In this document: positions 1-64,000 of the stretch, piece by piece
Layout of the letters: each line of letters opens with the position of its first letter
Numbering within the stretch: the first letter of the stretch is position 1
Assembly (NCBI GenBank): GCA_046757165.1
Contig: JBHHXT010000001.1
Location: 1 to 64,000, forward strand
Source of the DNA: a bacterium
Lineage (GTDB): Bacteria; Zhuqueibacterota; Zhuqueibacteria; Oceanimicrobiales; Oceanimicrobiaceae
Reading direction: 5' to 3'
Length of the DNA: 64,000 bases
Made by a program: the position numbers and the translations under genes
The notes under the pieces: model-generated
Told to the model about the DNA's origin: nothing
The model's database searches: none
Seen by the model: only the letters and a program-made list of their open reading frames with translations

Positions 1-3000
1 TGTTCCGTGACATTGATCGAAACCGTGGCAACATTGGAGACCCCTCCGTTGTTGTCAGTAACCGTATAGGTAAACGTGTCGGTGCCGGAGAAGTTTTGGT
101 TCGGCGTATAGGTCACCTCGCCGGTGGAATTGTCGACTGAAGTTGTTCCATTGTTGACATTGCCAACAATCGTAATGGTCGTAATGGTGCCATCGGGATC
201 GTTGTCATTCGCGGTCACGGGGATGGCGACCGGCGTGTCCTCGTTGGTGGTCACGGTATCGTCGCTTGCGACCGGCAGGTCATTCACACCCAGGACCGTA
301 ATTTTGACAAACGCTTCGTTGGAGACCGCGCCTTCCACATCCCGTACCGTGTAATCAAGCGTGTCGACACCAAAGAAATTGGGGTCCGGTGTATAGCTGA
401 GCAATCCTGTGGTCGGATGCACGCTTGCGGACCCATTCGGCGGTGGCTGCGTGATCGTCACCGAGGTCGGATCGATAGAGCCATCCGAATCGCTGTCATT
501 TACCAGGATGTTGATGTCGATTGGACTGTCCTCCAGCGTGACCGTGGAGTCATTCTGCGCCACCGGAAGATTGTTCACATCCTGAACCGTTACAAAAACA
601 GCCGCCTGGTTCGAGGTCGCGCCCTGGTCGTCCTGGACGGTATAAGTGAAGTTGTCCACTCCGAAAAACCCGGAATTGGGCGTGTAGGTGACACCACCGG
701 TCGCCGGGTTGATGGCAACCTGGCCGCTGGTCGGACCGCTGGTGACCGCAACTGTTGCCGGGTCGAGACTTCCGTCTGAATCGGTGTCGTTGATGAGTAC
801 GTCGATAACAACCGGCGTCTGCTCGTTGGTGGTGGCCACATCATTGCCCGCCACCGGCGTGTCGTTGACAATAACGGTCACACTGGCCGCGTTCGAAACC
901 ACCCCCTTATCATCAGCGACGGTGTAGGTGAAACTGTCCTGTCCCGAAAAGCCTGTCGTCGGGGTGTACGTGATCACTCCGGTCGCCGGGTTGACGGTGG
1001 CGCTACCGCTGCCCGGATTCGAGCCGATGGTTACCGAGCTTGCGTCCACGGAGCCATCTGTGTCTGTATCATTGCCCGTAACCGTTATCGCTACGGGGGT
1101 CTCTTCATTGGTGGAAGCCGTATCGTTTGCTGCGATAGGCGAATCGTTGACGAAGATCTTGACGGTCGCCGGATTGGAAGCGGCGCCTTCGTCATCCCGG
1201 ATGGTATAAGCAAAACTGTCTGTGCCAGAAAAGCCGGTGGTCGGCGTGTAGGTGACCACGCCGGTGGTCGGATGGACGGACGTCGCCCCGTTGCCAACCG
1301 GCGTGACAATCGCAACCGAGGTCAGATCGAGTGAACCGTTGGCGTCGGTGTCATTAGCTGCAACATCGATATCGACCGCGGTCTCTTCATTCGTCTCGGT
1401 AGAATCATTGGCCGCTACCGGAGTGTTGTTGACAGAGACCGTGACCGTGGCGGTGTTGGAGGTGGCCCCGTCCTCATCGTTGATGGTATAGATGAAGCTG
1501 TCGGTGCCCGTAAAACTGGGGTTCGGTGTGTAGGTGATCTCACCGGTCGCGGGATTGACGGAGGTCGAGCCGTTGGCACCCGGGCCAGACAGGATGGATG
1601 AGAAAACCAGGCTGCCATCGCTGTCGGTGTCGTTGGCCACCACCGGAATCGCGACTGCGACGCCCTGATTTGTGATGGCGGTGTCGTTGGCTGCCACGGG
1701 GGGGTCGTTGACATCAGTCACACTCACCACAACCGCTGCTGCGTTGGAGACCAGATTTTCATTGTCCTTCACCGTGTACGCCAGGGTATCCAGGCCGAAG
1801 AAATCCACCTCCGGCGTATAAGTGATGACGCCGGTTGTCGGGTTGACGGTGGCGGCGCCATTTGCCGGCGGCGTGGCAATCACAACCGTGCTCGCAATGA
1901 CCGAGCCGTCCACATCGGTGTCGTTTTGCGTCACATCGATGTCGACGGGCGTCTCCTCGAGCGTGGAGCCACTGTCATCGACAGCCACAGGCGCATCATT
2001 GACAGCCGTCACATCGACGGTCACCGTGGCAGGATTGGAGATGGCGTTGTCGTCATCCCTTATGGTGTATTCAAACGTGTCCGACCCGATAAAATCCAGG
2101 GCTGGTGTGTAAGTGACACGCCCTGTGCTCGGGTCGACCGACGCGGCCCCGTTGCCAGGCTGGCTGACGAGGGTAACCGACGTCGGCGCGGGTGTCCCAT
2201 CGAGGTCCGTATCATTGGAAGAGACGTCTATCTCAATCGCCGCGTCCTCCTGAGTCGTGACGGCGTCATCGACAGCAACAGGCGGATCGTTCACATCTGT
2301 AACCTGGACAACAACCGTGGCCGTGTTTGAGGTGGCACCATCCTCGTCGGCAACGGTGTAGGTGAACGTGTCCGTGCCGGCGAAATCTGTATCCGGGACA
2401 TAGGTGGCCACCCCGGTGGCAGGATTCACCGACGCGCTGCCGCTGGCCGGTTGGGACGCAATGACCACAGTCGTCGCAATGACGCTGCCATCTATGTCCG
2501 TGTCGTTGGTGGTGACGCTGATGTCGACGGACACTTCCTCCTGCGTGGTGACTGTATCATTGGCCGCCACCGGCGGGTCGTTGACATCGGTGACCGTTAT
2601 GAGCACGGCAGCAGGATTGGAGGGTGCGCCATCGTTATCCTGCGCCGTGTACTTCAAAGAATCCGTCCCGACGAAATCGAGCGCCGGTGTATAGGAAATG
2701 GCGCCCGTCGAGGTGTTGACAGAGGCGGTGCCGTTCGATGGTTGAACGGTGATCGCGATTGTCGCGGCGTCCACGGTGCCATCAATATCGCTGTCATTAT
2801 TGGTAACCAGAATGTCAACCGTCACTTCTTCCTGGGTCGTCGTGGTATCGTTGACTGCCACGGGCGGGTCATTCACATCCGCGACATTGACAAAGACTGA
2901 AGCGATGCTGGAGGTCGCACCCTCGTTGTCATTGACCGTATAATTGAAAACGTCCTGGCCAAAGAAATCCACCTCCGGGGTGTAAGTGACGACTCCGGTG

Positions 3001-6000
3001 GTTGGGTTCACCGTGGCGCTGCCATGGATCGGCTGGGTGGCCAGCGTCACAGAGGTCGCGATAACGGAGCCGTCCACATCGGAATCATTGCTCACCAGGG
3101 TGATGTCAACAGGAGTTTCTTCGTTTGTGCTGCTGGTGTCGTTGACCGCAACCGGCGCGTCATTGACCGCGTTCACCGTGATGTCCACCGACGCTGGCGT
3201 GGAGGCCAGACCGTCGTTATCCTTGACGGTATACGTGAATCCATCCGAGCCAAAAAAATCGGGCTCCGGCGTGTAGGTCACCACGCCAGTAGACGAATTA
3301 ACCGTGACAGAGCCGTTCCCTGGCGAGGTCGCAATGGTGACGGTGGATTTGTCGATTGAGCCGTCCAAATCGATATCGTTGGCTGTGACGTCGATTTGCA
3401 CCGGAGAATCCTCGCCCGTATTCCCGACATCATCAGCGGCAGTTGGCGGCTGTGTCACACGGATAGTCACATCTGCATCATTGGACTGAGAGCCGTCATT
3501 GTCCTCAACATGATAGCGAATGATATCGGTACCCCCGAAATTGTTGCTTGGCGTGTAGCTGATCACACCATTTGTCGGGTTGAGGGTCGCACTGCCATTG
3601 AAGGGACCGAGAACGATGGTGACGGTCGACGGAACCAGGAAGCCGCCGTCAGGATCGGTGTCGTTGCCCAGGATATCGATGTCGACCGAGGTATTGATGC
3701 TGGTCGCAATGACGTCGTCGTTTGCGATCGGAGGGCCAAAGACTCTGACAGAAACCGTTGCATCATTCGAGCTGAGGCCGGAATTGTCATCGACGGTGTA
3801 GGCAAAGCTGTCCTGGCCGAGAAACCCTGTGGCGGGTGTGTAGGTGACCACGCCGGTGATCGGGTTGACCGAAGTCGAGCCATTCGACGGCAGCGTTGTG
3901 ATCGTCACGGAGGTGAGGTTCAGGGAACCGTCCGGATCGCTGTCGTTTGCCAGGACGTCGATGGCGACCGCCACATCTTTGTCCGTGCTGGCAGAATCGT
4001 TGACGGCAACCGGTACAGCACTCACTGTCAGCGTGACTTTGGCCGTGTTCGAGACACCGCCATCATCGTCCTGCACCGTGTATTTCAGGCTGTCTGTGCC
4101 AAAAAAGTTGGCATTCGGGGTATAGGTGATCTCGCCGGTCGTGTTATTGACCGTGGCGTTGCCCCCAACCGGCAGCAGCGTCATATTGACACTGGCCGGA
4201 TTGAGTGTGCCGTCCGTGTCCGAATCGTTGACCAGGATATCGATGGTTACCGGTGCCGTGTTGTCCGTCGCTGCAGCATCATCCTGCGCCACCGGGTTAT
4301 CGTTGACGTCATTTATGGTAATGGTCACAGTCGCTTCACTTGAAGTCGCACCGCTGCTGTCTTGCACGGTGTAGGTGAAAGCGTCGCTACCATTAAAGTT
4401 TGCGTTCGGTGTGTAGGTCACCACGCCACTCGTCGAATTGAAGCTGGTCGAGCCATTGGTGACCGGGGTGATAATGGTCAGGGAGGAAGTCACCAGGCCG
4501 TCCGGGTCGCTGTCATTGCTCAGAGGCGAAAGGTCAACGGGTGTATCCTCATTGGTAAAAACGAGGTCGTCCTGCGCCACCGGTGAAGCGTTGATGCTCA
4601 CCGTGGCCACCACCGCCAGGGCGAAGGCGCCATCATCATCGGCCACAGTGTAGGTGAAGGTGTCTGTGCTCTTGAATGTGGGGTCGGGCGTGTACGTCAG
4701 CGCGCCCGTCGTCGGATCGACGGAAGCCGTGCCGCTGTCGGGTTGAGTGATGATGAACGTGGTCGTGGCATCGACCGTGCCATCGGAGTCCGTGTCATTG
4801 TTGGTGACGTCCAGAACCGTCGCAGCGCCTTGATTTACCGTAAAGGCGTCCGGCTGCGCAACCGGTCTCTTGTTGTTGAAGTCCAGGAAACCGTGCAGAT
4901 AGTGCTTCGTATTCTTGTCGCTGCCCAGCACCAGCAAACCGGTGGCAGAGTTGACCGTTTGTTTGGTCGAGGTAACATTGTTGGCGTCCGGGTCGGATGA
5001 GCTGCGGATGAAGATACGGCCGAGATTCTCCGGGGCCGGGAAACTCGGGTTGTCGAGATGAGTGACCTTGTAGTGCACCGTCAGCGGACTGGAGTTGGCA
5101 CTCTTGGCAAAAACATAAACGCTATCGGTCTGGGAATTCAGCACGACGATCGGGCGGGTCATATCAGTGTTGGTCAGCCAGGCGGTATGTCTCGACCAGA
5201 CACCCGTATTCGGATCGCGCTTACTGAAGTAGATGGCGGGGTTGGTTGACCCACCGAAACCGGTCTTTGTGACAGCCAGAACCGTTCCGTCGCTTTCCCG
5301 GACCGCGAGATTGATGTGGTCGTCCGCCACATTGGGCGAGCCGTTGAGCACGATTTCGCGCGGCTCCCATACGGTGTCCGAACTGTCATCCACGTGCACG
5401 GCGAAGTACATCACCTCAGTATTCTGATTCGACCACAGAATGCCTATTCTATCCCCTTGGAAGGCGGTGATGGCATTCAGGTCGATATCCAACAGATTCT
5501 CGCCCTGAACCGGCAGCTCAAAGGTCGCACCCCAATTCGTGTCGTCGACGCCATCTGTCCGGTTGATAACGACCGCCGTGTCATTCGTCCATGTTGCCCA
5601 GAGCTTGCCGTTGGAATCTTTGGCAATGGTCATCGCCCGGCTCTTGGTGGAGCCCGTTATTTGCACAGGAAAGCCGCCATCCACGGTGTATGTTTGTGAA
5701 ATAGAGTCATAGGTATAGCGGTTCAGAATAGCTACTTCTGACTTGCTCGCCTGGATGCTGGTCCGGGCGCGCGAGATGATGTACAAGGTGTTGCCATCGA
5801 CGAGCACGTCTGCTGCCGAGCGCTGCCGATCATCGACATCTGGCCCGACGTTGGTCCACCCGTGGGGACTGGTCCCGAAACGATGAATTCTGAACACCAA
5901 TGTGGCTGGGTCCCATAACACGGCCCACCAGAATCCATCATGATGCCAGAGTTTCGATTCTGGCTTTTCTTCAGTGATCGCCGAAGTGCCACCGGTGTAC

Positions 6001-6173
6001 TCGAAGTCCCGGAATCCGAGAAGTACTGGCGTCGACGGAAGTGTCTGAGCCGGCAGTACGTTCGGCAAGAATGAGATGAGGACACTAAACAGAAGCAAAA
6101 CTGTCCATTTGTTTGCCGCATCTTTCGAACACATTTGCTCCACACGCCCGCCTTGCTGTTGCCCGTTACTCAT
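1..6173 (-). CDS. Giant secreted surface protein/adhesin, paralog D (3'-truncated by window edge; >2057 aa): signal peptide, conserved head domain, ~17 Ig/cadherin-like (Big_9-type) repeats in window
   Basis: Not in the ORF track. Manual translation from ATG at 6173 (AGGGG RBS upstream) gives MSNGQQ...WTVLLLFSVLISFLPNVLPA|QTLPSTPVLLGFRDFEY...EEKPESKLWHHDGFWWAVLW...ADDHINL...TRP...TSTKQ, then NDxDxDG/YTP/SNxATV repeats. The same frame reads ...SINVTEQ at position 1. Confidence 0.93.
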   Translation of the reverse strand, partial: MSNGQQQGGRVEQMCSKDAANKWTVLLLFSVLISFLPNVLPAQTLPSTPVLLGFRDFEYTGGTSAITEEKPESKLWHHDGFWWAVLWDPATLVFRIHRFGTSPHGWTNVGPDVDDRQRSAADVLVDGNTLYIISRARTSIQASKSEVAILNRYTYDSISQTYTVDGGFPVQITGSTKSRAMTIAKDSNGKLWATWTNDTAVVINRTDGVDDTNWGATFELPVQGENLLDIDLNAITAFQGDRIGILWSNQNTEVMYFAVHVDDSSDTVWEPREIVLNGSPNVADDHINLAVRESDGTVLAVTKTGFGGSTNPAIYFSKRDPNTGVWSRHTAWLTNTDMTRPIVVLNSQTDSVYVFAKSANSSPLTVHYKVTHLDNPSFPAPENLGRIFIRSSSDPDANNVTSTKQTVNSATGLLVLGSDKNTKHYLHGFLDFNNKRPVAQPDAFTVNQGAATVLDVTNNDTDSDGTVDATTTFIITQPDSGTASVDPTTGALTYTPDPTFKSTDTFTYTVADDDGAFALAVVATVSINASPVAQDDLVFTNEDTPVDLSPLSNDSDPDGLVTSSLTIITPVTNGSTSFNSTSGVVTYTPNANFNGSDAFTYTVQDSSGATSSEATVTITINDVNDNPVAQDDAAATDNTAPVTIDILVNDSDTDGTLNPASVNMTLLPVGGNATVNNTTGEITYTPNANFFGTDSLKYTVQDDDGGVSNTAKVTLTVSAVPVAVNDSASTDKDVAVAIDVLANDSDPDGSLNLTSVTITTLPSNGSTSVNPITGVVTYTPATGFLGQDSFAYTVDDNSGLSSNDATVSVRVFGPPIANDDVIATSINTSVDIDILGNDTDPDGGFLVPSTVTIVLGPFNGSATLNPTNGVISYTPSNNFGGTDIIRYHVEDNDGSQSNDADVTIRVTQPPTAADDVGNTGEDSPVQIDVTANDIDLDGSIDKSTVTIATSPGNGSVTVNSSTGVVTYTPEPDFFGSDGFTYTVKDNDGLASTPASVDITVNAVNDAPVAVNDTSSTNEETPVDITLVSNDSDVDGSVIATSVTLATQPIHGSATVNPTTGVVTYTPEVDFFGQDVFNYTVNDNEGATSSIASVFVNVADVNDPPVAVNDTTTTQEEVTVDILVTNNDSDIDGTVDAATIAITVQPSNGTASVNTSTGAISYTPALDFVGTDSLKYTAQDNDGAPSNPAAVLITVTDVNDPPVAANDTVTTQEEVSVDISVTTNDTDIDGSVIATTVVIASQPASGSASVNPATGVATYVPDTDFAGTDTFTYTVADEDGATSNTATVVVQVTDVNDPPVAVDDAVTTQEDAAIEIDVSSNDTDLDGTPAPTSVTLVSQPGNGAASVDPSTGRVTYTPALDFIGSDTFEYTIRDDDNAISNPATVTVDVTAVNDAPVAVDDSGSTLEETPVDIDVTQNDTDVDGSVIASTVVIATPPANGAATVNPTTGVITYTPEVDFFGLDTLAYTVKDNENLVSNAAAVVVSVTDVNDPPVAANDTAITNQGVAVAIPVVANDTDSDGSLVFSSILSGPGANGSTSVNPATGEITYTPNPSFTGTDSFIYTINDEDGATSNTATVTVSVNNTPVAANDSTETNEETAVDIDVAANDTDANGSLDLTSVAIVTPVGNGATSVHPTTGVVTYTPTTGFSGTDSFAYTIRDDEGAASNPATVKIFVNDSPIAANDTASTNEETPVAITVTGNDTDTDGSVDASSVTIGSNPGSGSATVNPATGVITYTPTTGFSGQDSFTYTVADDKGVVSNAASVTVIVNDTPVAGNDVATTNEQTPVVIDVLINDTDSDGSLDPATVAVTSGPTSGQVAINPATGGVTYTPNSGFFGVDNFTYTVQDDQGATSNQAAVFVTVQDVNNLPVAQNDSTVTLEDSPIDINILVNDSDSDGSIDPTSVTITQPPPNGSASVHPTTGLLSYTPDPNFFGVDTLDYTVRDVEGAVSNEAFVKITVLGVNDLPVASDDTVTTNEDTPVAIPVTANDNDPDGTITTITIVGNVNNGTTSVDNSTGEVTYTPNQNFSGTDTFTYTVTDNNGGVSNVATVSINVTE

Positions 6174-6240
6174 AAAAACTACCCCTAATGCTAATGCTAA
6201 GCTGCAACTAACCTGATGTTGTACCCTTACCCTGACACTG

Positions 6241-9200
6241 CTACTTTTGCAGGATAATCCTTCTCGAAAACTTCTGACTCCCGACTTCCAGCCGCATGAA
6301 ATAGACGCCGCTGCCAACAAGAATGCCGCTGCTGTCATTCCCCTGCCAGCGAATTCGTTTAAAGCCGGCTGTCTGCACCTCATTCACCAATGTGCGCACT
6401 AACTGACCCCGCACGTTGTAGATCTCCAGTTTCACCTTCGCATCCTGTGGCAATGCGTACAGAATGTTGGTCTCCGGGTTGAACGGGTTCGGATAGTTCG
6501 GACTCAAGCTGATAGCGTCCGGCAGGTGTTTTGGCGTACCCGTGGCGGCGTCCGTAACTTCCGGCGAGGACCCTTCGGCCTCGCCCGTCTCGACGACCAG
6601 CTGCGGCGGATGCGGCCCTTCCTTTGATTCGTAAACTGCTGTCTCTGAACCATGGCTGTTGAGGCCAAAGCTGAACACGTTTTCGCCCCTCACGGCGGTC
6701 GTGACGTCGATCTCGACATACCGTCCCTTGCCTTCTCCTTCGAAAGGTGCCAGCGGCGCACCGCTGATTTCAGGTGCGTTGTCCCAGACCAGACCGTCCT
6801 CCTGCCAGGCAGTCTCCGAATTTCGGTACCGATTGGAAACCGCATAGACCTCGCCGCCCTCGTTGTCCTCGGCGATGAAGAGTTTGAGCGTTGCACGCTG
6901 GACTGCACCGGTCAGGCCGCTCACGCTAAACTTCAGGAAGCTGTAGAATTCAGCCGTACCGTTTGTAGCGCGCAGCTCGGAAACAGCGCCGAAGTTGTCT
7001 GTTGGTGACGAAGCGCGCACAAAGGCATCGTCGGTTGGCAGAAAAGCCAGGACCTGCGCCTCGCTCTTCTGCACCGCTATCTTGACCGTGGCGGTGTTCG
7101 AAAGCGCACCAGAATCGTCGCGGATCTGGTAGGTAAACTCATCTGCGCCAACGAAGCCCTTATCGGGATGATAAATCACGAGGCCGCGCTCACCGTCCAG
7201 TCTCACCGTGCCGTGCCCTGCCGGCGCAAGAATGGCAATGCTGGCGGCGTCAATGGCGCCATCTGAATCCGAATCGTTTTGGGTGACCGGAATCGAAACC
7301 GCGACACTGGAGTAGGTGGTGGCGTCGTCGTCGGTTGCCCGCGGTGTGACGTTACCGCTCATATTTACGGTCACGACCACCTGCGCCGGGTTGGACGCCA
7401 TCCCTTGCTCGTCATAGACGATGTAGTTGAAGGAATCCCTGCCAGTGAATCCGGGATGTGGTGTGTAAACCAGAACGCCGGTCGCGGCCTCAACCCGCAC
7501 CTTGCCGTTTGACGGCGAGGTCACCGGTGCCACCGTGCTCGTGCGCAGCTTTCCGTCCACATCCAGATCATTCGCAAGCACGTCAATCTCGACCGCGACG
7601 CCCGGCTTCGTCGTCATCGCGTCATCCACCGCACTGGGAGCCACATTCTCACCCTTGACAATTATTGCGCCGGCACCCGTCTGGACGATCAACTGTGGCG
7701 CAGTCGTCCCTTCTTTTGTGTAGTACTTGACCTGGTTGCCCGAATTACTCGTGATGCAGAAGCTGAAGGTGCCGTTGCCAGCAACCGCCCCGCTCACATC
7801 CAGGTCGACCAGGGTATTTTCAGCCACGGGGCCGAGCGTGCTCAGCGCACCGCTGATGACATCGGGCGCGTTGCCGGAGGTCAGCGTCCCCTCCTGCCAA
7901 GGTGTCGCGGTGCCGGTAAAGTTGTTGGAGGCCCGGAAGATAGAGCCCCCCTGGTCACTGCCATCCCCCGGGTCAACCGTGACGCGCAGCCGCAGAATGG
8001 CGCTCTGCACCGTGCCGGTGACGCCGGAGACAACAAACTTCAAATAAGTGGAGAATTTGCCGCGCTCGACCTTCATCGTGCCCTTGGTGCCATAATTCGC
8101 GCCGGGGTCAGAAAGCTTGACCTGGCCGTCATGGCTGGGCGCAAAGGTGAGGGTCTGCGATCCGCCGGCCACGCTGACGGTGACGGTGGCGGCGTTCGAG
8201 GTGGCGCCGTCGTTATCCTTGACGCTGTAGCTAAAACTATCGGTGCCACTGAAACCCGCGTTGGGTGTATAGGTGACAACTCCCGTGCTGCTGCTGACCA
8301 CGGCGCTGCCGTTCCCTGGCGGCGTGACGATGGTGACGGTCGTGACATTGATGGTGCCGTCACTGTCGGTGTCGTTGACTGTCACGTCAATCAAGATCGG
8401 TGTGCCGGCGATGGCGTTGGCGTTGTCATTGACAGCCACCGGCGGCTGGTTGCCACCGGTGACGACCACCGACACGGTGGCCGCGTTCGAGGTGGCGCCG
8501 TCATCGTCCTTTACCGTGTAGGTAAAGGTGTCGCTGCCACTAAAGCCGACTGAGGAGGTGTAGGTGACGACTCCCGTTCCGTTCACCGTGACCGTGCCGT
8601 TGCCGGGCGGAGTGACTATTGCAACTGTCGTCACATCGATGGTGCCGTCGCTATCACTGTCATTCGCCGTGACGTCGATGGCCACCGGGGTGCCCGCTGT
8701 TGTTGCTGAGTTATCATTTGCGGCAACCGGGGCAGTGTTGCCGCCTCCGCTACCTGTCACCACGATCAGCTCAGGTCGTACGGTGCCTTCTTTTGTAAAA
8801 TATTTGACTGCATTGCCAGAATTGGGCACGAGTGCAAAACTAAAGATTCCGTTGCCATGAACCGCGGCACTGACATCGAACTCCACGGTTTGGCTCGGCG
8901 AAATAGCCCCAAGCGTACTCAACGCAGACCCGGTCGCCGCCGGCGCATTGCCGGAGGTTAGTGTTTCTTCAACCCACGGATTCCCGGAGCCCGAAAAATT
9001 GTTGTCCACCAGGAACAGCGAGCCCCCGTTGTCGCCGCCGTCGGTGGCCGCATCCGTCACTCGCAGTCTCACTCTAGCGCTCTGAATCGCGCCCGTGACC
9101 CCGCTTACAACAAATTTCAAGTAGGAGCTGAATTTCCCGCCATCGACTTTCATCGTGGCTTTGCTGCCATAATTGAGCCCGGCGTCGGTCAGCTTCACCT

Positions 9201-12200
9201 GGCCGTCGTCAGTCGGCTCGAACGTGAACGTGCCACCCGTGCCGCCGCCATCCGGCTGTACCGTCACGGTCACGGTGGCGGCGTTGGAGGGTGCACCGTC
9301 GTCGTCGTTGACCGTGTACGTGAAGGTGTCGGTGCCATCAAAGCCGCCATTCGGTGTGTACGTCACCACGCCGGTACCGCTGTTCACGGTGGCCGTTCCG
9401 TTCCCCGGGGGAGTCACAATGGAGACCGTGGTGAAATTGATAGTGCCGTCGCTGTCCGTGTCATTGGCTGTGACGTCAAGCGCAACCGAATTGCCGGCGG
9501 TGGTGGTGCCATTGTCGGCGTTCGCAACCGGAGCCTGATTCCCTCCGATAACCTGAACCGTCACAGTCGCGGCATTTGATTGTGCACCGTCGTCATCGCG
9601 AACCGTATACGTAAAGGTGTCCGTGCCGCCGAACCCGGCGTTCGGAGTATAGGTCACGAAGCCAAAGGTCGCATTCACACTTGTGGTCCCGTTTGCGGGC
9701 TGGCTGGTGATGGTCACCGACGTGAAATCGACCGTCCCGTCGCTATCGGAATCGTTGGCCGTGACGTCGATCGGCACCGGGTTGCCGGCTGTCGTGGCGG
9801 CATTGTCGTTGGCCGCCACCGGCGGATTGTTTCCTGAGCCGCCGGACCCCGTCGTGATGACTAACTGCGGCGAGGTACTGCCTTCTTTGGTGTAAAATTT
9901 CACCTTGTTGGTAGAATTGGGAACAATGGCAAAGCTGAATGTGCCATTGCCGTTGACGACGTTTGTGACCTCGAACTCCACGGTTTGACTCGGCGCTACC
10001 GCACCCAGGGTGCTCAGAGGCGACCCGGCCGCGGCCGGCGCATTGCCGGAAGTCAGCGTCTGTTCAACCCACGGGATCCCGACCCCGGAAAAATTGTTAT
10101 CCACCTGGAAAATAGAGCCGCCGTTGTCGCCCCCGTCTGAAAGTGCATCGGTCACCCGCAGTCTCACTCTGGCGCTTTGAACCGCGCTGCTGATACCGGT
10201 CACCACAAACTTCAGGTACGAGCTGAACTTGCCGCCATCCACTTTCATGGTGGCTTTGGTGCCATAATTTGCCCCCGGGTCTGTCAGCTTCACCTGGCCG
10301 TCCTCAGTCGGCTCAAAAGTGAACGTCCCGCCCGTGCCGCCGCCAGCCACGCTCACGGTCACAGTGGCACCATTAGAGTTTGCCCCATCATCATCCTTCA
10401 CGGTGTAAGTGAAGGTGTCGGTGCCGTCGAAGCCGGCGTCGGGCGTGTAGGTCACAACGCCAGTCAGCCCGCTAACAGTGGTGGAGCCATTCGTTGGCGG
10501 AGTTCCGATGGTCACCGTGCTCACATCGATGGTGCCGTCACTATCGGAGTCGTTGGCGGTAACATCGATGGCGACGGAGTTACCAGCGGTGGTGTTGGCG
10601 TTGTCATCGGTCGCCACCGGCGCCACATTGCTGCCCTGAACCTGTACGGTCACCGTTGCAGCGTTGGACGTCGCACCGTCGTCATCCTTCACGGTGTACG
10701 TAAAGGTGTCGGTGCCGCTGAACCCGGCGTTGGGCGAATAGGTCACAACTCCGGTGCTGCCATTTACGCTGGCGCTTCCGTTTAAGGGCTGTGAGACGAT
10801 GGCAACCGTCGTCACGACGATGGTCCCATCGCTGTCGGTATCATTGACGGTCACGTCGACCGCTACTGGCGTGCCGGAAACGGTGGCACCATTGTCATTT
10901 ACGGCCACCGGCGGATTATTGCTCGAGCCACCGGAACCGGTCGTCACGATCAGCTCTGGCCGCGCGATGCCTTCCTTGGTGTAGTACTTGACGCCATTGG
11001 TAGAATTCGGAACGACCGCAAAGCTCACGATGCCATTGCCCGTGACCGCGCCCGTCACATCGAGCTCAACCGTCTGGTTCGCTGAAATAGGCCCTAAAGT
11101 ACTCAATGGAGATCCCGTCGCCGCCGGCGCATTGCCAGAAGTCAAGGTCTGCTCAACCCAGGGAATGCCCGTGCCGGCAAAATTGTTGTCCACCAGGAAG
11201 ATGGAGCCGCCGTTATCCCCGCCGTCCGTCGCAGCATCCGTCACACGCAATCTGACCCTGGCGCTCTGAATCGGAGCGCTGACGCCCGTGACGTTGAACT
11301 TCATGTACGAGGTGAACTTGCCCCCATCAACCTTCATGGTGGCTTTGACGCCATAATTCGCGCCGGGATCCGTCAGCTTCACTTGCCCATCATGCATGGA
11401 TTCAAACGTAAAGCTCTGCGAGCCACCTGAACTTTGCACCGTTACCGTGACTGTCGCTGCATTTGACGTTGCTCCGGCATCGTCGTTCACCGTGTAGGTA
11501 AATGTCTCTGTGCCGGCAAACCCACTGGCCGGCGTGTAGGTCACTACACCCGTGGTGTTGTTCACGGTCGCCGTGCCGTTCGCAGGCAGTGTCACGATGG
11601 CAACGGTCGTCACATCAACCGTCCCGTCGCTATCCGTGTCGTTGGCGGTGACATCGACCGAAACGGAGATCCCCGCGGTCGTGCTGGCATTGTCATTCAC
11701 CGCAACCGGCGCTGTGTTGCCGCCGAGCACTTCAATGGTCACGGTTGCCGCGTTTGAGGTCGCTCCGTCATCGTCCCGCACCGTGTATGTGAAGGTGTCG
11801 GTGCCACCAAAACCCGCGTTGGGAGTATACGTCACAACCCCGATCGCAGCGTTCACACTCGTCGCACCATTCGCTGGCTGAGAAACCACTGTCACCGTTG
11901 TCACATCTACCGTTCCATCGCTGTCACTGTCATTCGCGGTCACATCGATGCCAAGCGGGAGACCCGCAGTGGCGGTGGCATTATCATTCACCGCGACCGG
12001 TGCACTGTTTTGTCCGCCCCCCCCTGTCGCAATCACCAGTTGCGGGGGGACTGTTCCCTCTTTGGTGTAGTATTTGACTCGATTGCCGGAATTCGGTCTG
12101 ACGGCAAAGCTAAAGGTGCCGTCGCCGTTCACGGCACTGGTCACATCGAATTCAACCACTTGATTGGTCGCAACAGCGCCAAGGGTGCTCAGCGCTGAGC

Positions 12201-15200
12201 CGGTGATCTCGGGCGCATTGCCGGACGTCAGTGTCTGCTCTATCCACGGCGTGTTTGTTGCCAGAAAATCGTTCGACACCAGGAAGATGGAGCCGCCGGA
12301 GTCCCCGCCATCACTGACCCCATTTGTCACCTGCAGCACCACTTTGGCGCTTTGAACCTGGCCAGTCACGCCACTGACAACAAATTTGAAGTAAGAAATG
12401 AATTTTCCGGTCTCTACCTTTGTGGTGCCTTTGAAACCATAATTATTGCCCGGCGCTGTGACCTTGACCTGGCCATCATGAACCGATTGGAAGCTCAACG
12501 TTTGGGGCTCGGTGACGGTGATACTTACCGTGGCGATGTTCGAAGTTCCACCGTCGTTGTCGTTGACGGTGTAGCTGAATTGGTCTGTGCCCACAAACGC
12601 AGCGTTTGGCGTATACGTGATGACACCTGTCACCGGGTTGATGCTTGTCGTGCCGTTCAAAGCGGCAACGGAAATCGCCACGGAGCCTGGCTGCAGCGTC
12701 CCGTCCACGTCAGAGTCGTTTCCGATGGCGTTGATATCCACCGGCACACCCTGCAGCGTGCTGCGGGTGTCGTCGATGGCCACGGGCAGGTCGTTGACAG
12801 GATTCACAGTCATCGTCACGCTGGCGACATTAGACGTCAGGTTGGAATCATCCTCAATGGTGTAGCGCAGGCTGTCCTGGCCAAAGAAGTTTTCGGCCGG
12901 CGTGTAGATGATTTCGCCCGTCGCCGGGTTCACGCTAGCTGTGCCATGGGTCGGGGGCGTGTCAATTGAGACGCTGGTCAGATTGAGGCCGGTGTCATCG
13001 CTGTCGTTAGCAGCCACATCGATGACCAGAGGGACCTCCTCATCCGTCGAGACACTATCGTTCTGAGCCACAGGCGGATCATTCTCATTCGAAACCGTGA
13101 TCACGACGGTGGCCTCGTTCGAAGTCGCGCCCACATCGTCCTGAATCGTATACGTGAAGGAATCCTGGCCATTGAAATTTGCCGCCGGGGTGTAAGTGAT
13201 CTCGCCCGTACTGGTGCTGACGGTTGTAACGCCATTTGCGGGACCACTGGTGACCGTCAAAGTATTGGAATCCAGTGAGCCATCCACGTCACTATCATTC
13301 TGTGTGACGGCAATCGTGACCGGGGTGTCTTCAGACGTGGCCGTGGTGTCGTTCTCGGCGACGGGCGCATCATTGACCGGATTGACCATGAACAAGACCG
13401 TGGCGACATTCGAACTCAACCCGAGGTTGTCGTCAACCGTGTATTTCAGGCTATCCTCGCCAGAGAAGTTTTCAGCCGGGGTGTAAGTCATCTCACCCGT
13501 CGTCGGGTTGACCACAATCGACCCCTGGCCAGGCCCTGAGGTTACCGTGACAGTGGAGAGGTCCAGACTGCCATCCGCGTCGCTATCGTTGGCTGCAACG
13601 TCGATGACCACCGGTGTTTCCTCATCGGTGGTGGTGGTATCGGACTGCGCTACCGGGGCATCGTTCGCTTCCGTCACATTGACAACCACCGTTGCCTCGT
13701 TCGAGGTTGCCCCCTCACCATCCTGGACCGTATAAGTGAAGAAATCCTGGCCGTTGAAGTCAGGATTGGGTGTGTAATCGATTTCGCCAGTGGTCGAGTT
13801 CACCACTGTCAAGCCATTTGCCGGCGCACCCGTGACCGTCAGCGTATTGAAATTCAGCGGGCCTTCAACATCACTGTCGTTGGCCGTGACTGGAATGACA
13901 ATCTGGGTGTCCTCCGGTGTGGCAACGGTGTCGTTGAGCGCCACGGGCAGGTCGTTGACCGGGTTCACGGTGATAGTGACCGTGGCTTCATTGGAGCTGG
14001 CGCCGAGATTATCTTTAATCGTATATTTTAGACTGTCGCTGCCATTGAAATCCGCTGCTGGTGTGTACGTAATCTGACCGGTCGTCGCGTCGACTGTCGC
14101 GGTGCCCCGGGTGGGCGGTGTGACCAGGGTCACACTCGTCGGGTCCACGCTGCCGTCCGGGTCGCTGTCATTGGCTGCGACATCGATGACAACGGTCACG
14201 TCTTCATCGGTGGTGGCCTGGTCGTCCTGGGCTAGCGGCAGATCGTTTTCATCGCTGACGCTGATGGTAACCGTCGATTCATTCGATGGCAAGCCTGTGT
14301 TGTCTTTGATGGTGTAGTTGAAACTATCCTGGCCGCTGAAATTGAGGTTCGGGGTATAGGTCACCTCACCATTTGCCGGGTTCACTTGAACCGTTCCATT
14401 GCCGGGCGCACTGGTTATCGTCAACGTGCTGAAATTCAGGGTGCCGTCCACGTCGACATCGTTCGCCGTCACAGCGATCATAACGGGCGTATCTTCAGAG
14501 GTCGCCGCAACATCATCCGCCGTCCTCGGCGCATCATTTATCGGATTGACCGTAAGGGTCACTGTGGCTGCATTCGAGCTCACACCGAGATTATCTTTGA
14601 TGGTGTACTCGAGGCTGTCTGTACCGAAGAAATCGGCTGCCGGCGTGTAGGTAATCGCACCCGTCGCCGCATTGATGGCCGTCGTGCCATGACCCGGAGC
14701 GCTGGTCACCGTGACCGAGGAGAGATTGAGACTCCCATCCGGATCGATGTCATTCGCCGCCACATCGATGGTGATCGGAACATCTTCGTTGGTGGTTGCC
14801 GCGTCGTCAGCCGCAATCGGCAGGTCGTTCTCTTCCGTCACGGTCAGGTTGACAGTGGCTTCGTTGGAGCTGCCTCCGTCGTTGTCTTGAACCACATAGG
14901 TGAAAACATCCGGTCCGTTGTAGTTGGGATTTGGTGTGTAGGTAATTTGTCCTGTACTCGTGTTCACCGTCGCCTGGCCATTTGTCGGTCCGCCTGTCAC
15001 CGTCAAGGTCCCCACGTTCAAGGACCCGTCCACGTCGCTGTCGTTTGCGGTTACTGCGATGGCAACCGGCGTATCCTCTGGCGTGGCGACCGTGTCATCC
15101 CGGGCCACCGGCAAGTCGTTGACCGACAGCACCGTGACTTTAACGGTCGCCGGGGCCGACAGATTGCCGTCGTCATCTTCCACGGTGTAAGTAAAGCTAT

Positions 15201-18200
15201 CCTCCCCAAAGAAATCACTTGCAGGTGTGTAGGTGATCTTTCCGGTTGTGGTGTTGACGGTTGCCTGACCCGTCCCCGGCCCGGAAGCCACGGTCACACT
15301 GCTGGTCACGATGGAGCCGTCCACATCACTGTCATTGCCGAGTACCGCGATATCTATCGCGACATCCTCGTCTGTTGCCACACTGTCTTTGACCGCCGTG
15401 GGTGGTGCCACAATCGTCACCGCAACCAGCGCAGGATTCGAGAGTGCGCCGTCGTCGTCTTTGACCGAGTAGATGAATCCGTCTACCCCGCCAAAGCCCG
15501 GATTGGGCGTGTAGGTCACCTCCCCGTTCGGCAGAATGTTGGTCGTGCCATTGCCAGGAGGCGTATCAATTTGAACCGTGGCGGGATCGATCGTGCCGTC
15601 GATGTCAGAATCGTTCGCCGTGACAGCAATATTGACCGCCACGTCGAGAGAGGTCTGCACCGTGTCTCCGATAGCGGTGGGTAAGTCGTTGACATCGGTG
15701 ACCGTCACGTGAATCGTTGCCGGGTTAGAGGCGCCACCATCATTGTCCTGAATGGTATACTTCAGGCTGTCTTCGCCAAAGAAGTTCGCATCCGGCGTAT
15801 ACGTGATCTCGCCCGTGCTGGTATTGAGCGAGGCGGCACCATGATCAGGGTCATCGACGATGGCCACACTGGCAAGGTCCAGCGTACCATCCGAATCGCT
15901 GTCGTTGAGCACAATGTTGATGGTCACCGGTATATCTTCGTCAGTCACAGCCGAATCCGACTGCGCCACGGGCATATCATTCACGTTGAATACAGTGATA
16001 AACACCCTGGCCTCATTGGAGATGGCGCCCAGGTTATCTTTGACCTGATACGTGAGGCTGTCCTCGCCAAAGAAATCGAAGACAGGCTGATAGGTGATGG
16101 CGCCATTGACCGGGCTCACGGAGGCCGTCCCGTTCACCGGGTTGGTCAGGATCGTCACCGTGGTCGCATCGATGGTGCCATCCAGGTCGATATCATTGGC
16201 AGCGACGTTGATGAGCAGCGCCAGGTCTTCGGTCGTGTTTGCCGTGTCGTTCACGGCCGTCGGCGGGTCGTTGTCGCCGCTAACGTTGATGGTGACGGTG
16301 GCGAAATTCGACACCGCGCCGTTGTTGTCCTGAATCGTGTAGACAAACGTGTCCACACCCAGGAAGAAGGCATGGGGTTGGTAGGTCACGACTCCGCTGG
16401 TGGGATCAACGCTCACGTTCCCGTTGCCAGGCTGAGCCGTGATGGTCACGGACGCCTCCACGATGGTGCCGTCGATATCCACGTCATTGGCGGTGATGTC
16501 TATGTCGATTGGTGTTGCTTTGTTGGTGCTGACAACTTCGCTGCCTGCCACCGGCGGATCGTTGACCGGAGTAACGGTGATGGTGACCGTGGCCGCGTTC
16601 GTGCTCACGCCGTTGTTGTCCTGCACGATGTAGGTGAAATTGTCGCTGCCGGAGAAATCAGGATTCGGCGTGTAGGTTACCACACCGGTCGACTGGTTGA
16701 GTGAGGTGCTGCCGTTACCGGGCTGAGTCAACAAGGTCACCGTCGTCGGATCGATGGAGCCATCCAGATCGACATCGTTTGCAGAAACGTCGATGTCTAC
16801 CGGCATATCTTCGTCGATCGTCCGGTTGTCATTGAGAGCAAACGGCGCCTTGTTGACCGTGATAGCCACGGTTGCGACGTTGGAGGCAACGCCGTCGTTA
16901 TCGCTCACCGTATATTGAAAACTGTCGGGGCCATTATAGTTTGCGCTCGGCGTGTAGGTAATCGAGCCGGTTGTACCGTTCACCACGAAGGAGCCATGAC
17001 TCGGGGGGCTCACCACGGCGACCGTCGTCGGATCGAGTGTGCCGTCCAGATCGCTATCATTGGCGATGACCGGAATTTCAATCGCCACATCTTCGTTGGT
17101 CACGACCGTATCGTTGACAGCCACTGGCGGCACCTTCACAAAGACGGTGACCGTGGCCGTGTTAGAACCGGCGCCGTCATCGTCCCGCACACTGTAGAAA
17201 AACGAATCCTCGCCCAGGAAGCCCTGGTTGGGGGTATAGGTAATCTCCCCGCTCGGCTTGATGGAGGTGGAGCCGTGCGTGCCGGAGCTCGCCAGAATCG
17301 ACGAGGGCACGATGGAACCGTCTACGTCAAGGTCATTGGCCGTAACATCGATATCGAACGGCTCGTTGAACAATGCCCTGGCCGTATCATTGACAGCGAC
17401 AGGCGCGTCGTTCACGTCGTTGACTGTCACCGTAACGGTGGCTGAATTGGACGGGGCCCCCGTGTTGTCATCGACCGTGTAGGTAAAGGTGTCAGTGCCA
17501 AAGAAATCAGCCGCCGGCATGTAGGTAATAAGGCCCGTGACCGGGTCAACAGAAGTGGTTCCGTTTGCCGGGCCCGAATCGACGACCACTGTCGTCTCAT
17601 CGATGCTGCCATCGTTGTCGGAATCATTGCCTAAAACATCAATCGCGACCGCATTGTCCTCATCTGTCGTCGCATTGTCATCGACCGCCGTCGGTGCATC
17701 GTTGACCGGCGATATCGTGACAAATACGGTGGCGCTGTTCGAAGTCGCGTTGTCATCATCGAGAAAAGTGTAGGTAAAGGAATCCTGCCCGAACAAGTTC
17801 TGGTGTGGCGTATATGTGATGACACCGGTGACCGGATGCACAGAAAGCGTGCCAAGCGCTGAGTTGGCGGGTGTGCTGACCGAGGTGGCATTTGGCGTGC
17901 CATCCAGGTCGAGGTCGTTCGCCAGGACAGCAATCTCGAGCGGCTGGTCCTCTGCGGTGGTCACGGTATCGTTGACAGCCACAGGAGGATCATTGATGTC
18001 GTTGATCGTCACCGTGACCGTGGCCGCGTTCGAAGGTGTCCCATTGTCATCATCGACCGTGTACGTGAACGCATCGGGGCCAAAGTAATCCTGTGCCGGC
18101 GCATAGGCGATGACCCCGGTGGCTGGATTGACGGTTGCCGTGCCATGGGCCGGTGGTGTGGCAATGGCCACTGAAGTCGCAATCACGGTGCCATCGGCAT

Positions 18201-20985
18201 CCGTATCGTTTGGGGTCACGATGATGTTCACCGGCGTGTCTTCGTTTGTAATCGCCGCATCGGGGTTCGCCACCGGCGGCTCGTTGACACGAATAGAAAC
18301 CGTGGCCTTATTCGAGACCGAGCCATCGTTATCTTGCACCTCGTATTCGAAGATATCCGTGCCCGAGAAGAGGGCATTGGGACTGTAAGACGCAACCCCG
18401 GTGGTCGCATTGATGGAAAGCGAGCCGTTGAACGGCCCAAATAGAATGGTTATCGAGGAGGAATCCAGCGTGCCATCCGTATCGTTGTCATTGTCCAGAA
18501 TGGCAATATCGATGGCAACCCCCTTCAGGGTCAAGACCGTGTCATTGACTGCGGTCGGTTTGTCATTCACCTTGATCTGCACCGAAGCAAGGTTGGAGGA
18601 GACGCCGCCTTCATCTTTGACGGTATACGTAAACAAATCTGTTCCCACAAAGCCAGGATTGGGCGTGTAGGTCACGTTGCCGTTTGCCGGATTGATATTC
18701 GTGCTGCCGCTGGCAACGTCGGTAACAATCGTGACTGTCGCGGGATCCAACGAGCCATCCGGGTCATTGTCATTGCCGAGGATGTCGATGACGGCTGCCG
18801 TCTCTTCCTCGGTGACCACGGTGTCGTTCTGGGCAAATGGCACCGAGTTGACGTTGATAAAGACGGTGCCCACGTTGCTGGTGGCGCCATCGTCGTCAGT
18901 CTCGGTGTACTTCAGTGAATCCGTGCCAAAAAAGTTGGGGTCGGGCGTATATTCAATTTCCGCGGTCGTCGAGTTGAGGTTCGCCGTCCCGTGTGACGGC
19001 AGAGTTGTCATGATGACCGAGCCCGGGCTGACCGTCCCATCTACTTCGATATCGTTGGCCAGCACGTCTATGGTGACCGGAGTGGCATTGTCTGTCGTGA
19101 CCGTGTCGTCGATCGCAACCGGGGGGTCATTCTCATCGCTCACGGCAATGGTCACCGTTGCCTGGTTGGACACGCCGCCGCTGTCATCGGCGACGGTGTA
19201 GGTCAGGGAGTCTGTTCCGTTGAAGTTCGCGTTGGGCGTGTAGGTGAGCACACCATTGGCCGGGTTGAGCGCGGTCGTGCCGTTGTCGGGCGCATCCACC
19301 ACGACCACCGAAGCCGAATCGATGCCGGAATCCGTGTCCGAGTCGTTGGCCAGGATGGCGATATCGATGGGGGTGTCCTCGTTGGTCGAGGCCAAATCGT
19401 CCAGCGCCACCGGGGAATCGTTGACCGCGATATTGACCACCGCGGCCAGGGCGTTGGCGCCATCATTGTCCTTTATGGTATAAAACAGGGAATCCTGCCC
19501 GCTAAAGCCGGGGCCGGGCGTGTAGACGATCTCGCCGACCAGAACCTGTGTCGTGCCATTTAGCGGCGCGTGGACAACAGCAATACTTGAAATGTCGATA
19601 CTGCCGTCCGGGTCTGAATCGTTGCTTGTCACCGAAATCGTGACCGGCGTTTCTTCGTTGGTGAACGCCGAGTCCGGATTGACAATGGGACGCAGGTTGT
19701 CAAATGGCAGAAAGCCATGCATGTAGGTGTCCGCATCCTTGTCGCTCGCCAGGACCAGTAATCCGGTGCTGTTTGTCACACTCTGTTTCGTGGAGGTCGG
19801 ATTGTTGACAACATCTTCGATAAAGCTCTTGATCAGCAAGCGACCATTGCCTTCGGCAAAGGTTGGATTGTCCAGATGCGTGGCCTTGAAAAAGATGCCA
19901 TCTTCTGGTTTCAATCTGCTGAACACATAAACGCTGTCCGTGGTTGCATTCAACACAACCATGGGGCGCGTCGGGTCTTCGCGCCGGCGCCAGACAACGG
20001 TGTTTGTCCAGACACCGGTGCCGGGATTACGGATATTCAAATACATATATGGAGAGTCGGCGCCGGGCAGGCTGGTTTTGCTGATAGCGATCAGGGTGCC
20101 GTCGCTCTCGCGCACGGCCAGATTGAGGTGGTCATCTGCGACGTTCGCGCCATTTTCAAGGGCAGTCTCTCGCGGCTGCCAGGTCGTCGAATCACTGGCA
20201 TCGAGATGGACGGCAAAATACATCCTGGCGTCGAGTTGATTTGACCAAAAAATGCCGATCTTGTTGCCATCAAAAGCAGTCAGCGCCGCAATGTCGTCGC
20301 CGGCAAGGTCGTTGCCCTGCACCGGCAGAACAAAGTCGGTGCCCCAGGAGGTATCACTGCCATTGGTGCTGTTGACTCTAATCTTGTTATTGCGCGTCCA
20401 AACCGCCCATATCTTGCCGGCAGAATCCTTGGCCACCGTCAGGGCTTCGGTTTCATCCGTTCCCGGGATGTCGACCGGAAATCCGCCGTCGAGAGAATAG
20501 GCTTTTGAGCCTGAACTATAGGTATAGCGGGCCAGGGTCGCAAGCTTTGAATCGGTGCTGTGCACATTTATTTTCGCTCGCGATGCAATGTATACCTTGC
20601 TGCCGTCAACGCAAACATCCGCTGCCGAACGTCTTCTGTTGTCGACGGTCGGCCCGACGTTGGTCCAGTTTTGCGTTGCCGGGTCAAATCGGTGAATTCG
20701 AAACTCAGCAGCGAGGTCATTCCAAAGCACTCCCCACCAGAAGCCATCATGGTGCCAGAGCTTGCTCTCCGGTTTTGCTTCCGTTGGGTCGCCGGTGACG
20801 TCTGTCCCGTGGTTGAAATCCCGGTAGCCCAGGATGACCGGTTGAGATTGGATCTCCTGAGCCCGTGCAGTCTCATTTTGTGCCGGGTTCATGACATAAA
20901 TAAATGCCAGAACCGCTACAAAAGGGAAGCTCCTCGAAAAGGAATGAGTAACCCTTTTTACCGATGTTTGCCCACTGATGCCCAT
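6241..20985 (-). CDS. Giant secreted surface protein, paralog C (4914 aa): head domain, ~35 Big_9/cadherin-like repeats, 6 DNRLRE/CBM96-like modules, T9SS-type/FlgD-Ig C-terminal domain
   Basis: 4914-aa ORF with GGAG RBS and signal peptide ending ARA|QE. Repeats PVAxxD...NDxDxDG...YTP..F.G.D.FTY...SNxATV; modules F.P..DGQVK....NYG...YLKF.VSG...W.E..LT..NAP...KEG...PQL; C-terminus NYPNPFNPET...SGVYFMRL...RRIILQK. Confidence 0.95.
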   Translation of the reverse strand: MGISGQTSVKRVTHSFSRSFPFVAVLAFIYVMNPAQNETARAQEIQSQPVILGYRDFNHGTDVTGDPTEAKPESKLWHHDGFWWGVLWNDLAAEFRIHRFDPATQNWTNVGPTVDNRRRSAADVCVDGSKVYIASRAKINVHSTDSKLATLARYTYSSGSKAYSLDGGFPVDIPGTDETEALTVAKDSAGKIWAVWTRNNKIRVNSTNGSDTSWGTDFVLPVQGNDLAGDDIAALTAFDGNKIGIFWSNQLDARMYFAVHLDASDSTTWQPRETALENGANVADDHLNLAVRESDGTLIAISKTSLPGADSPYMYLNIRNPGTGVWTNTVVWRRREDPTRPMVVLNATTDSVYVFSRLKPEDGIFFKATHLDNPTFAEGNGRLLIKSFIEDVVNNPTSTKQSVTNSTGLLVLASDKDADTYMHGFLPFDNLRPIVNPDSAFTNEETPVTISVTSNDSDPDGSIDISSIAVVHAPLNGTTQVLVGEIVYTPGPGFSGQDSLFYTIKDNDGANALAAVVNIAVNDSPVALDDLASTNEDTPIDIAILANDSDTDSGIDSASVVVVDAPDNGTTALNPANGVLTYTPNANFNGTDSLTYTVADDSGGVSNQATVTIAVSDENDPPVAIDDTVTTDNATPVTIDVLANDIEVDGTVSPGSVIMTTLPSHGTANLNSTTAEIEYTPDPNFFGTDSLKYTETDDDGATSNVGTVFINVNSVPFAQNDTVVTEEETAAVIDILGNDNDPDGSLDPATVTIVTDVASGSTNINPANGNVTYTPNPGFVGTDLFTYTVKDEGGVSSNLASVQIKVNDKPTAVNDTVLTLKGVAIDIAILDNDNDTDGTLDSSSITILFGPFNGSLSINATTGVASYSPNALFSGTDIFEYEVQDNDGSVSNKATVSIRVNEPPVANPDAAITNEDTPVNIIVTPNDTDADGTVIATSVAIATPPAHGTATVNPATGVIAYAPAQDYFGPDAFTYTVDDDNGTPSNAATVTVTINDINDPPVAVNDTVTTAEDQPLEIAVLANDLDLDGTPNATSVSTPANSALGTLSVHPVTGVITYTPHQNLFGQDSFTYTFLDDDNATSNSATVFVTISPVNDAPTAVDDNATTDEDNAVAIDVLGNDSDNDGSIDETTVVVDSGPANGTTSVDPVTGLITYMPAADFFGTDTFTYTVDDNTGAPSNSATVTVTVNDVNDAPVAVNDTARALFNEPFDIDVTANDLDVDGSIVPSSILASSGTHGSTSIKPSGEITYTPNQGFLGEDSFFYSVRDDDGAGSNTATVTVFVKVPPVAVNDTVVTNEDVAIEIPVIANDSDLDGTLDPTTVAVVSPPSHGSFVVNGTTGSITYTPSANYNGPDSFQYTVSDNDGVASNVATVAITVNKAPFALNDNRTIDEDMPVDIDVSANDVDLDGSIDPTTVTLLTQPGNGSTSLNQSTGVVTYTPNPDFSGSDNFTYIVQDNNGVSTNAATVTITVTPVNDPPVAGSEVVSTNKATPIDIDITANDVDIDGTIVEASVTITAQPGNGNVSVDPTSGVVTYQPHAFFLGVDTFVYTIQDNNGAVSNFATVTINVSGDNDPPTAVNDTANTTEDLALLINVAANDIDLDGTIDATTVTILTNPVNGTASVSPVNGAITYQPVFDFFGEDSLTYQVKDNLGAISNEARVFITVFNVNDMPVAQSDSAVTDEDIPVTINIVLNDSDSDGTLDLASVAIVDDPDHGAASLNTSTGEITYTPDANFFGEDSLKYTIQDNDGGASNPATIHVTVTDVNDLPTAIGDTVQTSLDVAVNIAVTANDSDIDGTIDPATVQIDTPPGNGTTNILPNGEVTYTPNPGFGGVDGFIYSVKDDDGALSNPALVAVTIVAPPTAVKDSVATDEDVAIDIAVLGNDSDVDGSIVTSSVTVASGPGTGQATVNTTTGKITYTPASDFFGEDSFTYTVEDDDGNLSAPATVKVTVLSVNDLPVARDDTVATPEDTPVAIAVTANDSDVDGSLNVGTLTVTGGPTNGQATVNTSTGQITYTPNPNYNGPDVFTYVVQDNDGGSSNEATVNLTVTEENDLPIAADDAATTNEDVPITIDVAANDIDPDGSLNLSSVTVTSAPGHGTTAINAATGAITYTPAADFFGTDSLEYTIKDNLGVSSNAATVTLTVNPINDAPRTADDVAATSEDTPVMIAVTANDVDVDGTLNFSTLTITSAPGNGTVQVNPANGEVTYTPNLNFSGQDSFNYTIKDNTGLPSNESTVTISVSDENDLPLAQDDQATTDEDVTVVIDVAANDSDPDGSVDPTSVTLVTPPTRGTATVDATTGQITYTPAADFNGSDSLKYTIKDNLGASSNEATVTITVNPVNDLPVALNDTVATPEDTQIVIPVTANDSDVEGPLNFNTLTVTGAPANGLTVVNSTTGEIDYTPNPDFNGQDFFTYTVQDGEGATSNEATVVVNVTEANDAPVAQSDTTTTDEETPVVIDVAANDSDADGSLDLSTVTVTSGPGQGSIVVNPTTGEMTYTPAENFSGEDSLKYTVDDNLGLSSNVATVLFMVNPVNDAPVAENDTTATSEDTPVTIAVTQNDSDVDGSLDSNTLTVTSGPANGVTTVSTSTGEITYTPAANFNGQDSFTYTIQDDVGATSNEATVVITVSNENDPPVAQNDSVSTDEEVPLVIDVAANDSDDTGLNLTSVSIDTPPTHGTASVNPATGEIIYTPAENFFGQDSLRYTIEDDSNLTSNVASVTMTVNPVNDLPVAIDDTRSTLQGVPVDINAIGNDSDVDGTLQPGSVAISVAALNGTTSINPVTGVITYTPNAAFVGTDQFSYTVNDNDGGTSNIATVSITVTEPQTLSFQSVHDGQVKVTAPGNNYGFKGTTKVETGKFISYFKFVVSGVTGQVQSAKVVLQVTNGVSDGGDSGGSIFLVSNDFLATNTPWIEQTLTSGNAPEITGSALSTLGAVATNQVVEFDVTSAVNGDGTFSFAVRPNSGNRVKYYTKEGTVPPQLVIATGGGGQNSAPVAVNDNATATAGLPLGIDVTANDSDSDGTVDVTTVTVVSQPANGATSVNAAIGVVTYTPNAGFGGTDTFTYTVRDDDGATSNAATVTIEVLGGNTAPVAVNDNASTTAGISVSVDVTANDTDSDGTVDVTTVAIVTLPANGTATVNNTTGVVTYTPASGFAGTETFTYTVNDDAGATSNAATVTVTVQSSGGSQSFTFESMHDGQVKLTDPGANYGVKATMKVDGGKFTSYMKFNVTGVSAPIQSARVRLRVTDAATDGGDNGGSIFLVDNNFAGTGIPWVEQTLTSGNAPAATGSPLSTLGPISANQTVELDVTGAVTGNGIVSFAVVPNSTNGVKYYTKEGIARPELIVTTGSGGSSNNPPVAVNDNGATVSGTPVAVDVTVNDTDSDGTIVVTTVAIVSQPLNGSASVNGSTGVVTYSPNAGFSGTDTFTYTVKDDDGATSNAATVTVQVQGSNVAPVATDDNANTTAGNSVAIDVTANDSDSDGTIDVSTVTIGTPPTNGSTTVSGLTGVVTYTPDAGFDGTDTFTYTVKDDDGANSNGATVTVSVAGGGTGGTFTFEPTEDGQVKLTDPGANYGTKATMKVDGGKFSSYLKFVVTGISSAVQSARVRLRVTDALSDGGDNGGSIFQVDNNFSGVGIPWVEQTLTSGNAPAAAGSPLSTLGAVAPSQTVEFEVTNVVNGNGTFSFAIVPNSTNKVKFYTKEGSTSPQLVITTGSGGSGNNPPVAANDNAATTAGNPVPIDVTANDSDSDGTVDFTSVTITSQPANGTTSVNATFGFVTYTPNAGFGGTDTFTYTVRDDDGAQSNAATVTVQVIGGNQAPVANADNGTTTAGNSVALDVTANDTDSDGTINFTTVSIVTPPGNGTATVNSGTGVVTYTPNGGFDGTDTFTYTVNDDDGAPSNAATVTVTVQPDGGGTGGTFTFEPTDDGQVKLTDAGLNYGSKATMKVDGGKFSSYLKFVVSGVTGAIQSARVRLRVTDAATDGGDNGGSLFLVDNNFSGSGNPWVEETLTSGNAPAATGSALSTLGAISPSQTVEFDVSAAVHGNGIFSFALVPNSGNAVKYFTKEGTVRPELIVVTGSGGGNTAPVAANDNSATTAGTPVAIDVTANDSDSDGTIDVTTVAIVTPPGNGTVTVNGTGVVTYTSSVGFSGSDTFTYTVKDDDGATSNAATVSVVVTGGNQPPVAVNDNANAIAGTPILIDVTVNDTDSDGTINVTTVTIVTPPGNGSAVVSSSTGVVTYTPNAGFSGTDSFSYSVKDNDGATSNAATVTVSVAGGSQTLTFAPSHDGQVKLSDPGANYGTKGTMKVERGKFSTYLKFVVSGVTGTVQSAILRLRVTVDPGDGSDQGGSIFRASNNFTGTATPWQEGTLTSGNAPDVISGALSTLGPVAENTLVDLDVSGAVAGNGTFSFCITSNSGNQVKYYTKEGTTAPQLIVQTGAGAIIVKGENVAPSAVDDAMTTKPGVAVEIDVLANDLDVDGKLRTSTVAPVTSPSNGKVRVEAATGVLVYTPHPGFTGRDSFNYIVYDEQGMASNPAQVVVTVNMSGNVTPRATDDDATTYSSVAVSIPVTQNDSDSDGAIDAASIAILAPAGHGTVRLDGERGLVIYHPDKGFVGADEFTYQIRDDSGALSNTATVKIAVQKSEAQVLAFLPTDDAFVRASSPTDNFGAVSELRATNGTAEFYSFLKFSVSGLTGAVQRATLKLFIAEDNEGGEVYAVSNRYRNSETAWQEDGLVWDNAPEISGAPLAPFEGEGKGRYVEIDVTTAVRGENVFSFGLNSHGSETAVYESKEGPHPPQLVVETGEAEGSSPEVTDAATGTPKHLPDAISLSPNYPNPFNPETNILYALPQDAKVKLEIYNVRGQLVRTLVNEVQTAGFKRIRWQGNDSSGILVGSGVYFMRLEVGSQKFSRRIILQK

Positions 20986-21285
20986 TGATGCGTCTCCATA
21001 TTAGTCAAGCATAGCTGTCCACGTAGTTGCAATGCGCAGAAAAAGTTTACCGTATGCGTGAAATTTTTGTTGTCAGTGCTTTTCAGGGGGAAAGGCAGAT
21101 GTTTGGTCGAGGGGGCAGTTTTAACAACCTTTCCAAGATTGTAAAGAACTGTATTCTATGCCATAGGCAATGCTGTCCTTTGGCTATCAGCCAAGCAAGT
21201 TCTATATTGACTTAGCAGACATAAAGTAGTACTCACAGTAAATGAGAATGCAGATAAAATATTCAAAATAAATGAGTCTGGCCGC

Positions 21286-24200
21286 TTATTTCTGCAAGGT
21301 CAACTTTCGATTCAAAATCGCCTTGCCTATCTTCATGCGCAAGAAGTAAATCCCGGACCCCACTTCAATGCCAGCTTCATTGCGGCCATTCCAGGTGGTT
21401 TTTCTGAAACCGGCCTGCTGCGTTTCGTTCACCAGTTTGCGCACCTCCTGGCCCCTGGCGTTGTAGATGATCATCTCGACCCTGGCGGTCGCAGGCAGGT
21501 CGTATTCGATGGTCGTCTCCAGGTTGAACGGATTCGGGTAGTTCGGCTTCAGGGAAATTGCCGTCGGCAGCGCCGAACCATTATTCATCTCGAAAGACTC
21601 TGCCAGGGTTTCTTCCTGGGAAGCAGCAGTCGTGCCCAGCGTCTGCACGATCAACTGGGGCGCTACCGCTCCTTCCTTCGTGTAGTACTTCACCAGGTTG
21701 GTCGAAGTGCTCGTAATGGCGAAACTGAAGACACCGTTGCCGCCGATGGCGCTCGTGACGTCGAACTCGACAAATGTCGCCGGCGAAACCGGGCCGAGCG
21801 TGCTCAGGGAGGCGCCGCTGATTTCAGGGGCATTGCCTGCTTTCAGTGTTTCCTCCACCCAGGGCAACGAGGTGCCTTGAAAATTATTCGAAACCAGAAA
21901 GACGGAGCCACCGGCATCGCTGCCATCGCCCGCACCGTCTGGAATGCGCAGTTTCAGCGTGGCGCTTTGCACCGCGCCCGTGACACCGATCACGCTAAAC
22001 TTCAAGTAAGACTTGAACTTGCTGGCCTCGACTTTTGTGGTGCCTTTCGCGCCGTAGTTGGCCCCCAAATCGGTCACCTTGACCTGGCCATCATCGGTAG
22101 GCTCAAAGGTAAAAGTTTGCGTGCCGCCTCCGCCATTGACAGTCACGGTGGCCGTCGCCTGGTTGGAGGTCGCGCCGTCGTCGTCTTGCACCGTGTACCT
22201 GAAAGTGACCGTGCCAATAAAGCCCGGGTCTGGCGTGTAAGTCACGATGCCTGAGCTGGCATTGACAATGGCCGTGCCGCTCGAGGGTGGCGTGACAATG
22301 GTCACGCTCGAGGCGTCAAGCGCCCCGTCAGCATCACTATCATTGGCCAGCACCGGAATGAGAACCGGCGCGGCAGCGGTGGTGGTGGCCTGGTCATCGA
22401 CCGCCACCGGCGGATTGTTCGGGCTGCCGCCACCACCCGTCTGGATGATAAGCTGCGGTGAGTTGGCACCTTCCTTGGTCTGGTAGGACGCCAGGTCCGG
22501 CGTTGTCTTGCTGATCGCGAAGCTGTACACCCCGTCGCCGGCAACTGCCAGCGTCACGTCGAACTCGGTAAAGCTGCTGACACTCACCTGTCCAGCGGAG
22601 CTGAGCGGTGAGCCCGTGATGGCCGGGGCATTGCCGGCGTTGAGGGTCTCCTCAACCCAGGGTAACGAACTGTTCGCAAAATTGTTAGACACGGAGAAGA
22701 TCGAACCGCCGTCGACGCTGCCGTTGGTCACAAACAAACGCAACCTGGCACTCTGAACGGTTCCGGTGAGTCCACTGACTGTGAACTTATAGTAGGAGTT
22801 GAATTTGTTTGCTGCGACTTTGGACGAGGCCTTGCTGCCGTAATTCCTGCCGGGGTCGGTTGTCTTGACCTGGCCGTCCTCTGAGGAGTCGAACGTAAAG
22901 GTCTGCCCGCCACCACCACTGCTGGTGACCGTCACGGTCACGGTCGCCGTGTTCGAAGTCAAGCCGCCATCGTCCTGCACGGTGTACTTAAACGAATCCG
23001 TGCCAGTAAAGCCGGCGTTCGGTGAGTAAGTCACCGCGCCGGTGCCCGAGTTCCCGGTGGTGCTGCCATTGGCAGGTGGCGTCACAATCGTCACGCTGCC
23101 TGCGTTCAAGCCGCTTTCGTCCGTATCGTTGGCGAGCACATCGATGGTGACTGGCGTGCCCGAATTCGTACTGGCGTTGTCATTGGAAGCGACCGGAGCT
23201 GTATTGCCGCCCGTTACAGACACCGTTACGGTCCCTGCGTTGGAGGTCGCGCCATCATTGTCGCGCACGGTGTAGGTAAAGGTCACGCTGCCGCTAAACC
23301 CGGCCGCGGAGGTGTAGGTAACGACGCCGGTCGCCGGATTGACAACCGCACTCCCATTGGACGGCGCCGTGGCGATGGCAACGCTACTCGGCGTCAGATT
23401 GCCGTCCGGGTCCGAGTCGTTCGACAAGACGTCGATGGTCACCGATGTTCCGGACTGTGTGGCGGCCTGGTCATTGACGGCCACAGGCGGCTGGTTGGTT
23501 CCCCCACCCCCGCCGGTGGTGACGATCAATTCTGGCAGCGAGGCGCCTTCTTTGGTGTAGTACTTCACCTGGTTTCCCGAGCTGCTCTGAATGCAGAAGC
23601 TATAGACTCCATCTCCGTTCACCACCGAGGTGACATTGAATTCCACCAGGCTATTTGGCGTCACAGCACCCATTGAATGAAGCGCCGCGCCATTGATCTG
23701 CGGTGCGTTGCCGCTGTTGAGCGTCTCTTCAACCCAGGGCAGGGCTGTGCCTTCAAAGTTGTTGCCCACAAAATGGATGGCACCGCCGCTGTCGCTGCCG
23801 TCGCTTACGCCGCTAGTCACGCGCAACCGAACCAGCGCATTTTGTACCGTCCCGCTGACGCCGGTTACGTTGAATTTCAAATACGAAATAAACTTGCCGG
23901 CCTCAACCTTCATGGTCGCTTTCGAGCCATAGTTGCGGCCGGAATCCGTCACCTTCACCTGAGCATCATCGGAGGGCTGAAACGTCAGAGTTTGCCCACC
24001 AACCGTGCCCGTGACCTCTACGGTGACCGTGGCTGCATTCGACGTTGTGCCGTCGTCATCACGCACCGTGTAGGTGAAGGTGTCCGTGCCGGAGAATCCC
24101 GCGTCCGGCGCATAGGTTATGGCGCCGGTGGTACCGTTTAGCGTGGCGGTTCCGTTCAAAGGAAAAGCCACGATGGTCACGCTGCCAGGCAGGAGCACAC

Positions 24201-27200
24201 CGTCCGCATCGGAATCATTGCCGAGCACATCCACTTCCACCGGCGTATTCTCGTCGGTGGCCGCAGCATCGTTGACTGCGACAGGCGCCTGGTTGCTGGC
24301 TGCACCGCCATTGATGATCAACTGAGGCGCGGTCGCGCCTTCTTTGGTGTAATACTTGACCTGATTGCCAGAATTGCTCTGGATACAGAAGCTGTAGACG
24401 CCGGCGCCATTGACTGCGGCGCTGACATCGAATTCCACAAATTGGTTGGGCGAAACAGCACCGACCGTACTCAACACCGGGCTGCTGATTTCAGGAGCAT
24501 TGCCCCTGTTCAGCGTCTCTTCAACCCAGGGCGAGCTCGTTCCTTTGAAGTTGTTTGAAACAAGATGGATGGCGCCGCCGCTGTCGCTGCCGTCTCCCGG
24601 GTCGGAAGTGACCTGCAGCCGAACGATGGCGCTTTGCACCGCCGTATTCAGGCCGGTGACACTGAACTTGAAATAGCTCACAAACTTGCCGGCTTCGACT
24701 TTGGTGGTAGACTTGAGGCCATAATTTTTGCCCAGGTTCGTCACTTTGACCTGGCCATCATCGGTCGGCTCAAAAGTGAACGTGCCGCCGCCGGTGGCCG
24801 AGACTGTGACGGTGACAGTGGCCTCGTTGGAGGTCAAACCGCCGTCATCCTGAACGGTGTAACCAAAGCTATCTGTGCCAGTGAAGCTATTGTTCGGAGA
24901 GTACGTTATTTCGCCTGTTGTCACACTCGCTACAGCGGTTCCATTACCGGGTTGGGTCACGACGACAACGCTGCTCACCACCAGGGTGCCGTCGTCCGTG
25001 TCATTAGCCAGAACGTCAAGGGTGACCGGCGTATTTTCAGAAGTTGCGCCATTATCAGCAACCGCTGCCGGAGGCGTGTTTCCGCTGGCCACTAAAACCG
25101 ATACGGTTGCCTGATTTGAGGTGGCTCCTTCATCATCCTGCACCGTGTAGGTGAAGGTGTCTGTTCCAGAAAATCCGACCGCAGGAGTGTAATTTATGAC
25201 ACCGGTCGCCAGGTTCACTTGTGCCGTTCCGTTCGCAGGAGGCGTGGCGATAGCCACAGTGGAAGGCTGCAAGGTGCCGTCGCTGTCCGAATCATTGCCC
25301 AGGACAGAGATCCCTACTGGCGTATTCGCCGGCGTCGTGGTGGAGTCCTCCACCGCCACAGGCGGCTGATTGCTCGTGCCGCCACTCCCGACGACAATGA
25401 CCATCTGCGGCGAGACCAACCCCTCTTTAGTGTAGTATCTTACCCGATCGCCTGAGCTGCTTTGCACACAAAAGCTATAGGTGCCGTCCCCACTGAACGC
25501 CGCGGTGATATCAAACTCGACCGTTGTGCTTGGTGCAACCGCTGCCAGCGTACTCAGCGCAGGACCCAGGACCTCTGGTGCGTTGCCGCCGTTTAGCGTC
25601 TCCTCGACCCAGGGCGTAGCGGTCCCCTGAAAACTGTTGGCGGCCAGGTGTACCGCGCCGCCGACCTGGCCACCGTCCGACGGGGCGTCGCCTATACGCA
25701 GTCGCAGGCGAACATTCTGCACCGGCCCGCTGACGCCACTGATATTAAACTTGTAATAAGAAACGAAGATGCCAGCCTCAATCTTGGAAGACTCCTTGCT
25801 GCCATAGTTCTTGACCAGATTTGTGAGCTTGACCTGAGCATCATCTGTCGGCTCAAAATTAAAGGTCAAATTGCCATCCGGGTTGGTGACGGTCACGGTG
25901 ACGGTGGCTTCGTTGGCCGTTAAACCGCCATCATCCTGAACGGTGTAGCCAAACGTGTCTGTGCCTGTAAAGCCGCTGTTCGGGACGTAGGTCACCTCGC
26001 CGGTCGTCCCGTTGACGGTCGCGCTGCCGTTCGACGGTGGCGTGGCCACCGTGACGCTGCTCAAATTGAACGCCGCCTCGGGGTCGAGGTCATTCGCCAG
26101 CACATTGATGGTGACGAAGTTACCCACGGTCGTGCTCGTTGTGTCATCGATGGCCTGAGGTGAATCGTTGACCGGCGCGACCGTCAGCCGCACCGTTGCC
26201 ACATTGGAAGTGGCCCCGATATCATCTTTGACCGTGTACTGCAAGCTGTCCGCACCGAAGAAGTTCGTGCCGGGTGTATAGGTGATCTCCCCGCTGGCGC
26301 CATTCACGCTCGCCGTGCCGCTATGCGGTCCCGACACAACTGCGACGCTGGCAGCATTCACGCTCCCGTCCGGGTCAGAGTCGTTATTCAAAATGGAGAT
26401 GAGGATGGCCGCGTCCTCGGGGGTCGCCACCGTGTCATCCACGGCGACCGGGCCGTCATTCTTTTCAACCACCAGGATCGAAACCGTTCCGACATTGGAA
26501 AGCAGGCCATCCTGGTCTTTAACGGTGTATCCAAATTGGTCCAGTCCGGAGAAATTCAGGTTGGGTGTGTAGGTTACGACCCCGGTCGTGCCGTTCACCT
26601 GCACGGTGCCGGAGAGTGGCGCCGAGGTAATCGCGACCGAGGTCGGATCGAGCGTGCCCTCGACGTCCAAATCATTCGCCAACACGGCAATGACGACCGG
26701 CGTGTCCTCGCTTGTGGCATCGGAATCGTCAGCCGCCAGCGGTGCATCATTGACCGCATTGATGGTGATCAACACCGTCGCGACATTCGAGGTCAGGCCG
26801 CTGTTGTCTTTTACGGTGTAGCGAAAACTATCGGCCCCGAAGAAGTTGCTGTTCGGGATGTAGGTCGCGACGCCGTTGACGCTATTGAGGGTCAGCGAGC
26901 CGTGCTCAGGTCCGGAAATCACCGTCAGGGTCGAAAGGTTCAGAGTACCGTCGCTGTCGCTGTCATTGGACAGCATCGATACCACGAAGGCCACATCCTC
27001 GTCAGTCGTCACCGTATCATTGACTGCCACGGGACTATCGTTGTCCTCACCGACGAGGATCGACACCGTCGCCGGGTTGGAAAGGCCCGCTTCATTATCA
27101 GATATGGTGTAAATAAACGAGTCCGAGCCTGAAAAATTCAAGTTTGGCGCATAAGTCACCACTCCTGTCGTGGTGTCGACACTGGTTGTGCCTGATGAAG

Positions 27201-30200
27201 GTCCAGAGGTTACCGTAACTGACCCCGGATCGACCGTGCCGTCGCTGTCGGAATCATTCTGGGCGACGCTGATGGCAACCGGTGTATCTTCTGTCGTGGT
27301 CGCCGCGTCATCCTGAGCCACGGGCATATCGTTGACCGAGGTCACGGTGATGTGGGCCGTGGCAACGTTTGAAGTCGCGCCCAGGTCATCCTTCACAATG
27401 TACCGAAAACTGTCAGGTCCGAAGAAATTCGTGTTCGGGCTGTAGACTATCGCACCGCTGCTGAGAGCCACCGAACCGTTGTCCGGCCCGGAAAGCACGG
27501 TCACCGTTGCTGCATCCAAAGAGCCGTCGCTATCGCTGTCGTTGGCCAGAACGGCAATGGTGATCCCGGTATCTTCCGCCGTCTCCACGCTGTCATCGAG
27601 CGCAACCGGGACATCGTTTTGATCAACAACCGAGATGGAAACCGTGGCGGTGTTGGATGTGAGCCCGGCGTCATCGGCCACCGTATACGTGAACGTGTCG
27701 TTCCCGAAAAAATTCGTGTTTGGCGTGTACGTAATGACGCCAGTCGCCGGGTCGACATTTGCCGCGCCGGAAAAGGGACCGGATGTCACCGCTACTGTCG
27801 TCACATCGAGAGTTCCGTCTATATCGCTATCGTTTTGGGTCACAGAAATAGTCACCGGGATGTCTTCGCTGGTGGTTTCTGAATCATCGACGGCCACGGG
27901 CGCGTCGTTTACCGGTGTGACCGTGATGCGTACGGTCGCATCATTTGACGTCGCCCCCAGATTGTCCTTCACATTGTACCGCAAGCTGTCAACTCCGAAG
28001 AAGTTGGGGGACGGTGTGTAGGTGATTTCACCGGTTGCTGTGTTGACGGTGGCGGAGCCGCTCTGCGGCCCGGCAACCATGGTCACTGAGGATGCCTGCA
28101 CGGAACCGTCGCTGTCACTGTCGTTGGCCAGAACAGCAAGGGTCACCGCGACGTCCTCCGGCGTTGTTGCGGTGTCATCTTCTGCAACCGGTAGGTCGTT
28201 CTGCTCCACGACCGAGACCGAAACGGTTGCCGTGTCCGAGACCAGGCCGTCGTTATCGGCGACGGTGTAAGAAAAGGTGTCTGTGCCAGAAAAATTCTCA
28301 CTCGGCGCATACGTCACAACGCCGGTTGTGCCATTTGCCTGCGCCGTGCCAGAGCTCGGCGCAGAAACAATCGTGACGGAGCCGGGGTTCAGGCTGCCTT
28401 CCACGTCGGTGTCGTTCTGCGTTACGGCGATGTCGACCGGCGTGTCCTCACTGGTGGTCTCCGAATCATCTGTTGCGACCGGCGGGTCGTTCACCGGCGT
28501 GACTGTGATGAGAACGGTCGCAGCATTCGAGGTCGCGCCCAGGTCATCCTTGACCGTGTATCGCAAGCTGTCCACGCCAAAGAAGTTGCTCGCCGGAGTG
28601 TACGTGATGGCGCCGGTTGTGCCATCAATGGTCACCTGGCCGTTTGCTGGCGCCGTGATGACCATCACGGTAGAGGCGTCCAGTGTGCCATCACTGTCGC
28701 TGTCATTCGACAGCACGTTGATACTCATCTGTGTGTCTTCCGGAGTCTGCGCAGTATCCGGCATTGCCACAGGCACATCGTTCTGCTCAACCACCGAGAC
28801 GGAAACGGTCGCGGTGTTGGAGGTGAGACCCTGGTCGTCTGACAATTTGTAGGTAAACACATCTGCGCCGGAGAAATTTGCATTCGGGGTGTAGGTCGCA
28901 ACGCCTGTGGTCGCGTCAACTGCCACCGTTCCCGATGCGGGGGGTGAGACAATTGCAACGGAGGTGACATCAACTGTGCCATCGACGTCGGTGTCATTGA
29001 CCGTGATCGAGATGGCAACCGGCGTGTCCTCGCTGGTCGTTTCAGAGTCATCAACCGCCACCGGCGCGTCGTTCACAGGATGAACGGTAACATGCACCAG
29101 AGCCTGGTTGGAGGCGCCATTGTCATCGTCTCTAACCGAATAGCGCAAGCTGTCGACGCCGAAGAAGTTGCTGTTCGGTGTGTACGTCAGCCCACCTGTG
29201 GCAGGATCGACGGCGGCGGAACCGCTCGCCGGTCCGGAAAGGATTGCCACCGTCGCGGGTTGCAGCGTACCGTCGCTATCCGTATCATTATTCAAGATTG
29301 AAATGACCACCGGTGTATCTTCGTTGGTTTCAGAGGTATCAGAACCGGCCACCGGCAAGTCATTGACATCCGTTACCAGAATCGAGATCAGCGCCGGCTC
29401 GGAAGTCAACCCCTGGTCATCTGAAATCGTGTACGTAAATGTGACCACACCGGAGAACTCCGCGGGGGGTGAGTACGTCACACCGCCGGTTGCCGGATCA
29501 ACCTGCACACTGCCGGAAGAAGGCGGAGTGGCGATGGCCACGGTGGTGACGTCGATGTTGCCTTCCGGGTCAGTGTCATTGGCTGCAACGTCCACCGCCA
29601 CCGGAGTATCTTCCAGAGTCGTGGCGGCATCGTTCACCGCCGTCGGGCGCCCATTGATGACAAAGTAGACCGTGGCCACGTTGGACAAAGCCCCCAGATC
29701 ATCCTGCACCGTGTACTTCAGAGAATCTGGCTCAGATAAGTTTTGCGTCGGCGTATAGGTGATGATACCAGTCGTGTTGTTGACCGTGGCACCGCCATTG
29801 ACCGGCGCGCTCACCACCGTGACAGTCGCCGCCACGATCGAGCCGTCACTATCCGTGTCGTTGGCGAGCACCTGCACGAGCACAGCCGACCCCTGGTTGG
29901 TGAAAGCAGAGTCATCGGCAGCAATCGGCCCATCATTCACATTCGTCACCGTGATGACAACTTGCGCCGCATTCGAAACCGCACCCGCGTTATCTTTGAC
30001 GGTGTATTCTAGTGAATCTGTCCCAAAAAAATTCGAAGCCGGGGTGTAGGTGACCAGACCACTCGTGCCATCCACGGAGGACGTGCCGTTTGTCGGCTGC
30101 GAGACGACACTGACTGAAGTCGGAACCACGCTGCCGTCGACATCGCTGTCGTTGGCGGCAACGTTGATGACCACCGGTGTATCCTCGGGTGTTGCGACAA

Positions 30201-33200
30201 CATCCGGGGAGGCCACAGGCGGATCATTGAGGCCTGTGACGTTCACCACCACTGTCGCCGGAGCCGAGGTCGCGCCGACATCATCCTGAACCGTGTAGGT
30301 GAACGTGTCGACGCCGATAAAATCCACACCCGGAGTGTAGGTGATAATCCCTGTGCCAGTCACAGCGGCTGAGCCACTGCCCGGTTGCGTTGCCACGCTC
30401 ACACTGCCCGCGACCACATTGCCGTCGGGATCACTATCATTGGCCGTGACATCGATTGCAATGGCGGTTTCCTCGCTGGTCGTGGTTGTATCGTTGACCG
30501 CGACGGGCAGCGCGTTTACAATCACCGTCACTGTCGCCGCGTTGGAGAGACGAGCATCATTATCCTCAACCGTATAGGTAAAACTGTCCGACCCCAGGAA
30601 ATTGGCCGCAGGCGTGTAGGTGACAACGCCTGTGGTCGGGTTCACCGTGGCCGAGCCATGACCGGGCGCGCTGGTAATCGCCACGGTAGAGTTGTCTATC
30701 GAGCCATCTGGATCTGTGTCATTGGCTGTCACCTCGATCGCCACGGCTTCATTCTCATTGGTCGAAGCGATGTCGTTATTCGCGATCGGAGTCGAAGTCA
30801 CAACAACCCGCACCGTCGCCAGGTTTGACAGCGCGCCGTCGTCATCCTGGATCCGGTAGGCGAACAAGTCGATGCCGGTAAAACCTGAATTTGGAGTATA
30901 CACAATCTGACCGCCCGGTTTGATCAGCACATTTCCATTTCCCGGCAAGGAAGCAAATAAGGAAGAGGTCACGAGAGTGCCATCGACATCGCTATCATTG
31001 TCTAACACCGAGATATCGACGGCAACCTCACGGCTGGTAACCACGGTGTCATTGACCGCAATCGGGGCATCGTTGATCTCTGTGACCGTCACGATGGCCC
31101 GGGCCTCATTGGACAGCGCCCCTTGATCGTCCCGAATGGTGTAAGAAAACGTATCGATGCCGGCGAAATTCAGCTCCGGCGTGTAACTGATCACGCCCGT
31201 GCTTGCATTGACGCTTGTCGACCCGTGGCCTGGTGGCTGCACCACCGCGACGGTCGTCCCGTCAACGGTGCCCTCCAAATCCGAATCATTGTCCACGACG
31301 ATGATATTGACCGACACATCTTCCTGGGTCGTGGCGTTATCTTCAGCAGCCAGCGGCGGGTCATTGACATCCTGTACTGTTATCACAACGATCGCCTCGT
31401 TCGAAAGCGCGCCCAGATTATCTGCCACCCTGTAGCTCAGGGTGTCGACGCCAAAAAAGTCAGTCCGCGGGGTATAGGTGATCGCCCCGTTGCCAGGGTT
31501 CACCGCGGCGCTACCGTTTGACGGCTGGCGCACCAGGGCGACGGTCGAAACAGCAACCGTACCGTCCACGTCGGAATCATTGCCGGTGACGTTGATATCA
31601 ATCTGTATTTCCTCCTGGGTCGTGACGGCATCGTCCGCTGCAACCGGAGCGTCGTTGACATCTGTGACGCTTATGCGCACGGTCGCGACGTTGGAGAGCG
31701 CAGTGCCGTCATCGCGCACGGTATAGTCGAGCGAGTCGGCGCCGGAGAAATCGGGGCCGGGTGTGTAAGTGATCGAGCCGGAGGGATTGACCGTGGCTGT
31801 GCCATTTTCTGGGGGACGGACGATGGTTACAGAGCTGACATTAACCGTGCCATCCACGTCAGAATCATTCACCAGCACGGTGAGTTCAACAGTAGCCTCC
31901 TCACTGGTGCTGCCGCTGTCATCCTGGGCCAGCGGCGGATCGTTGACACTGGTGACGGTGATGAACACGGTGGCCACGTTGGAAGCAAGGCCGAGATCAT
32001 CCTTGACGGTGTATGTCATGGTATCACTGCCAAAGAACTCCGAATCCGGGGTGTAAGAGATGGTCCCCGTGGTTGTATTCACCAGGGCGGTACCGTGATT
32101 GGGCCCGGACAAGAGCACAACAGACGCCGGCACCAACGTCCCATCCACATCCGAATCGTTGGCCAGGACACCTATGTCAATCGAGGCATCTTCTGCCGTG
32201 GTAATGGTGTCATTGACAGCCACCGGTGCATCGTTTTCATCGGTCACGGTAATCACAACCCGCGCCGTGTTGGACAACGTCCCGGCATCGTCTCTGACGC
32301 GGTAAGTTAGCGTGTCTTTGCCGGCAAAATCGATTGCCGGGGAATAGGTGATCGCTCCAGGCATGGCGCTGAGTGCAGCGCTGCCGTGCTTCGGCGCATC
32401 GACCAGGACAACAGAACTTGCGTCGACAGATCCGTCCACGTCTGTGTCATTGCTGGTTACGGCGATCTCTGTAGCCGTTTCTTCCGCCGTCGTGGCGTTG
32501 TCGTCCACAGCGACCGGCGGGTCGTTCACCGGGGTCACCTGGACCTGAACCGTGGCGGAATTCGAATTGCCCCCACTGTTATCCTGAACCGTGTACGTAA
32601 AGCTGTCTGTGCCGACAAAATCAAGTGCCGGTGTGTAGGTAATGGTGCCACTTCCGGCATTGACGACCGCCGTGCCATTTCCCGGAGCACTGGCAACCAC
32701 GATTGAGCTCGCAACCAGGGTGCCATCGACATCGGAGTCATTGCCCAGAACGTCGATTTCTACAGCAGTTTCTTCTGCTGTCGCGGTGTCATCGTCGACG
32801 GCGACAGGCAGGTCGTTTATTTCCGACACGGTGACGACAACCCTCGCCTCAATCGAGACGGCAGCCACATCATCCTGAACCGTGTAGCCCATGGTGTCTT
32901 TGCCAGCGAAATGCAAAGCCGGCGTGTACGTGATCGCACCCGTCGCGGGGTTGATCGCCCGGGTGCCGTGGCTCGGCTCCCTGACGATTTGAACCGAACC
33001 AGGAACCACGGTGCCATCGACATCCGAGTCATTTGCCAGGACATCGATGGTTACGGCGACTTCCTCATCCGTTATGGCCAAATCATCCACCACAGACGGC
33101 GCATCGTTGACCGGAGTAACCATTACGACGACCCTCGCTTCATTAGAGGACGCGCCACGGTCATCCTTGATGGTGTAGGTGAGCGTATCGAGACCAACAA

Positions 33201-36200
33201 AATTGAGAGCAGGCGTGTAGGTGATCGCACCCGTCACCGGGTCGACACTTGCAGAGCCATCGTCTGGTTGCAGCACAATGGCGACGGAGGTGAGGTCAAG
33301 GGTTCCGTCCAGGTCCTGGTCGTTGGCCGCAACATCGATGACGGTTTGTGTGTCCTCGGGAGTCGTGGCGCTGTCGTCAGCCGCGACCGGCAAGTCGTTG
33401 ACATCGGTCACCGAAATGACCACTGTTGCGACATTGGAGGCGGCGCCAAGATTGTCCCTGACCGAATAGGTCAGGGTGTCCAGGCCGACAAAGTTCAGCG
33501 CCGGCGTGTAGGTAATCGCGCCGTTTGAAAAATCGACCGTTGCGCTGCCATGATTTGGGCCGCTCTGAATGGCCACGGAACCCGGATCGATGGAGCCGTC
33601 GACATCTGAATCATTGCTGATGACACTGATGATCAGAACGGCCTCTTCCGGCGTGGTGACAGCATCATCCACCGCCACCGGCGAATCGTTGACCGGGGTC
33701 ACAGTAACGACGACGGTGGCCGTATTCGAAACCGCGCCAGCCCCATCCTTTACCGTGTAAGTAAGCGTATCATTCCCGACAAAATCCAGTCCAGGGGTGT
33801 AGTTGATGGTTCCAAGGGAGGCATCCACCGTGACGCTCCCATTCGCCGGAGGGGCAACGACCGTCACAGTCGTGACATCGAGGGAGCCGTCCGGGTCCGT
33901 GTCATTGACCGTCACGTCGATGGCAAGCGCACCCTCTTCCACGGTTGTAACCGCATCATCCACGGCAACCGGCGTATCATTGACATTGGCAATGTTCAGG
34001 AACACCTTTGTCTGGCCGGAAACTGCGCCAAGGTCATCCTTTATCGTATAGGTCAGGGAGTCCTGGCCAAAGAAATTTACGGCTGGCGTGTAGGTAATGC
34101 GGCCTGTGCTCGGATTGACGGCTGCACTTCCGTGGGTGGGCGGAGTCACAATCGCAGTCGAGGTCGTGTCGACTGTCCCCTCGATATCGGTGTCATTGGC
34201 CGCCACGTCCAGAACCATCGGGACATCTTCCACGCCGGCAAACGTGTCCACGCCGGTGCTGGGGGGGTCGTTGACAGCCGTGACCGTGACCGAGACCGTG
34301 GCCGGATTCGAAAACGCGCCCAGATTGTCCCGGACTGTGTAGGTAAAAACGTCATTGCCAAAGAAATTCGGATTGGGCGTGTAGGTCACAACACCCGTAG
34401 TCGGATTCACGGTCGTACTGCCGTTATTGGTAGATGTAACTGTCACAGAGCTCGCATCCAGGCTGCCATCGATGTCGGTATCGTTGGCAATCACATCGAT
34501 GTTCACCGGTGTGTCTTCGGCCGTTGTTGCGTTGTCTGGCGCAACGATAGGAGGCTCATTGCCGCCATCGACCGACACACGAACCACGCCGGGAGCGGAG
34601 GGTTGTCCCAGATCATCTTTAATGGTATAGGAAAACGAATCTGGCCCGAAGAAGAAAGGCGCTGGCATGTAGGTGACCACGCCCGTGGTCGGATTCACGG
34701 TCGCCGAGCCGTTTGCAGGCCCCGAAACAACCAGGATCGTTGTCCGGTCAACCGTTCCTTCGATGTCAGTGTCGTTTGCTGCAACATCGATAATGGCGGG
34801 CGTGTTCTTGTTGGTTGAGGCTGAATCAGTGGCCGCAACCGGCGGATCATTGACCGCGGTTATCGTGACCGTCACGTTGGTCACAAGCGATAACGCACCA
34901 TCGTTGTCCTCGACCGTGTAGGTGAACAAGTCGACGCCAGAGAAATTTGCACCGGGTGTATAGGTGACGACGCCGGTCGCCGGCGCCAGGACCGCCGTCC
35001 CAAAGCCCGGAGGCGTGATGATCGAAACAGAGGTCACGTCGATCGAGCCGTCAAGGTCCACATCGTTGGCGGTCACGTCGATGGTAACAGGCGTATCTTC
35101 TGGCGTGGTCGGCGCGTCCGGCACGGCAATCGGTTGCTTGTTTACCTTGACTGTCACGGTCGCACCATTCGATACCCCGCTATCGTCGTCCTGGATGGTG
35201 TATTGAAAAGAGTCTGTGCCGAAAAAGTTCGAGCCCGGCAAGTAAGTGATGACACCGGTCGCGGGATTAACGTTTGTGGTACCGTTCGTGGGGACGACAA
35301 CAACGGTCACCGTCGATTGAGCCAAAGTGCCGTCAAGATCAGAATCATTGCTCTTGACATCGATATCGACCGCCGTGTCCTCGTTGGTTGTCGTCGAATC
35401 ATCGCCGGCTACCGGCGGGTCATTGACATCCACGACCTGGAGCAGGACCGTCGTGGTGTTGGACTGCGCACCGTCCACATCGCGTACCGAATAAGTCAAG
35501 GAATCATCCCCGAAAAAGTTCAGGTCTGGCGCGTACGTGATCGCCCCGGTGGTTGGGCTGACACTGGCCTGGCCATGCAGCGGCAGGGTCCCGAGCGTCA
35601 GCGTCGTCGAAGCAATGGCGTTATCCGGGTCGACATCATTGCTGGTGGCATCGAAACTTGTCTGAGTGTCCTCGTTGGTGCTGACCGTGTCACGCACAGC
35701 CGTGGGCGCATCGTTTATGTTGGTGACGGTCACAAAAACCTTTGCCTGATTGGAAACGGCGCCGTCATTATCCTGGACCGTGTAGGTCAAAGAGTCGAAG
35801 CCGAAGAAATCCACAACTGGCGTGTAAGTTATGACACCGGCGCCGTTGACGCTGGCCTGGCCGTTGGCCGGCGGTTGGACCACTGCGACGGTCGCCGGGG
35901 CGACTGTGCCATCAGAATCCGTGTCGTTTGTCGTCACCGTTATGCTGACTGGCGTCTCTTCCGCCGTGGTTGCATTATCGTTGAAGGCGATGGGTAGGGC
36001 ATTGACCGTCACGGTGACCGTGGCAGTATTGGAGGTTCCGCCATCATGGTCGCTCACCTGATAGGTGAAACTGTCTGTTCCTGAAAAGCCGTTCGCCGGC
36101 GTATAGGTAATGATGCCGGACGACAGGCTGATGCTGGTTGTCCCGTTCGCTGGAGGCGTCACGATGGTGACGCTCGTGGAGTCCAGCGGGCCGTCAGGGT

Positions 36201-38724
36201 CGGCATCATTGGCAAGCACGGTGATGTCCACGGCCTGGTTGCTGTTGGTGGCGGCCGCATCATCATTCGCACCGGGTGCAGCATTGACTCGCACGACCAC
36301 GGTTGTTGGATCTGAAAATGCGCCATCATCATCCCGAACCAGGTAAGTAAACTGGTCTGTGCCGAAAAAGCCCGAGCTCGGGATGTAGGTGACTCTGCCA
36401 TCGGGCTTGCTCAACGTCGAGCCATGATCCCCGGAAGAAGCGAGAACAGAAGTGGTGTCGATCACGCCGTCCACATCTGTGTCATTGGCCGTCACGAGAA
36501 TGTCGACAGGGACATCCACCTGCGTGAGAACACTGTCGCCGTTTGCCCGCGGGGGGTCGTTGATCTGAATGATGGTGATGGTCACCGTCGCGGTGTTCGA
36601 GGGTGCCGCATCATTATCCTTGACGTTGTAGGTGAAAGAATCCGTGCCAGCGGAGTCCGGCGCCGGCGTATACGTCACCACACCGGTGGTCGGATTCACA
36701 ACCGTCGTACCTTTGTCGGGCGGGTCGACGATCGTAACCGTCGTCGCATCGATGCTCCCGTCAGTGTCCGTGTCGTTGACAGTCACGTTGATTTGCGCGG
36801 AGGAATCTTCGTTCAACGTGGCACTGTCATCCCCTGCAATCGGCGGATCGATGACATTCGATACGATAACCGTAACAATGGCTTGGTTGGAGACGCCTCC
36901 GCTGTCGTCTTTTACCGTGTAGGTAAAGTTGTCAGTACCGTTGAAATTCGTGTTCGGAGTGTAGGTGACAATGCCCGTGGTCGGATTCGGCGCCGCATTG
37001 CCATTGGCCGGCGGGCTGACCACGGTGACCGTTGTCACGTCCAGCTGCCCGTCTGGATCGCTGTCATTAGCAAGAACGACGAGACTGACTGGCGTGTCTT
37101 CGCTGGTGAAGCCGGCGTCATTCACAGCAGTGGGCGAATCATTGACACGAATCGCCACGGTCACAGCGTTCGCGTGCTGTCCGTCATCATCGGCAACAGA
37201 ATAATATAAGGTGTCCGGGCCTGAAAAGCCGAGGTTCGGAGTATAGGTGATTTCTCCGCTGATGGTGTTGAGACTCATCGTGCCATGAACAGGATCGATC
37301 ACAATTGCGACAGAAGATTTATCAAGGGAACCATCGGTATCCACGTCATTTGTCAGGACATCTATGGTGACAGAGGTTCCTTCATTGGTGGATGCCGAGT
37401 CCTCCACGGCCACGGGCGGCGAATTGGTAAAGCTCTTGAGATTGTGCAGATAGTTCTTGCTGGTTTTGTCACTCGCTACCACGACAATTCCGGAGGCGTT
37501 GGTCGCACACTGCTTCGTGGAGGTCGGATTATTGCTTTTCGAGTTTTGAAGACTCTTGATAAAGGGGGTTCCAAATCCGGGCGCAAACACGGGGTTGTTC
37601 AGGTGCGCGCTTTTCATGAAAATGGTTTTCGGCAGAAAAGCATCACTCTTGGCAAACACATAGACACTGTCGGTGTCCGTGTTGAGAACGGCGATCGGGC
37701 GCGTGCGGTCTTCGGTGACCGTCCAAACGGTGTGGCTACTCCAAGCCCCGTTCGACGGCGCCCGCTTTAGAAGGACAACACCGGGAGAAGAGGCGCCCGT
37801 AAATGAGGTTTTCACAACAGCAACTACCGTCCCGGTGTTGTTATCGCATGTGAGGTTCAAATGGTCATCTGCTGCTCTCCCGCCCGGGTCCTCCAGTGCA
37901 ACTTCCCGGCTCTGCCAGGTGGCGTCAGCGTCGCTGTCCAGGTGAACAGCAAAATAGTTTTTCTCATCCTCCTGATTTGACCATAAGATACCGACGCGAC
38001 CACCGCCAAAGGCAATAATGGCTGAAATGTCGTTCACATTCAAATCACTGCCCTGCACCGGTAGCCCAAAAGCTGTTCCCCAATTGGTGTCGCCGCCAAT
38101 CGTGCGATTAATCATGACTTTCAAGTTTGCCGTCCAGGTGACCCAGAGCTTGCCGTTGGAGTCTTTGGCGAGGGTCAGGGCACGTGTTCTCGCCGTGCCA
38201 GGGATGTCGGTGGGGAATCCGGTATCCAGGGCATACGTGTTTGAAACGGAATTGTAGGTAAATCGGCTCAGCGTCGCGACCTCTGACCCATGCGTGTCTT
38301 TGTGGGATTGCTTGGCTCGTGATGCGATGTAAAGGGTTTGCCCCTCTGAAAGCACATCCTGGCTTGAACGGGGCCGGCTATCTACCTCGGTTCCGGTGTC
38401 CGTCCAATCCTGAGTGGTCATATCCAGGCGGAAGATCTTGTACTTGTTGACGTCATTATCCCAGAAGGTGCCCCACCAGAAGCTATCGTGATACCATAGT
38501 TTGCTCTCTGGCTTCTCCTCCGTTGGCTCGCTCGTGACGTCGCCGCCGGTATAATTAAAATCTTTGTATCCAACCAGCACCGGTTCCGATTGGATGGTCT
38601 GCGCCAAAAGCCGCGTTGCGATGCACAAGAACGACATCAGCAACGTAAGAAAGTAGAGACTGTACTTCGTACAGGTCGTGCGCAGGCAGGGTCCAAAGGA
38701 AGATGCCAAACCAAAGATGCCCAT
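21286..38724 (-). CDS. Giant secreted surface protein, paralog B (5812 aa): head domain, ~46 Big_9/cadherin-like repeats, 5 DNRLRE/CBM96-like modules, T9SS-type/FlgD-Ig C-terminal domain
   Basis: 5812-aa ORF with AAGGAG RBS and signal peptide ending LLA|QT. Same motifs as paralog C; C-terminus NYPNPFNLET...SGIYFLRM...RKLTLQK. Confidence 0.95.
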   Translation of the reverse strand: MGIFGLASSFGPCLRTTCTKYSLYFLTLLMSFLCIATRLLAQTIQSEPVLVGYKDFNYTGGDVTSEPTEEKPESKLWYHDSFWWGTFWDNDVNKYKIFRLDMTTQDWTDTGTEVDSRPRSSQDVLSEGQTLYIASRAKQSHKDTHGSEVATLSRFTYNSVSNTYALDTGFPTDIPGTARTRALTLAKDSNGKLWVTWTANLKVMINRTIGGDTNWGTAFGLPVQGSDLNVNDISAIIAFGGGRVGILWSNQEDEKNYFAVHLDSDADATWQSREVALEDPGGRAADDHLNLTCDNNTGTVVAVVKTSFTGASSPGVVLLKRAPSNGAWSSHTVWTVTEDRTRPIAVLNTDTDSVYVFAKSDAFLPKTIFMKSAHLNNPVFAPGFGTPFIKSLQNSKSNNPTSTKQCATNASGIVVVASDKTSKNYLHNLKSFTNSPPVAVEDSASTNEGTSVTIDVLTNDVDTDGSLDKSSVAIVIDPVHGTMSLNTISGEITYTPNLGFSGPDTLYYSVADDDGQHANAVTVAIRVNDSPTAVNDAGFTSEDTPVSLVVLANDSDPDGQLDVTTVTVVSPPANGNAAPNPTTGIVTYTPNTNFNGTDNFTYTVKDDSGGVSNQAIVTVIVSNVIDPPIAGDDSATLNEDSSAQINVTVNDTDTDGSIDATTVTIVDPPDKGTTVVNPTTGVVTYTPAPDSAGTDSFTYNVKDNDAAPSNTATVTITIIQINDPPRANGDSVLTQVDVPVDILVTANDTDVDGVIDTTSVLASSGDHGSTLSKPDGRVTYIPSSGFFGTDQFTYLVRDDDGAFSDPTTVVVRVNAAPGANDDAAATNSNQAVDITVLANDADPDGPLDSTSVTIVTPPANGTTSISLSSGIITYTPANGFSGTDSFTYQVSDHDGGTSNTATVTVTVNALPIAFNDNATTAEETPVSITVTTNDTDSDGTVAPATVAVVQPPANGQASVNGAGVITYTPVVDFFGFDSLTYTVQDNDGAVSNQAKVFVTVTNINDAPTAVRDTVSTNEDTQTSFDATSNDVDPDNAIASTTLTLGTLPLHGQASVSPTTGAITYAPDLNFFGDDSLTYSVRDVDGAQSNTTTVLLQVVDVNDPPVAGDDSTTTNEDTAVDIDVKSNDSDLDGTLAQSTVTVVVVPTNGTTNVNPATGVITYLPGSNFFGTDSFQYTIQDDDSGVSNGATVTVKVNKQPIAVPDAPTTPEDTPVTIDVTANDVDLDGSIDVTSVSIITPPGFGTAVLAPATGVVTYTPGANFSGVDLFTYTVEDNDGALSLVTNVTVTITAVNDPPVAATDSASTNKNTPAIIDVAANDTDIEGTVDRTTILVVSGPANGSATVNPTTGVVTYMPAPFFFGPDSFSYTIKDDLGQPSAPGVVRVSVDGGNEPPIVAPDNATTAEDTPVNIDVIANDTDIDGSLDASSVTVTSTNNGSTTVNPTTGVVTYTPNPNFFGNDVFTYTVRDNLGAFSNPATVSVTVTAVNDPPSTGVDTFAGVEDVPMVLDVAANDTDIEGTVDTTSTAIVTPPTHGSAAVNPSTGRITYTPAVNFFGQDSLTYTIKDDLGAVSGQTKVFLNIANVNDTPVAVDDAVTTVEEGALAIDVTVNDTDPDGSLDVTTVTVVAPPANGSVTVDASLGTINYTPGLDFVGNDTLTYTVKDGAGAVSNTATVVVTVTPVNDSPVAVDDAVTTPEEAVLIISVISNDSDVDGSIDPGSVAIQSGPNHGSATVDFSNGAITYTPALNFVGLDTLTYSVRDNLGAASNVATVVISVTDVNDLPVAADDSATTPEDTQTVIDVAANDQDLDGTLDLTSVAIVLQPDDGSASVDPVTGAITYTPALNFVGLDTLTYTIKDDRGASSNEARVVVMVTPVNDAPSVVDDLAITDEEVAVTIDVLANDSDVDGTVVPGSVQIVREPSHGTRAINPATGAITYTPALHFAGKDTMGYTVQDDVAAVSIEARVVVTVSEINDLPVAVDDDTATAEETAVEIDVLGNDSDVDGTLVASSIVVASAPGNGTAVVNAGSGTITYTPALDFVGTDSFTYTVQDNSGGNSNSATVQVQVTPVNDPPVAVDDNATTAEETATEIAVTSNDTDVDGSVDASSVVLVDAPKHGSAALSAMPGAITYSPAIDFAGKDTLTYRVRDDAGTLSNTARVVITVTDENDAPVAVNDTITTAEDASIDIGVLANDSDVDGTLVPASVVLLSGPNHGTALVNTTTGTISYTPDSEFFGSDTMTYTVKDDLGLASNVATVFITVTSVNDPPLAQDDSGSTSEEATVELTVLVNDSDVDGTVNVSSVTIVRPPENGTATVNPSGSITYTPGPDFSGADSLDYTVRDDGTALSNVATVRISVTDVNDAPVAADDAVTTQEEIQIDINVTGNDSDVDGTVAVSTVALVRQPSNGSAAVNPGNGAITYTPRTDFFGVDTLSYRVADNLGALSNEAIVVITVQDVNDPPLAAEDNATTQEDVSVNIIVVDNDSDLEGTVDGTTVAVVQPPGHGSTSVNASTGVISYTPELNFAGIDTFSYTIRDDQGALSNEARAIVTVTEINDAPIAVNDTVVTSREVAVDISVLDNDSDVDGTLVTSSLFASLPGNGNVLIKPGGQIVYTPNSGFTGIDLFAYRIQDDDGALSNLATVRVVVTSTPIANNDIASTNENEAVAIEVTANDTDPDGSIDNSTVAITSAPGHGSATVNPTTGVVTYTPAANFLGSDSFTYTVEDNDARLSNAATVTVIVNALPVAVNDTTTTSEETAIAIDVTANDSDPDGNVVAGSVSVATQPGSGSAAVTGTGIITYTPGVDFIGVDTFTYTVQDDVGATSAPATVVVNVTGLNDPPVASPDVVATPEDTPVVINVAANDSDVDGSVVPTSVSVVSQPTNGTSSVDGTSGLVTYTPASNFFGTDSLEYTVKDNAGAVSNAAQVVITVTNVNDGPIAADDSAFTNQGSAVLVQVLANDTDSDGSIVAATVTVVSAPVNGGATVNNTTGIITYTPTQNLSEPDSLKYTVQDDLGALSNVATVYFVINGRPTAVNDAATTLEDTPVAVDVAANDTDPEGNIDVTTVAIATPPSSGSVQVDPATGGVTYSPPAEFSGVVTFTYTISDDQGLTSEPALISILVTDVNDLPVAGSDTSETNEDTPVVISILNNDTDSDGTLQPATVAILSGPASGSAAVDPATGGLTYTPNSNFFGVDSLRYSVRDDDNGASNQALVHVTVHPVNDAPVAVDDSETTSEDTPVAISITVNDTDVDGTVDVTSVAIVSPPASGTVAVDATTGVATYTPNANFSGADVFTYKLSDDQGLTSNTATVSVSVVEQNDVPVAMPDTAQTPEDTQMSINVLSNDSDSDGTLDASTVMVITAPANGQVTIDGTTGAITYTPASNFFGVDSLRYTVKDDLGATSNAATVLITVTPVNDPPVATDDSETTSEDTPVDIAVTQNDTDVEGSLNPGSVTIVSAPSSGTAQANGTTGVVTYAPSENFSGTDTFSYTVADNDGLVSDTATVSVSVVEQNDLPVAEDDTATTPEDVAVTLAVLANDSDSDGSVQASSVTMVAGPQSGSATVNTATGEITYTPSPNFFGVDSLRYNVKDNLGATSNDATVRITVTPVNDAPVAVDDSETTSEDIPVTISVTQNDSDIDGTLDVTTVAVTSGPFSGAANVDPATGVITYTPNTNFFGNDTFTYTVADDAGLTSNTATVSISVVDQNDVPVALDDSVETAEDTGITIAVLANDSDSDGSLDAATVTVLSGPDNGSVALSSGAIVYSPNTNFFGPDSFRYIVKDDLGATSNVATAHITVTSVNDMPVAQDDAATTTEDTPVAISVAQNDSDSDGTVDPGSVTVTSGPSSGTTSVDTTTGVVTYAPNLNFSGSDSFIYTISDNEAGLSNPATVSILVGEDNDSPVAVNDTVTTDEDVAFVVSMLSNDSDSDGTLNLSTLTVISGPEHGSLTLNSVNGVATYIPNSNFFGADSFRYTVKDNSGLTSNVATVLITINAVNDAPLAADDSDATSEDTPVVIAVLANDLDVEGTLDPTSVAITSAPLSGTVQVNGTTGVVTYTPNLNFSGLDQFGYTVKDQDGLLSNVGTVSILVVEKNDGPVAVDDTVATPEDAAILISILNNDSDPDGSVNAASVAVVSGPHSGTASVNGASGEITYTPGTNFFGADSLQYTVKDDIGATSNVATVRLTVAPVNDSPQAIDDTTSTTVGNFVTINVLANDLDPEAAFNLSSVTVATPPSNGSATVNGTTGEVTYVPNSGFTGTDTFGYTVQDDGGLTANEATVTVTVTNPDGNLTFNFEPTDDAQVKLTNLVKNYGSKESSKIEAGIFVSYYKFNISGVSGPVQNVRLRLRIGDAPSDGGQVGGAVHLAANSFQGTATPWVEETLNGGNAPEVLGPALSTLAAVAPSTTVEFDITAAFSGDGTYSFCVQSSSGDRVRYYTKEGLVSPQMVIVVGSGGTSNQPPVAVEDSTTTPANTPVGISVLGNDSDSDGTLQPSTVAIATPPANGTAQVNLATGVINYTPAVGFSGTDTFTYTVQDDEGATSNQATVSVLVASGNTPPAAVADNGATSENTPVTLDVLANDTDDGTLVVSSVVVVTQPGNGTAVASVTTGEITYSPNNSFTGTDSFGYTVQDDGGLTSNEATVTVTVSATGGGTFTFEPTDDGQVKVTNLGKNYGLKSTTKVEAGKFVSYFKFSVTGLNTAVQSAIVRLQVTSDPGDGSDSGGAIHLVSNNFKGTSSPWVEETLNRGNAPEISSPVLSTVGAVSPNQFVEFDVSAAVNGAGVYSFCIQSNSGNQVKYYTKEGATAPQLIINGGAASNQAPVAVNDAAATDENTPVEVDVLGNDSDADGVLLPGSVTIVAFPLNGTATLNGTTGAITYAPDAGFSGTDTFTYTVRDDDGTTSNAATVTVEVTGTVGGQTLTFQPSDDAQVKVTDSGRNYGSKATMKVEAGKFISYLKFNVTGVSGTVQNALVRLRVTSGVSDGSDSGGAIHFVGNNFEGTALPWVEETLNSGNAPQINGAALHSMGAVTPNSLVEFNVTSVVNGDGVYSFCIQSSSGNQVKYYTKEGASLPELIVTTGGGGGTNQPPVAVNDQAATQSGTSVTIDVLSNDSDPDGNLTPSSVAIATAPSNGSAVVNPATGVVTYTSAAGFSGSVTFTYTVRDNDGATSNAGTVTVSVTGGNTAPVASNDNASTNSGTPVTIDVLANDTDESGLNAGSVTIVTPPANGSTTGNSGTGAVTYSPNAGFTGTDSFKYTVQDDGGLTSNTATVTVTVTSSGGGGQTFTFDSSEDGQVKTTDPGRNYGSKASSKVAANKFNSYYKFTVSGLTGTVQSARLRLFVTNGSVDGGSIFSVSNNFANSSLPWVEETLNAGNAPAITGSPLSSAGQVSVSSFTEFDVTLAVAGDGVYSFAISKTTPDLASYQTKEGANSPQLIIQTGGGGSPNNPPVAVDDQATTTAAAPVLIPVLANDSDADGALDASSVTIVTPPSSGTAIVNASSGIVTYTPDPGFIGTVTFRYTVQDDDGATSNQATATVTVNGGGGTQTFTFEPTDDGQVKVTDLGANYGAKGTTKVEASKFKSYLKFSVIGVTGAVQSATLKLRIPDGAGDGSDAGGSVFLVSNNFQGTSLPWVEETLKAGNAPEISGASLSTLGPVSPATFVEFDVTSAIGGNGVFSFAITSTSTNLVKYYTKEGAVAPQLIVQTLGTTAASQEETLAESFEMNNGSALPTAISLKPNYPNPFNLETTIEYDLPATARVEMIIYNARGQEVRKLVNETQQAGFRKTTWNGRNEAGIEVGSGIYFLRMKIGKAILNRKLTLQK

Positions 38725-38932
38725 AACGACTCCTTAGAACGTGTTAAGAGAATGTGACGACTAACGAACTTGTTAGGTCTGTGAAATCAGTTGTGGGGCA
38801 GGCAGTATGTTGTATCAAAAACAAAATCAAAATCTTATCAAAGCATAGCTTCTTATAAGGGATGTATACACCCGAAGGCAGAAGAGTGCAGAGAGAAATG
38901 TTAATGACTGTTAAGGAAAATAACCGACAGGA

Positions 38933-41900
38933 CTACTTTTGTAAGGCGAGCTTGCGGCAGAAAATCCGATTTCCGACCTCCAGGCGTAGAAAATAAATGC
39001 CTGACCCCACTTCGCGACCTGAATTGTCTCGACCGTTCCAGATCACTTTCTTGTGGCCAGGCGATTGCATGGCGTCCACTAGGCTGCGGACCTCCTGGCC
39101 CCGAGTATTGAAAATAAGGAGCTCGACCCGCTTTTCCTTCGGCATGGCATATTCGATGGTGGTCTCACCGTTGAACGGATTGGGATAGTTCGGGTGCAAC
39201 TCGAATTCCTCCGGCACGCCAATCGCTTGCGCCTGGCCATCGCCATCTTTGCGAGAGTTCAGCGTCAGCTCGTCAAGCTCAGATCGACTGGAAGTGGCGA
39301 TGAATTCAACCAGGAGCTCCGGCGAAATCGCGCCCTCCTTAGAGAGGTATTTTACCCGGTCCGTGGCTGTACTTTTGATTGCAAAACTGTAAGTGCCGTT
39401 TGCCGCAATCGCTTCAGAGACATTAAACTCCACCGTCGAATTCACAGAAACAGAGCCGGCGCTGCTCAACGGCTCGCCGGTGATTTCAGGCGCGTTGACT
39501 GCATTCAAGTTCTCCTCAACCCAGGGTGCAGAACCGCTGGCGAAATTGTTGGCGACCCGGTAGACGGCGCCGCCGTCTTTGCTGCCGTCGCTGCTGCCGT
39601 CGGAGACGCGCAGACGTAGCAGGGCGTTGGTGACCGTGCCATTAATGCCTGAAACACTAAACTTGAAGTAGGCCCTGAACCTGTCCTGCGCCACCTTCAC
39701 CGTTGTCTTGCTGCCATAGTTCTTCAAGGGCTCACTGACTTTCACCTGAGCATCGTGGGACGGCTTGAAAGTCAGCGTGGTAGCACCACCGGATCTGATG
39801 ACCTCGATGGTGACGGTTGCCACACTCGATTCAGCCCCATCATTGTCTCTTACCGTGTACGTGAATACATCTGAACCACTGAAACCGTTTGCCGGTGTGT
39901 AGGTGATCACGCCGGAATTCGGGTTGACCAGCAGGTCGCCGTTGGCCGGTTCATCGATAATGGCAACGGAGGAGATATCCAGGTGGCCATCATCATCGTG
40001 GTCATTAAAGAGAACGTCGATCACAGCGGCGATGTTCTCTGGCGTTGCAGTCTCATCGTTGACCGCAATTGGGCGTTGATTGCTACTGGCGGCGGCCACC
40101 TGAATGAACAATGCCGGTGGCGATATGCCTTCCTTTGTAAAGTACTTCACCCGGTTGGTGGACCCGCTTGCCAGCGCAAAACTGTACACCCCATCCCCTT
40201 GAATCGTCGCGCTCACATCAAATTCGACCACCGTGTTTGGACTGACTGCACCGGCTTTGTCAAGCAGAGACCCGGCGATCGCCGGAGCATTACCGGCGGT
40301 CAAGCCCTCCTCCTGCCAGGGCGTCGTCGACGCCAGATAGGTATTCGAAACAGAATAGAGTGACCCGCCGTCATCACCGCCGTCGCTCGACCCTTCGCTT
40401 GTGTGCAGCCGCAGTGTTGCATGCTCCACTTCACCGGTCAGGCCGCTCACCTGAAACTTCAAATAGAACAAGAATTTGTCGAGATCGAGCTTGGCGGTGC
40501 TTTTGCTGCCGTAGTTTTTGCCGGGTTCCGTTACTTTTACCTGGCCATCTTCAATCGACTGGTACGTGAAGGAGTCGTCCCTCCCGGCGCTGTTGACCGT
40601 TACAGCCACCGAGGCTTCGTTAGAAACAGCGCCACGGTCATCTTCGACCCGGTAGGTGAACTGGTCCGCGCCTGTGAAACCACTCGACGGCGTGTAGGTG
40701 GCAACACCGGTCGCCGAATTGAGCGAAACAGCGCCATGCGCCGGCAGCGTCCCGATGGTCACAGTCGCGGGTTCGAGCGTCCCATCACTATCCCTGTCAT
40801 TCGCCAGAATCTCAATGGCAACAGGCGTGTCCACCTCCGTTTCAGCTTGATCATTTTCAGCCACCGGAGGCAGGTTACTGGTTCCACCCATCGTGGTCTC
40901 AATGAAGAGCTCTGGTGGCTGAATCCCTTCCCTGGTAGAATATCTGATCAGATTCGTCGAATTGTTTGTCAGAGCAAAGCTATAAAATCCGTCGCCATTG
41001 ATCACGCTGGTGACATCAAACTCAACCAGGCTGCTCGGATTCACGGGACCCGCGCTTCCCAGAGCTATACCGCCAGGATCCGGGGCATTGCTCGCAGTTA
41101 AGCTGTTCTCGTCCCAGGGCATCGTCGTGTCCTTAAAGTCGTTTGACACCGAGAATAGCGAGCCGCCGTCATCCCCCCCGTCACTGGAGCCGCTGCCAAC
41201 GTGCAAACGCAAAAGAGCCTGCCGGACGCCGTTTTGCAGCCCGCTGACTTGAAACTTGAGATAGAAGATGAACTTGTCGAACTCGAGCTTGGCTGTTCCC
41301 TTGCTGCCGTAGTTCTTGCCTGGCGCACTGAGCTTGATCTGGCCGTCCTCAATCGGATGAAAAGTTACCTCTCCTCCAGCGGATCCGCCGTTCACCGTCA
41401 CAGTCACGGTTGCTGGAGCAGAGGTGGCTCCGTCATCGTCTTTCACATGATAGGAAAAGCCATCCTGCCCACTGAAACCATCTGCCGGCGAGTAGGTGAT
41501 ACGGCCGGTCGAACCACTGATGGAAACGGAGCCGTGAGCAGGTAGACTGACAATCTCTACCGTGGTCACGTCGATCGAGCCGTCACTGTCCGTGTCATTG
41601 GAAAGGACATCAATTTCAACAGGTGTGCCTGAGGAGGTTTCGGCGGCATCGTCCCCGGCCACCGGCGGCAGATTACCGCCGCCACCGGATGCGGTTTCGA
41701 CCACCAACTGTGGAGGATGCGCTCCTTCCTTTGTAAAATACTTTACCTGATTCATCGATTCGCTCGAAATTGCAAAGCTGTAGACGCCATCGTCAGCGAT
41801 GGCGCCAGTCACATCAAACTCAACCTCTGTTTTTGGAGACACAGCGCCGGCGCTCGCCAACGCTGCGCCGAATATCAGCGGGGCGTTTCTGGCCGTAAGC

Positions 41901-44900
41901 TCATCTTCATCCCAGGGTGTGGTAGTGTCTTGGTAGGTGTTTGATACCCCATAAAGTGATCCGCCGTCATCTCCGCCGTCGCTGGAGCCATCGGTCACTC
42001 GCAATCGCACCACCGCCCGCGCGACAGCACCGGCCAGGCCGCTCACGCGAAACTTTAGATACACGACGAATTTGTTTTGCTCAACTTTGGCCGTGCTCTT
42101 GGCGCCGTAATTGTTGTCTACCTCCGTCACCTTCACCTGCCCATCCTCGATGGAAACAAAAGTAGATTGGCCGCCACCGGGATTGCTGTTTACCGTCACC
42201 GCCACTGTCGCCTCGTTTGAAACCGTGTTATTATCGTCCCGCACCGTGTAGCGAAAGCTATCTGATCCCACAAAGCCACTGTCTGGCGTATAAGAAATCG
42301 CCCCGCTGCTGGCGTCCACGGTCGCACTGCCATGCGTGGGCGCAGTGGTGATTGTGACGGAAGAAAGATCGAGCGCCCGCTCTGCATCCAGGTCATTGTC
42401 TGTCACCGGGATAGTCACGGCTGTCCCTTCCTGCGTGCTTGCAGAATCCGCTTCCGCGAGCGGAGGATCATTCACGGCCTGAACCGTAATCGACACGGTC
42501 GCGATGTTGGAGCTGGCGTTCTCGTTGTCGCGGACAACGTAGGTGAAGGAGTCTTGCCCGGCATAGTCATCATCCGGAACGTAATTGACTCCGGTCGAGT
42601 GGACGATAGCGCTCCCATGCCCGGGTCCTGACCTGATGAGCACCGTTTCTGCCACCACGAGACCATCCAAATCAGTGTCATTGGCGGTTAAATCGATCGA
42701 GATCGGCGTATCTTCTTCTGTGACCACGGCGTCATCGTTGGCCACAGGTGGCACGTTTGACCCCACGAAAATCGTGACTGCCGCTTCATTGGAAGTAAAT
42801 CCGTCGAGATCCTTGACCGTATATCGCACCGCGTCGATGCCGTCGAAATTGATTTGCGGTGTGTAGTGGATCATGCCTGTGGCCGGATCGACAGTGGCCG
42901 AGCCATTGAATGGCCCAAGGAGCTTGACAACCGACCTGAGGTCGAGACCGGCGCCGTCCGGATCGAAATCATTCTGCAGAACGGCGATGTTCGCGCTGTT
43001 CCCGACTCCTGTGAAGGTCGTATCATCTCGTGCAACGGGTGGGCCGATGACGCGCACAACAACCGTTGCCGAATTAGAGACCTGGCCTCCTTCATCCCGC
43101 ACGGTATAGTGGAACCGGTCAAAGCCGCTGAAGCCTGCACTCGGCGAGTATCTGATTAGCCCGTTGCTTCCAACCGTACTTGCCTGACCGTTGACCGGAG
43201 GCGTGGCGATGGCCACCGTGCTCGCATCGATGGCATTGTCGATATCAAAGTCGTTGCTGATCACGGCAATATCGACAGGTGCTCCGAGGCCTGTCACGGC
43301 GCTGTCGTTGACGGCAATGGGCTTGTCGTTATCGCTCAGGACGATAATCAGCACGCCGGCGACCTGGGACGAGGCGTTTTCCTCATCGTGAATGGTGTAT
43401 CGAAAAGCATCCGAGCCGAAAAAATTAGCCTCGGGTGTGTAGCTCACAATCCCGGTCAGCGAATTCAGCACGATGGTCCCGTGCTCGGGTTGGCCTTGAA
43501 AAGCGATCGTGGCCGGTTCCACCCTGCCATCCACATCGAAGTCGTTCTCCAGAACCGGAATCTCGACCATCGTCTCTTCCTGGGTCATCACGCTATCGCT
43601 CACAGCGACCGGTGGGTCGTTCAGGGAGTTGACCGCCAGCGAAACGGTGGCCATGTTGGACAGAGTGCCGTCGTTGTCTCGGATGGAATAGGTGAAGAAA
43701 TCCAGGCCAAAGGTGTTGGCATCAGGAGAGTAGGTCACCACGCCAGTGACAGCGTTTATCTCCAGGGTGCCGTTCAATGGCCCTTCATGAATCTCAACCG
43801 TCGCGCGGTCAAGACTCCCATCCGGGTCGCTGTCATTGGCCGTTATGTTGATTGGAACAGGAATATCTTCGAAAGTCGTCGCAGCGTCGTCAACCGTCAC
43901 CGGAGGCAGGTTGACCCTGATCGTGATCAAGGCTTCGTTTGAGGTATTGCCTTTGTCGTCGTCGACTTTGTAGCCAATGAGCTCGGCGCCTGAATAGCCG
44001 GCATCTGGCGTGTAGGTGACAGCTCCATTGGTCGCATTGATGGAGATGGCACCGTTAAGGGGGCCAAACGTGGTTCTCAGGGTGGCCGCGTTGATCGTCC
44101 CGCCGTCCGGATCAAAATCATTGTCCAGCACAGCAATCGCAATCGGGGTGTCAGCGATCGTGATCGCCGAGTCATTCACAGCCACGGGGGGACCGATAAC
44201 ATCGATGGTGATCGTGGCCGGATTGGATTTCAGGCCCGAATCGTCACTCACGGTGTAGGTCAAAACCTCGGTGCCAAAGTTGCCCGTCTCAGGGCTGTAC
44301 GTTACGACCCCGGTGTGTGAATCGATATGAATGGTTCCGTTTGAAGGTGTTGTCGCAAGTGAGATCGTCTCTGGCAGCAAGGATCCATCCAGGTCCGTGT
44401 CGTTGGCGAGGATGTCGATGTCGACAACCACCCCCTCCTCAGTGACAGCGATGTCATCTGAGGCCACTGGCCTGGCAAGAACGAGAATCGCGACCCGGGC
44501 AGCATTGGAGGTCGCCCCGGCCGGGTCGTGGATCGTGTAGGTGAAGGTGTCGGTGCCAAAGGAATTGGGGCTCGGCGTGTACGTCACCTCGCCCGTGCTG
44601 TTGTTGACCGAGACCGTGCCGTTTGCCGGGAAGGTACTGATGGTGGGCACCATCTCCGCCACGTTGTGGTCGACATCGGAATCGTTACTCAGGACCGCAA
44701 GGGGTACCGCGGTGGCGTTGTCTGTTGTCGCCGAATCCGGAGCAGCGACAGGCGGGTCATTGAGTTCATTAACCGTGATCGTGACAATGGCCTCATTGGA
44801 GAGAGCGCCCTTGTTGTCGCTGATGCGGTACGTAAAAATGTCTGAACCACTAAAATCTGCATTCGGAGTATAGGTGACCACAGCTGACAGCGAGTTGACC

Positions 44901-46351
44901 AGGGCAGTGCCATGGGCCGGCTGAGTGCTCAGGGTGAGGGATGCGGGATCCAATGCGCCATCAGGGTCGCCATCGTTGGCAAGAATATCGATGGCTATGG
45001 CATTGTCCTCAAAGATGGTACGCTGGTCATCTGCGGCTACCGGTGATTGGTTGTCGACGCCACCATTGAGATCGATGTAGTTGTGCAAATACCGCTTGGT
45101 ATCGCTATCGGACGCCAACACCAGGAGGCCGGATTCGTTCGTAATGCACTGTTTCGTCGACGTTGGGTCATTGACATCATCGTCTTTTTCGCTCGAAATC
45201 AGCACGGTACCGAAACCGGCGGGGAAAAACGGGTTCGCAAGATGAGTCTGTTTGTAATAGATGCGACATGGATGTTCGAGCCCGCGCGCAACCACGTAGA
45301 TGTGTTCTGTATCAGAGTTGAAGAGGACAATCGGGCGTGTATGTTTGTGGTCCCCAAAGCTGAAAGGATAGCGGGTCCACTCGCCAGAAAGGGTTCTTTT
45401 GAGCAAAAAAATCTTGGGATCGCTGATTGCTTGCAGAGAAGTCTTTGTGGTTGCCAGAATGGTCCCATCTTCGGTGCAGGCGACACTCAGGTTGATATGG
45501 TCGTCGGCAACCGCCCCAAGCTCAGGGTCCGCCAAGGCAGCCTCACGTGGCTCCCATTTGGTATCGCTTTTGTTATCCTTATGAACGGAGAAGTAGATCT
45601 TCTGATCCGGTTGGTGACTCCACATGATCCCGATTCTATCACCCCCAAATGCTATGACCGAACAGATGTCATCATCCAGTGTACTGCTCTTCTGCACAGG
45701 GAGTTTAAAAGGCTTTCCCCAAGCCAGGTCGTCGCCCAGAGAGCGGTTGATCATGACCTTGTGGCTCTGGTTCCACGTTACCCAGAGCTGGCCAGTAGAA
45801 TCCTTGGCCAGAACGAGCGTTTCTGATTTTCGGGTATTGATCTGAACAGGAAAGCCATCATCCAGGGTGTACGACTTGGTCGCCGGCTCATAACTGAATC
45901 GATACAGCCTGGCGCCTTGTGGGCCGTGCGCTGATTTGTGATTCATCTTCGCACGCGAGGCCACGTAGAGCTTGGTGCCATCCCATAAGACATCCGAGCT
46001 CGAGCGCGGGCGGTCGTCCACATCCGGGCCGACGTCGTTCCAGCACTGGTTGGCAAGGTCCAGACGATGGATTCGGTGGTGCAGGGAATCCGGACTCCAC
46101 AGGATGCCCCACCAAAAGCCATCGTTGTACCATAGCTTGCTTTCCGGTTTGGCCTCCGTGGGTGCGGTGGTCACGTCACCGCTCCTGAACTTGAAGTCCC
46201 GGTAGCCAACTTCCACAGGCGTTGAACTACATTCCTGCGCCTGCACGGCTGGCAAGAAAAAACCAACTTGAAAGCTGAAAACCAACACGAAACAAACCGA
46301 CAGCAGACCCCAGGCAAGGCCACCCCATGCCCTATGGTTTTCGACCACCAT
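38933..46351 (-). CDS. Giant secreted surface protein, paralog A (2472 aa): head domain, ~13 Big_9/cadherin-like repeats, 4 DNRLRE/CBM96-like modules, T9SS-type/FlgD-Ig C-terminal domain
   Basis: 2472-aa ORF with AAGGGGG RBS and signal peptide ending VQA|QE. Same motifs; C-terminus NYPNPFNGET...SGIYFLRL...RKLALQK. Confidence 0.95.
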   Translation of the reverse strand: MVVENHRAWGGLAWGLLSVCFVLVFSFQVGFFLPAVQAQECSSTPVEVGYRDFKFRSGDVTTAPTEAKPESKLWYNDGFWWGILWSPDSLHHRIHRLDLANQCWNDVGPDVDDRPRSSSDVLWDGTKLYVASRAKMNHKSAHGPQGARLYRFSYEPATKSYTLDDGFPVQINTRKSETLVLAKDSTGQLWVTWNQSHKVMINRSLGDDLAWGKPFKLPVQKSSTLDDDICSVIAFGGDRIGIMWSHQPDQKIYFSVHKDNKSDTKWEPREAALADPELGAVADDHINLSVACTEDGTILATTKTSLQAISDPKIFLLKRTLSGEWTRYPFSFGDHKHTRPIVLFNSDTEHIYVVARGLEHPCRIYYKQTHLANPFFPAGFGTVLISSEKDDDVNDPTSTKQCITNESGLLVLASDSDTKRYLHNYIDLNGGVDNQSPVAADDQRTIFEDNAIAIDILANDGDPDGALDPASLTLSTQPAHGTALVNSLSAVVTYTPNADFSGSDIFTYRISDNKGALSNEAIVTITVNELNDPPVAAPDSATTDNATAVPLAVLSNDSDVDHNVAEMVPTISTFPANGTVSVNNSTGEVTYTPSPNSFGTDTFTYTIHDPAGATSNAARVAILVLARPVASDDIAVTEEGVVVDIDILANDTDLDGSLLPETISLATTPSNGTIHIDSHTGVVTYSPETGNFGTEVLTYTVSDDSGLKSNPATITIDVIGPPVAVNDSAITIADTPIAIAVLDNDFDPDGGTINAATLRTTFGPLNGAISINATNGAVTYTPDAGYSGAELIGYKVDDDKGNTSNEALITIRVNLPPVTVDDAATTFEDIPVPINITANDSDPDGSLDRATVEIHEGPLNGTLEINAVTGVVTYSPDANTFGLDFFTYSIRDNDGTLSNMATVSLAVNSLNDPPVAVSDSVMTQEETMVEIPVLENDFDVDGRVEPATIAFQGQPEHGTIVLNSLTGIVSYTPEANFFGSDAFRYTIHDEENASSQVAGVLIIVLSDNDKPIAVNDSAVTGLGAPVDIAVISNDFDIDNAIDASTVAIATPPVNGQASTVGSNGLIRYSPSAGFSGFDRFHYTVRDEGGQVSNSATVVVRVIGPPVARDDTTFTGVGNSANIAVLQNDFDPDGAGLDLRSVVKLLGPFNGSATVDPATGMIHYTPQINFDGIDAVRYTVKDLDGFTSNEAAVTIFVGSNVPPVANDDAVVTEEDTPISIDLTANDTDLDGLVVAETVLIRSGPGHGSAIVHSTGVNYVPDDDYAGQDSFTYVVRDNENASSNIATVSITVQAVNDPPLAEADSASTQEGTAVTIPVTDNDLDAERALDLSSVTITTAPTHGSATVDASSGAISYTPDSGFVGSDSFRYTVRDDNNTVSNEATVAVTVNSNPGGGQSTFVSIEDGQVKVTEVDNNYGAKSTAKVEQNKFVVYLKFRVSGLAGAVARAVVRLRVTDGSSDGGDDGGSLYGVSNTYQDTTTPWDEDELTARNAPLIFGAALASAGAVSPKTEVEFDVTGAIADDGVYSFAISSESMNQVKYFTKEGAHPPQLVVETASGGGGNLPPVAGDDAAETSSGTPVEIDVLSNDTDSDGSIDVTTVEIVSLPAHGSVSISGSTGRITYSPADGFSGQDGFSYHVKDDDGATSAPATVTVTVNGGSAGGEVTFHPIEDGQIKLSAPGKNYGSKGTAKLEFDKFIFYLKFQVSGLQNGVRQALLRLHVGSGSSDGGDDGGSLFSVSNDFKDTTMPWDENSLTASNAPDPGGIALGSAGPVNPSSLVEFDVTSVINGDGFYSFALTNNSTNLIRYSTREGIQPPELFIETTMGGTSNLPPVAENDQAETEVDTPVAIEILANDRDSDGTLEPATVTIGTLPAHGAVSLNSATGVATYTPSSGFTGADQFTYRVEDDRGAVSNEASVAVTVNSAGRDDSFTYQSIEDGQVKVTEPGKNYGSKSTAKLDLDKFLFYLKFQVSGLTGEVEHATLRLHTSEGSSDGGDDGGSLYSVSNTYLASTTPWQEEGLTAGNAPAIAGSLLDKAGAVSPNTVVEFDVSATIQGDGVYSFALASGSTNRVKYFTKEGISPPALFIQVAAASSNQRPIAVNDETATPENIAAVIDVLFNDHDDDGHLDISSVAIIDEPANGDLLVNPNSGVITYTPANGFSGSDVFTYTVRDNDGAESSVATVTIEVIRSGGATTLTFKPSHDAQVKVSEPLKNYGSKTTVKVAQDRFRAYFKFSVSGINGTVTNALLRLRVSDGSSDGSKDGGAVYRVANNFASGSAPWVEENLNAVNAPEITGEPLSSAGSVSVNSTVEFNVSEAIAANGTYSFAIKSTATDRVKYLSKEGAISPELLVEFIATSSRSELDELTLNSRKDGDGQAQAIGVPEEFELHPNYPNPFNGETTIEYAMPKEKRVELLIFNTRGQEVRSLVDAMQSPGHKKVIWNGRDNSGREVGSGIYFLRLEVGNRIFCRKLALQK

Positions 46352-46621
46352 GTCCCCCTTTTATCTTATGATCCCTTGATTTCACAATCCCGTTCATGCT
46401 AGAAACTGCAGTTTTGGATGTGTTTGAGATTGCATTCGGTCGTCTGGGGCAGAGACTGAGCAACCGAGGCTAAGCTTGCTGGTGGCCTGCTTCGCACTTT
46501 GATGGCCAGACTCACCAACAACTTTATCTTGTATACACACAGCACGACGGCCATGCGTAACGCCCTTGTTAGAAACTCCTAAGCCGGACAAGCTGGAACC
46601 AAAAAAGAATTCCTAAATTGA

Positions 46622-46698
46622 GCGGTTCCTGACCGGGGGCGGTGTACAAGCTTCAGCTTGCTGGGGTGAGGGGAAAACACGCTAAAGCGTGAACACCC
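46622..46698 (+). repeat. REP/REPIN-like extragenic palindromic doublet, copy 1
   Basis: GGTGTACAAGCTTCAGCTTG...CACGCTAAAGCGTGAACACC, two inverted hairpin units; near-identical copy at 52992-53072. Confidence 0.85.
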
Positions 46699-46780
46699 TC
46701 ATTCAGCGTCCAAAATCCTTTTTGCAACTGCCCTTCGGGCCTCATTTTTCAGGCAGAATCCTGGAAAATGCGTAGGCGGT

Positions 46781-48727
46781 TTAGAAACGAAATCCGAGCA
46801 GGTTCCAGGCGTGGAGAAAGGTCAGGAAGAAGATCGAAGCCAGAGCAAGAACCAGGTAATGAAGCCTGCCCGCAGCACGCCCCATCTTACCTTTCCAGAC
46901 CTTGACATTGTAGATGACCATCCAGATGGTCAAAACGCAACTAACCAACGGCAAGCATAACAACAGGATCAGTCTCCGTGGCACGCCAAAGGTGAACTCA
47001 TTCATTCTATCAAAAGTCAAGAAAAAAAGACCGAAGCCTATCATGAAAAGCAGGTTTAGAAGGCTGACTGCGCCAGCGGTGCGCCTGGCTGCCCGGGTCA
47101 GCCCTTTCACACGGTCGTGCCACCCTGCGGCTCTCAACAGGCCCGCGGCTGGCCACAGAGACAAGCCAGATAAGAAAACCGTGGCCATGACCGCAAGAAT
47201 GCTCAGATTGAAGGAAGCCGTTTCATAAATCGGCAGCTTCTCGAAAGCGAAACGCTTACGGAACCACCGACTGATCTTCCCCCTGTCACCTGCCTTGAAT
47301 GCAGACAATTCGCCAGTTTCCACATTGCGAAACAGAAGAGGGGCCACGTTTTGCCACTTCTGGCCGCCCTTGACCAGCAGATGTCCGTCCCTGGTGGTGG
47401 ATATGGTGAACTGTTTCCTTATCGAGAATATCTTTTCGACACTATTGTGTGCATATTCGTTAATGCGATAGGTGCCAACGAACCGGCTCAACGCTTCAGG
47501 GCTGATTTCGTTCGCCTGCACCGGTTTGTCTGTTTCGATGACAGGGAAATAGTGCTCGAACAAATGCTCGGTCACGGTGCTGATCAACTTGAACCGGTCA
47601 TGGTTGCAAGAAATAAAGAATCCCATATCGAGATCCGGCAACAGCAGGATGCGACTCACGAAACCAGGAATGTGACCTCCGTGCTGAATCGCCCGGTGGC
47701 CATTTTCCATCCGTTCATAAAAGCCGTAAGCCAGGCCAGGCAACTTCGGATGATGCCTAAAGTTCTGCTGATGCATCTGCCTCGCTGTCGTGTCTGCCAG
47801 AATTCGGACACCGTGGTAGCGACCGCGCCACAAGTGGGCTAGCATGAATTTAGCCATATCTCCAGCGCAGGCGCTGAAGCCGGCTTCAGGTCCGGTGTTG
47901 AAATAATAATACGGAACAGGACTGTATTCACCGTCCCGAAAAGTGTATCCCTTGGCCAGGTCTTGCGCCAACGATTCAAGGCGTAAGAAACTGCTGTGGG
48001 TCATATCCAGTGGCCGCAAGATGTTTTGTTCGACATACTCTTCAAAAGGCAGGCCGGAAATCACCTCCACCAAATAGCCAGCCAGTGCGATACCATAGCG
48101 GGAATAACTGTACTCCTGCCGGGGTGGCATGACCCGTGCGGGTAGATTCCTGGCGAGGAACTCTCCCAGCGGCAACAAATCTTCCTCTCTCAAAGTCGCC
48201 AGGCCGATGCGGATGTCGTCAAAGCCGGCGGTGTGTGTGAGCAGGTTCTCGACGGTAATCGGTTGTGGAAAAGTGGCAGGGATCTTGAATCTCTTCAAGT
48301 ATCGGTTGACATCATCGTCCAGGCTCAACAATCCTTGCTCGAACAACTGCATGACGGCCGTGATGGTCAGGACTTTAGAAACAGAAGCCACGCGAAACAA
48401 CGTCCGGTCCGGGTCAACGGCGATCTCATTTTCAAGGTCTGCATAGCCGTATCCCTTCTTGAAAAAGACCTGCCCGTTCTTGACAAAAACAAAGACTGCT
48501 CCGGGGATATGAAGCTGTTTCATCTGCTGTTGAAATATCGGTTGCAGAAATTGCTCCATCTCACCCGCGTTCGTTGGGCCGATTCGACGAGAAGTTTCCC
48601 GGGGTGTATCATAAGTGGGGCCGCTCTGTGCGTAGGCAGACGTGGCAAAAACCAAGATGAACAGCCATAAGGGCGAAACAAAATGGGGAGCGTGCTTGAA
48701 ACGAGCAGTCATCGTCAACACTGCCAT
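46781..48727 (-). CDS. Serine hydrolase, beta-lactamase/class C-like (peptidase S12) family, with C-terminal transmembrane helices
   Basis: Signal peptide (AYA|QS); FRVASVSK (SxxK), LLTHTAG, YSYSRYG, QHGGHIPGF; three hydrophobic segments at the C-terminus. Confidence 0.88.
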   Translation of the reverse strand: MAVLTMTARFKHAPHFVSPLWLFILVFATSAYAQSGPTYDTPRETSRRIGPTNAGEMEQFLQPIFQQQMKQLHIPGAVFVFVKNGQVFFKKGYGYADLENEIAVDPDRTLFRVASVSKVLTITAVMQLFEQGLLSLDDDVNRYLKRFKIPATFPQPITVENLLTHTAGFDDIRIGLATLREEDLLPLGEFLARNLPARVMPPRQEYSYSRYGIALAGYLVEVISGLPFEEYVEQNILRPLDMTHSSFLRLESLAQDLAKGYTFRDGEYSPVPYYYFNTGPEAGFSACAGDMAKFMLAHLWRGRYHGVRILADTTARQMHQQNFRHHPKLPGLAYGFYERMENGHRAIQHGGHIPGFVSRILLLPDLDMGFFISCNHDRFKLISTVTEHLFEHYFPVIETDKPVQANEISPEALSRFVGTYRINEYAHNSVEKIFSIRKQFTISTTRDGHLLVKGGQKWQNVAPLLFRNVETGELSAFKAGDRGKISRWFRKRFAFEKLPIYETASFNLSILAVMATVFLSGLSLWPAAGLLRAAGWHDRVKGLTRAARRTAGAVSLLNLLFMIGFGLFFLTFDRMNEFTFGVPRRLILLLCLPLVSCVLTIWMVIYNVKVWKGKMGRAAGRLHYLVLALASIFFLTFLHAWNLLGFRF

Positions 48728-48748
48728 GTGTCTCTGATTCAGACCGGA

Positions 48749-51361
48749 CTACAGGTGGCTAATTGGTTTACGTTCTCGGTGCCGAATCATGTCGATATAT
48801 GTAAACCATTTTTTTAACCTGATCTTGAGAATCGGGAGCGTGGATTTGCGTGTAATATTAGTTCGTCTGAGCCGCAGCAGATCGGTCGAGCTCAGGTCGT
48901 TCTGTCCATCCATCACCGTAAAGCCGAGCTTGAATCCCTCGTCTCTCAGAATCCCAACCACTTCATCGTTGTGGCCGCCGTTCGGATAACAGAATATCGG
49001 CGGAACATCCCCGATTTCCCGTTTCAAATCATCGTAGGCGCCGACGACTTCCTGGTGCATTTGCTCCGGGGTGAGCTGAGTCATGATCGGATGCGTTTGC
49101 GTGTGTGGACCGAACGTGACGCCTGCTTTGGCTAGTTGCCTGAGTTCATCCCATGCCAGGACGGTTTTGCCGGCGTTCGGTCCCTCGCCGAGCTCCGAGC
49201 AGATCTCGCGCACCAGAGCTATCGCCTGCTCGTGCGAGAGTGTTTTGACATACCGCTGTATTCTGCGAACGCTCTGCTGCCGTTCCGCAGGCGTGTTCAA
49301 TGAGATAACGCCCAGCGTCGTGGACCGCAGCTCGACACTCGAGGTGAAGAGAACCGAACGATAGACCTGATCCCACCAGAAAACGCGCTGCTCCTGGTCG
49401 GGATAGGCCGTCGGCACGAACACAGTGGCCGGCAAATCAAACTGTCTCAGGATTGGCCAGGCGTGCACCTTAAAATCGCAGTACGCATCATCGAACGTGA
49501 TCAAGATCGCACGCCGCGGTAGACTGGCGCCGTTCTCCAGCGCATCTAACACATCATGCACAGCCACAACGTCATAGCTCTTTGCCAGGAAGGCCATATG
49601 CTGCTCAAAAACCGCCGGCGTTGCACTGATCAGATTTGGATCCAGCCAGGGTGTTGCTTCAGGCTCGTCAACACGGTGATAGGTTATGACACGAAGCATG
49701 TGTGCCCCTTTCCCGTTTCTGAGTATTGTGTTCCCGTCGTTTTTATGATAGATGGGATACATAGGATATATAGCGCCATTTCCTGATTCTTCGGAATGTT
49801 GCACAGCCTTCTTAGCAAGAATCTGGCGAATGCGCCGGTTACGATGCTCGAGTGATTGGTAAACCGCATACCCCGTCAGGAAAATCAATGCCACAGCAGG
49901 CAGTGAAATATAGACCATCAATTGTGGCGCAGAGAACAGTTCTTCGACCTTAAAATGTTTTGAGAAGGTTGAATACCAGACGTTGAAAAGAAATGACGAG
50001 AAAGAGAGAATGACCATGACGACCGTCAGCCGTCGCCCAAAGCTCAAACTCACCAGGGCGATGAGCGTCATCAGGTACCACGCCAGTCCCAACTTAGTCA
50101 GGAACAGAGCGAAGAACAGCATCAAATAGGCCCATCCCCAAAGCAACGAACCCGCGCTGCCATCCTGGCTCAATCCTACCCAAAGAATGAGGCCGGCAAA
50201 AATCAACGGGAGAATGATCTTGATGAGCGCCGGGGCAGCTGCGGCTGCTTCTCCAAGGGATTCCCAGTGCTGAGCGATCAGCTCCGGGCCGCGCCAAAAC
50301 GGTAGATAGAGGATCAAGAATGTCGCTGCCAAGACAAACAAGTTTTCAGCGACAGTCCGCCACCGCCGCAGCCTGATATCGCGCAGGAAGTACACGGCCA
50401 TCAACGGACCGGTGATCAATTTCACCGCAGTTGACAACCCCAGCGCAACGACCGCCAACCGCTTTCTTTCTGTCAGCAGAAGCCAAACCGCCAGAAGCAA
50501 GTAGAATACCATGACCGTGTCGGTCTTGCTTTGGCTGTTCAGAGCCACGATGGGATTCCAGGCATAGACCAGGAGACCCGCGAACACATACTCAGGGTTC
50601 ACTTTCTTGAGAATAAGCGCAAGCAGGGCCAGGTTCACCAGGTGAAACATAAAAAGAACGAATCTGTACAAAAGCAGGTTGGTCGTGGGTTCGTCTCCTG
50701 CCAACCTGGACAAGAGAATATTCAGATACATCCATCCGGGGAATTTCCCACCCGGCCGGGTCGTGTAGCGGTGACTCGCATAGGGGTAGATCGGGTCCGT
50801 CGAAAACTTGTCCGCGGCGTCATAATAGGGATTGCTTTGATAGACACTCGAGACCCGTCCCCGCAAGATGTAGTTGTAGATGTCGGTGTTGAAATTCGGC
50901 AAAAACCAAACCGACACAAACGAAAAAAGCAGAGAAGCACACACAACAACCTTTCGAATCCCGGGATTGCGGCGGTTTCTCCAGCTCAAAAATATGGCCA
51001 GGCCATAGGCAAAAAAAGCACAGCCAGAAACAACAATAAGCAAAGACGCGATGAGATTACTGTCTTCGGACACGTGCAACGGCAGCGAAGTGATGAGGCG
51101 CCAGATCTCGAGATCATCTACCAGAGAGGCAGTCGGTCGGGCCAGGCGGCCGGGCGTTTGAGGAATCCAAAAACCGAAAAACAAGAACAGGAGAGTGAGA
51201 AAGGAAGCGAGCACAATCAGCACAAGGGGCGAGTGTGCCTCGATTTTCTTGACAAGATTCCTGAGCGCTGAGAACTCGTTGGGAGTCCTGCCCCATTTTT
51301 CTTGTGGCGGGCCGGTCCAGGCTGACTGGACCGGCGCGTCGCGCAATTTCTCAGTTAGCAT
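48749..51361 (-). CDS. Fusion of a GT-C superfamily membrane glycosyltransferase (MptB/GT87-like) and a CE4/NodB polysaccharide deacetylase
   Basis: N-half is multi-TM with NTDIYNYILRGR..NPY, YAWNP and AVKL motifs. C-half has ITYHRV, ITFDDAY, HTQTHP, FCYPNG and LRR motifs. Confidence 0.85.
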   Translation of the reverse strand: MLTEKLRDAPVQSAWTGPPQEKWGRTPNEFSALRNLVKKIEAHSPLVLIVLASFLTLLFLFFGFWIPQTPGRLARPTASLVDDLEIWRLITSLPLHVSEDSNLIASLLIVVSGCAFFAYGLAIFLSWRNRRNPGIRKVVVCASLLFSFVSVWFLPNFNTDIYNYILRGRVSSVYQSNPYYDAADKFSTDPIYPYASHRYTTRPGGKFPGWMYLNILLSRLAGDEPTTNLLLYRFVLFMFHLVNLALLALILKKVNPEYVFAGLLVYAWNPIVALNSQSKTDTVMVFYLLLAVWLLLTERKRLAVVALGLSTAVKLITGPLMAVYFLRDIRLRRWRTVAENLFVLAATFLILYLPFWRGPELIAQHWESLGEAAAAAPALIKIILPLIFAGLILWVGLSQDGSAGSLLWGWAYLMLFFALFLTKLGLAWYLMTLIALVSLSFGRRLTVVMVILSFSSFLFNVWYSTFSKHFKVEELFSAPQLMVYISLPAVALIFLTGYAVYQSLEHRNRRIRQILAKKAVQHSEESGNGAIYPMYPIYHKNDGNTILRNGKGAHMLRVITYHRVDEPEATPWLDPNLISATPAVFEQHMAFLAKSYDVVAVHDVLDALENGASLPRRAILITFDDAYCDFKVHAWPILRQFDLPATVFVPTAYPDQEQRVFWWDQVYRSVLFTSSVELRSTTLGVISLNTPAERQQSVRRIQRYVKTLSHEQAIALVREICSELGEGPNAGKTVLAWDELRQLAKAGVTFGPHTQTHPIMTQLTPEQMHQEVVGAYDDLKREIGDVPPIFCYPNGGHNDEVVGILRDEGFKLGFTVMDGQNDLSSTDLLRLRRTNITRKSTLPILKIRLKKWFTYIDMIRHRERKPISHL

Positions 51362-51403
51362 CTAACGAAATAAGCACCCTTATGAACATCTCAACGTTCT
51401 GCG

Positions 51404-51418
51404 GCAATTGTCGTACCA
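51404..51418 (-). promoter_or_regulatory. Putative sigma54 (RpoN) -24/-12 promoter
   Basis: Minus strand TGGTACG-ACAA-TTGC: exact GG-N10-GC spacing, one mismatch to TGGCACG-N4-TTGC, ~43 nt upstream of the ATG at 51361. Confidence 0.6.
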
Positions 51419-51604
51419 TGCCCCTAACAGACCATAACCTTGTCAATAATGTAATACTTCAGTATTCGACAGGGACGTCAAACTACTTTATTAAGCCATG
51501 AGTGTATAGCTTTGCGGGGTTGGAAATTCTGGAGAGAAATGCTCATCAGGAAGGAAGGCCGAACGGTGGCATAAAATCAATCAGTTGCCTCGAGAGGAGG
51601 GCAC

Positions 51605-51630
51605 AAAAAAACCCGGCCATCAGACCGGGT
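51605..51630 (-). terminator. Rho-independent terminator of the cold-shock gene
   Basis: Minus strand ACCCGGTC-TGAT-GGCCGGGT followed by TTTTTT, ~24 nt after the csp stop. Confidence 0.85.
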
Positions 51631-51653
51631 GAATTGTCAGACAATGACACAGC

Positions 51654-51854
51654 TCAGATTTTCATCACATGAGTGGCGTGAATCCCTTTCGGTCCGTCAG
51701 CAACTTCAAACTGAACAGGGTCTCCCTGCTCGAGTGTCTTGTAGCCATCCCCTTCGATGGCTTTGTAATGCACAAAAACATCCTCGCCGTTTTCCCTGAT
51801 GATGAATCCATAACCTTTGGCATTGTTGAACCATTTGACTGTACCTGTTTCCAT
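51654..51854 (-). CDS. cspA: Cold-shock protein (CspA family), 66 aa
   Basis: [18 protein letters not shown]...[10 protein letters not shown] (RNP1/RNP2). Start reassigned to ATG 51854 with an AGGGG RBS. Confidence 0.95.
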
Positions 51855-52057
51855 TGAAGAAGCCCCTGCTTTTAAGGTTAATCGTTCGTACAACCAACTT
51901 CAAGCCCTTGATGCGAATTTCGACGTGGAACGGCGTAAATAGCTATATCACTCCGCGCGATAGTTGCACTCTGTCGTGAGTCAACATTAGAGAAGAATCA
52001 AAAAATGTGTTATTTGAAAGGCATTTAGAAGAGGTGCACATTACTTAAACTACCACC

Positions 52058-52085
52058 AATATAGAGCAAAAATGTCAAAAATCAA
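52058..52085 (-). promoter_or_regulatory. Possible sigma70 promoter for csp, implying a ~200-nt 5' UTR
   Basis: TTGATT-N16-TATATT in an AT-rich divergent intergenic region; long 5' UTRs are typical of cspA-type genes. Confidence 0.3.
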
Positions 52086-52149
52086 ACATTTTTTTCAGTT
52101 CGACCTTGTTTACACTTTACATTCTGAACTTTTTGTCTAAATTCACGCT

Positions 52150-52944
52150 ATGAATCTGGACCATAATAAGTATGGAATTGGCCCTGTGCAGCTCATTGTT
52201 CTGCATGGTCTGTTGGGTTCTGCCCGGAATTGGCACACTGTTGCACAGGAATTGGCCAAACATCATGCCGTCCTTGCGGTTTCTCTCCGAAATCACGGGC
52301 GATCTCCCCATGGTCCGCACACCATCGAATTCATGCAAGCGGACCTGCTCGAGCTGGTGAAGACTCACAACATCGACAAGTGTTTTGTGCTCGGTCATTC
52401 GATGGGAGGATTGGTTGCAATGTCTTTTGCCGTGGAAAGGCCGGAACATCTCAAAGGGCTGGTCGTCGTCGATATTGCTCCGGAGCTGAGACTGAACCGC
52501 ATAGCCTGGATATTAGAAGCCATGCTCCAGGTTGACCTCTCCCGCGTCAGCCGCAAGAATGAAGCGGACAGTCAGTTAGCAGCAAGAATCCCTCATCCGG
52601 CGATGCGTCACTTTCTGTTACAGAATCTGAAAAGGCAGGCAGATGGGCACTATGTCTGGCAATGCAACTTGCCAGAATTGTACCGATTCGTACAGCTGAG
52701 TGCACCCAACTTGTTCGCTGAAAACGAGCAGTTTCACGGTGCGACGCTTTTTATCAGTGGTGAGCGCTCAGAACAAAATCTGGCAAAAAAATCAGAGATG
52801 ATACGCAAACACTTTCCAAACATGGAATTTGTGACCGTACCCGGCGCCGGTCACTGGGTACATGTTGATGCGATGCCACAGTTTGTCGATATCGTTGCGG
52901 AATTCATCGGCAGAGATGATCCAGGAAAGGCTCTTATCTTATGA
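52150..52944 (+). CDS. Alpha/beta-fold hydrolase, YbfF/ABHD11-like esterase
   Basis: LHGLLGSARNW, LRNHGRSPH, GHSMGG nucleophile elbow, VVDIAP, GAGHWVH. Confidence 0.92.
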   Translation: MNLDHNKYGIGPVQLIVLHGLLGSARNWHTVAQELAKHHAVLAVSLRNHGRSPHGPHTIEFMQADLLELVKTHNIDKCFVLGHSMGGLVAMSFAVERPEHLKGLVVVDIAPELRLNRIAWILEAMLQVDLSRVSRKNEADSQLAARIPHPAMRHFLLQNLKRQADGHYVWQCNLPELYRFVQLSAPNLFAENEQFHGATLFISGERSEQNLAKKSEMIRKHFPNMEFVTVPGAGHWVHVDAMPQFVDIVAEFIGRDDPGKALIL

Positions 52945-52991
52945 GGTGCTGAAGCTTAAGCCAGAACCAAAGAGATTCCTTCCTGAGTTAC

Positions 52992-53072
52992 GCGGTTCCC
53001 GACCGGGGGCGGTCGGTGTACAAGCTTCAGCTTGCCGGGGTGAGGGGAAAACACGCTAAAGCGTGAACACCC
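52992..53072 (+). repeat. REP/REPIN-like extragenic palindromic doublet, copy 2
   Basis: Matches 46622-46698 except for two substitutions and a 4-bp insertion; lies between convergent genes. Confidence 0.85.
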
Positions 53073-53197
53073 CAATCTTGAACACCTGAACCCGTTGAAA
53101 AGCTTAGCAAAGAATCCGTCGCTGTAGTGGCTTGACTATTCTGGTCGGCTTCACCAAGTTCCACTCAACACGGCTCCTCGACCGGCAGCAGCATGCC

Positions 53198-54364
53198 TTA
53201 CTCCGAGCATTTGAGCGTCTTAATCTCAGCGCGACTCATGGCGTCATCCACAAGAGCAGGGGTCACGAGCTCCCTTTCGGCGTCTGCGAGGCTTCTGGGA
53301 TGGGCTTTGGTGGCAGGATTGTCGGGTACAAAGAGCGTACAGCAATCCTCGTACGGCGCAATGGAAATCTCATACGTCCCGACTCTCTTAGCCAGCTCCA
53401 CTATCTCCTGCTTATCGAAACCCGCAAGTGGACGCAGAATTGGCAACGACGTCACTTCGCCCACGACGCGAATATTACTTAGCGTCTGCGACGCAACCTG
53501 GGCGACGTTTTCACCCGTCACCAGGGCGCGTGCCTTCTCGAGCCGCGCGATTCGCTCGGACAGCCGGACCATGTACCGGCGATACAGCAGCACGCGCAGC
53601 TCAGACGGAGCCTTCGCCATGATTTCTTTCTGAATGTCGATGAAGGGAATGAAATAGACTTTTGAGGTGAATTGATACTGGTTCAAAACCTGCACGATTC
53701 GTTCAGTATTCTCCTGGGAGGCTGGATTCGTAAATGGCTGGCTATGAAAATGAGCGTAGATGAGATTGACCCCACGTTTCAACATCAGGTACGACGCCAC
53801 CGGTGAATCGATGCCGGAAGAAAGCAAACAAACTGCTCGCTCGCTGACCCCGACAGGCAGGCCCCGTATTCCTTGAATTTTCCGGGTATAAAGAAAAATG
53901 CTGCTTTCGGTCACCTCCACAAACAAAGTCGCCTGTGGATTCGACAGATCGACTCTCTTCTGGCACTTTTCATAAATGTAGGCACCAACCTCCTGGTTGA
54001 TCTGCATGGAATTAAAAGGGAAATCCTTTTGAGCACGGCGAGCTTCGACCCTGAAGGAGTCGAAGTTCATGTCCCGAAGCAATTCCCATCCCACTTCTTT
54101 GATGGCATCCAGGTCTTTAGGCACCTCCACCCCGAAGCCAAAATTCGCGATGCCAAAGACGCGGCGCAAACGCGCTTCTGCATCGCACTCGCCAGCATCA
54201 CACGTCAGGTGAATAATCACGCGTCCCCGCTGCCGCTTGATGGCATCAATGGAGCCTCGTGGCAGGACTCGCTTGATGTTCCTGATGAGCTGTTTTTCAA
54301 AAAAGACGCGGTTTTCGCCCTTAAGGGCAATCTCCCCATAGTGGACGACAACAATATGCTGCAT
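53198..54364 (-). CDS. thiI: tRNA 4-thiouridine(8) synthase ThiI (THUMP + PP-loop, no rhodanese domain)
   Basis: HYGEIALKGENR, GLPVG, LLSSGIDSPVA, VTGENVAQVASQTL, ILRPL, PYEDCC. Start reassigned to ATG 54364 to avoid overlap with the upstream gene. Confidence 0.95.
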   Translation of the reverse strand: MQHIVVVHYGEIALKGENRVFFEKQLIRNIKRVLPRGSIDAIKRQRGRVIIHLTCDAGECDAEARLRRVFGIANFGFGVEVPKDLDAIKEVGWELLRDMNFDSFRVEARRAQKDFPFNSMQINQEVGAYIYEKCQKRVDLSNPQATLFVEVTESSIFLYTRKIQGIRGLPVGVSERAVCLLSSGIDSPVASYLMLKRGVNLIYAHFHSQPFTNPASQENTERIVQVLNQYQFTSKVYFIPFIDIQKEIMAKAPSELRVLLYRRYMVRLSERIARLEKARALVTGENVAQVASQTLSNIRVVGEVTSLPILRPLAGFDKQEIVELAKRVGTYEISIAPYEDCCTLFVPDNPATKAHPRSLADAERELVTPALVDDAMSRAEIKTLKCSE

Positions 54365-54396
54365 ACCTACGTGTGCTTTTCGGACCGTGCAATTGC

Positions 54397-55122
54397 TCAA
54401 CTCAGGTCGCTCAATTGCTGGCGTGCCAGTTTGTGCTTCGCATTGTTCTTCAACGCCGATTTGAACATCTTCTTCGCCTTTTCCTCGCGGCCGCACGCCA
54501 CATAATACTGGCCGACGGAAAAGTAGAGGTCATCCAGACCTGTGCCGCTGCCAAAGTGCTCAACCAACTGCACAGCGTTCTTGCCAAAGTGTCTTTTCGT
54601 CATCTCCGGATTTTCGAGCAGGAGCGTCAACAACAAAACGTTGTCGGTGTTGCGAGTGATGAGTGACTCGAGAATCTTGATCCCCTCATCAAACAACACA
54701 TCGATGAGCTCTAGCTGATTCTTCAGGTTTTCGCTGTTCTTTTGAAAGGTTTCGCTTTCCTCAACATAATGCTCAATGACATACTTTAATTCGCGCGCAA
54801 CCAGAAGTTTGTGAAAGAGCAGTCCGATGTTGTTCATGAATTCCAATTCTATTTCATCGGGTACGAACTTGTTTGCTTTCTCGAACCTGCTTTTTCGGGG
54901 GTCCTGCAAGCGCTTGTATAACTGATGGTGTTCTTCCTTTGCCTCATAGAGGATGTCGCAAAGCTCGCGCAGCTTCGCAAACGAAAGAAACGTTCCCCGT
55001 TTCACCATCCGGTTGTATTTCTTGAACCTGTCCCGCCCTTCCAGGTAAAGCATGATCATGTTGCGAATCTTCCACTTCTTTATGCGTTTCAGGTACGGCT
55101 TCACTGCGGCGTCATCTGACAT
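54397..55122 (-). CDS. Hypothetical helical protein, 241 aa, possible C-terminal TPR-like motif
   Basis: GGAAGG RBS; fills the gap between the M61 peptidase and thiI; LYFSVGQYY...AKKMFKSALK...A resembles a TPR. Confidence 0.8.
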   Translation of the reverse strand: MSDDAAVKPYLKRIKKWKIRNMIMLYLEGRDRFKKYNRMVKRGTFLSFAKLRELCDILYEAKEEHHQLYKRLQDPRKSRFEKANKFVPDEIELEFMNNIGLLFHKLLVARELKYVIEHYVEESETFQKNSENLKNQLELIDVLFDEGIKILESLITRNTDNVLLLTLLLENPEMTKRHFGKNAVQLVEHFGSGTGLDDLYFSVGQYYVACGREEKAKKMFKSALKNNAKHKLARQQLSDLS

Positions 55123-55153
55123 AATAACCTTCCAACAACATTTGTTTTAGAAA

Positions 55154-57010
55154 TCAATCACCCGTACTGCTTTTGTCGTCTGCGGAGTCAGGAGTGGCGA
55201 CCCCGGTCCAGCCTTCCATCCAACCTCTCCAGATGATCGTTTGCACCGGGGAGAGATGGGACACCGTATGAATATCACACTCTACGGTCCTTTGTTCTCC
55301 AACCTGCGCCGGTAGTTCCAGCTCTTGCCCTTTTCTCGAGATTCTCACAACGACCCTTTGACCTGTCGTCATTTTGCTCACTTCTTGCAGCCATTCGCTC
55401 AGGGAGCCGATTCGAACACTGTCGAGCGCCACCAGGTAGTCATCTCGTCGCAAACCGGCCTTTTCGACCGGGCTGGAGCGCTCGACCGAGACCACTCGAT
55501 TGTTGGGGCCGACAAATACAACCTCACCGAGATGAGGCAGAAAGGACTCTTCGAGTGAGACTCCCATGCCGGCAAAAGCGAAAAACTTCTGGTAAGGAAG
55601 CTCACGTGTGCCGGCGACGTAATTGTCAAAAAACTCCGAGAAATCGCTCTCGCTTATCTCGTTCACGATGGCCTCGACATCGTCTTTTGTAAACCCGAGC
55701 TGCTTCTTCCCAAACCGCTCATTCATGGTTCTCAATACATCATCCAGGCTCGCCCGATTGGAGGTTCGGTGCCGGATTTCGAGATCCAGAAGAACCCCCA
55801 AAATTTCCCCTTTGTTGTAGAAGGAAACGCCCGGATGACCGTAACCTCTTTCCCAGATGTCCCAGCTTGCCTCCTCGACACTCACCTCCTTACGCTCATC
55901 GGTCTTCTGCAATCGCTCTATTTGGCGCGCCAACTCATCGAAGAATGCTCGCTCGTCCCACAAGCCGGTCCGCACGAGGGTGAGCGCCTCATAGTAGCTT
56001 GTTACACCTTCGGCAAACCAGAGTGTCCGTGTACGTTCCTCGGTGTCGTAGTCCAACACTTCAAACACCTTTGGATGAATTCGTTTGACATTCCAGACGT
56101 GAAAGAACTCGTGGGCTGTAACTTCAGCAGCGCTCATCACACTTGCCGTCAAAAGCTCGCTCGCCAGACCAATGGTGGTGGAATTGCTATGTTCGAGCCC
56201 ACCGCCGCTGCGGTAGCCGGGCAAAAGGTTGTAAAAGAAGACGTACCTGTCAAATGGGATCTCACCGAAGAAATCAACCTGGTATCGGCAGATCTTTTCG
56301 ACCATGTTCGAGAACTTGTGCCGCGAAAAACGTATCGGGCCGTGAAAGATCAACTCCACCTGCGCCTCGCCGAGTTGTAGTGACTGCCGGTCGAATTTGC
56401 CTAGCTGGGCCGGCGAATCGATGAGGACATCGTAGTCTCTGGCGTAAAACACGCCCGACGCCTGGTCACGAGCCAGCGGCGAGGCAATATCCCATCCGTC
56501 CGGCACCTCATAACTGACTGAAACAGGCCGGTGTTTCTGGCCGTCGACATACATGAAGACGCTCGGGCCTTCCACCAGAACATACGACGAGTCCTGACCG
56601 GCGCCGGACCACGGCTGGTAGGCTTGCTCCACTTCATACTCCACCACGAGTGAATCGCCATGCACATCAACCCGCCACCCATCCTTCCCCACCTGCTCGA
56701 ACGTCAACTCTCGACCTGCGACATCGAAGGCACGAAAGGCCTCCACATTCTGCGCGTAGTCCCGGATTCGGTAAGAGCCGGGAGACCAACGAGGCATGCG
56801 CACTGTGACTTCTTCTCGGCTGATGCCGCTAATCTCTATTCTCACCTTCGACTGTCCGGGATCACTTTCGTTCACGGTGTAGCTGTAGTTGATTTTGCTG
56901 TAACTTGCTGGCGTGTCCTGGATAGTACTTCGGACAACAGTTCCGCTCAAAACCGCCAGAACAATATAGGCAACTCGTCTGAACTTTTTCATCTGGAGAA
57001 AGGATTTCAT
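55154..57010 (-). CDS. M61 family glycyl aminopeptidase-like metallopeptidase with C-terminal PDZ domain
   Basis: MPRWSPGSY, GGGLEHSNST, AHEFFHVWNVKRI, LWFAEGVTSYY, FYNKG; PDZ SPVEKAGLRRDD. Start uncertain (56992-57043). Confidence 0.92.
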   Translation of the reverse strand: MKSFLQMKKFRRVAYIVLAVLSGTVVRSTIQDTPASYSKINYSYTVNESDPGQSKVRIEISGISREEVTVRMPRWSPGSYRIRDYAQNVEAFRAFDVAGRELTFEQVGKDGWRVDVHGDSLVVEYEVEQAYQPWSGAGQDSSYVLVEGPSVFMYVDGQKHRPVSVSYEVPDGWDIASPLARDQASGVFYARDYDVLIDSPAQLGKFDRQSLQLGEAQVELIFHGPIRFSRHKFSNMVEKICRYQVDFFGEIPFDRYVFFYNLLPGYRSGGGLEHSNSTTIGLASELLTASVMSAAEVTAHEFFHVWNVKRIHPKVFEVLDYDTEERTRTLWFAEGVTSYYEALTLVRTGLWDERAFFDELARQIERLQKTDERKEVSVEEASWDIWERGYGHPGVSFYNKGEILGVLLDLEIRHRTSNRASLDDVLRTMNERFGKKQLGFTKDDVEAIVNEISESDFSEFFDNYVAGTRELPYQKFFAFAGMGVSLEESFLPHLGEVVFVGPNNRVVSVERSSPVEKAGLRRDDYLVALDSVRIGSLSEWLQEVSKMTTGQRVVVRISRKGQELELPAQVGEQRTVECDIHTVSHLSPVQTIIWRGWMEGWTGVATPDSADDKSSTGD

Positions 57011-57188
57011 TTGTGTCCGGGCACAACCCCATAAATACTTCAAAGCTACGCCGTTCGCCCCAAAAACGCAAGCCTTTTTCAGGAGACGAGTGCATTGCTC
57101 ACAGAAAAGAAGTCGTCAGGCCCTTTACGTCTTGACTGGAGTCTGCGCCCAGTAGAGATGGCCCTGCGGGCAGGAAAAGGTAGAATAT

Positions 57189-57260
57189 TCCACACGGATA
57201 AAAAACCCACACGGATTTTTTGTTAGAGAATTTTCCGTGTGGGTTTTTTATCCGTGTGGA
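57189..57260. repeat. Perfect 27-bp inverted repeat with 18-nt loop; each arm has a tandem CCACACGGA unit
   Basis: TCCACACGGATAAAAAACCCACACGGA (57189-57215) and its exact reverse complement (57234-57260). Confidence 0.9.
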
Positions 57261-57298
57261 CCAAACATCGCAAAGTTTTGTCGATAGGGCGCTTCAGA

Positions 57299-59293
57299 TC
57301 AGTTTTTCTTTCGCTTCGATCTTAACCGAATGGCAAAGATGGGCAGTAAGAAAAATCCAATATTGACCAGGGCGTTCAAAGGCGTTTGCAGGGAACGGTT
57401 GTCAATCGCCAGCTCGACTGCCGGCTTGCCGCAACACCCACCGCCGTTGCTTGGTTCTGCAATCGAAAAGGTGTGGTTGCTGTCTTTTGTTGAATTTCCC
57501 TCATCATCTGTGGCGCTCACAAAATACAGGATAGTGCTTCCCAGCGGTTGGCCAGGAATATCACCGCGATAATGGTCGCTGCCTGTCGCGCTCATGTCCA
57601 GCGTCACCGCCTCTTGCCCGGTCATCTGATACGTCAAAGTCGCACTCGTGATGGTGGACTCGGAGTCGTCCAGAATGTCGGCTTCGACAACGTACGGTCC
57701 CACCACGTCGAGCGTGTTTCCCAGGCGCGTCGTGCGCGCAATGATCGGGCTGGTCGACATGGCCTTGAAGACATTGAGCCGACCGCCACTGGCAACCTTG
57801 TCAGCGTAGTTGATGCTCCTGTCCACCGAGCCGAGCAGGCGGATGATGATCCGATTCATGCTCAACTGTGGAAACTGTGCCCAAATCAAACCAGCCGCAC
57901 CGCTGACATGGGGGGTGGCCATCGAGGTGCCACTGAGGGTCTCGTACCGTCCTCTGGCAACCGTACTCACGATGTTGTTTCCAGGCGCGGACAGGTCGAC
58001 GGTGTTCTTGCCGAAGTTGGAAAAACCAGCCAACCGGTCGCTACTGGTGTTGGCCGCTACCGAAATGACGTTTGCCACCTCGTAGTTGGCCGGATAAGTC
58101 GGCGCCCGGTCGTTATTGCTGAAGTCGTTGCCGGCGGCCGCCACAAACAGGACGCCATTGTCGTTGGCGAACTTGATGGCGTCTTCCAAAGCGCGCGACT
58201 TGCCGCCGCCGCCCCAACTGTTGCTCAAGACCCTGGCGCCCATCCTTGTGCCATAGATGATGGCTTCGACGGCGTCATCGGTGGTACCGCTGCCATTTCC
58301 GTCCAAAAACTTCAACGGCATGATCGAAACGTTCCAGTTGACGCCGACGACGCCCTTGTTGTTGTCACCGACTGCGCCAATGGTGCCGGAAACATGGGTG
58401 CCGTGGTCGTTGTCGTCGAACGGGTTGTTGTCATCGTTGATAAAATCCCAGCCCCGAAAGTCGTCAACAAAGCCGTTGCCATCATCGTCCACACCGTTGC
58501 TTTCCTTGCCGCCGCCGCTTTCACCGGTATTGCTCCAGATGTTGTCTTTGAGGTCAGGATGATCGGTGTCGACGCCGGTGTCAATAACGCCAACGATGAC
58601 GGATTTACTGCCTTTCTGCAAGTCCCAGGCCTCCGGGGCGTCGATCTGCCGCATGCCATAGAGATCGTTGAAGCGCGGATCGTTTGGAACGATGGACGCT
58701 TTGTAGATGTAGTTCGGCTCGGCGTACTCCACTGTCGAAATGGCCCGGCATTCTTCGATCGTCTTCAGAACCGATTTTTTGCTTGTGATATTACATTGCA
58801 GAGCCGAGATCTCATCGAAACGCTTGACGACCTGAATCCCGACACTTGACAACAGGTTGTCAACCGATCTCGGCGCCTGATCAGTCTTGAATTTAATGAT
58901 CACTTCACCTGGCATAAATTCCGCAGTTTCTGCTTGTACTGCCAGCGCCGGCTCAGCGCTGCTCTCAACAGGTGGCTCCTCCGCAGCCAAAGCACGCACG
59001 GTCTGAGTTGGCTCAGCATACTCGACAAAGCCCACGTTGCTGCAAAGCTTGACCACCTCCATGACAGATTGGTCTTCTGCAACTCTGAAGACGTCAACGC
59101 TGATCTCATCGATCGACCTGACTTTGACCAAACCCAGGCTTGAAGTGAAAGAATCGATCTCACTGACCGTCGCACCTTCTTTGAATTTGATCATGACTTC
59201 ATCGGTCTTTTCCCTGCCAAACGATGGCACCTGGAGCACCGCCGAGCATAAGACGCAAATCAAACCTATGATCAACTTTTCTTGGAGACGCAT
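57299..59293 (-). CDS. S8 subtilisin-family serine protease with duplicated propeptide-like domain and C-terminal GGGCC-TM-basic tail
   Basis: Catalytic motifs VIDTG, HGTHVSG and SGTSMATPHV; AAAGN. Start at ATG 59293 with an AGGAGGAG RBS. Confidence 0.94.
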   Translation of the reverse strand: MRLQEKLIIGLICVLCSAVLQVPSFGREKTDEVMIKFKEGATVSEIDSFTSSLGLVKVRSIDEISVDVFRVAEDQSVMEVVKLCSNVGFVEYAEPTQTVRALAAEEPPVESSAEPALAVQAETAEFMPGEVIIKFKTDQAPRSVDNLLSSVGIQVVKRFDEISALQCNITSKKSVLKTIEECRAISTVEYAEPNYIYKASIVPNDPRFNDLYGMRQIDAPEAWDLQKGSKSVIVGVIDTGVDTDHPDLKDNIWSNTGESGGGKESNGVDDDGNGFVDDFRGWDFINDDNNPFDDNDHGTHVSGTIGAVGDNNKGVVGVNWNVSIMPLKFLDGNGSGTTDDAVEAIIYGTRMGARVLSNSWGGGGKSRALEDAIKFANDNGVLFVAAAGNDFSNNDRAPTYPANYEVANVISVAANTSSDRLAGFSNFGKNTVDLSAPGNNIVSTVARGRYETLSGTSMATPHVSGAAGLIWAQFPQLSMNRIIIRLLGSVDRSINYADKVASGGRLNVFKAMSTSPIIARTTRLGNTLDVVGPYVVEADILDDSESTITSATLTYQMTGQEAVTLDMSATGSDHYRGDIPGQPLGSTILYFVSATDDEGNSTKDSNHTFSIAEPSNGGGCCGKPAVELAIDNRSLQTPLNALVNIGFFLLPIFAIRLRSKRKKN

Positions 59294-59363
59294 AACTCCT
59301 CCTTCCTTGTGATTAGTTGTTAACAACCCCTGTTAATTTGAAGAATAGCATTAAGAGAAAAAA

Positions 59364-60257
59364 TCACTCAACCGTATTGCGCAAGATACCGATTTCGAGC
59401 ACCTCGACCTCGACTTCATCTCCTGGGTTCAACTCGCCCACGCCCGCGGGGGTGCCAGTCGCAATCACATCCCCGGGTTCCAGCGTGCAGAATTTGGATA
59501 GATACGACACGAGCTCCAGGATGTCGAAAATCATCTCCGACGTTGAGCCTCGCTGCCTTGTCTCACCATTGACTCGAACCCGCACTTCCAAATCTCTGAA
59601 ATCGTGGATGGCCTGCTTTGGGACGAGAGAGGGCCCCAGCGGACAAAAGGTATCAAAACTTTTCGAGCGGAACCATGGGCGGCCAGCCTTTTGATCGGCT
59701 TGCTGCATTTTGCGCGCGGTAACGTCGTTGAGAAGCGTAAACCCTGCGATGTGGTCCAAAGCTCGTCCCTCCGAGACCCGATGTCCCCTCTTGCCGATGA
59801 TGACGGCAAGCTCCCCCTCATAGTCCACACGGCCGACATTTGCAGGCAGGCGGATAATCTCTTCATGGGCAATGATAGCAGAGGGAGACTTGGAAAAAAA
59901 AATAGGCTCGTCGGGCACAGGATTGCCGAGCTCGTCAGCGTGCCGGCGGTAGTTTCGCCCGACGCAGAGTATTTTCTGCGGCCGGCCAAGGGGCGGCAGA
60001 TATTTCACCGGCGTCTGGATCTCGAGGTCCTCGATAGACCTCACTTCCTGCAACTCAAAGAGCACGTCCTGCAACGTATCCAGGTCGAAAAAATCCGCTT
60101 CCACCATAACCTGCAGAAAATTCAACTGCGGACCCTGGCCTCGACTCTTCAAGTTTTTGTACAACTCCCAGGCCAGTGAAAAATTATACAGCTCGCCTTG
60201 ATACTCTATGCCGATCTGGGAAAGCCCTTTGTCGGTGGAAAATGAAAAAACTTTCAA
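59364..60257 (-). CDS. Fumarylacetoacetate hydrolase family protein
   Basis: KILCVGRNY..H, PIFFSK, DYEGEL, NDVTARKMQ, KSFDTFCPLGP, GDVIATGTPAGVG. Probable TTG start at 60257 (AAGGA RBS); the ORF extends to 60305. Confidence 0.92.
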   Translation of the reverse strand: MKVFSFSTDKGLSQIGIEYQGELYNFSLAWELYKNLKSRGQGPQLNFLQVMVEADFFDLDTLQDVLFELQEVRSIEDLEIQTPVKYLPPLGRPQKILCVGRNYRRHADELGNPVPDEPIFFSKSPSAIIAHEEIIRLPANVGRVDYEGELAVIIGKRGHRVSEGRALDHIAGFTLLNDVTARKMQQADQKAGRPWFRSKSFDTFCPLGPSLVPKQAIHDFRDLEVRVRVNGETRQRGSTSEMIFDILELVSYLSKFCTLEPGDVIATGTPAGVGELNPGDEVEVEVLEIGILRNTVE

Positions 60258-60430
60258 CTCGGATTCCTTTCCCGCAGTTCGATCCGATTCTCCCCTAAGA
60301 TGCACTCAGAATCAAAATACAAGGAAACGTAATAGGGCAGGCTCGAAAATCCGCACCAGTTTAGGCAAATAATTTGTGATTGTCAAGGGTTTTTGTGACG
60401 TTCATGCGCTGGCCACCCGCTACCCGAGGT

Positions 60431-60862
60431 TTAGGTTCCAAATATGTATTGCTTCAAATACCGATTATCTACTTCGATTTCATCGAGCTGAGCTTTGACC
60501 AGATCTCCGATAGAAACGATCCCGCCAATACGATCTTTCTCCACAATAGGCAAGTGTCTTATTTTGTTCTTCGTCATGACAGCCAAAGAGTATTTGATGT
60601 CATCGTCAGGAACCCCGACAATCAGTTTCCTGGTCATGACCTGCTTGACCAGGGTCTTTCTCAGCAAGTTGTCCCGATCGACGCACTCCCACAGAACATC
60701 ACGCTCCGAGATGATGCCCACCAACTTTTCATTGTCATCCAGAACCAGTAAAGCACCAATTCGGTTCTTGAAAAGAATCTTGATGGCATCGTGCACAGTC
60801 TTCTCCATGTTGATGGTGAAGACCTCACCACTCTTTGCTTTGAGAATATCTTTCAGTTTCAT
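60431..60862 (-). CDS. CBS-pair domain protein
   Basis: IGALLV, LVGIISERD, VKQVMT, IRHLPIV, GIVSIGDLVK; AGGAGG RBS. Confidence 0.93.
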   Translation of the reverse strand: MKLKDILKAKSGEVFTINMEKTVHDAIKILFKNRIGALLVLDDNEKLVGIISERDVLWECVDRDNLLRKTLVKQVMTRKLIVGVPDDDIKYSLAVMTKNKIRHLPIVEKDRIGGIVSIGDLVKAQLDEIEVDNRYLKQYIFGT

Positions 60863-60871
60863 CTGGTACCT

Positions 60872-61062
60872 CCTGTTGACCTTGATGTATGCCGCTCACG
60901 CTTCAGGCCCCTCCTCCTGCTTATCCCGTGTGGTGTACGCCTCACAGGCAAGCATCGGCAAGTTTGGATACTTTGGAAACGATGAATCAAGTTTAGAGTG
61001 CTCGCACAGCAAGAATTGACTGCCCCTGGAACCGCGAATACGTCTGGCAAACAAACAACAGG
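60872..61062 (-). ncRNA. Candidate structured RNA (6S-like rod or cis-regulatory leader)
   Basis: Nested pairings found by eye: CCTGTTG/CAACAGG, GTATTCGC/GCGGCATAC, TTCCAGG/CCTGAA, TTCTTGCT/AGCAGGAG, GCGAGCA/TGCTTGC. Confidence 0.25.
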
Positions 61063-61079
61063 CGCAAAGCCCTCCTTTA

Positions 61080-62294
61080 TCAGCGTCCACCAATATTCTC
61101 GGAAATATCGCCAAACCCCAGGTAGTCGTCCACAACCTGCTCCGAAATGTCAAACTCTCTTTGAGAAATCTCAACGGATTTGGGATAAAGTTCAGCCAGC
61201 ATTTCTACTGCCTGGATCACCTGAGATTCATCGATCGCAAGACACTGAGCGAGAGCGCCTTTGAGGGCAAGGTACCGGTTTCCGATCGGCTTCCATTGAT
61301 GTGGGTCCAGATCACCAAACAACCCCACCAGAGGCACGCCGGCAGCAGCCGCCAGGTGCATCATATCCAGGTCGCAGCACACGAAGACATTGCAGCAGCT
61401 TATCAAAGCTGCCTGCTCCCGCAATCCCAGGTCAGACCCTTCGATGGGTATGAAGGGTAAGCTGTCCACGAATTGCTGGACTCGTTCCCGTCCGGGCCCA
61501 GACCAGAAAACCACGATTCTGGCACCGTACTTCATGCTGAGATGTCTGGCGACATTGACATATCTGTGTATCTGCCATGTACATCCTGCATCGCCGGAGT
61601 CGATGTGGATCCCCAAAACAAACTCCCTGTATTTGACACCCCTTTCAAGCAAGTACTCGATCGCGTTGTTGCTTTCATCGCTGGTAAATGTCAGGCCCGT
61701 GTGACAGCCTGCAGGTTTCACACCGATGTAGTTGACAATGTCCAGGCCTCGCTCTACCTGGTGCTCGAGCCGCCTCGAATGGGGGGCGAGCAGATTGTAG
61801 AAGAAGTTCTCACGACACCCTTCAAAAACCAGGTGGTCAGAACCGAGAACAAACCTGGCACAGCTCAACTTCGCCAACAGGTCGGAGGTAAACGAGTGGC
61901 AGAAGGTACTAAGCACGATGGCCAGATCGAACCGGCTTCTCAACCCTCCCGAAAAACATCGAACGCAACCAAACAACCAATTTGCACTTCCCGGAGGAAA
62001 GCTGATCACCTCGTCAACACAATCCTCGTGCATCAACACGGCAGCCTGGGGAGAGCGCGCAACAACTGCAATGTGAGCATAGGGAATGGCGCGTCTCACG
62101 GCCCGGAAGGCCGGGATAGACAGCAGTAGATCACACAACCGGTCGTGTTGTTGAACAAAGAGGATACGCTTGATTTTCCGAAGCGATACATCAGAAGCAG
62201 AAAATCTCGCACGCCTCAGTCGTCTCTCGAGTAGCCTTAGCAAGGTCAGTCGGAGTGCACGCTTCAGCCTCGTCGTAGCACTCATAGCAGGCAT
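61080..62294 (-). CDS. Glycosyltransferase family 9 (ADP-heptose:LPS heptosyltransferase-like)
   Basis: RILFVQQHDRLCDLLLSIPAFRAVRR, RFDLAIVL, HQVE, D.DMMHLAAAAGVPLVGLFG...WKP. Confidence 0.85.
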   Translation of the reverse strand: MPAMSATTRLKRALRLTLLRLLERRLRRARFSASDVSLRKIKRILFVQQHDRLCDLLLSIPAFRAVRRAIPYAHIAVVARSPQAAVLMHEDCVDEVISFPPGSANWLFGCVRCFSGGLRSRFDLAIVLSTFCHSFTSDLLAKLSCARFVLGSDHLVFEGCRENFFYNLLAPHSRRLEHQVERGLDIVNYIGVKPAGCHTGLTFTSDESNNAIEYLLERGVKYREFVLGIHIDSGDAGCTWQIHRYVNVARHLSMKYGARIVVFWSGPGRERVQQFVDSLPFIPIEGSDLGLREQAALISCCNVFVCCDLDMMHLAAAAGVPLVGLFGDLDPHQWKPIGNRYLALKGALAQCLAIDESQVIQAVEMLAELYPKSVEISQREFDISEQVVDDYLGFGDISENIGGR

Positions 62295-62390
62295 CCTTCC
62301 TTAGAATTTTCCAGAAATAGTGAGACTGTAAGGCTAACCTAAAGATGCTGTTTCTCTCACCTTGTTTTTGTCAAACAGGGTCAACAGCAA

Positions 62391-63512
62391 CTACGCAGAC
62401 ACGGCTCCTTGTTTGTGTTGCGAAGTTGTTGTCCCCAAACCCGCGAGCGTGTGAATTTTGGTTACGACCTCCACACTATTATGGTGTTTTTCAACCCAGG
62501 CTCTGCCGCGCCGGCCGAGCTCCTGCCTCAAAGACGGACTTTGAATGAGTTCAACCAACTTGTCCTCGAGATTGGATTCATTGACCAGGACGAAGGGATG
62601 GTCAGAATAGCTCGCTTCAAATCCTCTTGCGAGACACGAGCAGGTCGGAATTCCCATCGCCAGAGACTCCAATGAATTGAGGCCGTACCCCAAATCGCCC
62701 AGTTGATCGACAAATATGTGACATTGCGCCTTTCTTTGCAGGCTTTCAGCATGCGAAACGTTTTCGATCAGCACCAATTCCACCGGGTAATCTGACTTCA
62801 ACGATTCAACGGTTGCGATCACCACATCACTGCCCTTGGCTTTCCGGTTGGTCGGCGCATGTCCAATTCTGATAGGGTCCGAAATGGGCTCAGGTCGTAG
62901 CTGGTAAGGTTCGGTTTCGAATGGGAAGAATACGTGGAAGATGTTCGGATGGAGTTGTAAATGGTCATACTCGAGCGTGACATTCAGATCTGAAAGAGCT
63001 TCGATCGCGGGGATAACGCCTCGCGTTCGTAGGTCACTACCGGTGTAGCAGCAGATAATTTTCTTGCCGAGCGATTTCAACTTTTCTACAATTCGACCAT
63101 CTCGATAGAATTCCAGCCCGCCATCCAACTGAATGACATCAAACTCACAAAACTCTATTCTCTCCAGACACGGCAGAATTCGGAATCCCCAGAACCATTC
63201 TCGCAACCGCACTAACGCATGCTCAGCAGGCCCGTTCGCCTGCCAAGCAAGAGGCAGACTCTTTCTTTCAACCACCTGGTTGCTCACCGTCAACCTGCTG
63301 GGATGCGAAACGAATTTTTTGATCAACCGCGTGCCGCTGAAATCGAGGAAGGGCAAATCCAGACAAATGTCCTCGGCGTAGTTTCTCCTGTCTCTCCCCA
63401 GGGTGACCAGCCGGCTCGTGTGGCCAAGCTTCCTTTCAGCACGAACAAAAGTGATTGGGACTCCGGAGGTGTTAAAAGGAGCAATATGTAGAATTTTCAA
63501 AACCATCGACAA
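62391..63512 (-). CDS. GT-B glycosyltransferase (GT4-like)
   Basis: KILHIA, YTGSDLR, IGHAPTNRKAKGS, FVDQL..GYGLNSLESLAMGIP, RQELGRRGRAWVEKHH. Confidence 0.85.
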   Translation of the reverse strand: MSMVLKILHIAPFNTSGVPITFVRAERKLGHTSRLVTLGRDRRNYAEDICLDLPFLDFSGTRLIKKFVSHPSRLTVSNQVVERKSLPLAWQANGPAEHALVRLREWFWGFRILPCLERIEFCEFDVIQLDGGLEFYRDGRIVEKLKSLGKKIICCYTGSDLRTRGVIPAIEALSDLNVTLEYDHLQLHPNIFHVFFPFETEPYQLRPEPISDPIRIGHAPTNRKAKGSDVVIATVESLKSDYPVELVLIENVSHAESLQRKAQCHIFVDQLGDLGYGLNSLESLAMGIPTCSCLARGFEASYSDHPFVLVNESNLEDKLVELIQSPSLRQELGRRGRAWVEKHHNSVEVVTKIHTLAGLGTTTSQHKQGAVSA

Positions 63513-63594
63513 AACAACATGGGTGTAGGAGGTCTGGCAAGAAGTCTGCTTCGCAACATATCACTAACGGAAAATACAAAAACTTGCGAAAATG

Positions 63595-64000
63595 TCAAAC
63601 CTTTTTTATCAAAGTGTCCCGAAAAACCCCCAGCGCGCCAAATCCCTCCTTAAAGCGTGCCAGTCCCCAGTTCGGTTTCATGTTGACGGTGAAGATGCCA
63701 AAATCGAGAAATTTGATCTGCTTGCTGATGGCCCACCGAATCACCTCATAAAAAAGAAGGTTGACCCCCCGATGCTGCTGCAATTCCTCGCGGTGGCTGA
63801 TGTAGAAAGCCAGGGCCACCCTCTCATTACACTCGAACACGACAATGCCAGCCATCATCTCGCCGTCTCTTTGCGCAGCGAAGAGCCTGATTTTCTCTGG
63901 GAACAACTGCTTGAGCAGCAGCAGCTCGTCCAGCGAGTGCGTCGGGCGAACGTTGTGGCGCATCTGCAAGTTCTTCTTCAGAATGTCGTAGAAAGTGGAG
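63595..64000 (-). CDS. GNAT/FemAB-like acyltransferase (5'-truncated)
   Basis: The frame stays open to the window edge (STFYDILKKNLQMRHNVRPTHS...). Motifs AGIVVF, AFYIS, NLLFYEVI, FLDFG and GLARFKEGFGA. Confidence 0.85.
   Translation of the reverse strand, partial: STFYDILKKNLQMRHNVRPTHSLDELLLLKQLFPEKIRLFAAQRDGEMMAGIVVFECNERVALAFYISHREELQQHRGVNLLFYEVIRWAISKQIKFLDFGIFTVNMKPNWGLARFKEGFGALGVFRDTLIKKV

Follow-up and report, generated by a model that had tools for sequence, protein, structure and literature searches.

Giant paralogous, probably surface-exposed proteins with one predicted propeller head on stalks of unequal length are encoded in tandem in a probable KSB1 bacterium

In this genome (G000), contig C1 opens with the stretch of 64,000 nucleotides referred to here as the window. 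It contains four co-oriented, minus-strand open reading frames (ORFs), A to D, which encode giant paralogous proteins built on a common plan: a signal peptide, a head of ~390 residues and a stalk of Big_9/tandem-95 repeats. Proteins A, B and C continue after the stalk with CBM96 modules spaced 1–2 repeats apart, a short acidic linker and a type IX secretion system (T9SS) sorting domain of type A. The array is real, conserved and outside the named families; giant fibrillar surface proteins are already known as a class, while the head appears to define a new family. We give about an even chance to the reading that the products are surface-tethered fibers whose foot and head both grip an acidic polysaccharide, probably one of the cell itself, with the paralogs providing a graded reach.

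The array comprises 15,255 codons, with intergenic gaps of 208 (A–B), 300 (B–C) and 67 bp (C–D), in agreement with an initial annotation that had described four co-oriented paralogs spanning more than 46 kb and 15,000 codons. All coordinates of its parts refer to the minus strand. Gene A (38933..46351; 2472 aa) encodes a signal peptide, a head (45071–46231), a stalk of 10 Big_9 repeats (42191–45043), a tail of 4 CBM96 modules with 3 Big_9 repeats (39290–42160) and a T9SS C-terminal domain (CTD; 38936–39211). Gene B (21286..38724; 5812 aa) has the longest of the complete stalks, with 40 repeats (25888–37416) following the signal peptide and then the head, which is at 37432–38595; its tail combines 5 CBM96 modules with 6 Big_9 repeats (21628–25857) ahead of the CTD (21289–21564). 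Gene C (6241..20985; 4914 aa), the head of which (19705–20853) was used for structure modeling, has 25 stalk repeats (12514–19689), 6 CBM96 modules with 10 Big_9 repeats (6574–12492) and the CTD (6244–6519). Stalk counts refer to the repeats before the first CBM96 module. A Por_Secre_tail/FlgD_Ig domain closes A, B and C, and the end of D lies beyond the contig. The 5′ part of gene D (1..6173, ATG at 6173; 2057 aa, open at the contig start) encodes a signal peptide, a head (4881–6041) and then at least 17 Big_9 repeats; no open-ended long-stalk ORF that might be its remainder was found elsewhere in the assembly. The shared plan proposed earlier for the complete genes is borne out. The heads of the four paralogs are 48–55% identical pairwise.

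Mis-assembly is ruled out, since the stalk repeats are diverged (DNA identity among repeats of one gene has a median of 51–57% and a maximum of 60–73%) and since a genome from another genus (G004) has the same order of genes with the same upstream genes. This DNA is also present in four hydrothermal-vent metagenome runs of one study, three of them (X1–X3) possible sources of it, and their contigs track the window with no supported length change. One contig of 23,473 bp spans positions 1–20000 (run X1) and one of 22,324 bp spans 24331–40000 (runs X1–X3). The region at 23.1–24.3 kb splits into short alternative pieces in the run contigs. The X1 and X2 contigs stop 31 bases past position 1, a pattern consistent with a branch of the graph within D.

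A search for the array in related genomes, as suggested in the initial annotation, identified orthologs in the same order in G004, where A′, B′, C′ and D′ are followed in tandem by a headless fifth gene, E′. The open frames A′ to E′ encode 2965, 5900, 4927, 6264 and 5614 aa, with 14, 34, 26, 39 and 38 stalk repeats, respectively. D′ also contains 6 CBM96 modules and a CTD. The gene valS follows the array in G004 and has other neighbors in this genome. G004 is the only other genome with a complete array, while other family members have pieces on broken contigs: in G008, C with 21 repeats precedes D with at least 31, and G003 and G005 have array pieces on short contigs. The head itself is detected in 11 of 20 genomes of the same family and, across the phylum, in 47 of 167.

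Each head is most similar to that of the G004 gene at the same position (A 70%, B 66%, C 61% and D 68% identity, compared to 46–55% for other positions), and in a tree of 26 heads those of A, B, C and D each fall into a clade of their own. By best matches of individual repeats to G004, C keeps the register in 18 of its first 19 repeats, D in 14 of 17 and A in 7 of 10. The stalk of B is the exception, with only 5 of 40 repeats in register and a 6-repeat difference from G004. Repeat numbers between genera are 10/14 for A, 40/34 for B and 25/26/21 for C, such that length classes of about 10–14, 21–26 and 34–40 repeats are held. The order of length, with A shortest, C in the middle and B and D longest, persists at head identities of 61–70%. 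One-to-one orthologs with similar lengths, largely in-register repeats and diverged DNA argue that the stalk lengths are old and gene-specific.

This pattern differs from that of the Periscope proteins (SasG, Rib, Sgo_0707, CdrA and CshA), in which repeats are near-identical and their number changes fast within one gene (PMC8201768). The two groups share an N-terminal functional domain, a stalk of tandem domains, a C-terminal anchor (here the predicted T9SS CTD) and a reach set by repeat number. However, the long, highly identical DNA repeats that characterize Periscope proteins are absent from the array, where the repeats are diverged and largely in register between genera, and where the different lengths are held by adjacent, separate paralogs. 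Within single genes, slippage of repeats is known to tune reach through stalk length; paralogs that stably present the same head at different lengths, if true, would be a different way to organize a surface in depth.

The head has no match to a Pfam or NCBIfam family in A to D and their relatives (24 heads scanned). A head profile nevertheless retrieves 3,265 sequence clusters at E 0.001, with named loci in KSB1, Calditrichia, Chloroflexota, Eisenbacteria, Acidobacteria and Actinomycetota; the closest of these (46–56% identity) are mostly titled candidate division KSB1. The 120 head relatives listed bear names from their other domains only. Literature searches by title or start of abstract, with partial coverage of subscription papers, found neither a paper on the head nor a description of the array architecture. 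The head thus appears to represent a new family, and within these searches no characterized family accounted for the array, in line with the initial statement that the architecture was not recognized as a described system.

The model of the head of protein C (pLDDT 93.6) is a seven-bladed β-propeller. The closest structures are the GH145/PL42 enzyme 5MUM (Z 28.6, rmsd 4.0, 345 aligned residues), CylK (Z 28.0), PLL lectin (Z 27.6) and FoRham1 (7ESK; Z 27.4), which are effectively tied (Z within about 1), followed by PL25 (Z 24.2), with PL24 also among the best matches. The fold match therefore does not separate a lyase from a lectin or CylK. The head resembles the PL42/GH145, PL24 and PL25 lyases in its seven-bladed fold, in its best structural match and in having basic residues and a histidine in conserved loops. 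However, members of PL42, PL24 and PL25 match each other with Z-scores above 32–43, while lectins score below 27 (PMC8377490). The Z-scores of the head (24–29) are below this mutual range and the catalytic His-His-Tyr-Arg set, with His85/His105/Arg166, is not kept in the co-linear register, which places the head outside these families. PF15892 (BNR_4) matches none of the 24 heads nor any protein of this genome, and a comparison of the head with the BNR_4 profile was not significant (probability 8–12%). A rotated BNR_4 lyase, in which the DDH motif in blade 5 would contain the catalytic histidine, was also considered and rejected: five three-blade slices and profile alignment did not recover the register, and the position of the supposed neutralizer in the rotated register is unconserved (Thr 34%, Lys 14%, Arg 12%). 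Sequence searches of the PDB with the head gave weak Kelch/WD matches only. A stored head homolog in the ESM Atlas leads to unnamed clusters, with a minor BNR_4 lead (19% of members).

Conserved residues of the head, numbered for copy C from the residue encoded at 20859, are K29, K33, R75, D189, W205, Q208, D242-D243-H244, K261, T297-R298 and K325. Eleven of them (K29, K33, D189, W205, Q208, D242, D243, H244, K261, T297 and R298) are 81–98% conserved in 196 sequences. Each of them precedes strand A or follows strand B of its blade, with several blades involved, a strand order that would place them together on one face of the propeller. Among 30 head positions examined, 22 are identical in the four paralogs, which supports the earlier description of one head on stalks of unequal length (10, 40, 25 and at least 17 repeats) and suggests that A to D present the same predicted pocket on different stalks. 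We slightly favor a head that cuts its glycan in addition to binding it. The head is compact and well folded in the model and belongs to a large family, such that an assay could name a likely new family of glycan-binding or glycan-cutting proteins.

The genomic context of the head family points to polysaccharides. Among the 120 listed relatives, 17 have an alginate-lyase domain and 28 have CBM96; in 33 that were scanned, fusions to GT2 (1), phytase-like domains (2) and PF14099 (1) are present. Genes for priming glycosyltransferases, Wzc/autokinase, Wzx, Wzy, GT2, GT4 and deacetylases are recurrent neighbors. At least two exopolysaccharide-type genes are present in 15 of 46 head loci of at least 10 kb (28 shorter loci were left out), compared to 3.4% of size-matched windows of this genome, and 26 of the 46 have none; this enrichment is to be read with a query set derived from the same loci, several loci that are kin (Anaerolineae) and not independent, and a single control genome. 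Two genes upstream of A, a minus-strand gene (48749..51361) encodes a membrane protein with a fused polysaccharide deacetylase domain that is PgaB-like; the gene is found at the same position in G004, and on contig C27 of G003 the head genes are flanked by one for a related deacetylase. The array itself lies outside any polysaccharide operon. Judging by the neighborhoods, the most probable ligand is exopolysaccharide made by the organism itself.

Alternatively, the head might be a lyase or hydrolase for foreign polyuronates, such as the alginate-like or glycosaminoglycan-like matrix of other microbes, with the CBM96 modules holding the substrate and the stalks giving reach. The presence of PL42/GH145, PL25 and PL24 among the best fold matches, the alginate-lyase and PF14099 fusions of head relatives, and the CBM96-tailed alginate-lyase-like and heparinase-like cargo in this genome would be consistent with such foraging. 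However, a single catalytic domain for every 250–600 kDa of protein would be costly, the array is not flanked by genes for transport or catabolism, relatives of the head are located in biosynthetic loci, G004 retains a headless fifth copy, and the PL42 catalytic histidine is not kept in the co-linear register. We therefore regard foraging as rather unlikely. Regarding the initial proposal of a layered adhesin or a polysaccharide-attack system, the neighborhoods point more to the cell's own exopolysaccharide than to attack on a foreign polymer, without being decisive.

The tail modules match the CBM96 profile (PF24517/NF033679) above cut-off, with 15 modules in the window. The founder of the family, the CBM96 (DNRLRE) domain of the alginate lyase Dp0100 (7VBO), binds alginate through Lys/Arg residues; K10, K22, K25, K27, K31, R36 and Y159 are involved, with Arg36 being essential (PMC9971899). 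The positions of Lys10 and Lys25 are Lys or Arg in all 15 modules. In contrast, that of Arg36 is Phe in all 15, with Lys or Arg adjoining it in 13, in a weak alignment (E 0.0008). In the same alignment, K22 and R36 each have a Lys one position off, K27 and K31 are not kept and Y159 lies beyond the aligned part. Since Arg36 aligns with Phe, the ligand may differ from alginate. The modules also differ from the founder in forming a tail of 4–6 copies that is common to other exported proteins: CBM96 occurs in 18 other ORFs of this genome, under unrelated heads. The domains of the 16 that were scanned include alginate-lyase-like, heparinase-like, CotH (2), FG-GAP (5), GSDH, phytase-like, GDSL, β-helix, peroxidase, LamG and ASH domains. 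The tail is, thus, not special to the array, and we infer that, by a general grip on acidic polysaccharide, it holds exported proteins close to the cell.

The sorting domains of A, B and C score 30.7–40.1 bits with TIGR04183 (cut-off 23), and 153 ORFs of the genome have a CTD-like end. Signal peptides of A to D, as read by eye from the sequence, are hydrophobic, with a predicted cleavage that leaves Gln first. Gln at the mature N-terminus is linked to Bacteroidota. SprA and PorU are found above cut-off in the genome, PorU with 844 bits (cut-off 420) and with its GHG and Cys motifs kept; the PorV family is represented by 16 of 24 matches above cut-off, and a PorZ-like gene scores 129+127 bits, just under the cut-off of 260. 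The identification as T9SS cargo is therefore supported, with SprA, PorV and PorU present among the core genes proposed for checking; of the others, GldK gave partial matches under cut-off, and GldM and GldN gave no match in searches whose controls were likewise without a match. The proteins resemble the type A cargo of Bacteroidota in their signal peptide, in a Por_Secre_tail above the NCBIfam cut-off and in the machinery genes present, but differ in the FlgD_Ig-like character of the CTD, in the Gld components not found and in the host, which is probably KSB1. Other FCB phyla may have a T9SS as well (PMC11285876), and KSB1 bacteria have been reported as common in biofilms (PMC11683472). Our literature search, with its partial coverage of subscription papers, found no work on KSB1 with type IX secretion, and the main text of the Zhuqueibacterota phylum paper does not mention secretion or adhesion. 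Assays of the head could give a first handle on the use of this system by KSB1.

The stalk repeats contain acidic DxD-type motifs in 106 of 111 cases, and an NDxP linker is found at 64 of 95 repeat junctions; junctions without it have a shorter linker, and the linkers in the tail are Gly-rich. A three-repeat model (pLDDT 95.1, pTM 0.68) comes closest to the ectodomains of cadherins, with a Z of 12.6 and an rmsd of 6.2 over 268 aligned residues, and the extender of an Aeromonas RTX adhesin matches with Z 10.2; Z-scores below 13 are middling for repeat proteins and may reflect a common arrangement. The initial description of Ig/cadherin-type repeats is thus supported by the sequence and by the model; the acidic motifs suggest that Ca2+ may stiffen them. 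Tens of acidic, Ig-like repeats of ~100 aa are likewise found in the RTX adhesins of type I secretion systems (MpAFP, LapA, SiiE and Aeromonas Lap). However, the array proteins have a T9SS CTD, an N-terminal head, a CBM96 cluster at the anchor end and an organization as 4–5 tandem paralogs, and the Pfam/NCBIfam scan detected neither a HemolysinCabind/RTX match nor a T1SS signal in them.

MpAFP repeats measure 4.4 nm each, with a persistence length of 9.5 nm (PMC4083281). With these borrowed values, the stalks would have contour lengths of 44, 110 and 176 nm and mean reaches of about 26, 44 and 56 nm, the three of which overlap. The different stalk lengths would allow display at several heights, as originally envisaged, with a reach that is graded rather than sharply layered, unless the stalks are stiffer than MpAFP. 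At a persistence length of 50 nm, the calculated reaches would separate, at 38, 81 and 113 nm.

This overlap would also fit ordinary giant adhesins that are used singly, as separately regulated alternatives whose lengths differ for historical reasons and form no graded ladder. Non-coding blocks specific to each gap are conserved. Those of the B–C gap (20986..21285, minus strand) are shared with its G004 counterpart and include the heptamer CTGCCCC at 21112–21118; they probably form a promoter or leader of the individual gene. The A–B gap (38725..38932, minus strand) has a 22-nt block conserved with G004, within which the heptamer lies at 38795–38801. Since the leaders are separate and conserved, the genes could be used in turn, not together. 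The occurrence of the head on many stalk types and without a stalk, as well as the prevalence of Big_9/cadherin giants, a known class, in environmental bacteria (PMC11573180), are also consistent with this explanation. However, four orthologous genes and their length order persist, and more than 15,000 codons are spent on an unchanged pocket, which makes single use improbable in our judgment.

Fibers that graded the reach of a matrix-holding head, the reading that we prefer, would be exported through Sec, with Gln at the predicted mature N-terminus, and would pass through SprA before PorU removes the CTD and anchors the C-terminal end, as family knowledge suggests. In Porphyromonas, the CTD is cleaved and the cargo is anchored to anionic LPS (PMC8545088, PMC4560394). 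Above the anchor, the Gly-linked CBM96 tail would act as a flexible, multivalent foot, the stalk would be stiffened by Ca2+, and the head is predicted to offer one central basic pocket that also contains a histidine and acidic side chains and would accept a glycan rich in uronate or anionic in some other way. Foot and head would both grip acidic polysaccharide, tying the cell into slime or biofilm matrix at several reaches, and the proteins may serve as cross-linkers or remodelers of this matrix. More tentatively, the array could be a hard-wired periscope ladder, by which KSB1 co-displays a new glycan-acting propeller at 3–5 set reaches while the CBM96 foot grips its own acidic polysaccharide, building or pruning a stratified capsule or biofilm matrix; under this reading, the family founded by the head would be large, new and carbohydrate-active, and would occur in exopolysaccharide loci across several phyla.

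Released matrix scaffolds or cell-contact fibers, unanchored after removal of the CTD, bridging matrix strands or cells, and with an adhesive stalk, would accommodate the headless E′, the cadherin-like stalk fold, a CBM96 foot that could hold without covalent anchoring and the fact that T9SS cargo can be released or anchored (PMC10202324), but are quite improbable, as the genome has a PorZ-like gene and a PorU that retains its motifs.

Regulation by UpxY/ops antitermination was considered and rejected: an ops-like element is present at 16 of 18 UpxY loci and absent from the arrays of G000, G004 and G008. There was no Rfam match, and neither a sigma-70 site nor a terminator was found upstream of A. 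The CTGCCCC heptamer also occurs in the leader of A (46446..46452, minus strand), where no counterpart was found in the orthologous G004 leader. Two additional head paralogs are encoded outside the array, one behind a LamG domain on contig C33 and one without a stalk on contig C38.

The longest genes for T9SS cargo carry the word CTGCCCC on the sense strand, 77–169 nt 5' of the start codon. In the window it occurs on the minus strand in the leaders of the giant paralogues A (46446–46452), B (38795–38801, in the A–B gap) and C (21112–21118, in the B–C gap). Further copies lie in leaders on contigs C120, C35, C17 and C5 of the same genome (G000), and at loci L012, L038, L172, L184, L011 and L183. 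The word was picked post hoc. In G000, 8 of 109 genes encoding a C-terminal T9SS sorting domain (CTD) have it, versus 25 of 2561 other genes; it precedes six of the ten CTD genes longer than 2000 aa (3/7 once A–C are excluded), 8 of the 24 leaders examined in relatives, chiefly in G004 (another genus with an orthologous array) and G005, and one of 89 head genes of the wider loci. CTGCCCC is possibly a promoter, a pause site or a regulator site.

Across the whole genome of G000, 16 PorV-family genes score over the cut-off and 153 ORFs are CTD-like. GldK, GldM and GldN were not found there with the models used, in searches that had no positive control. The T9SS of this organism would combine many shuttles with, perhaps, a motor of a different kind.

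Upstream of the array, a minus-strand gene (48749–51361) fuses an unnamed multi-pass membrane domain to a PgaB-like deacetylase; this fusion gene also adjoins the array in G004. The surrounding region (46781–63969) holds housekeeping-type genes, encoding a beta-lactamase-family membrane protein, a hydrolase, ThiI, M61 and S8 peptidases, an FAA hydrolase, a CBS protein, and GT9, GT4-like and FemAB-like proteins. The gene order is mostly the same in G004, whose corresponding stretch lacks the M61 gene.

A fifth array gene in G004 (C9:177483–194324; L043–L044) encodes a signal peptide, a 38-repeat stalk, six CBM96 domains and a CTD, without a head. In the 6377-aa head protein of G009 (C23:40875–60005; L047–L048), the spacers of the CBM96 tail are not Big_9 repeats but 21 TIG domains plus one LamG domain. 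In the tail of B (window ~23100–24360), the contigs of the metagenome runs that contain this DNA give way to short alternative pieces with roughly half the read depth, and their differences are clustered. Either a pair of alleles or sequence exchange among the modules of the tail could account for this.

Unnamed kinase-like genes recur next to head genes (e.g. L061:8138–9295, L106:341–1558 and L106:2831–3601). Among 74 head loci, 11 have HprK-related, 8 phosphotransferase-like and 10 thymidylate-kinase-like genes, and 14 have a member of a phytase-like CTD gene family. These genes hint that the polysaccharide may be phosphorylated or modified in another way.

Elsewhere in G000, a polysaccharide operon with Wzc is headed by a gene for an UpxY-family antiterminator (C3:90303), a family also found at L195–L212. 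An ops-like element, about TGGGACTGACNNGGCGGAGCTGT, lies 5' of the antiterminator gene; its core is present in 16 of 18 UpxY-family loci, two of which lack the upstream part.
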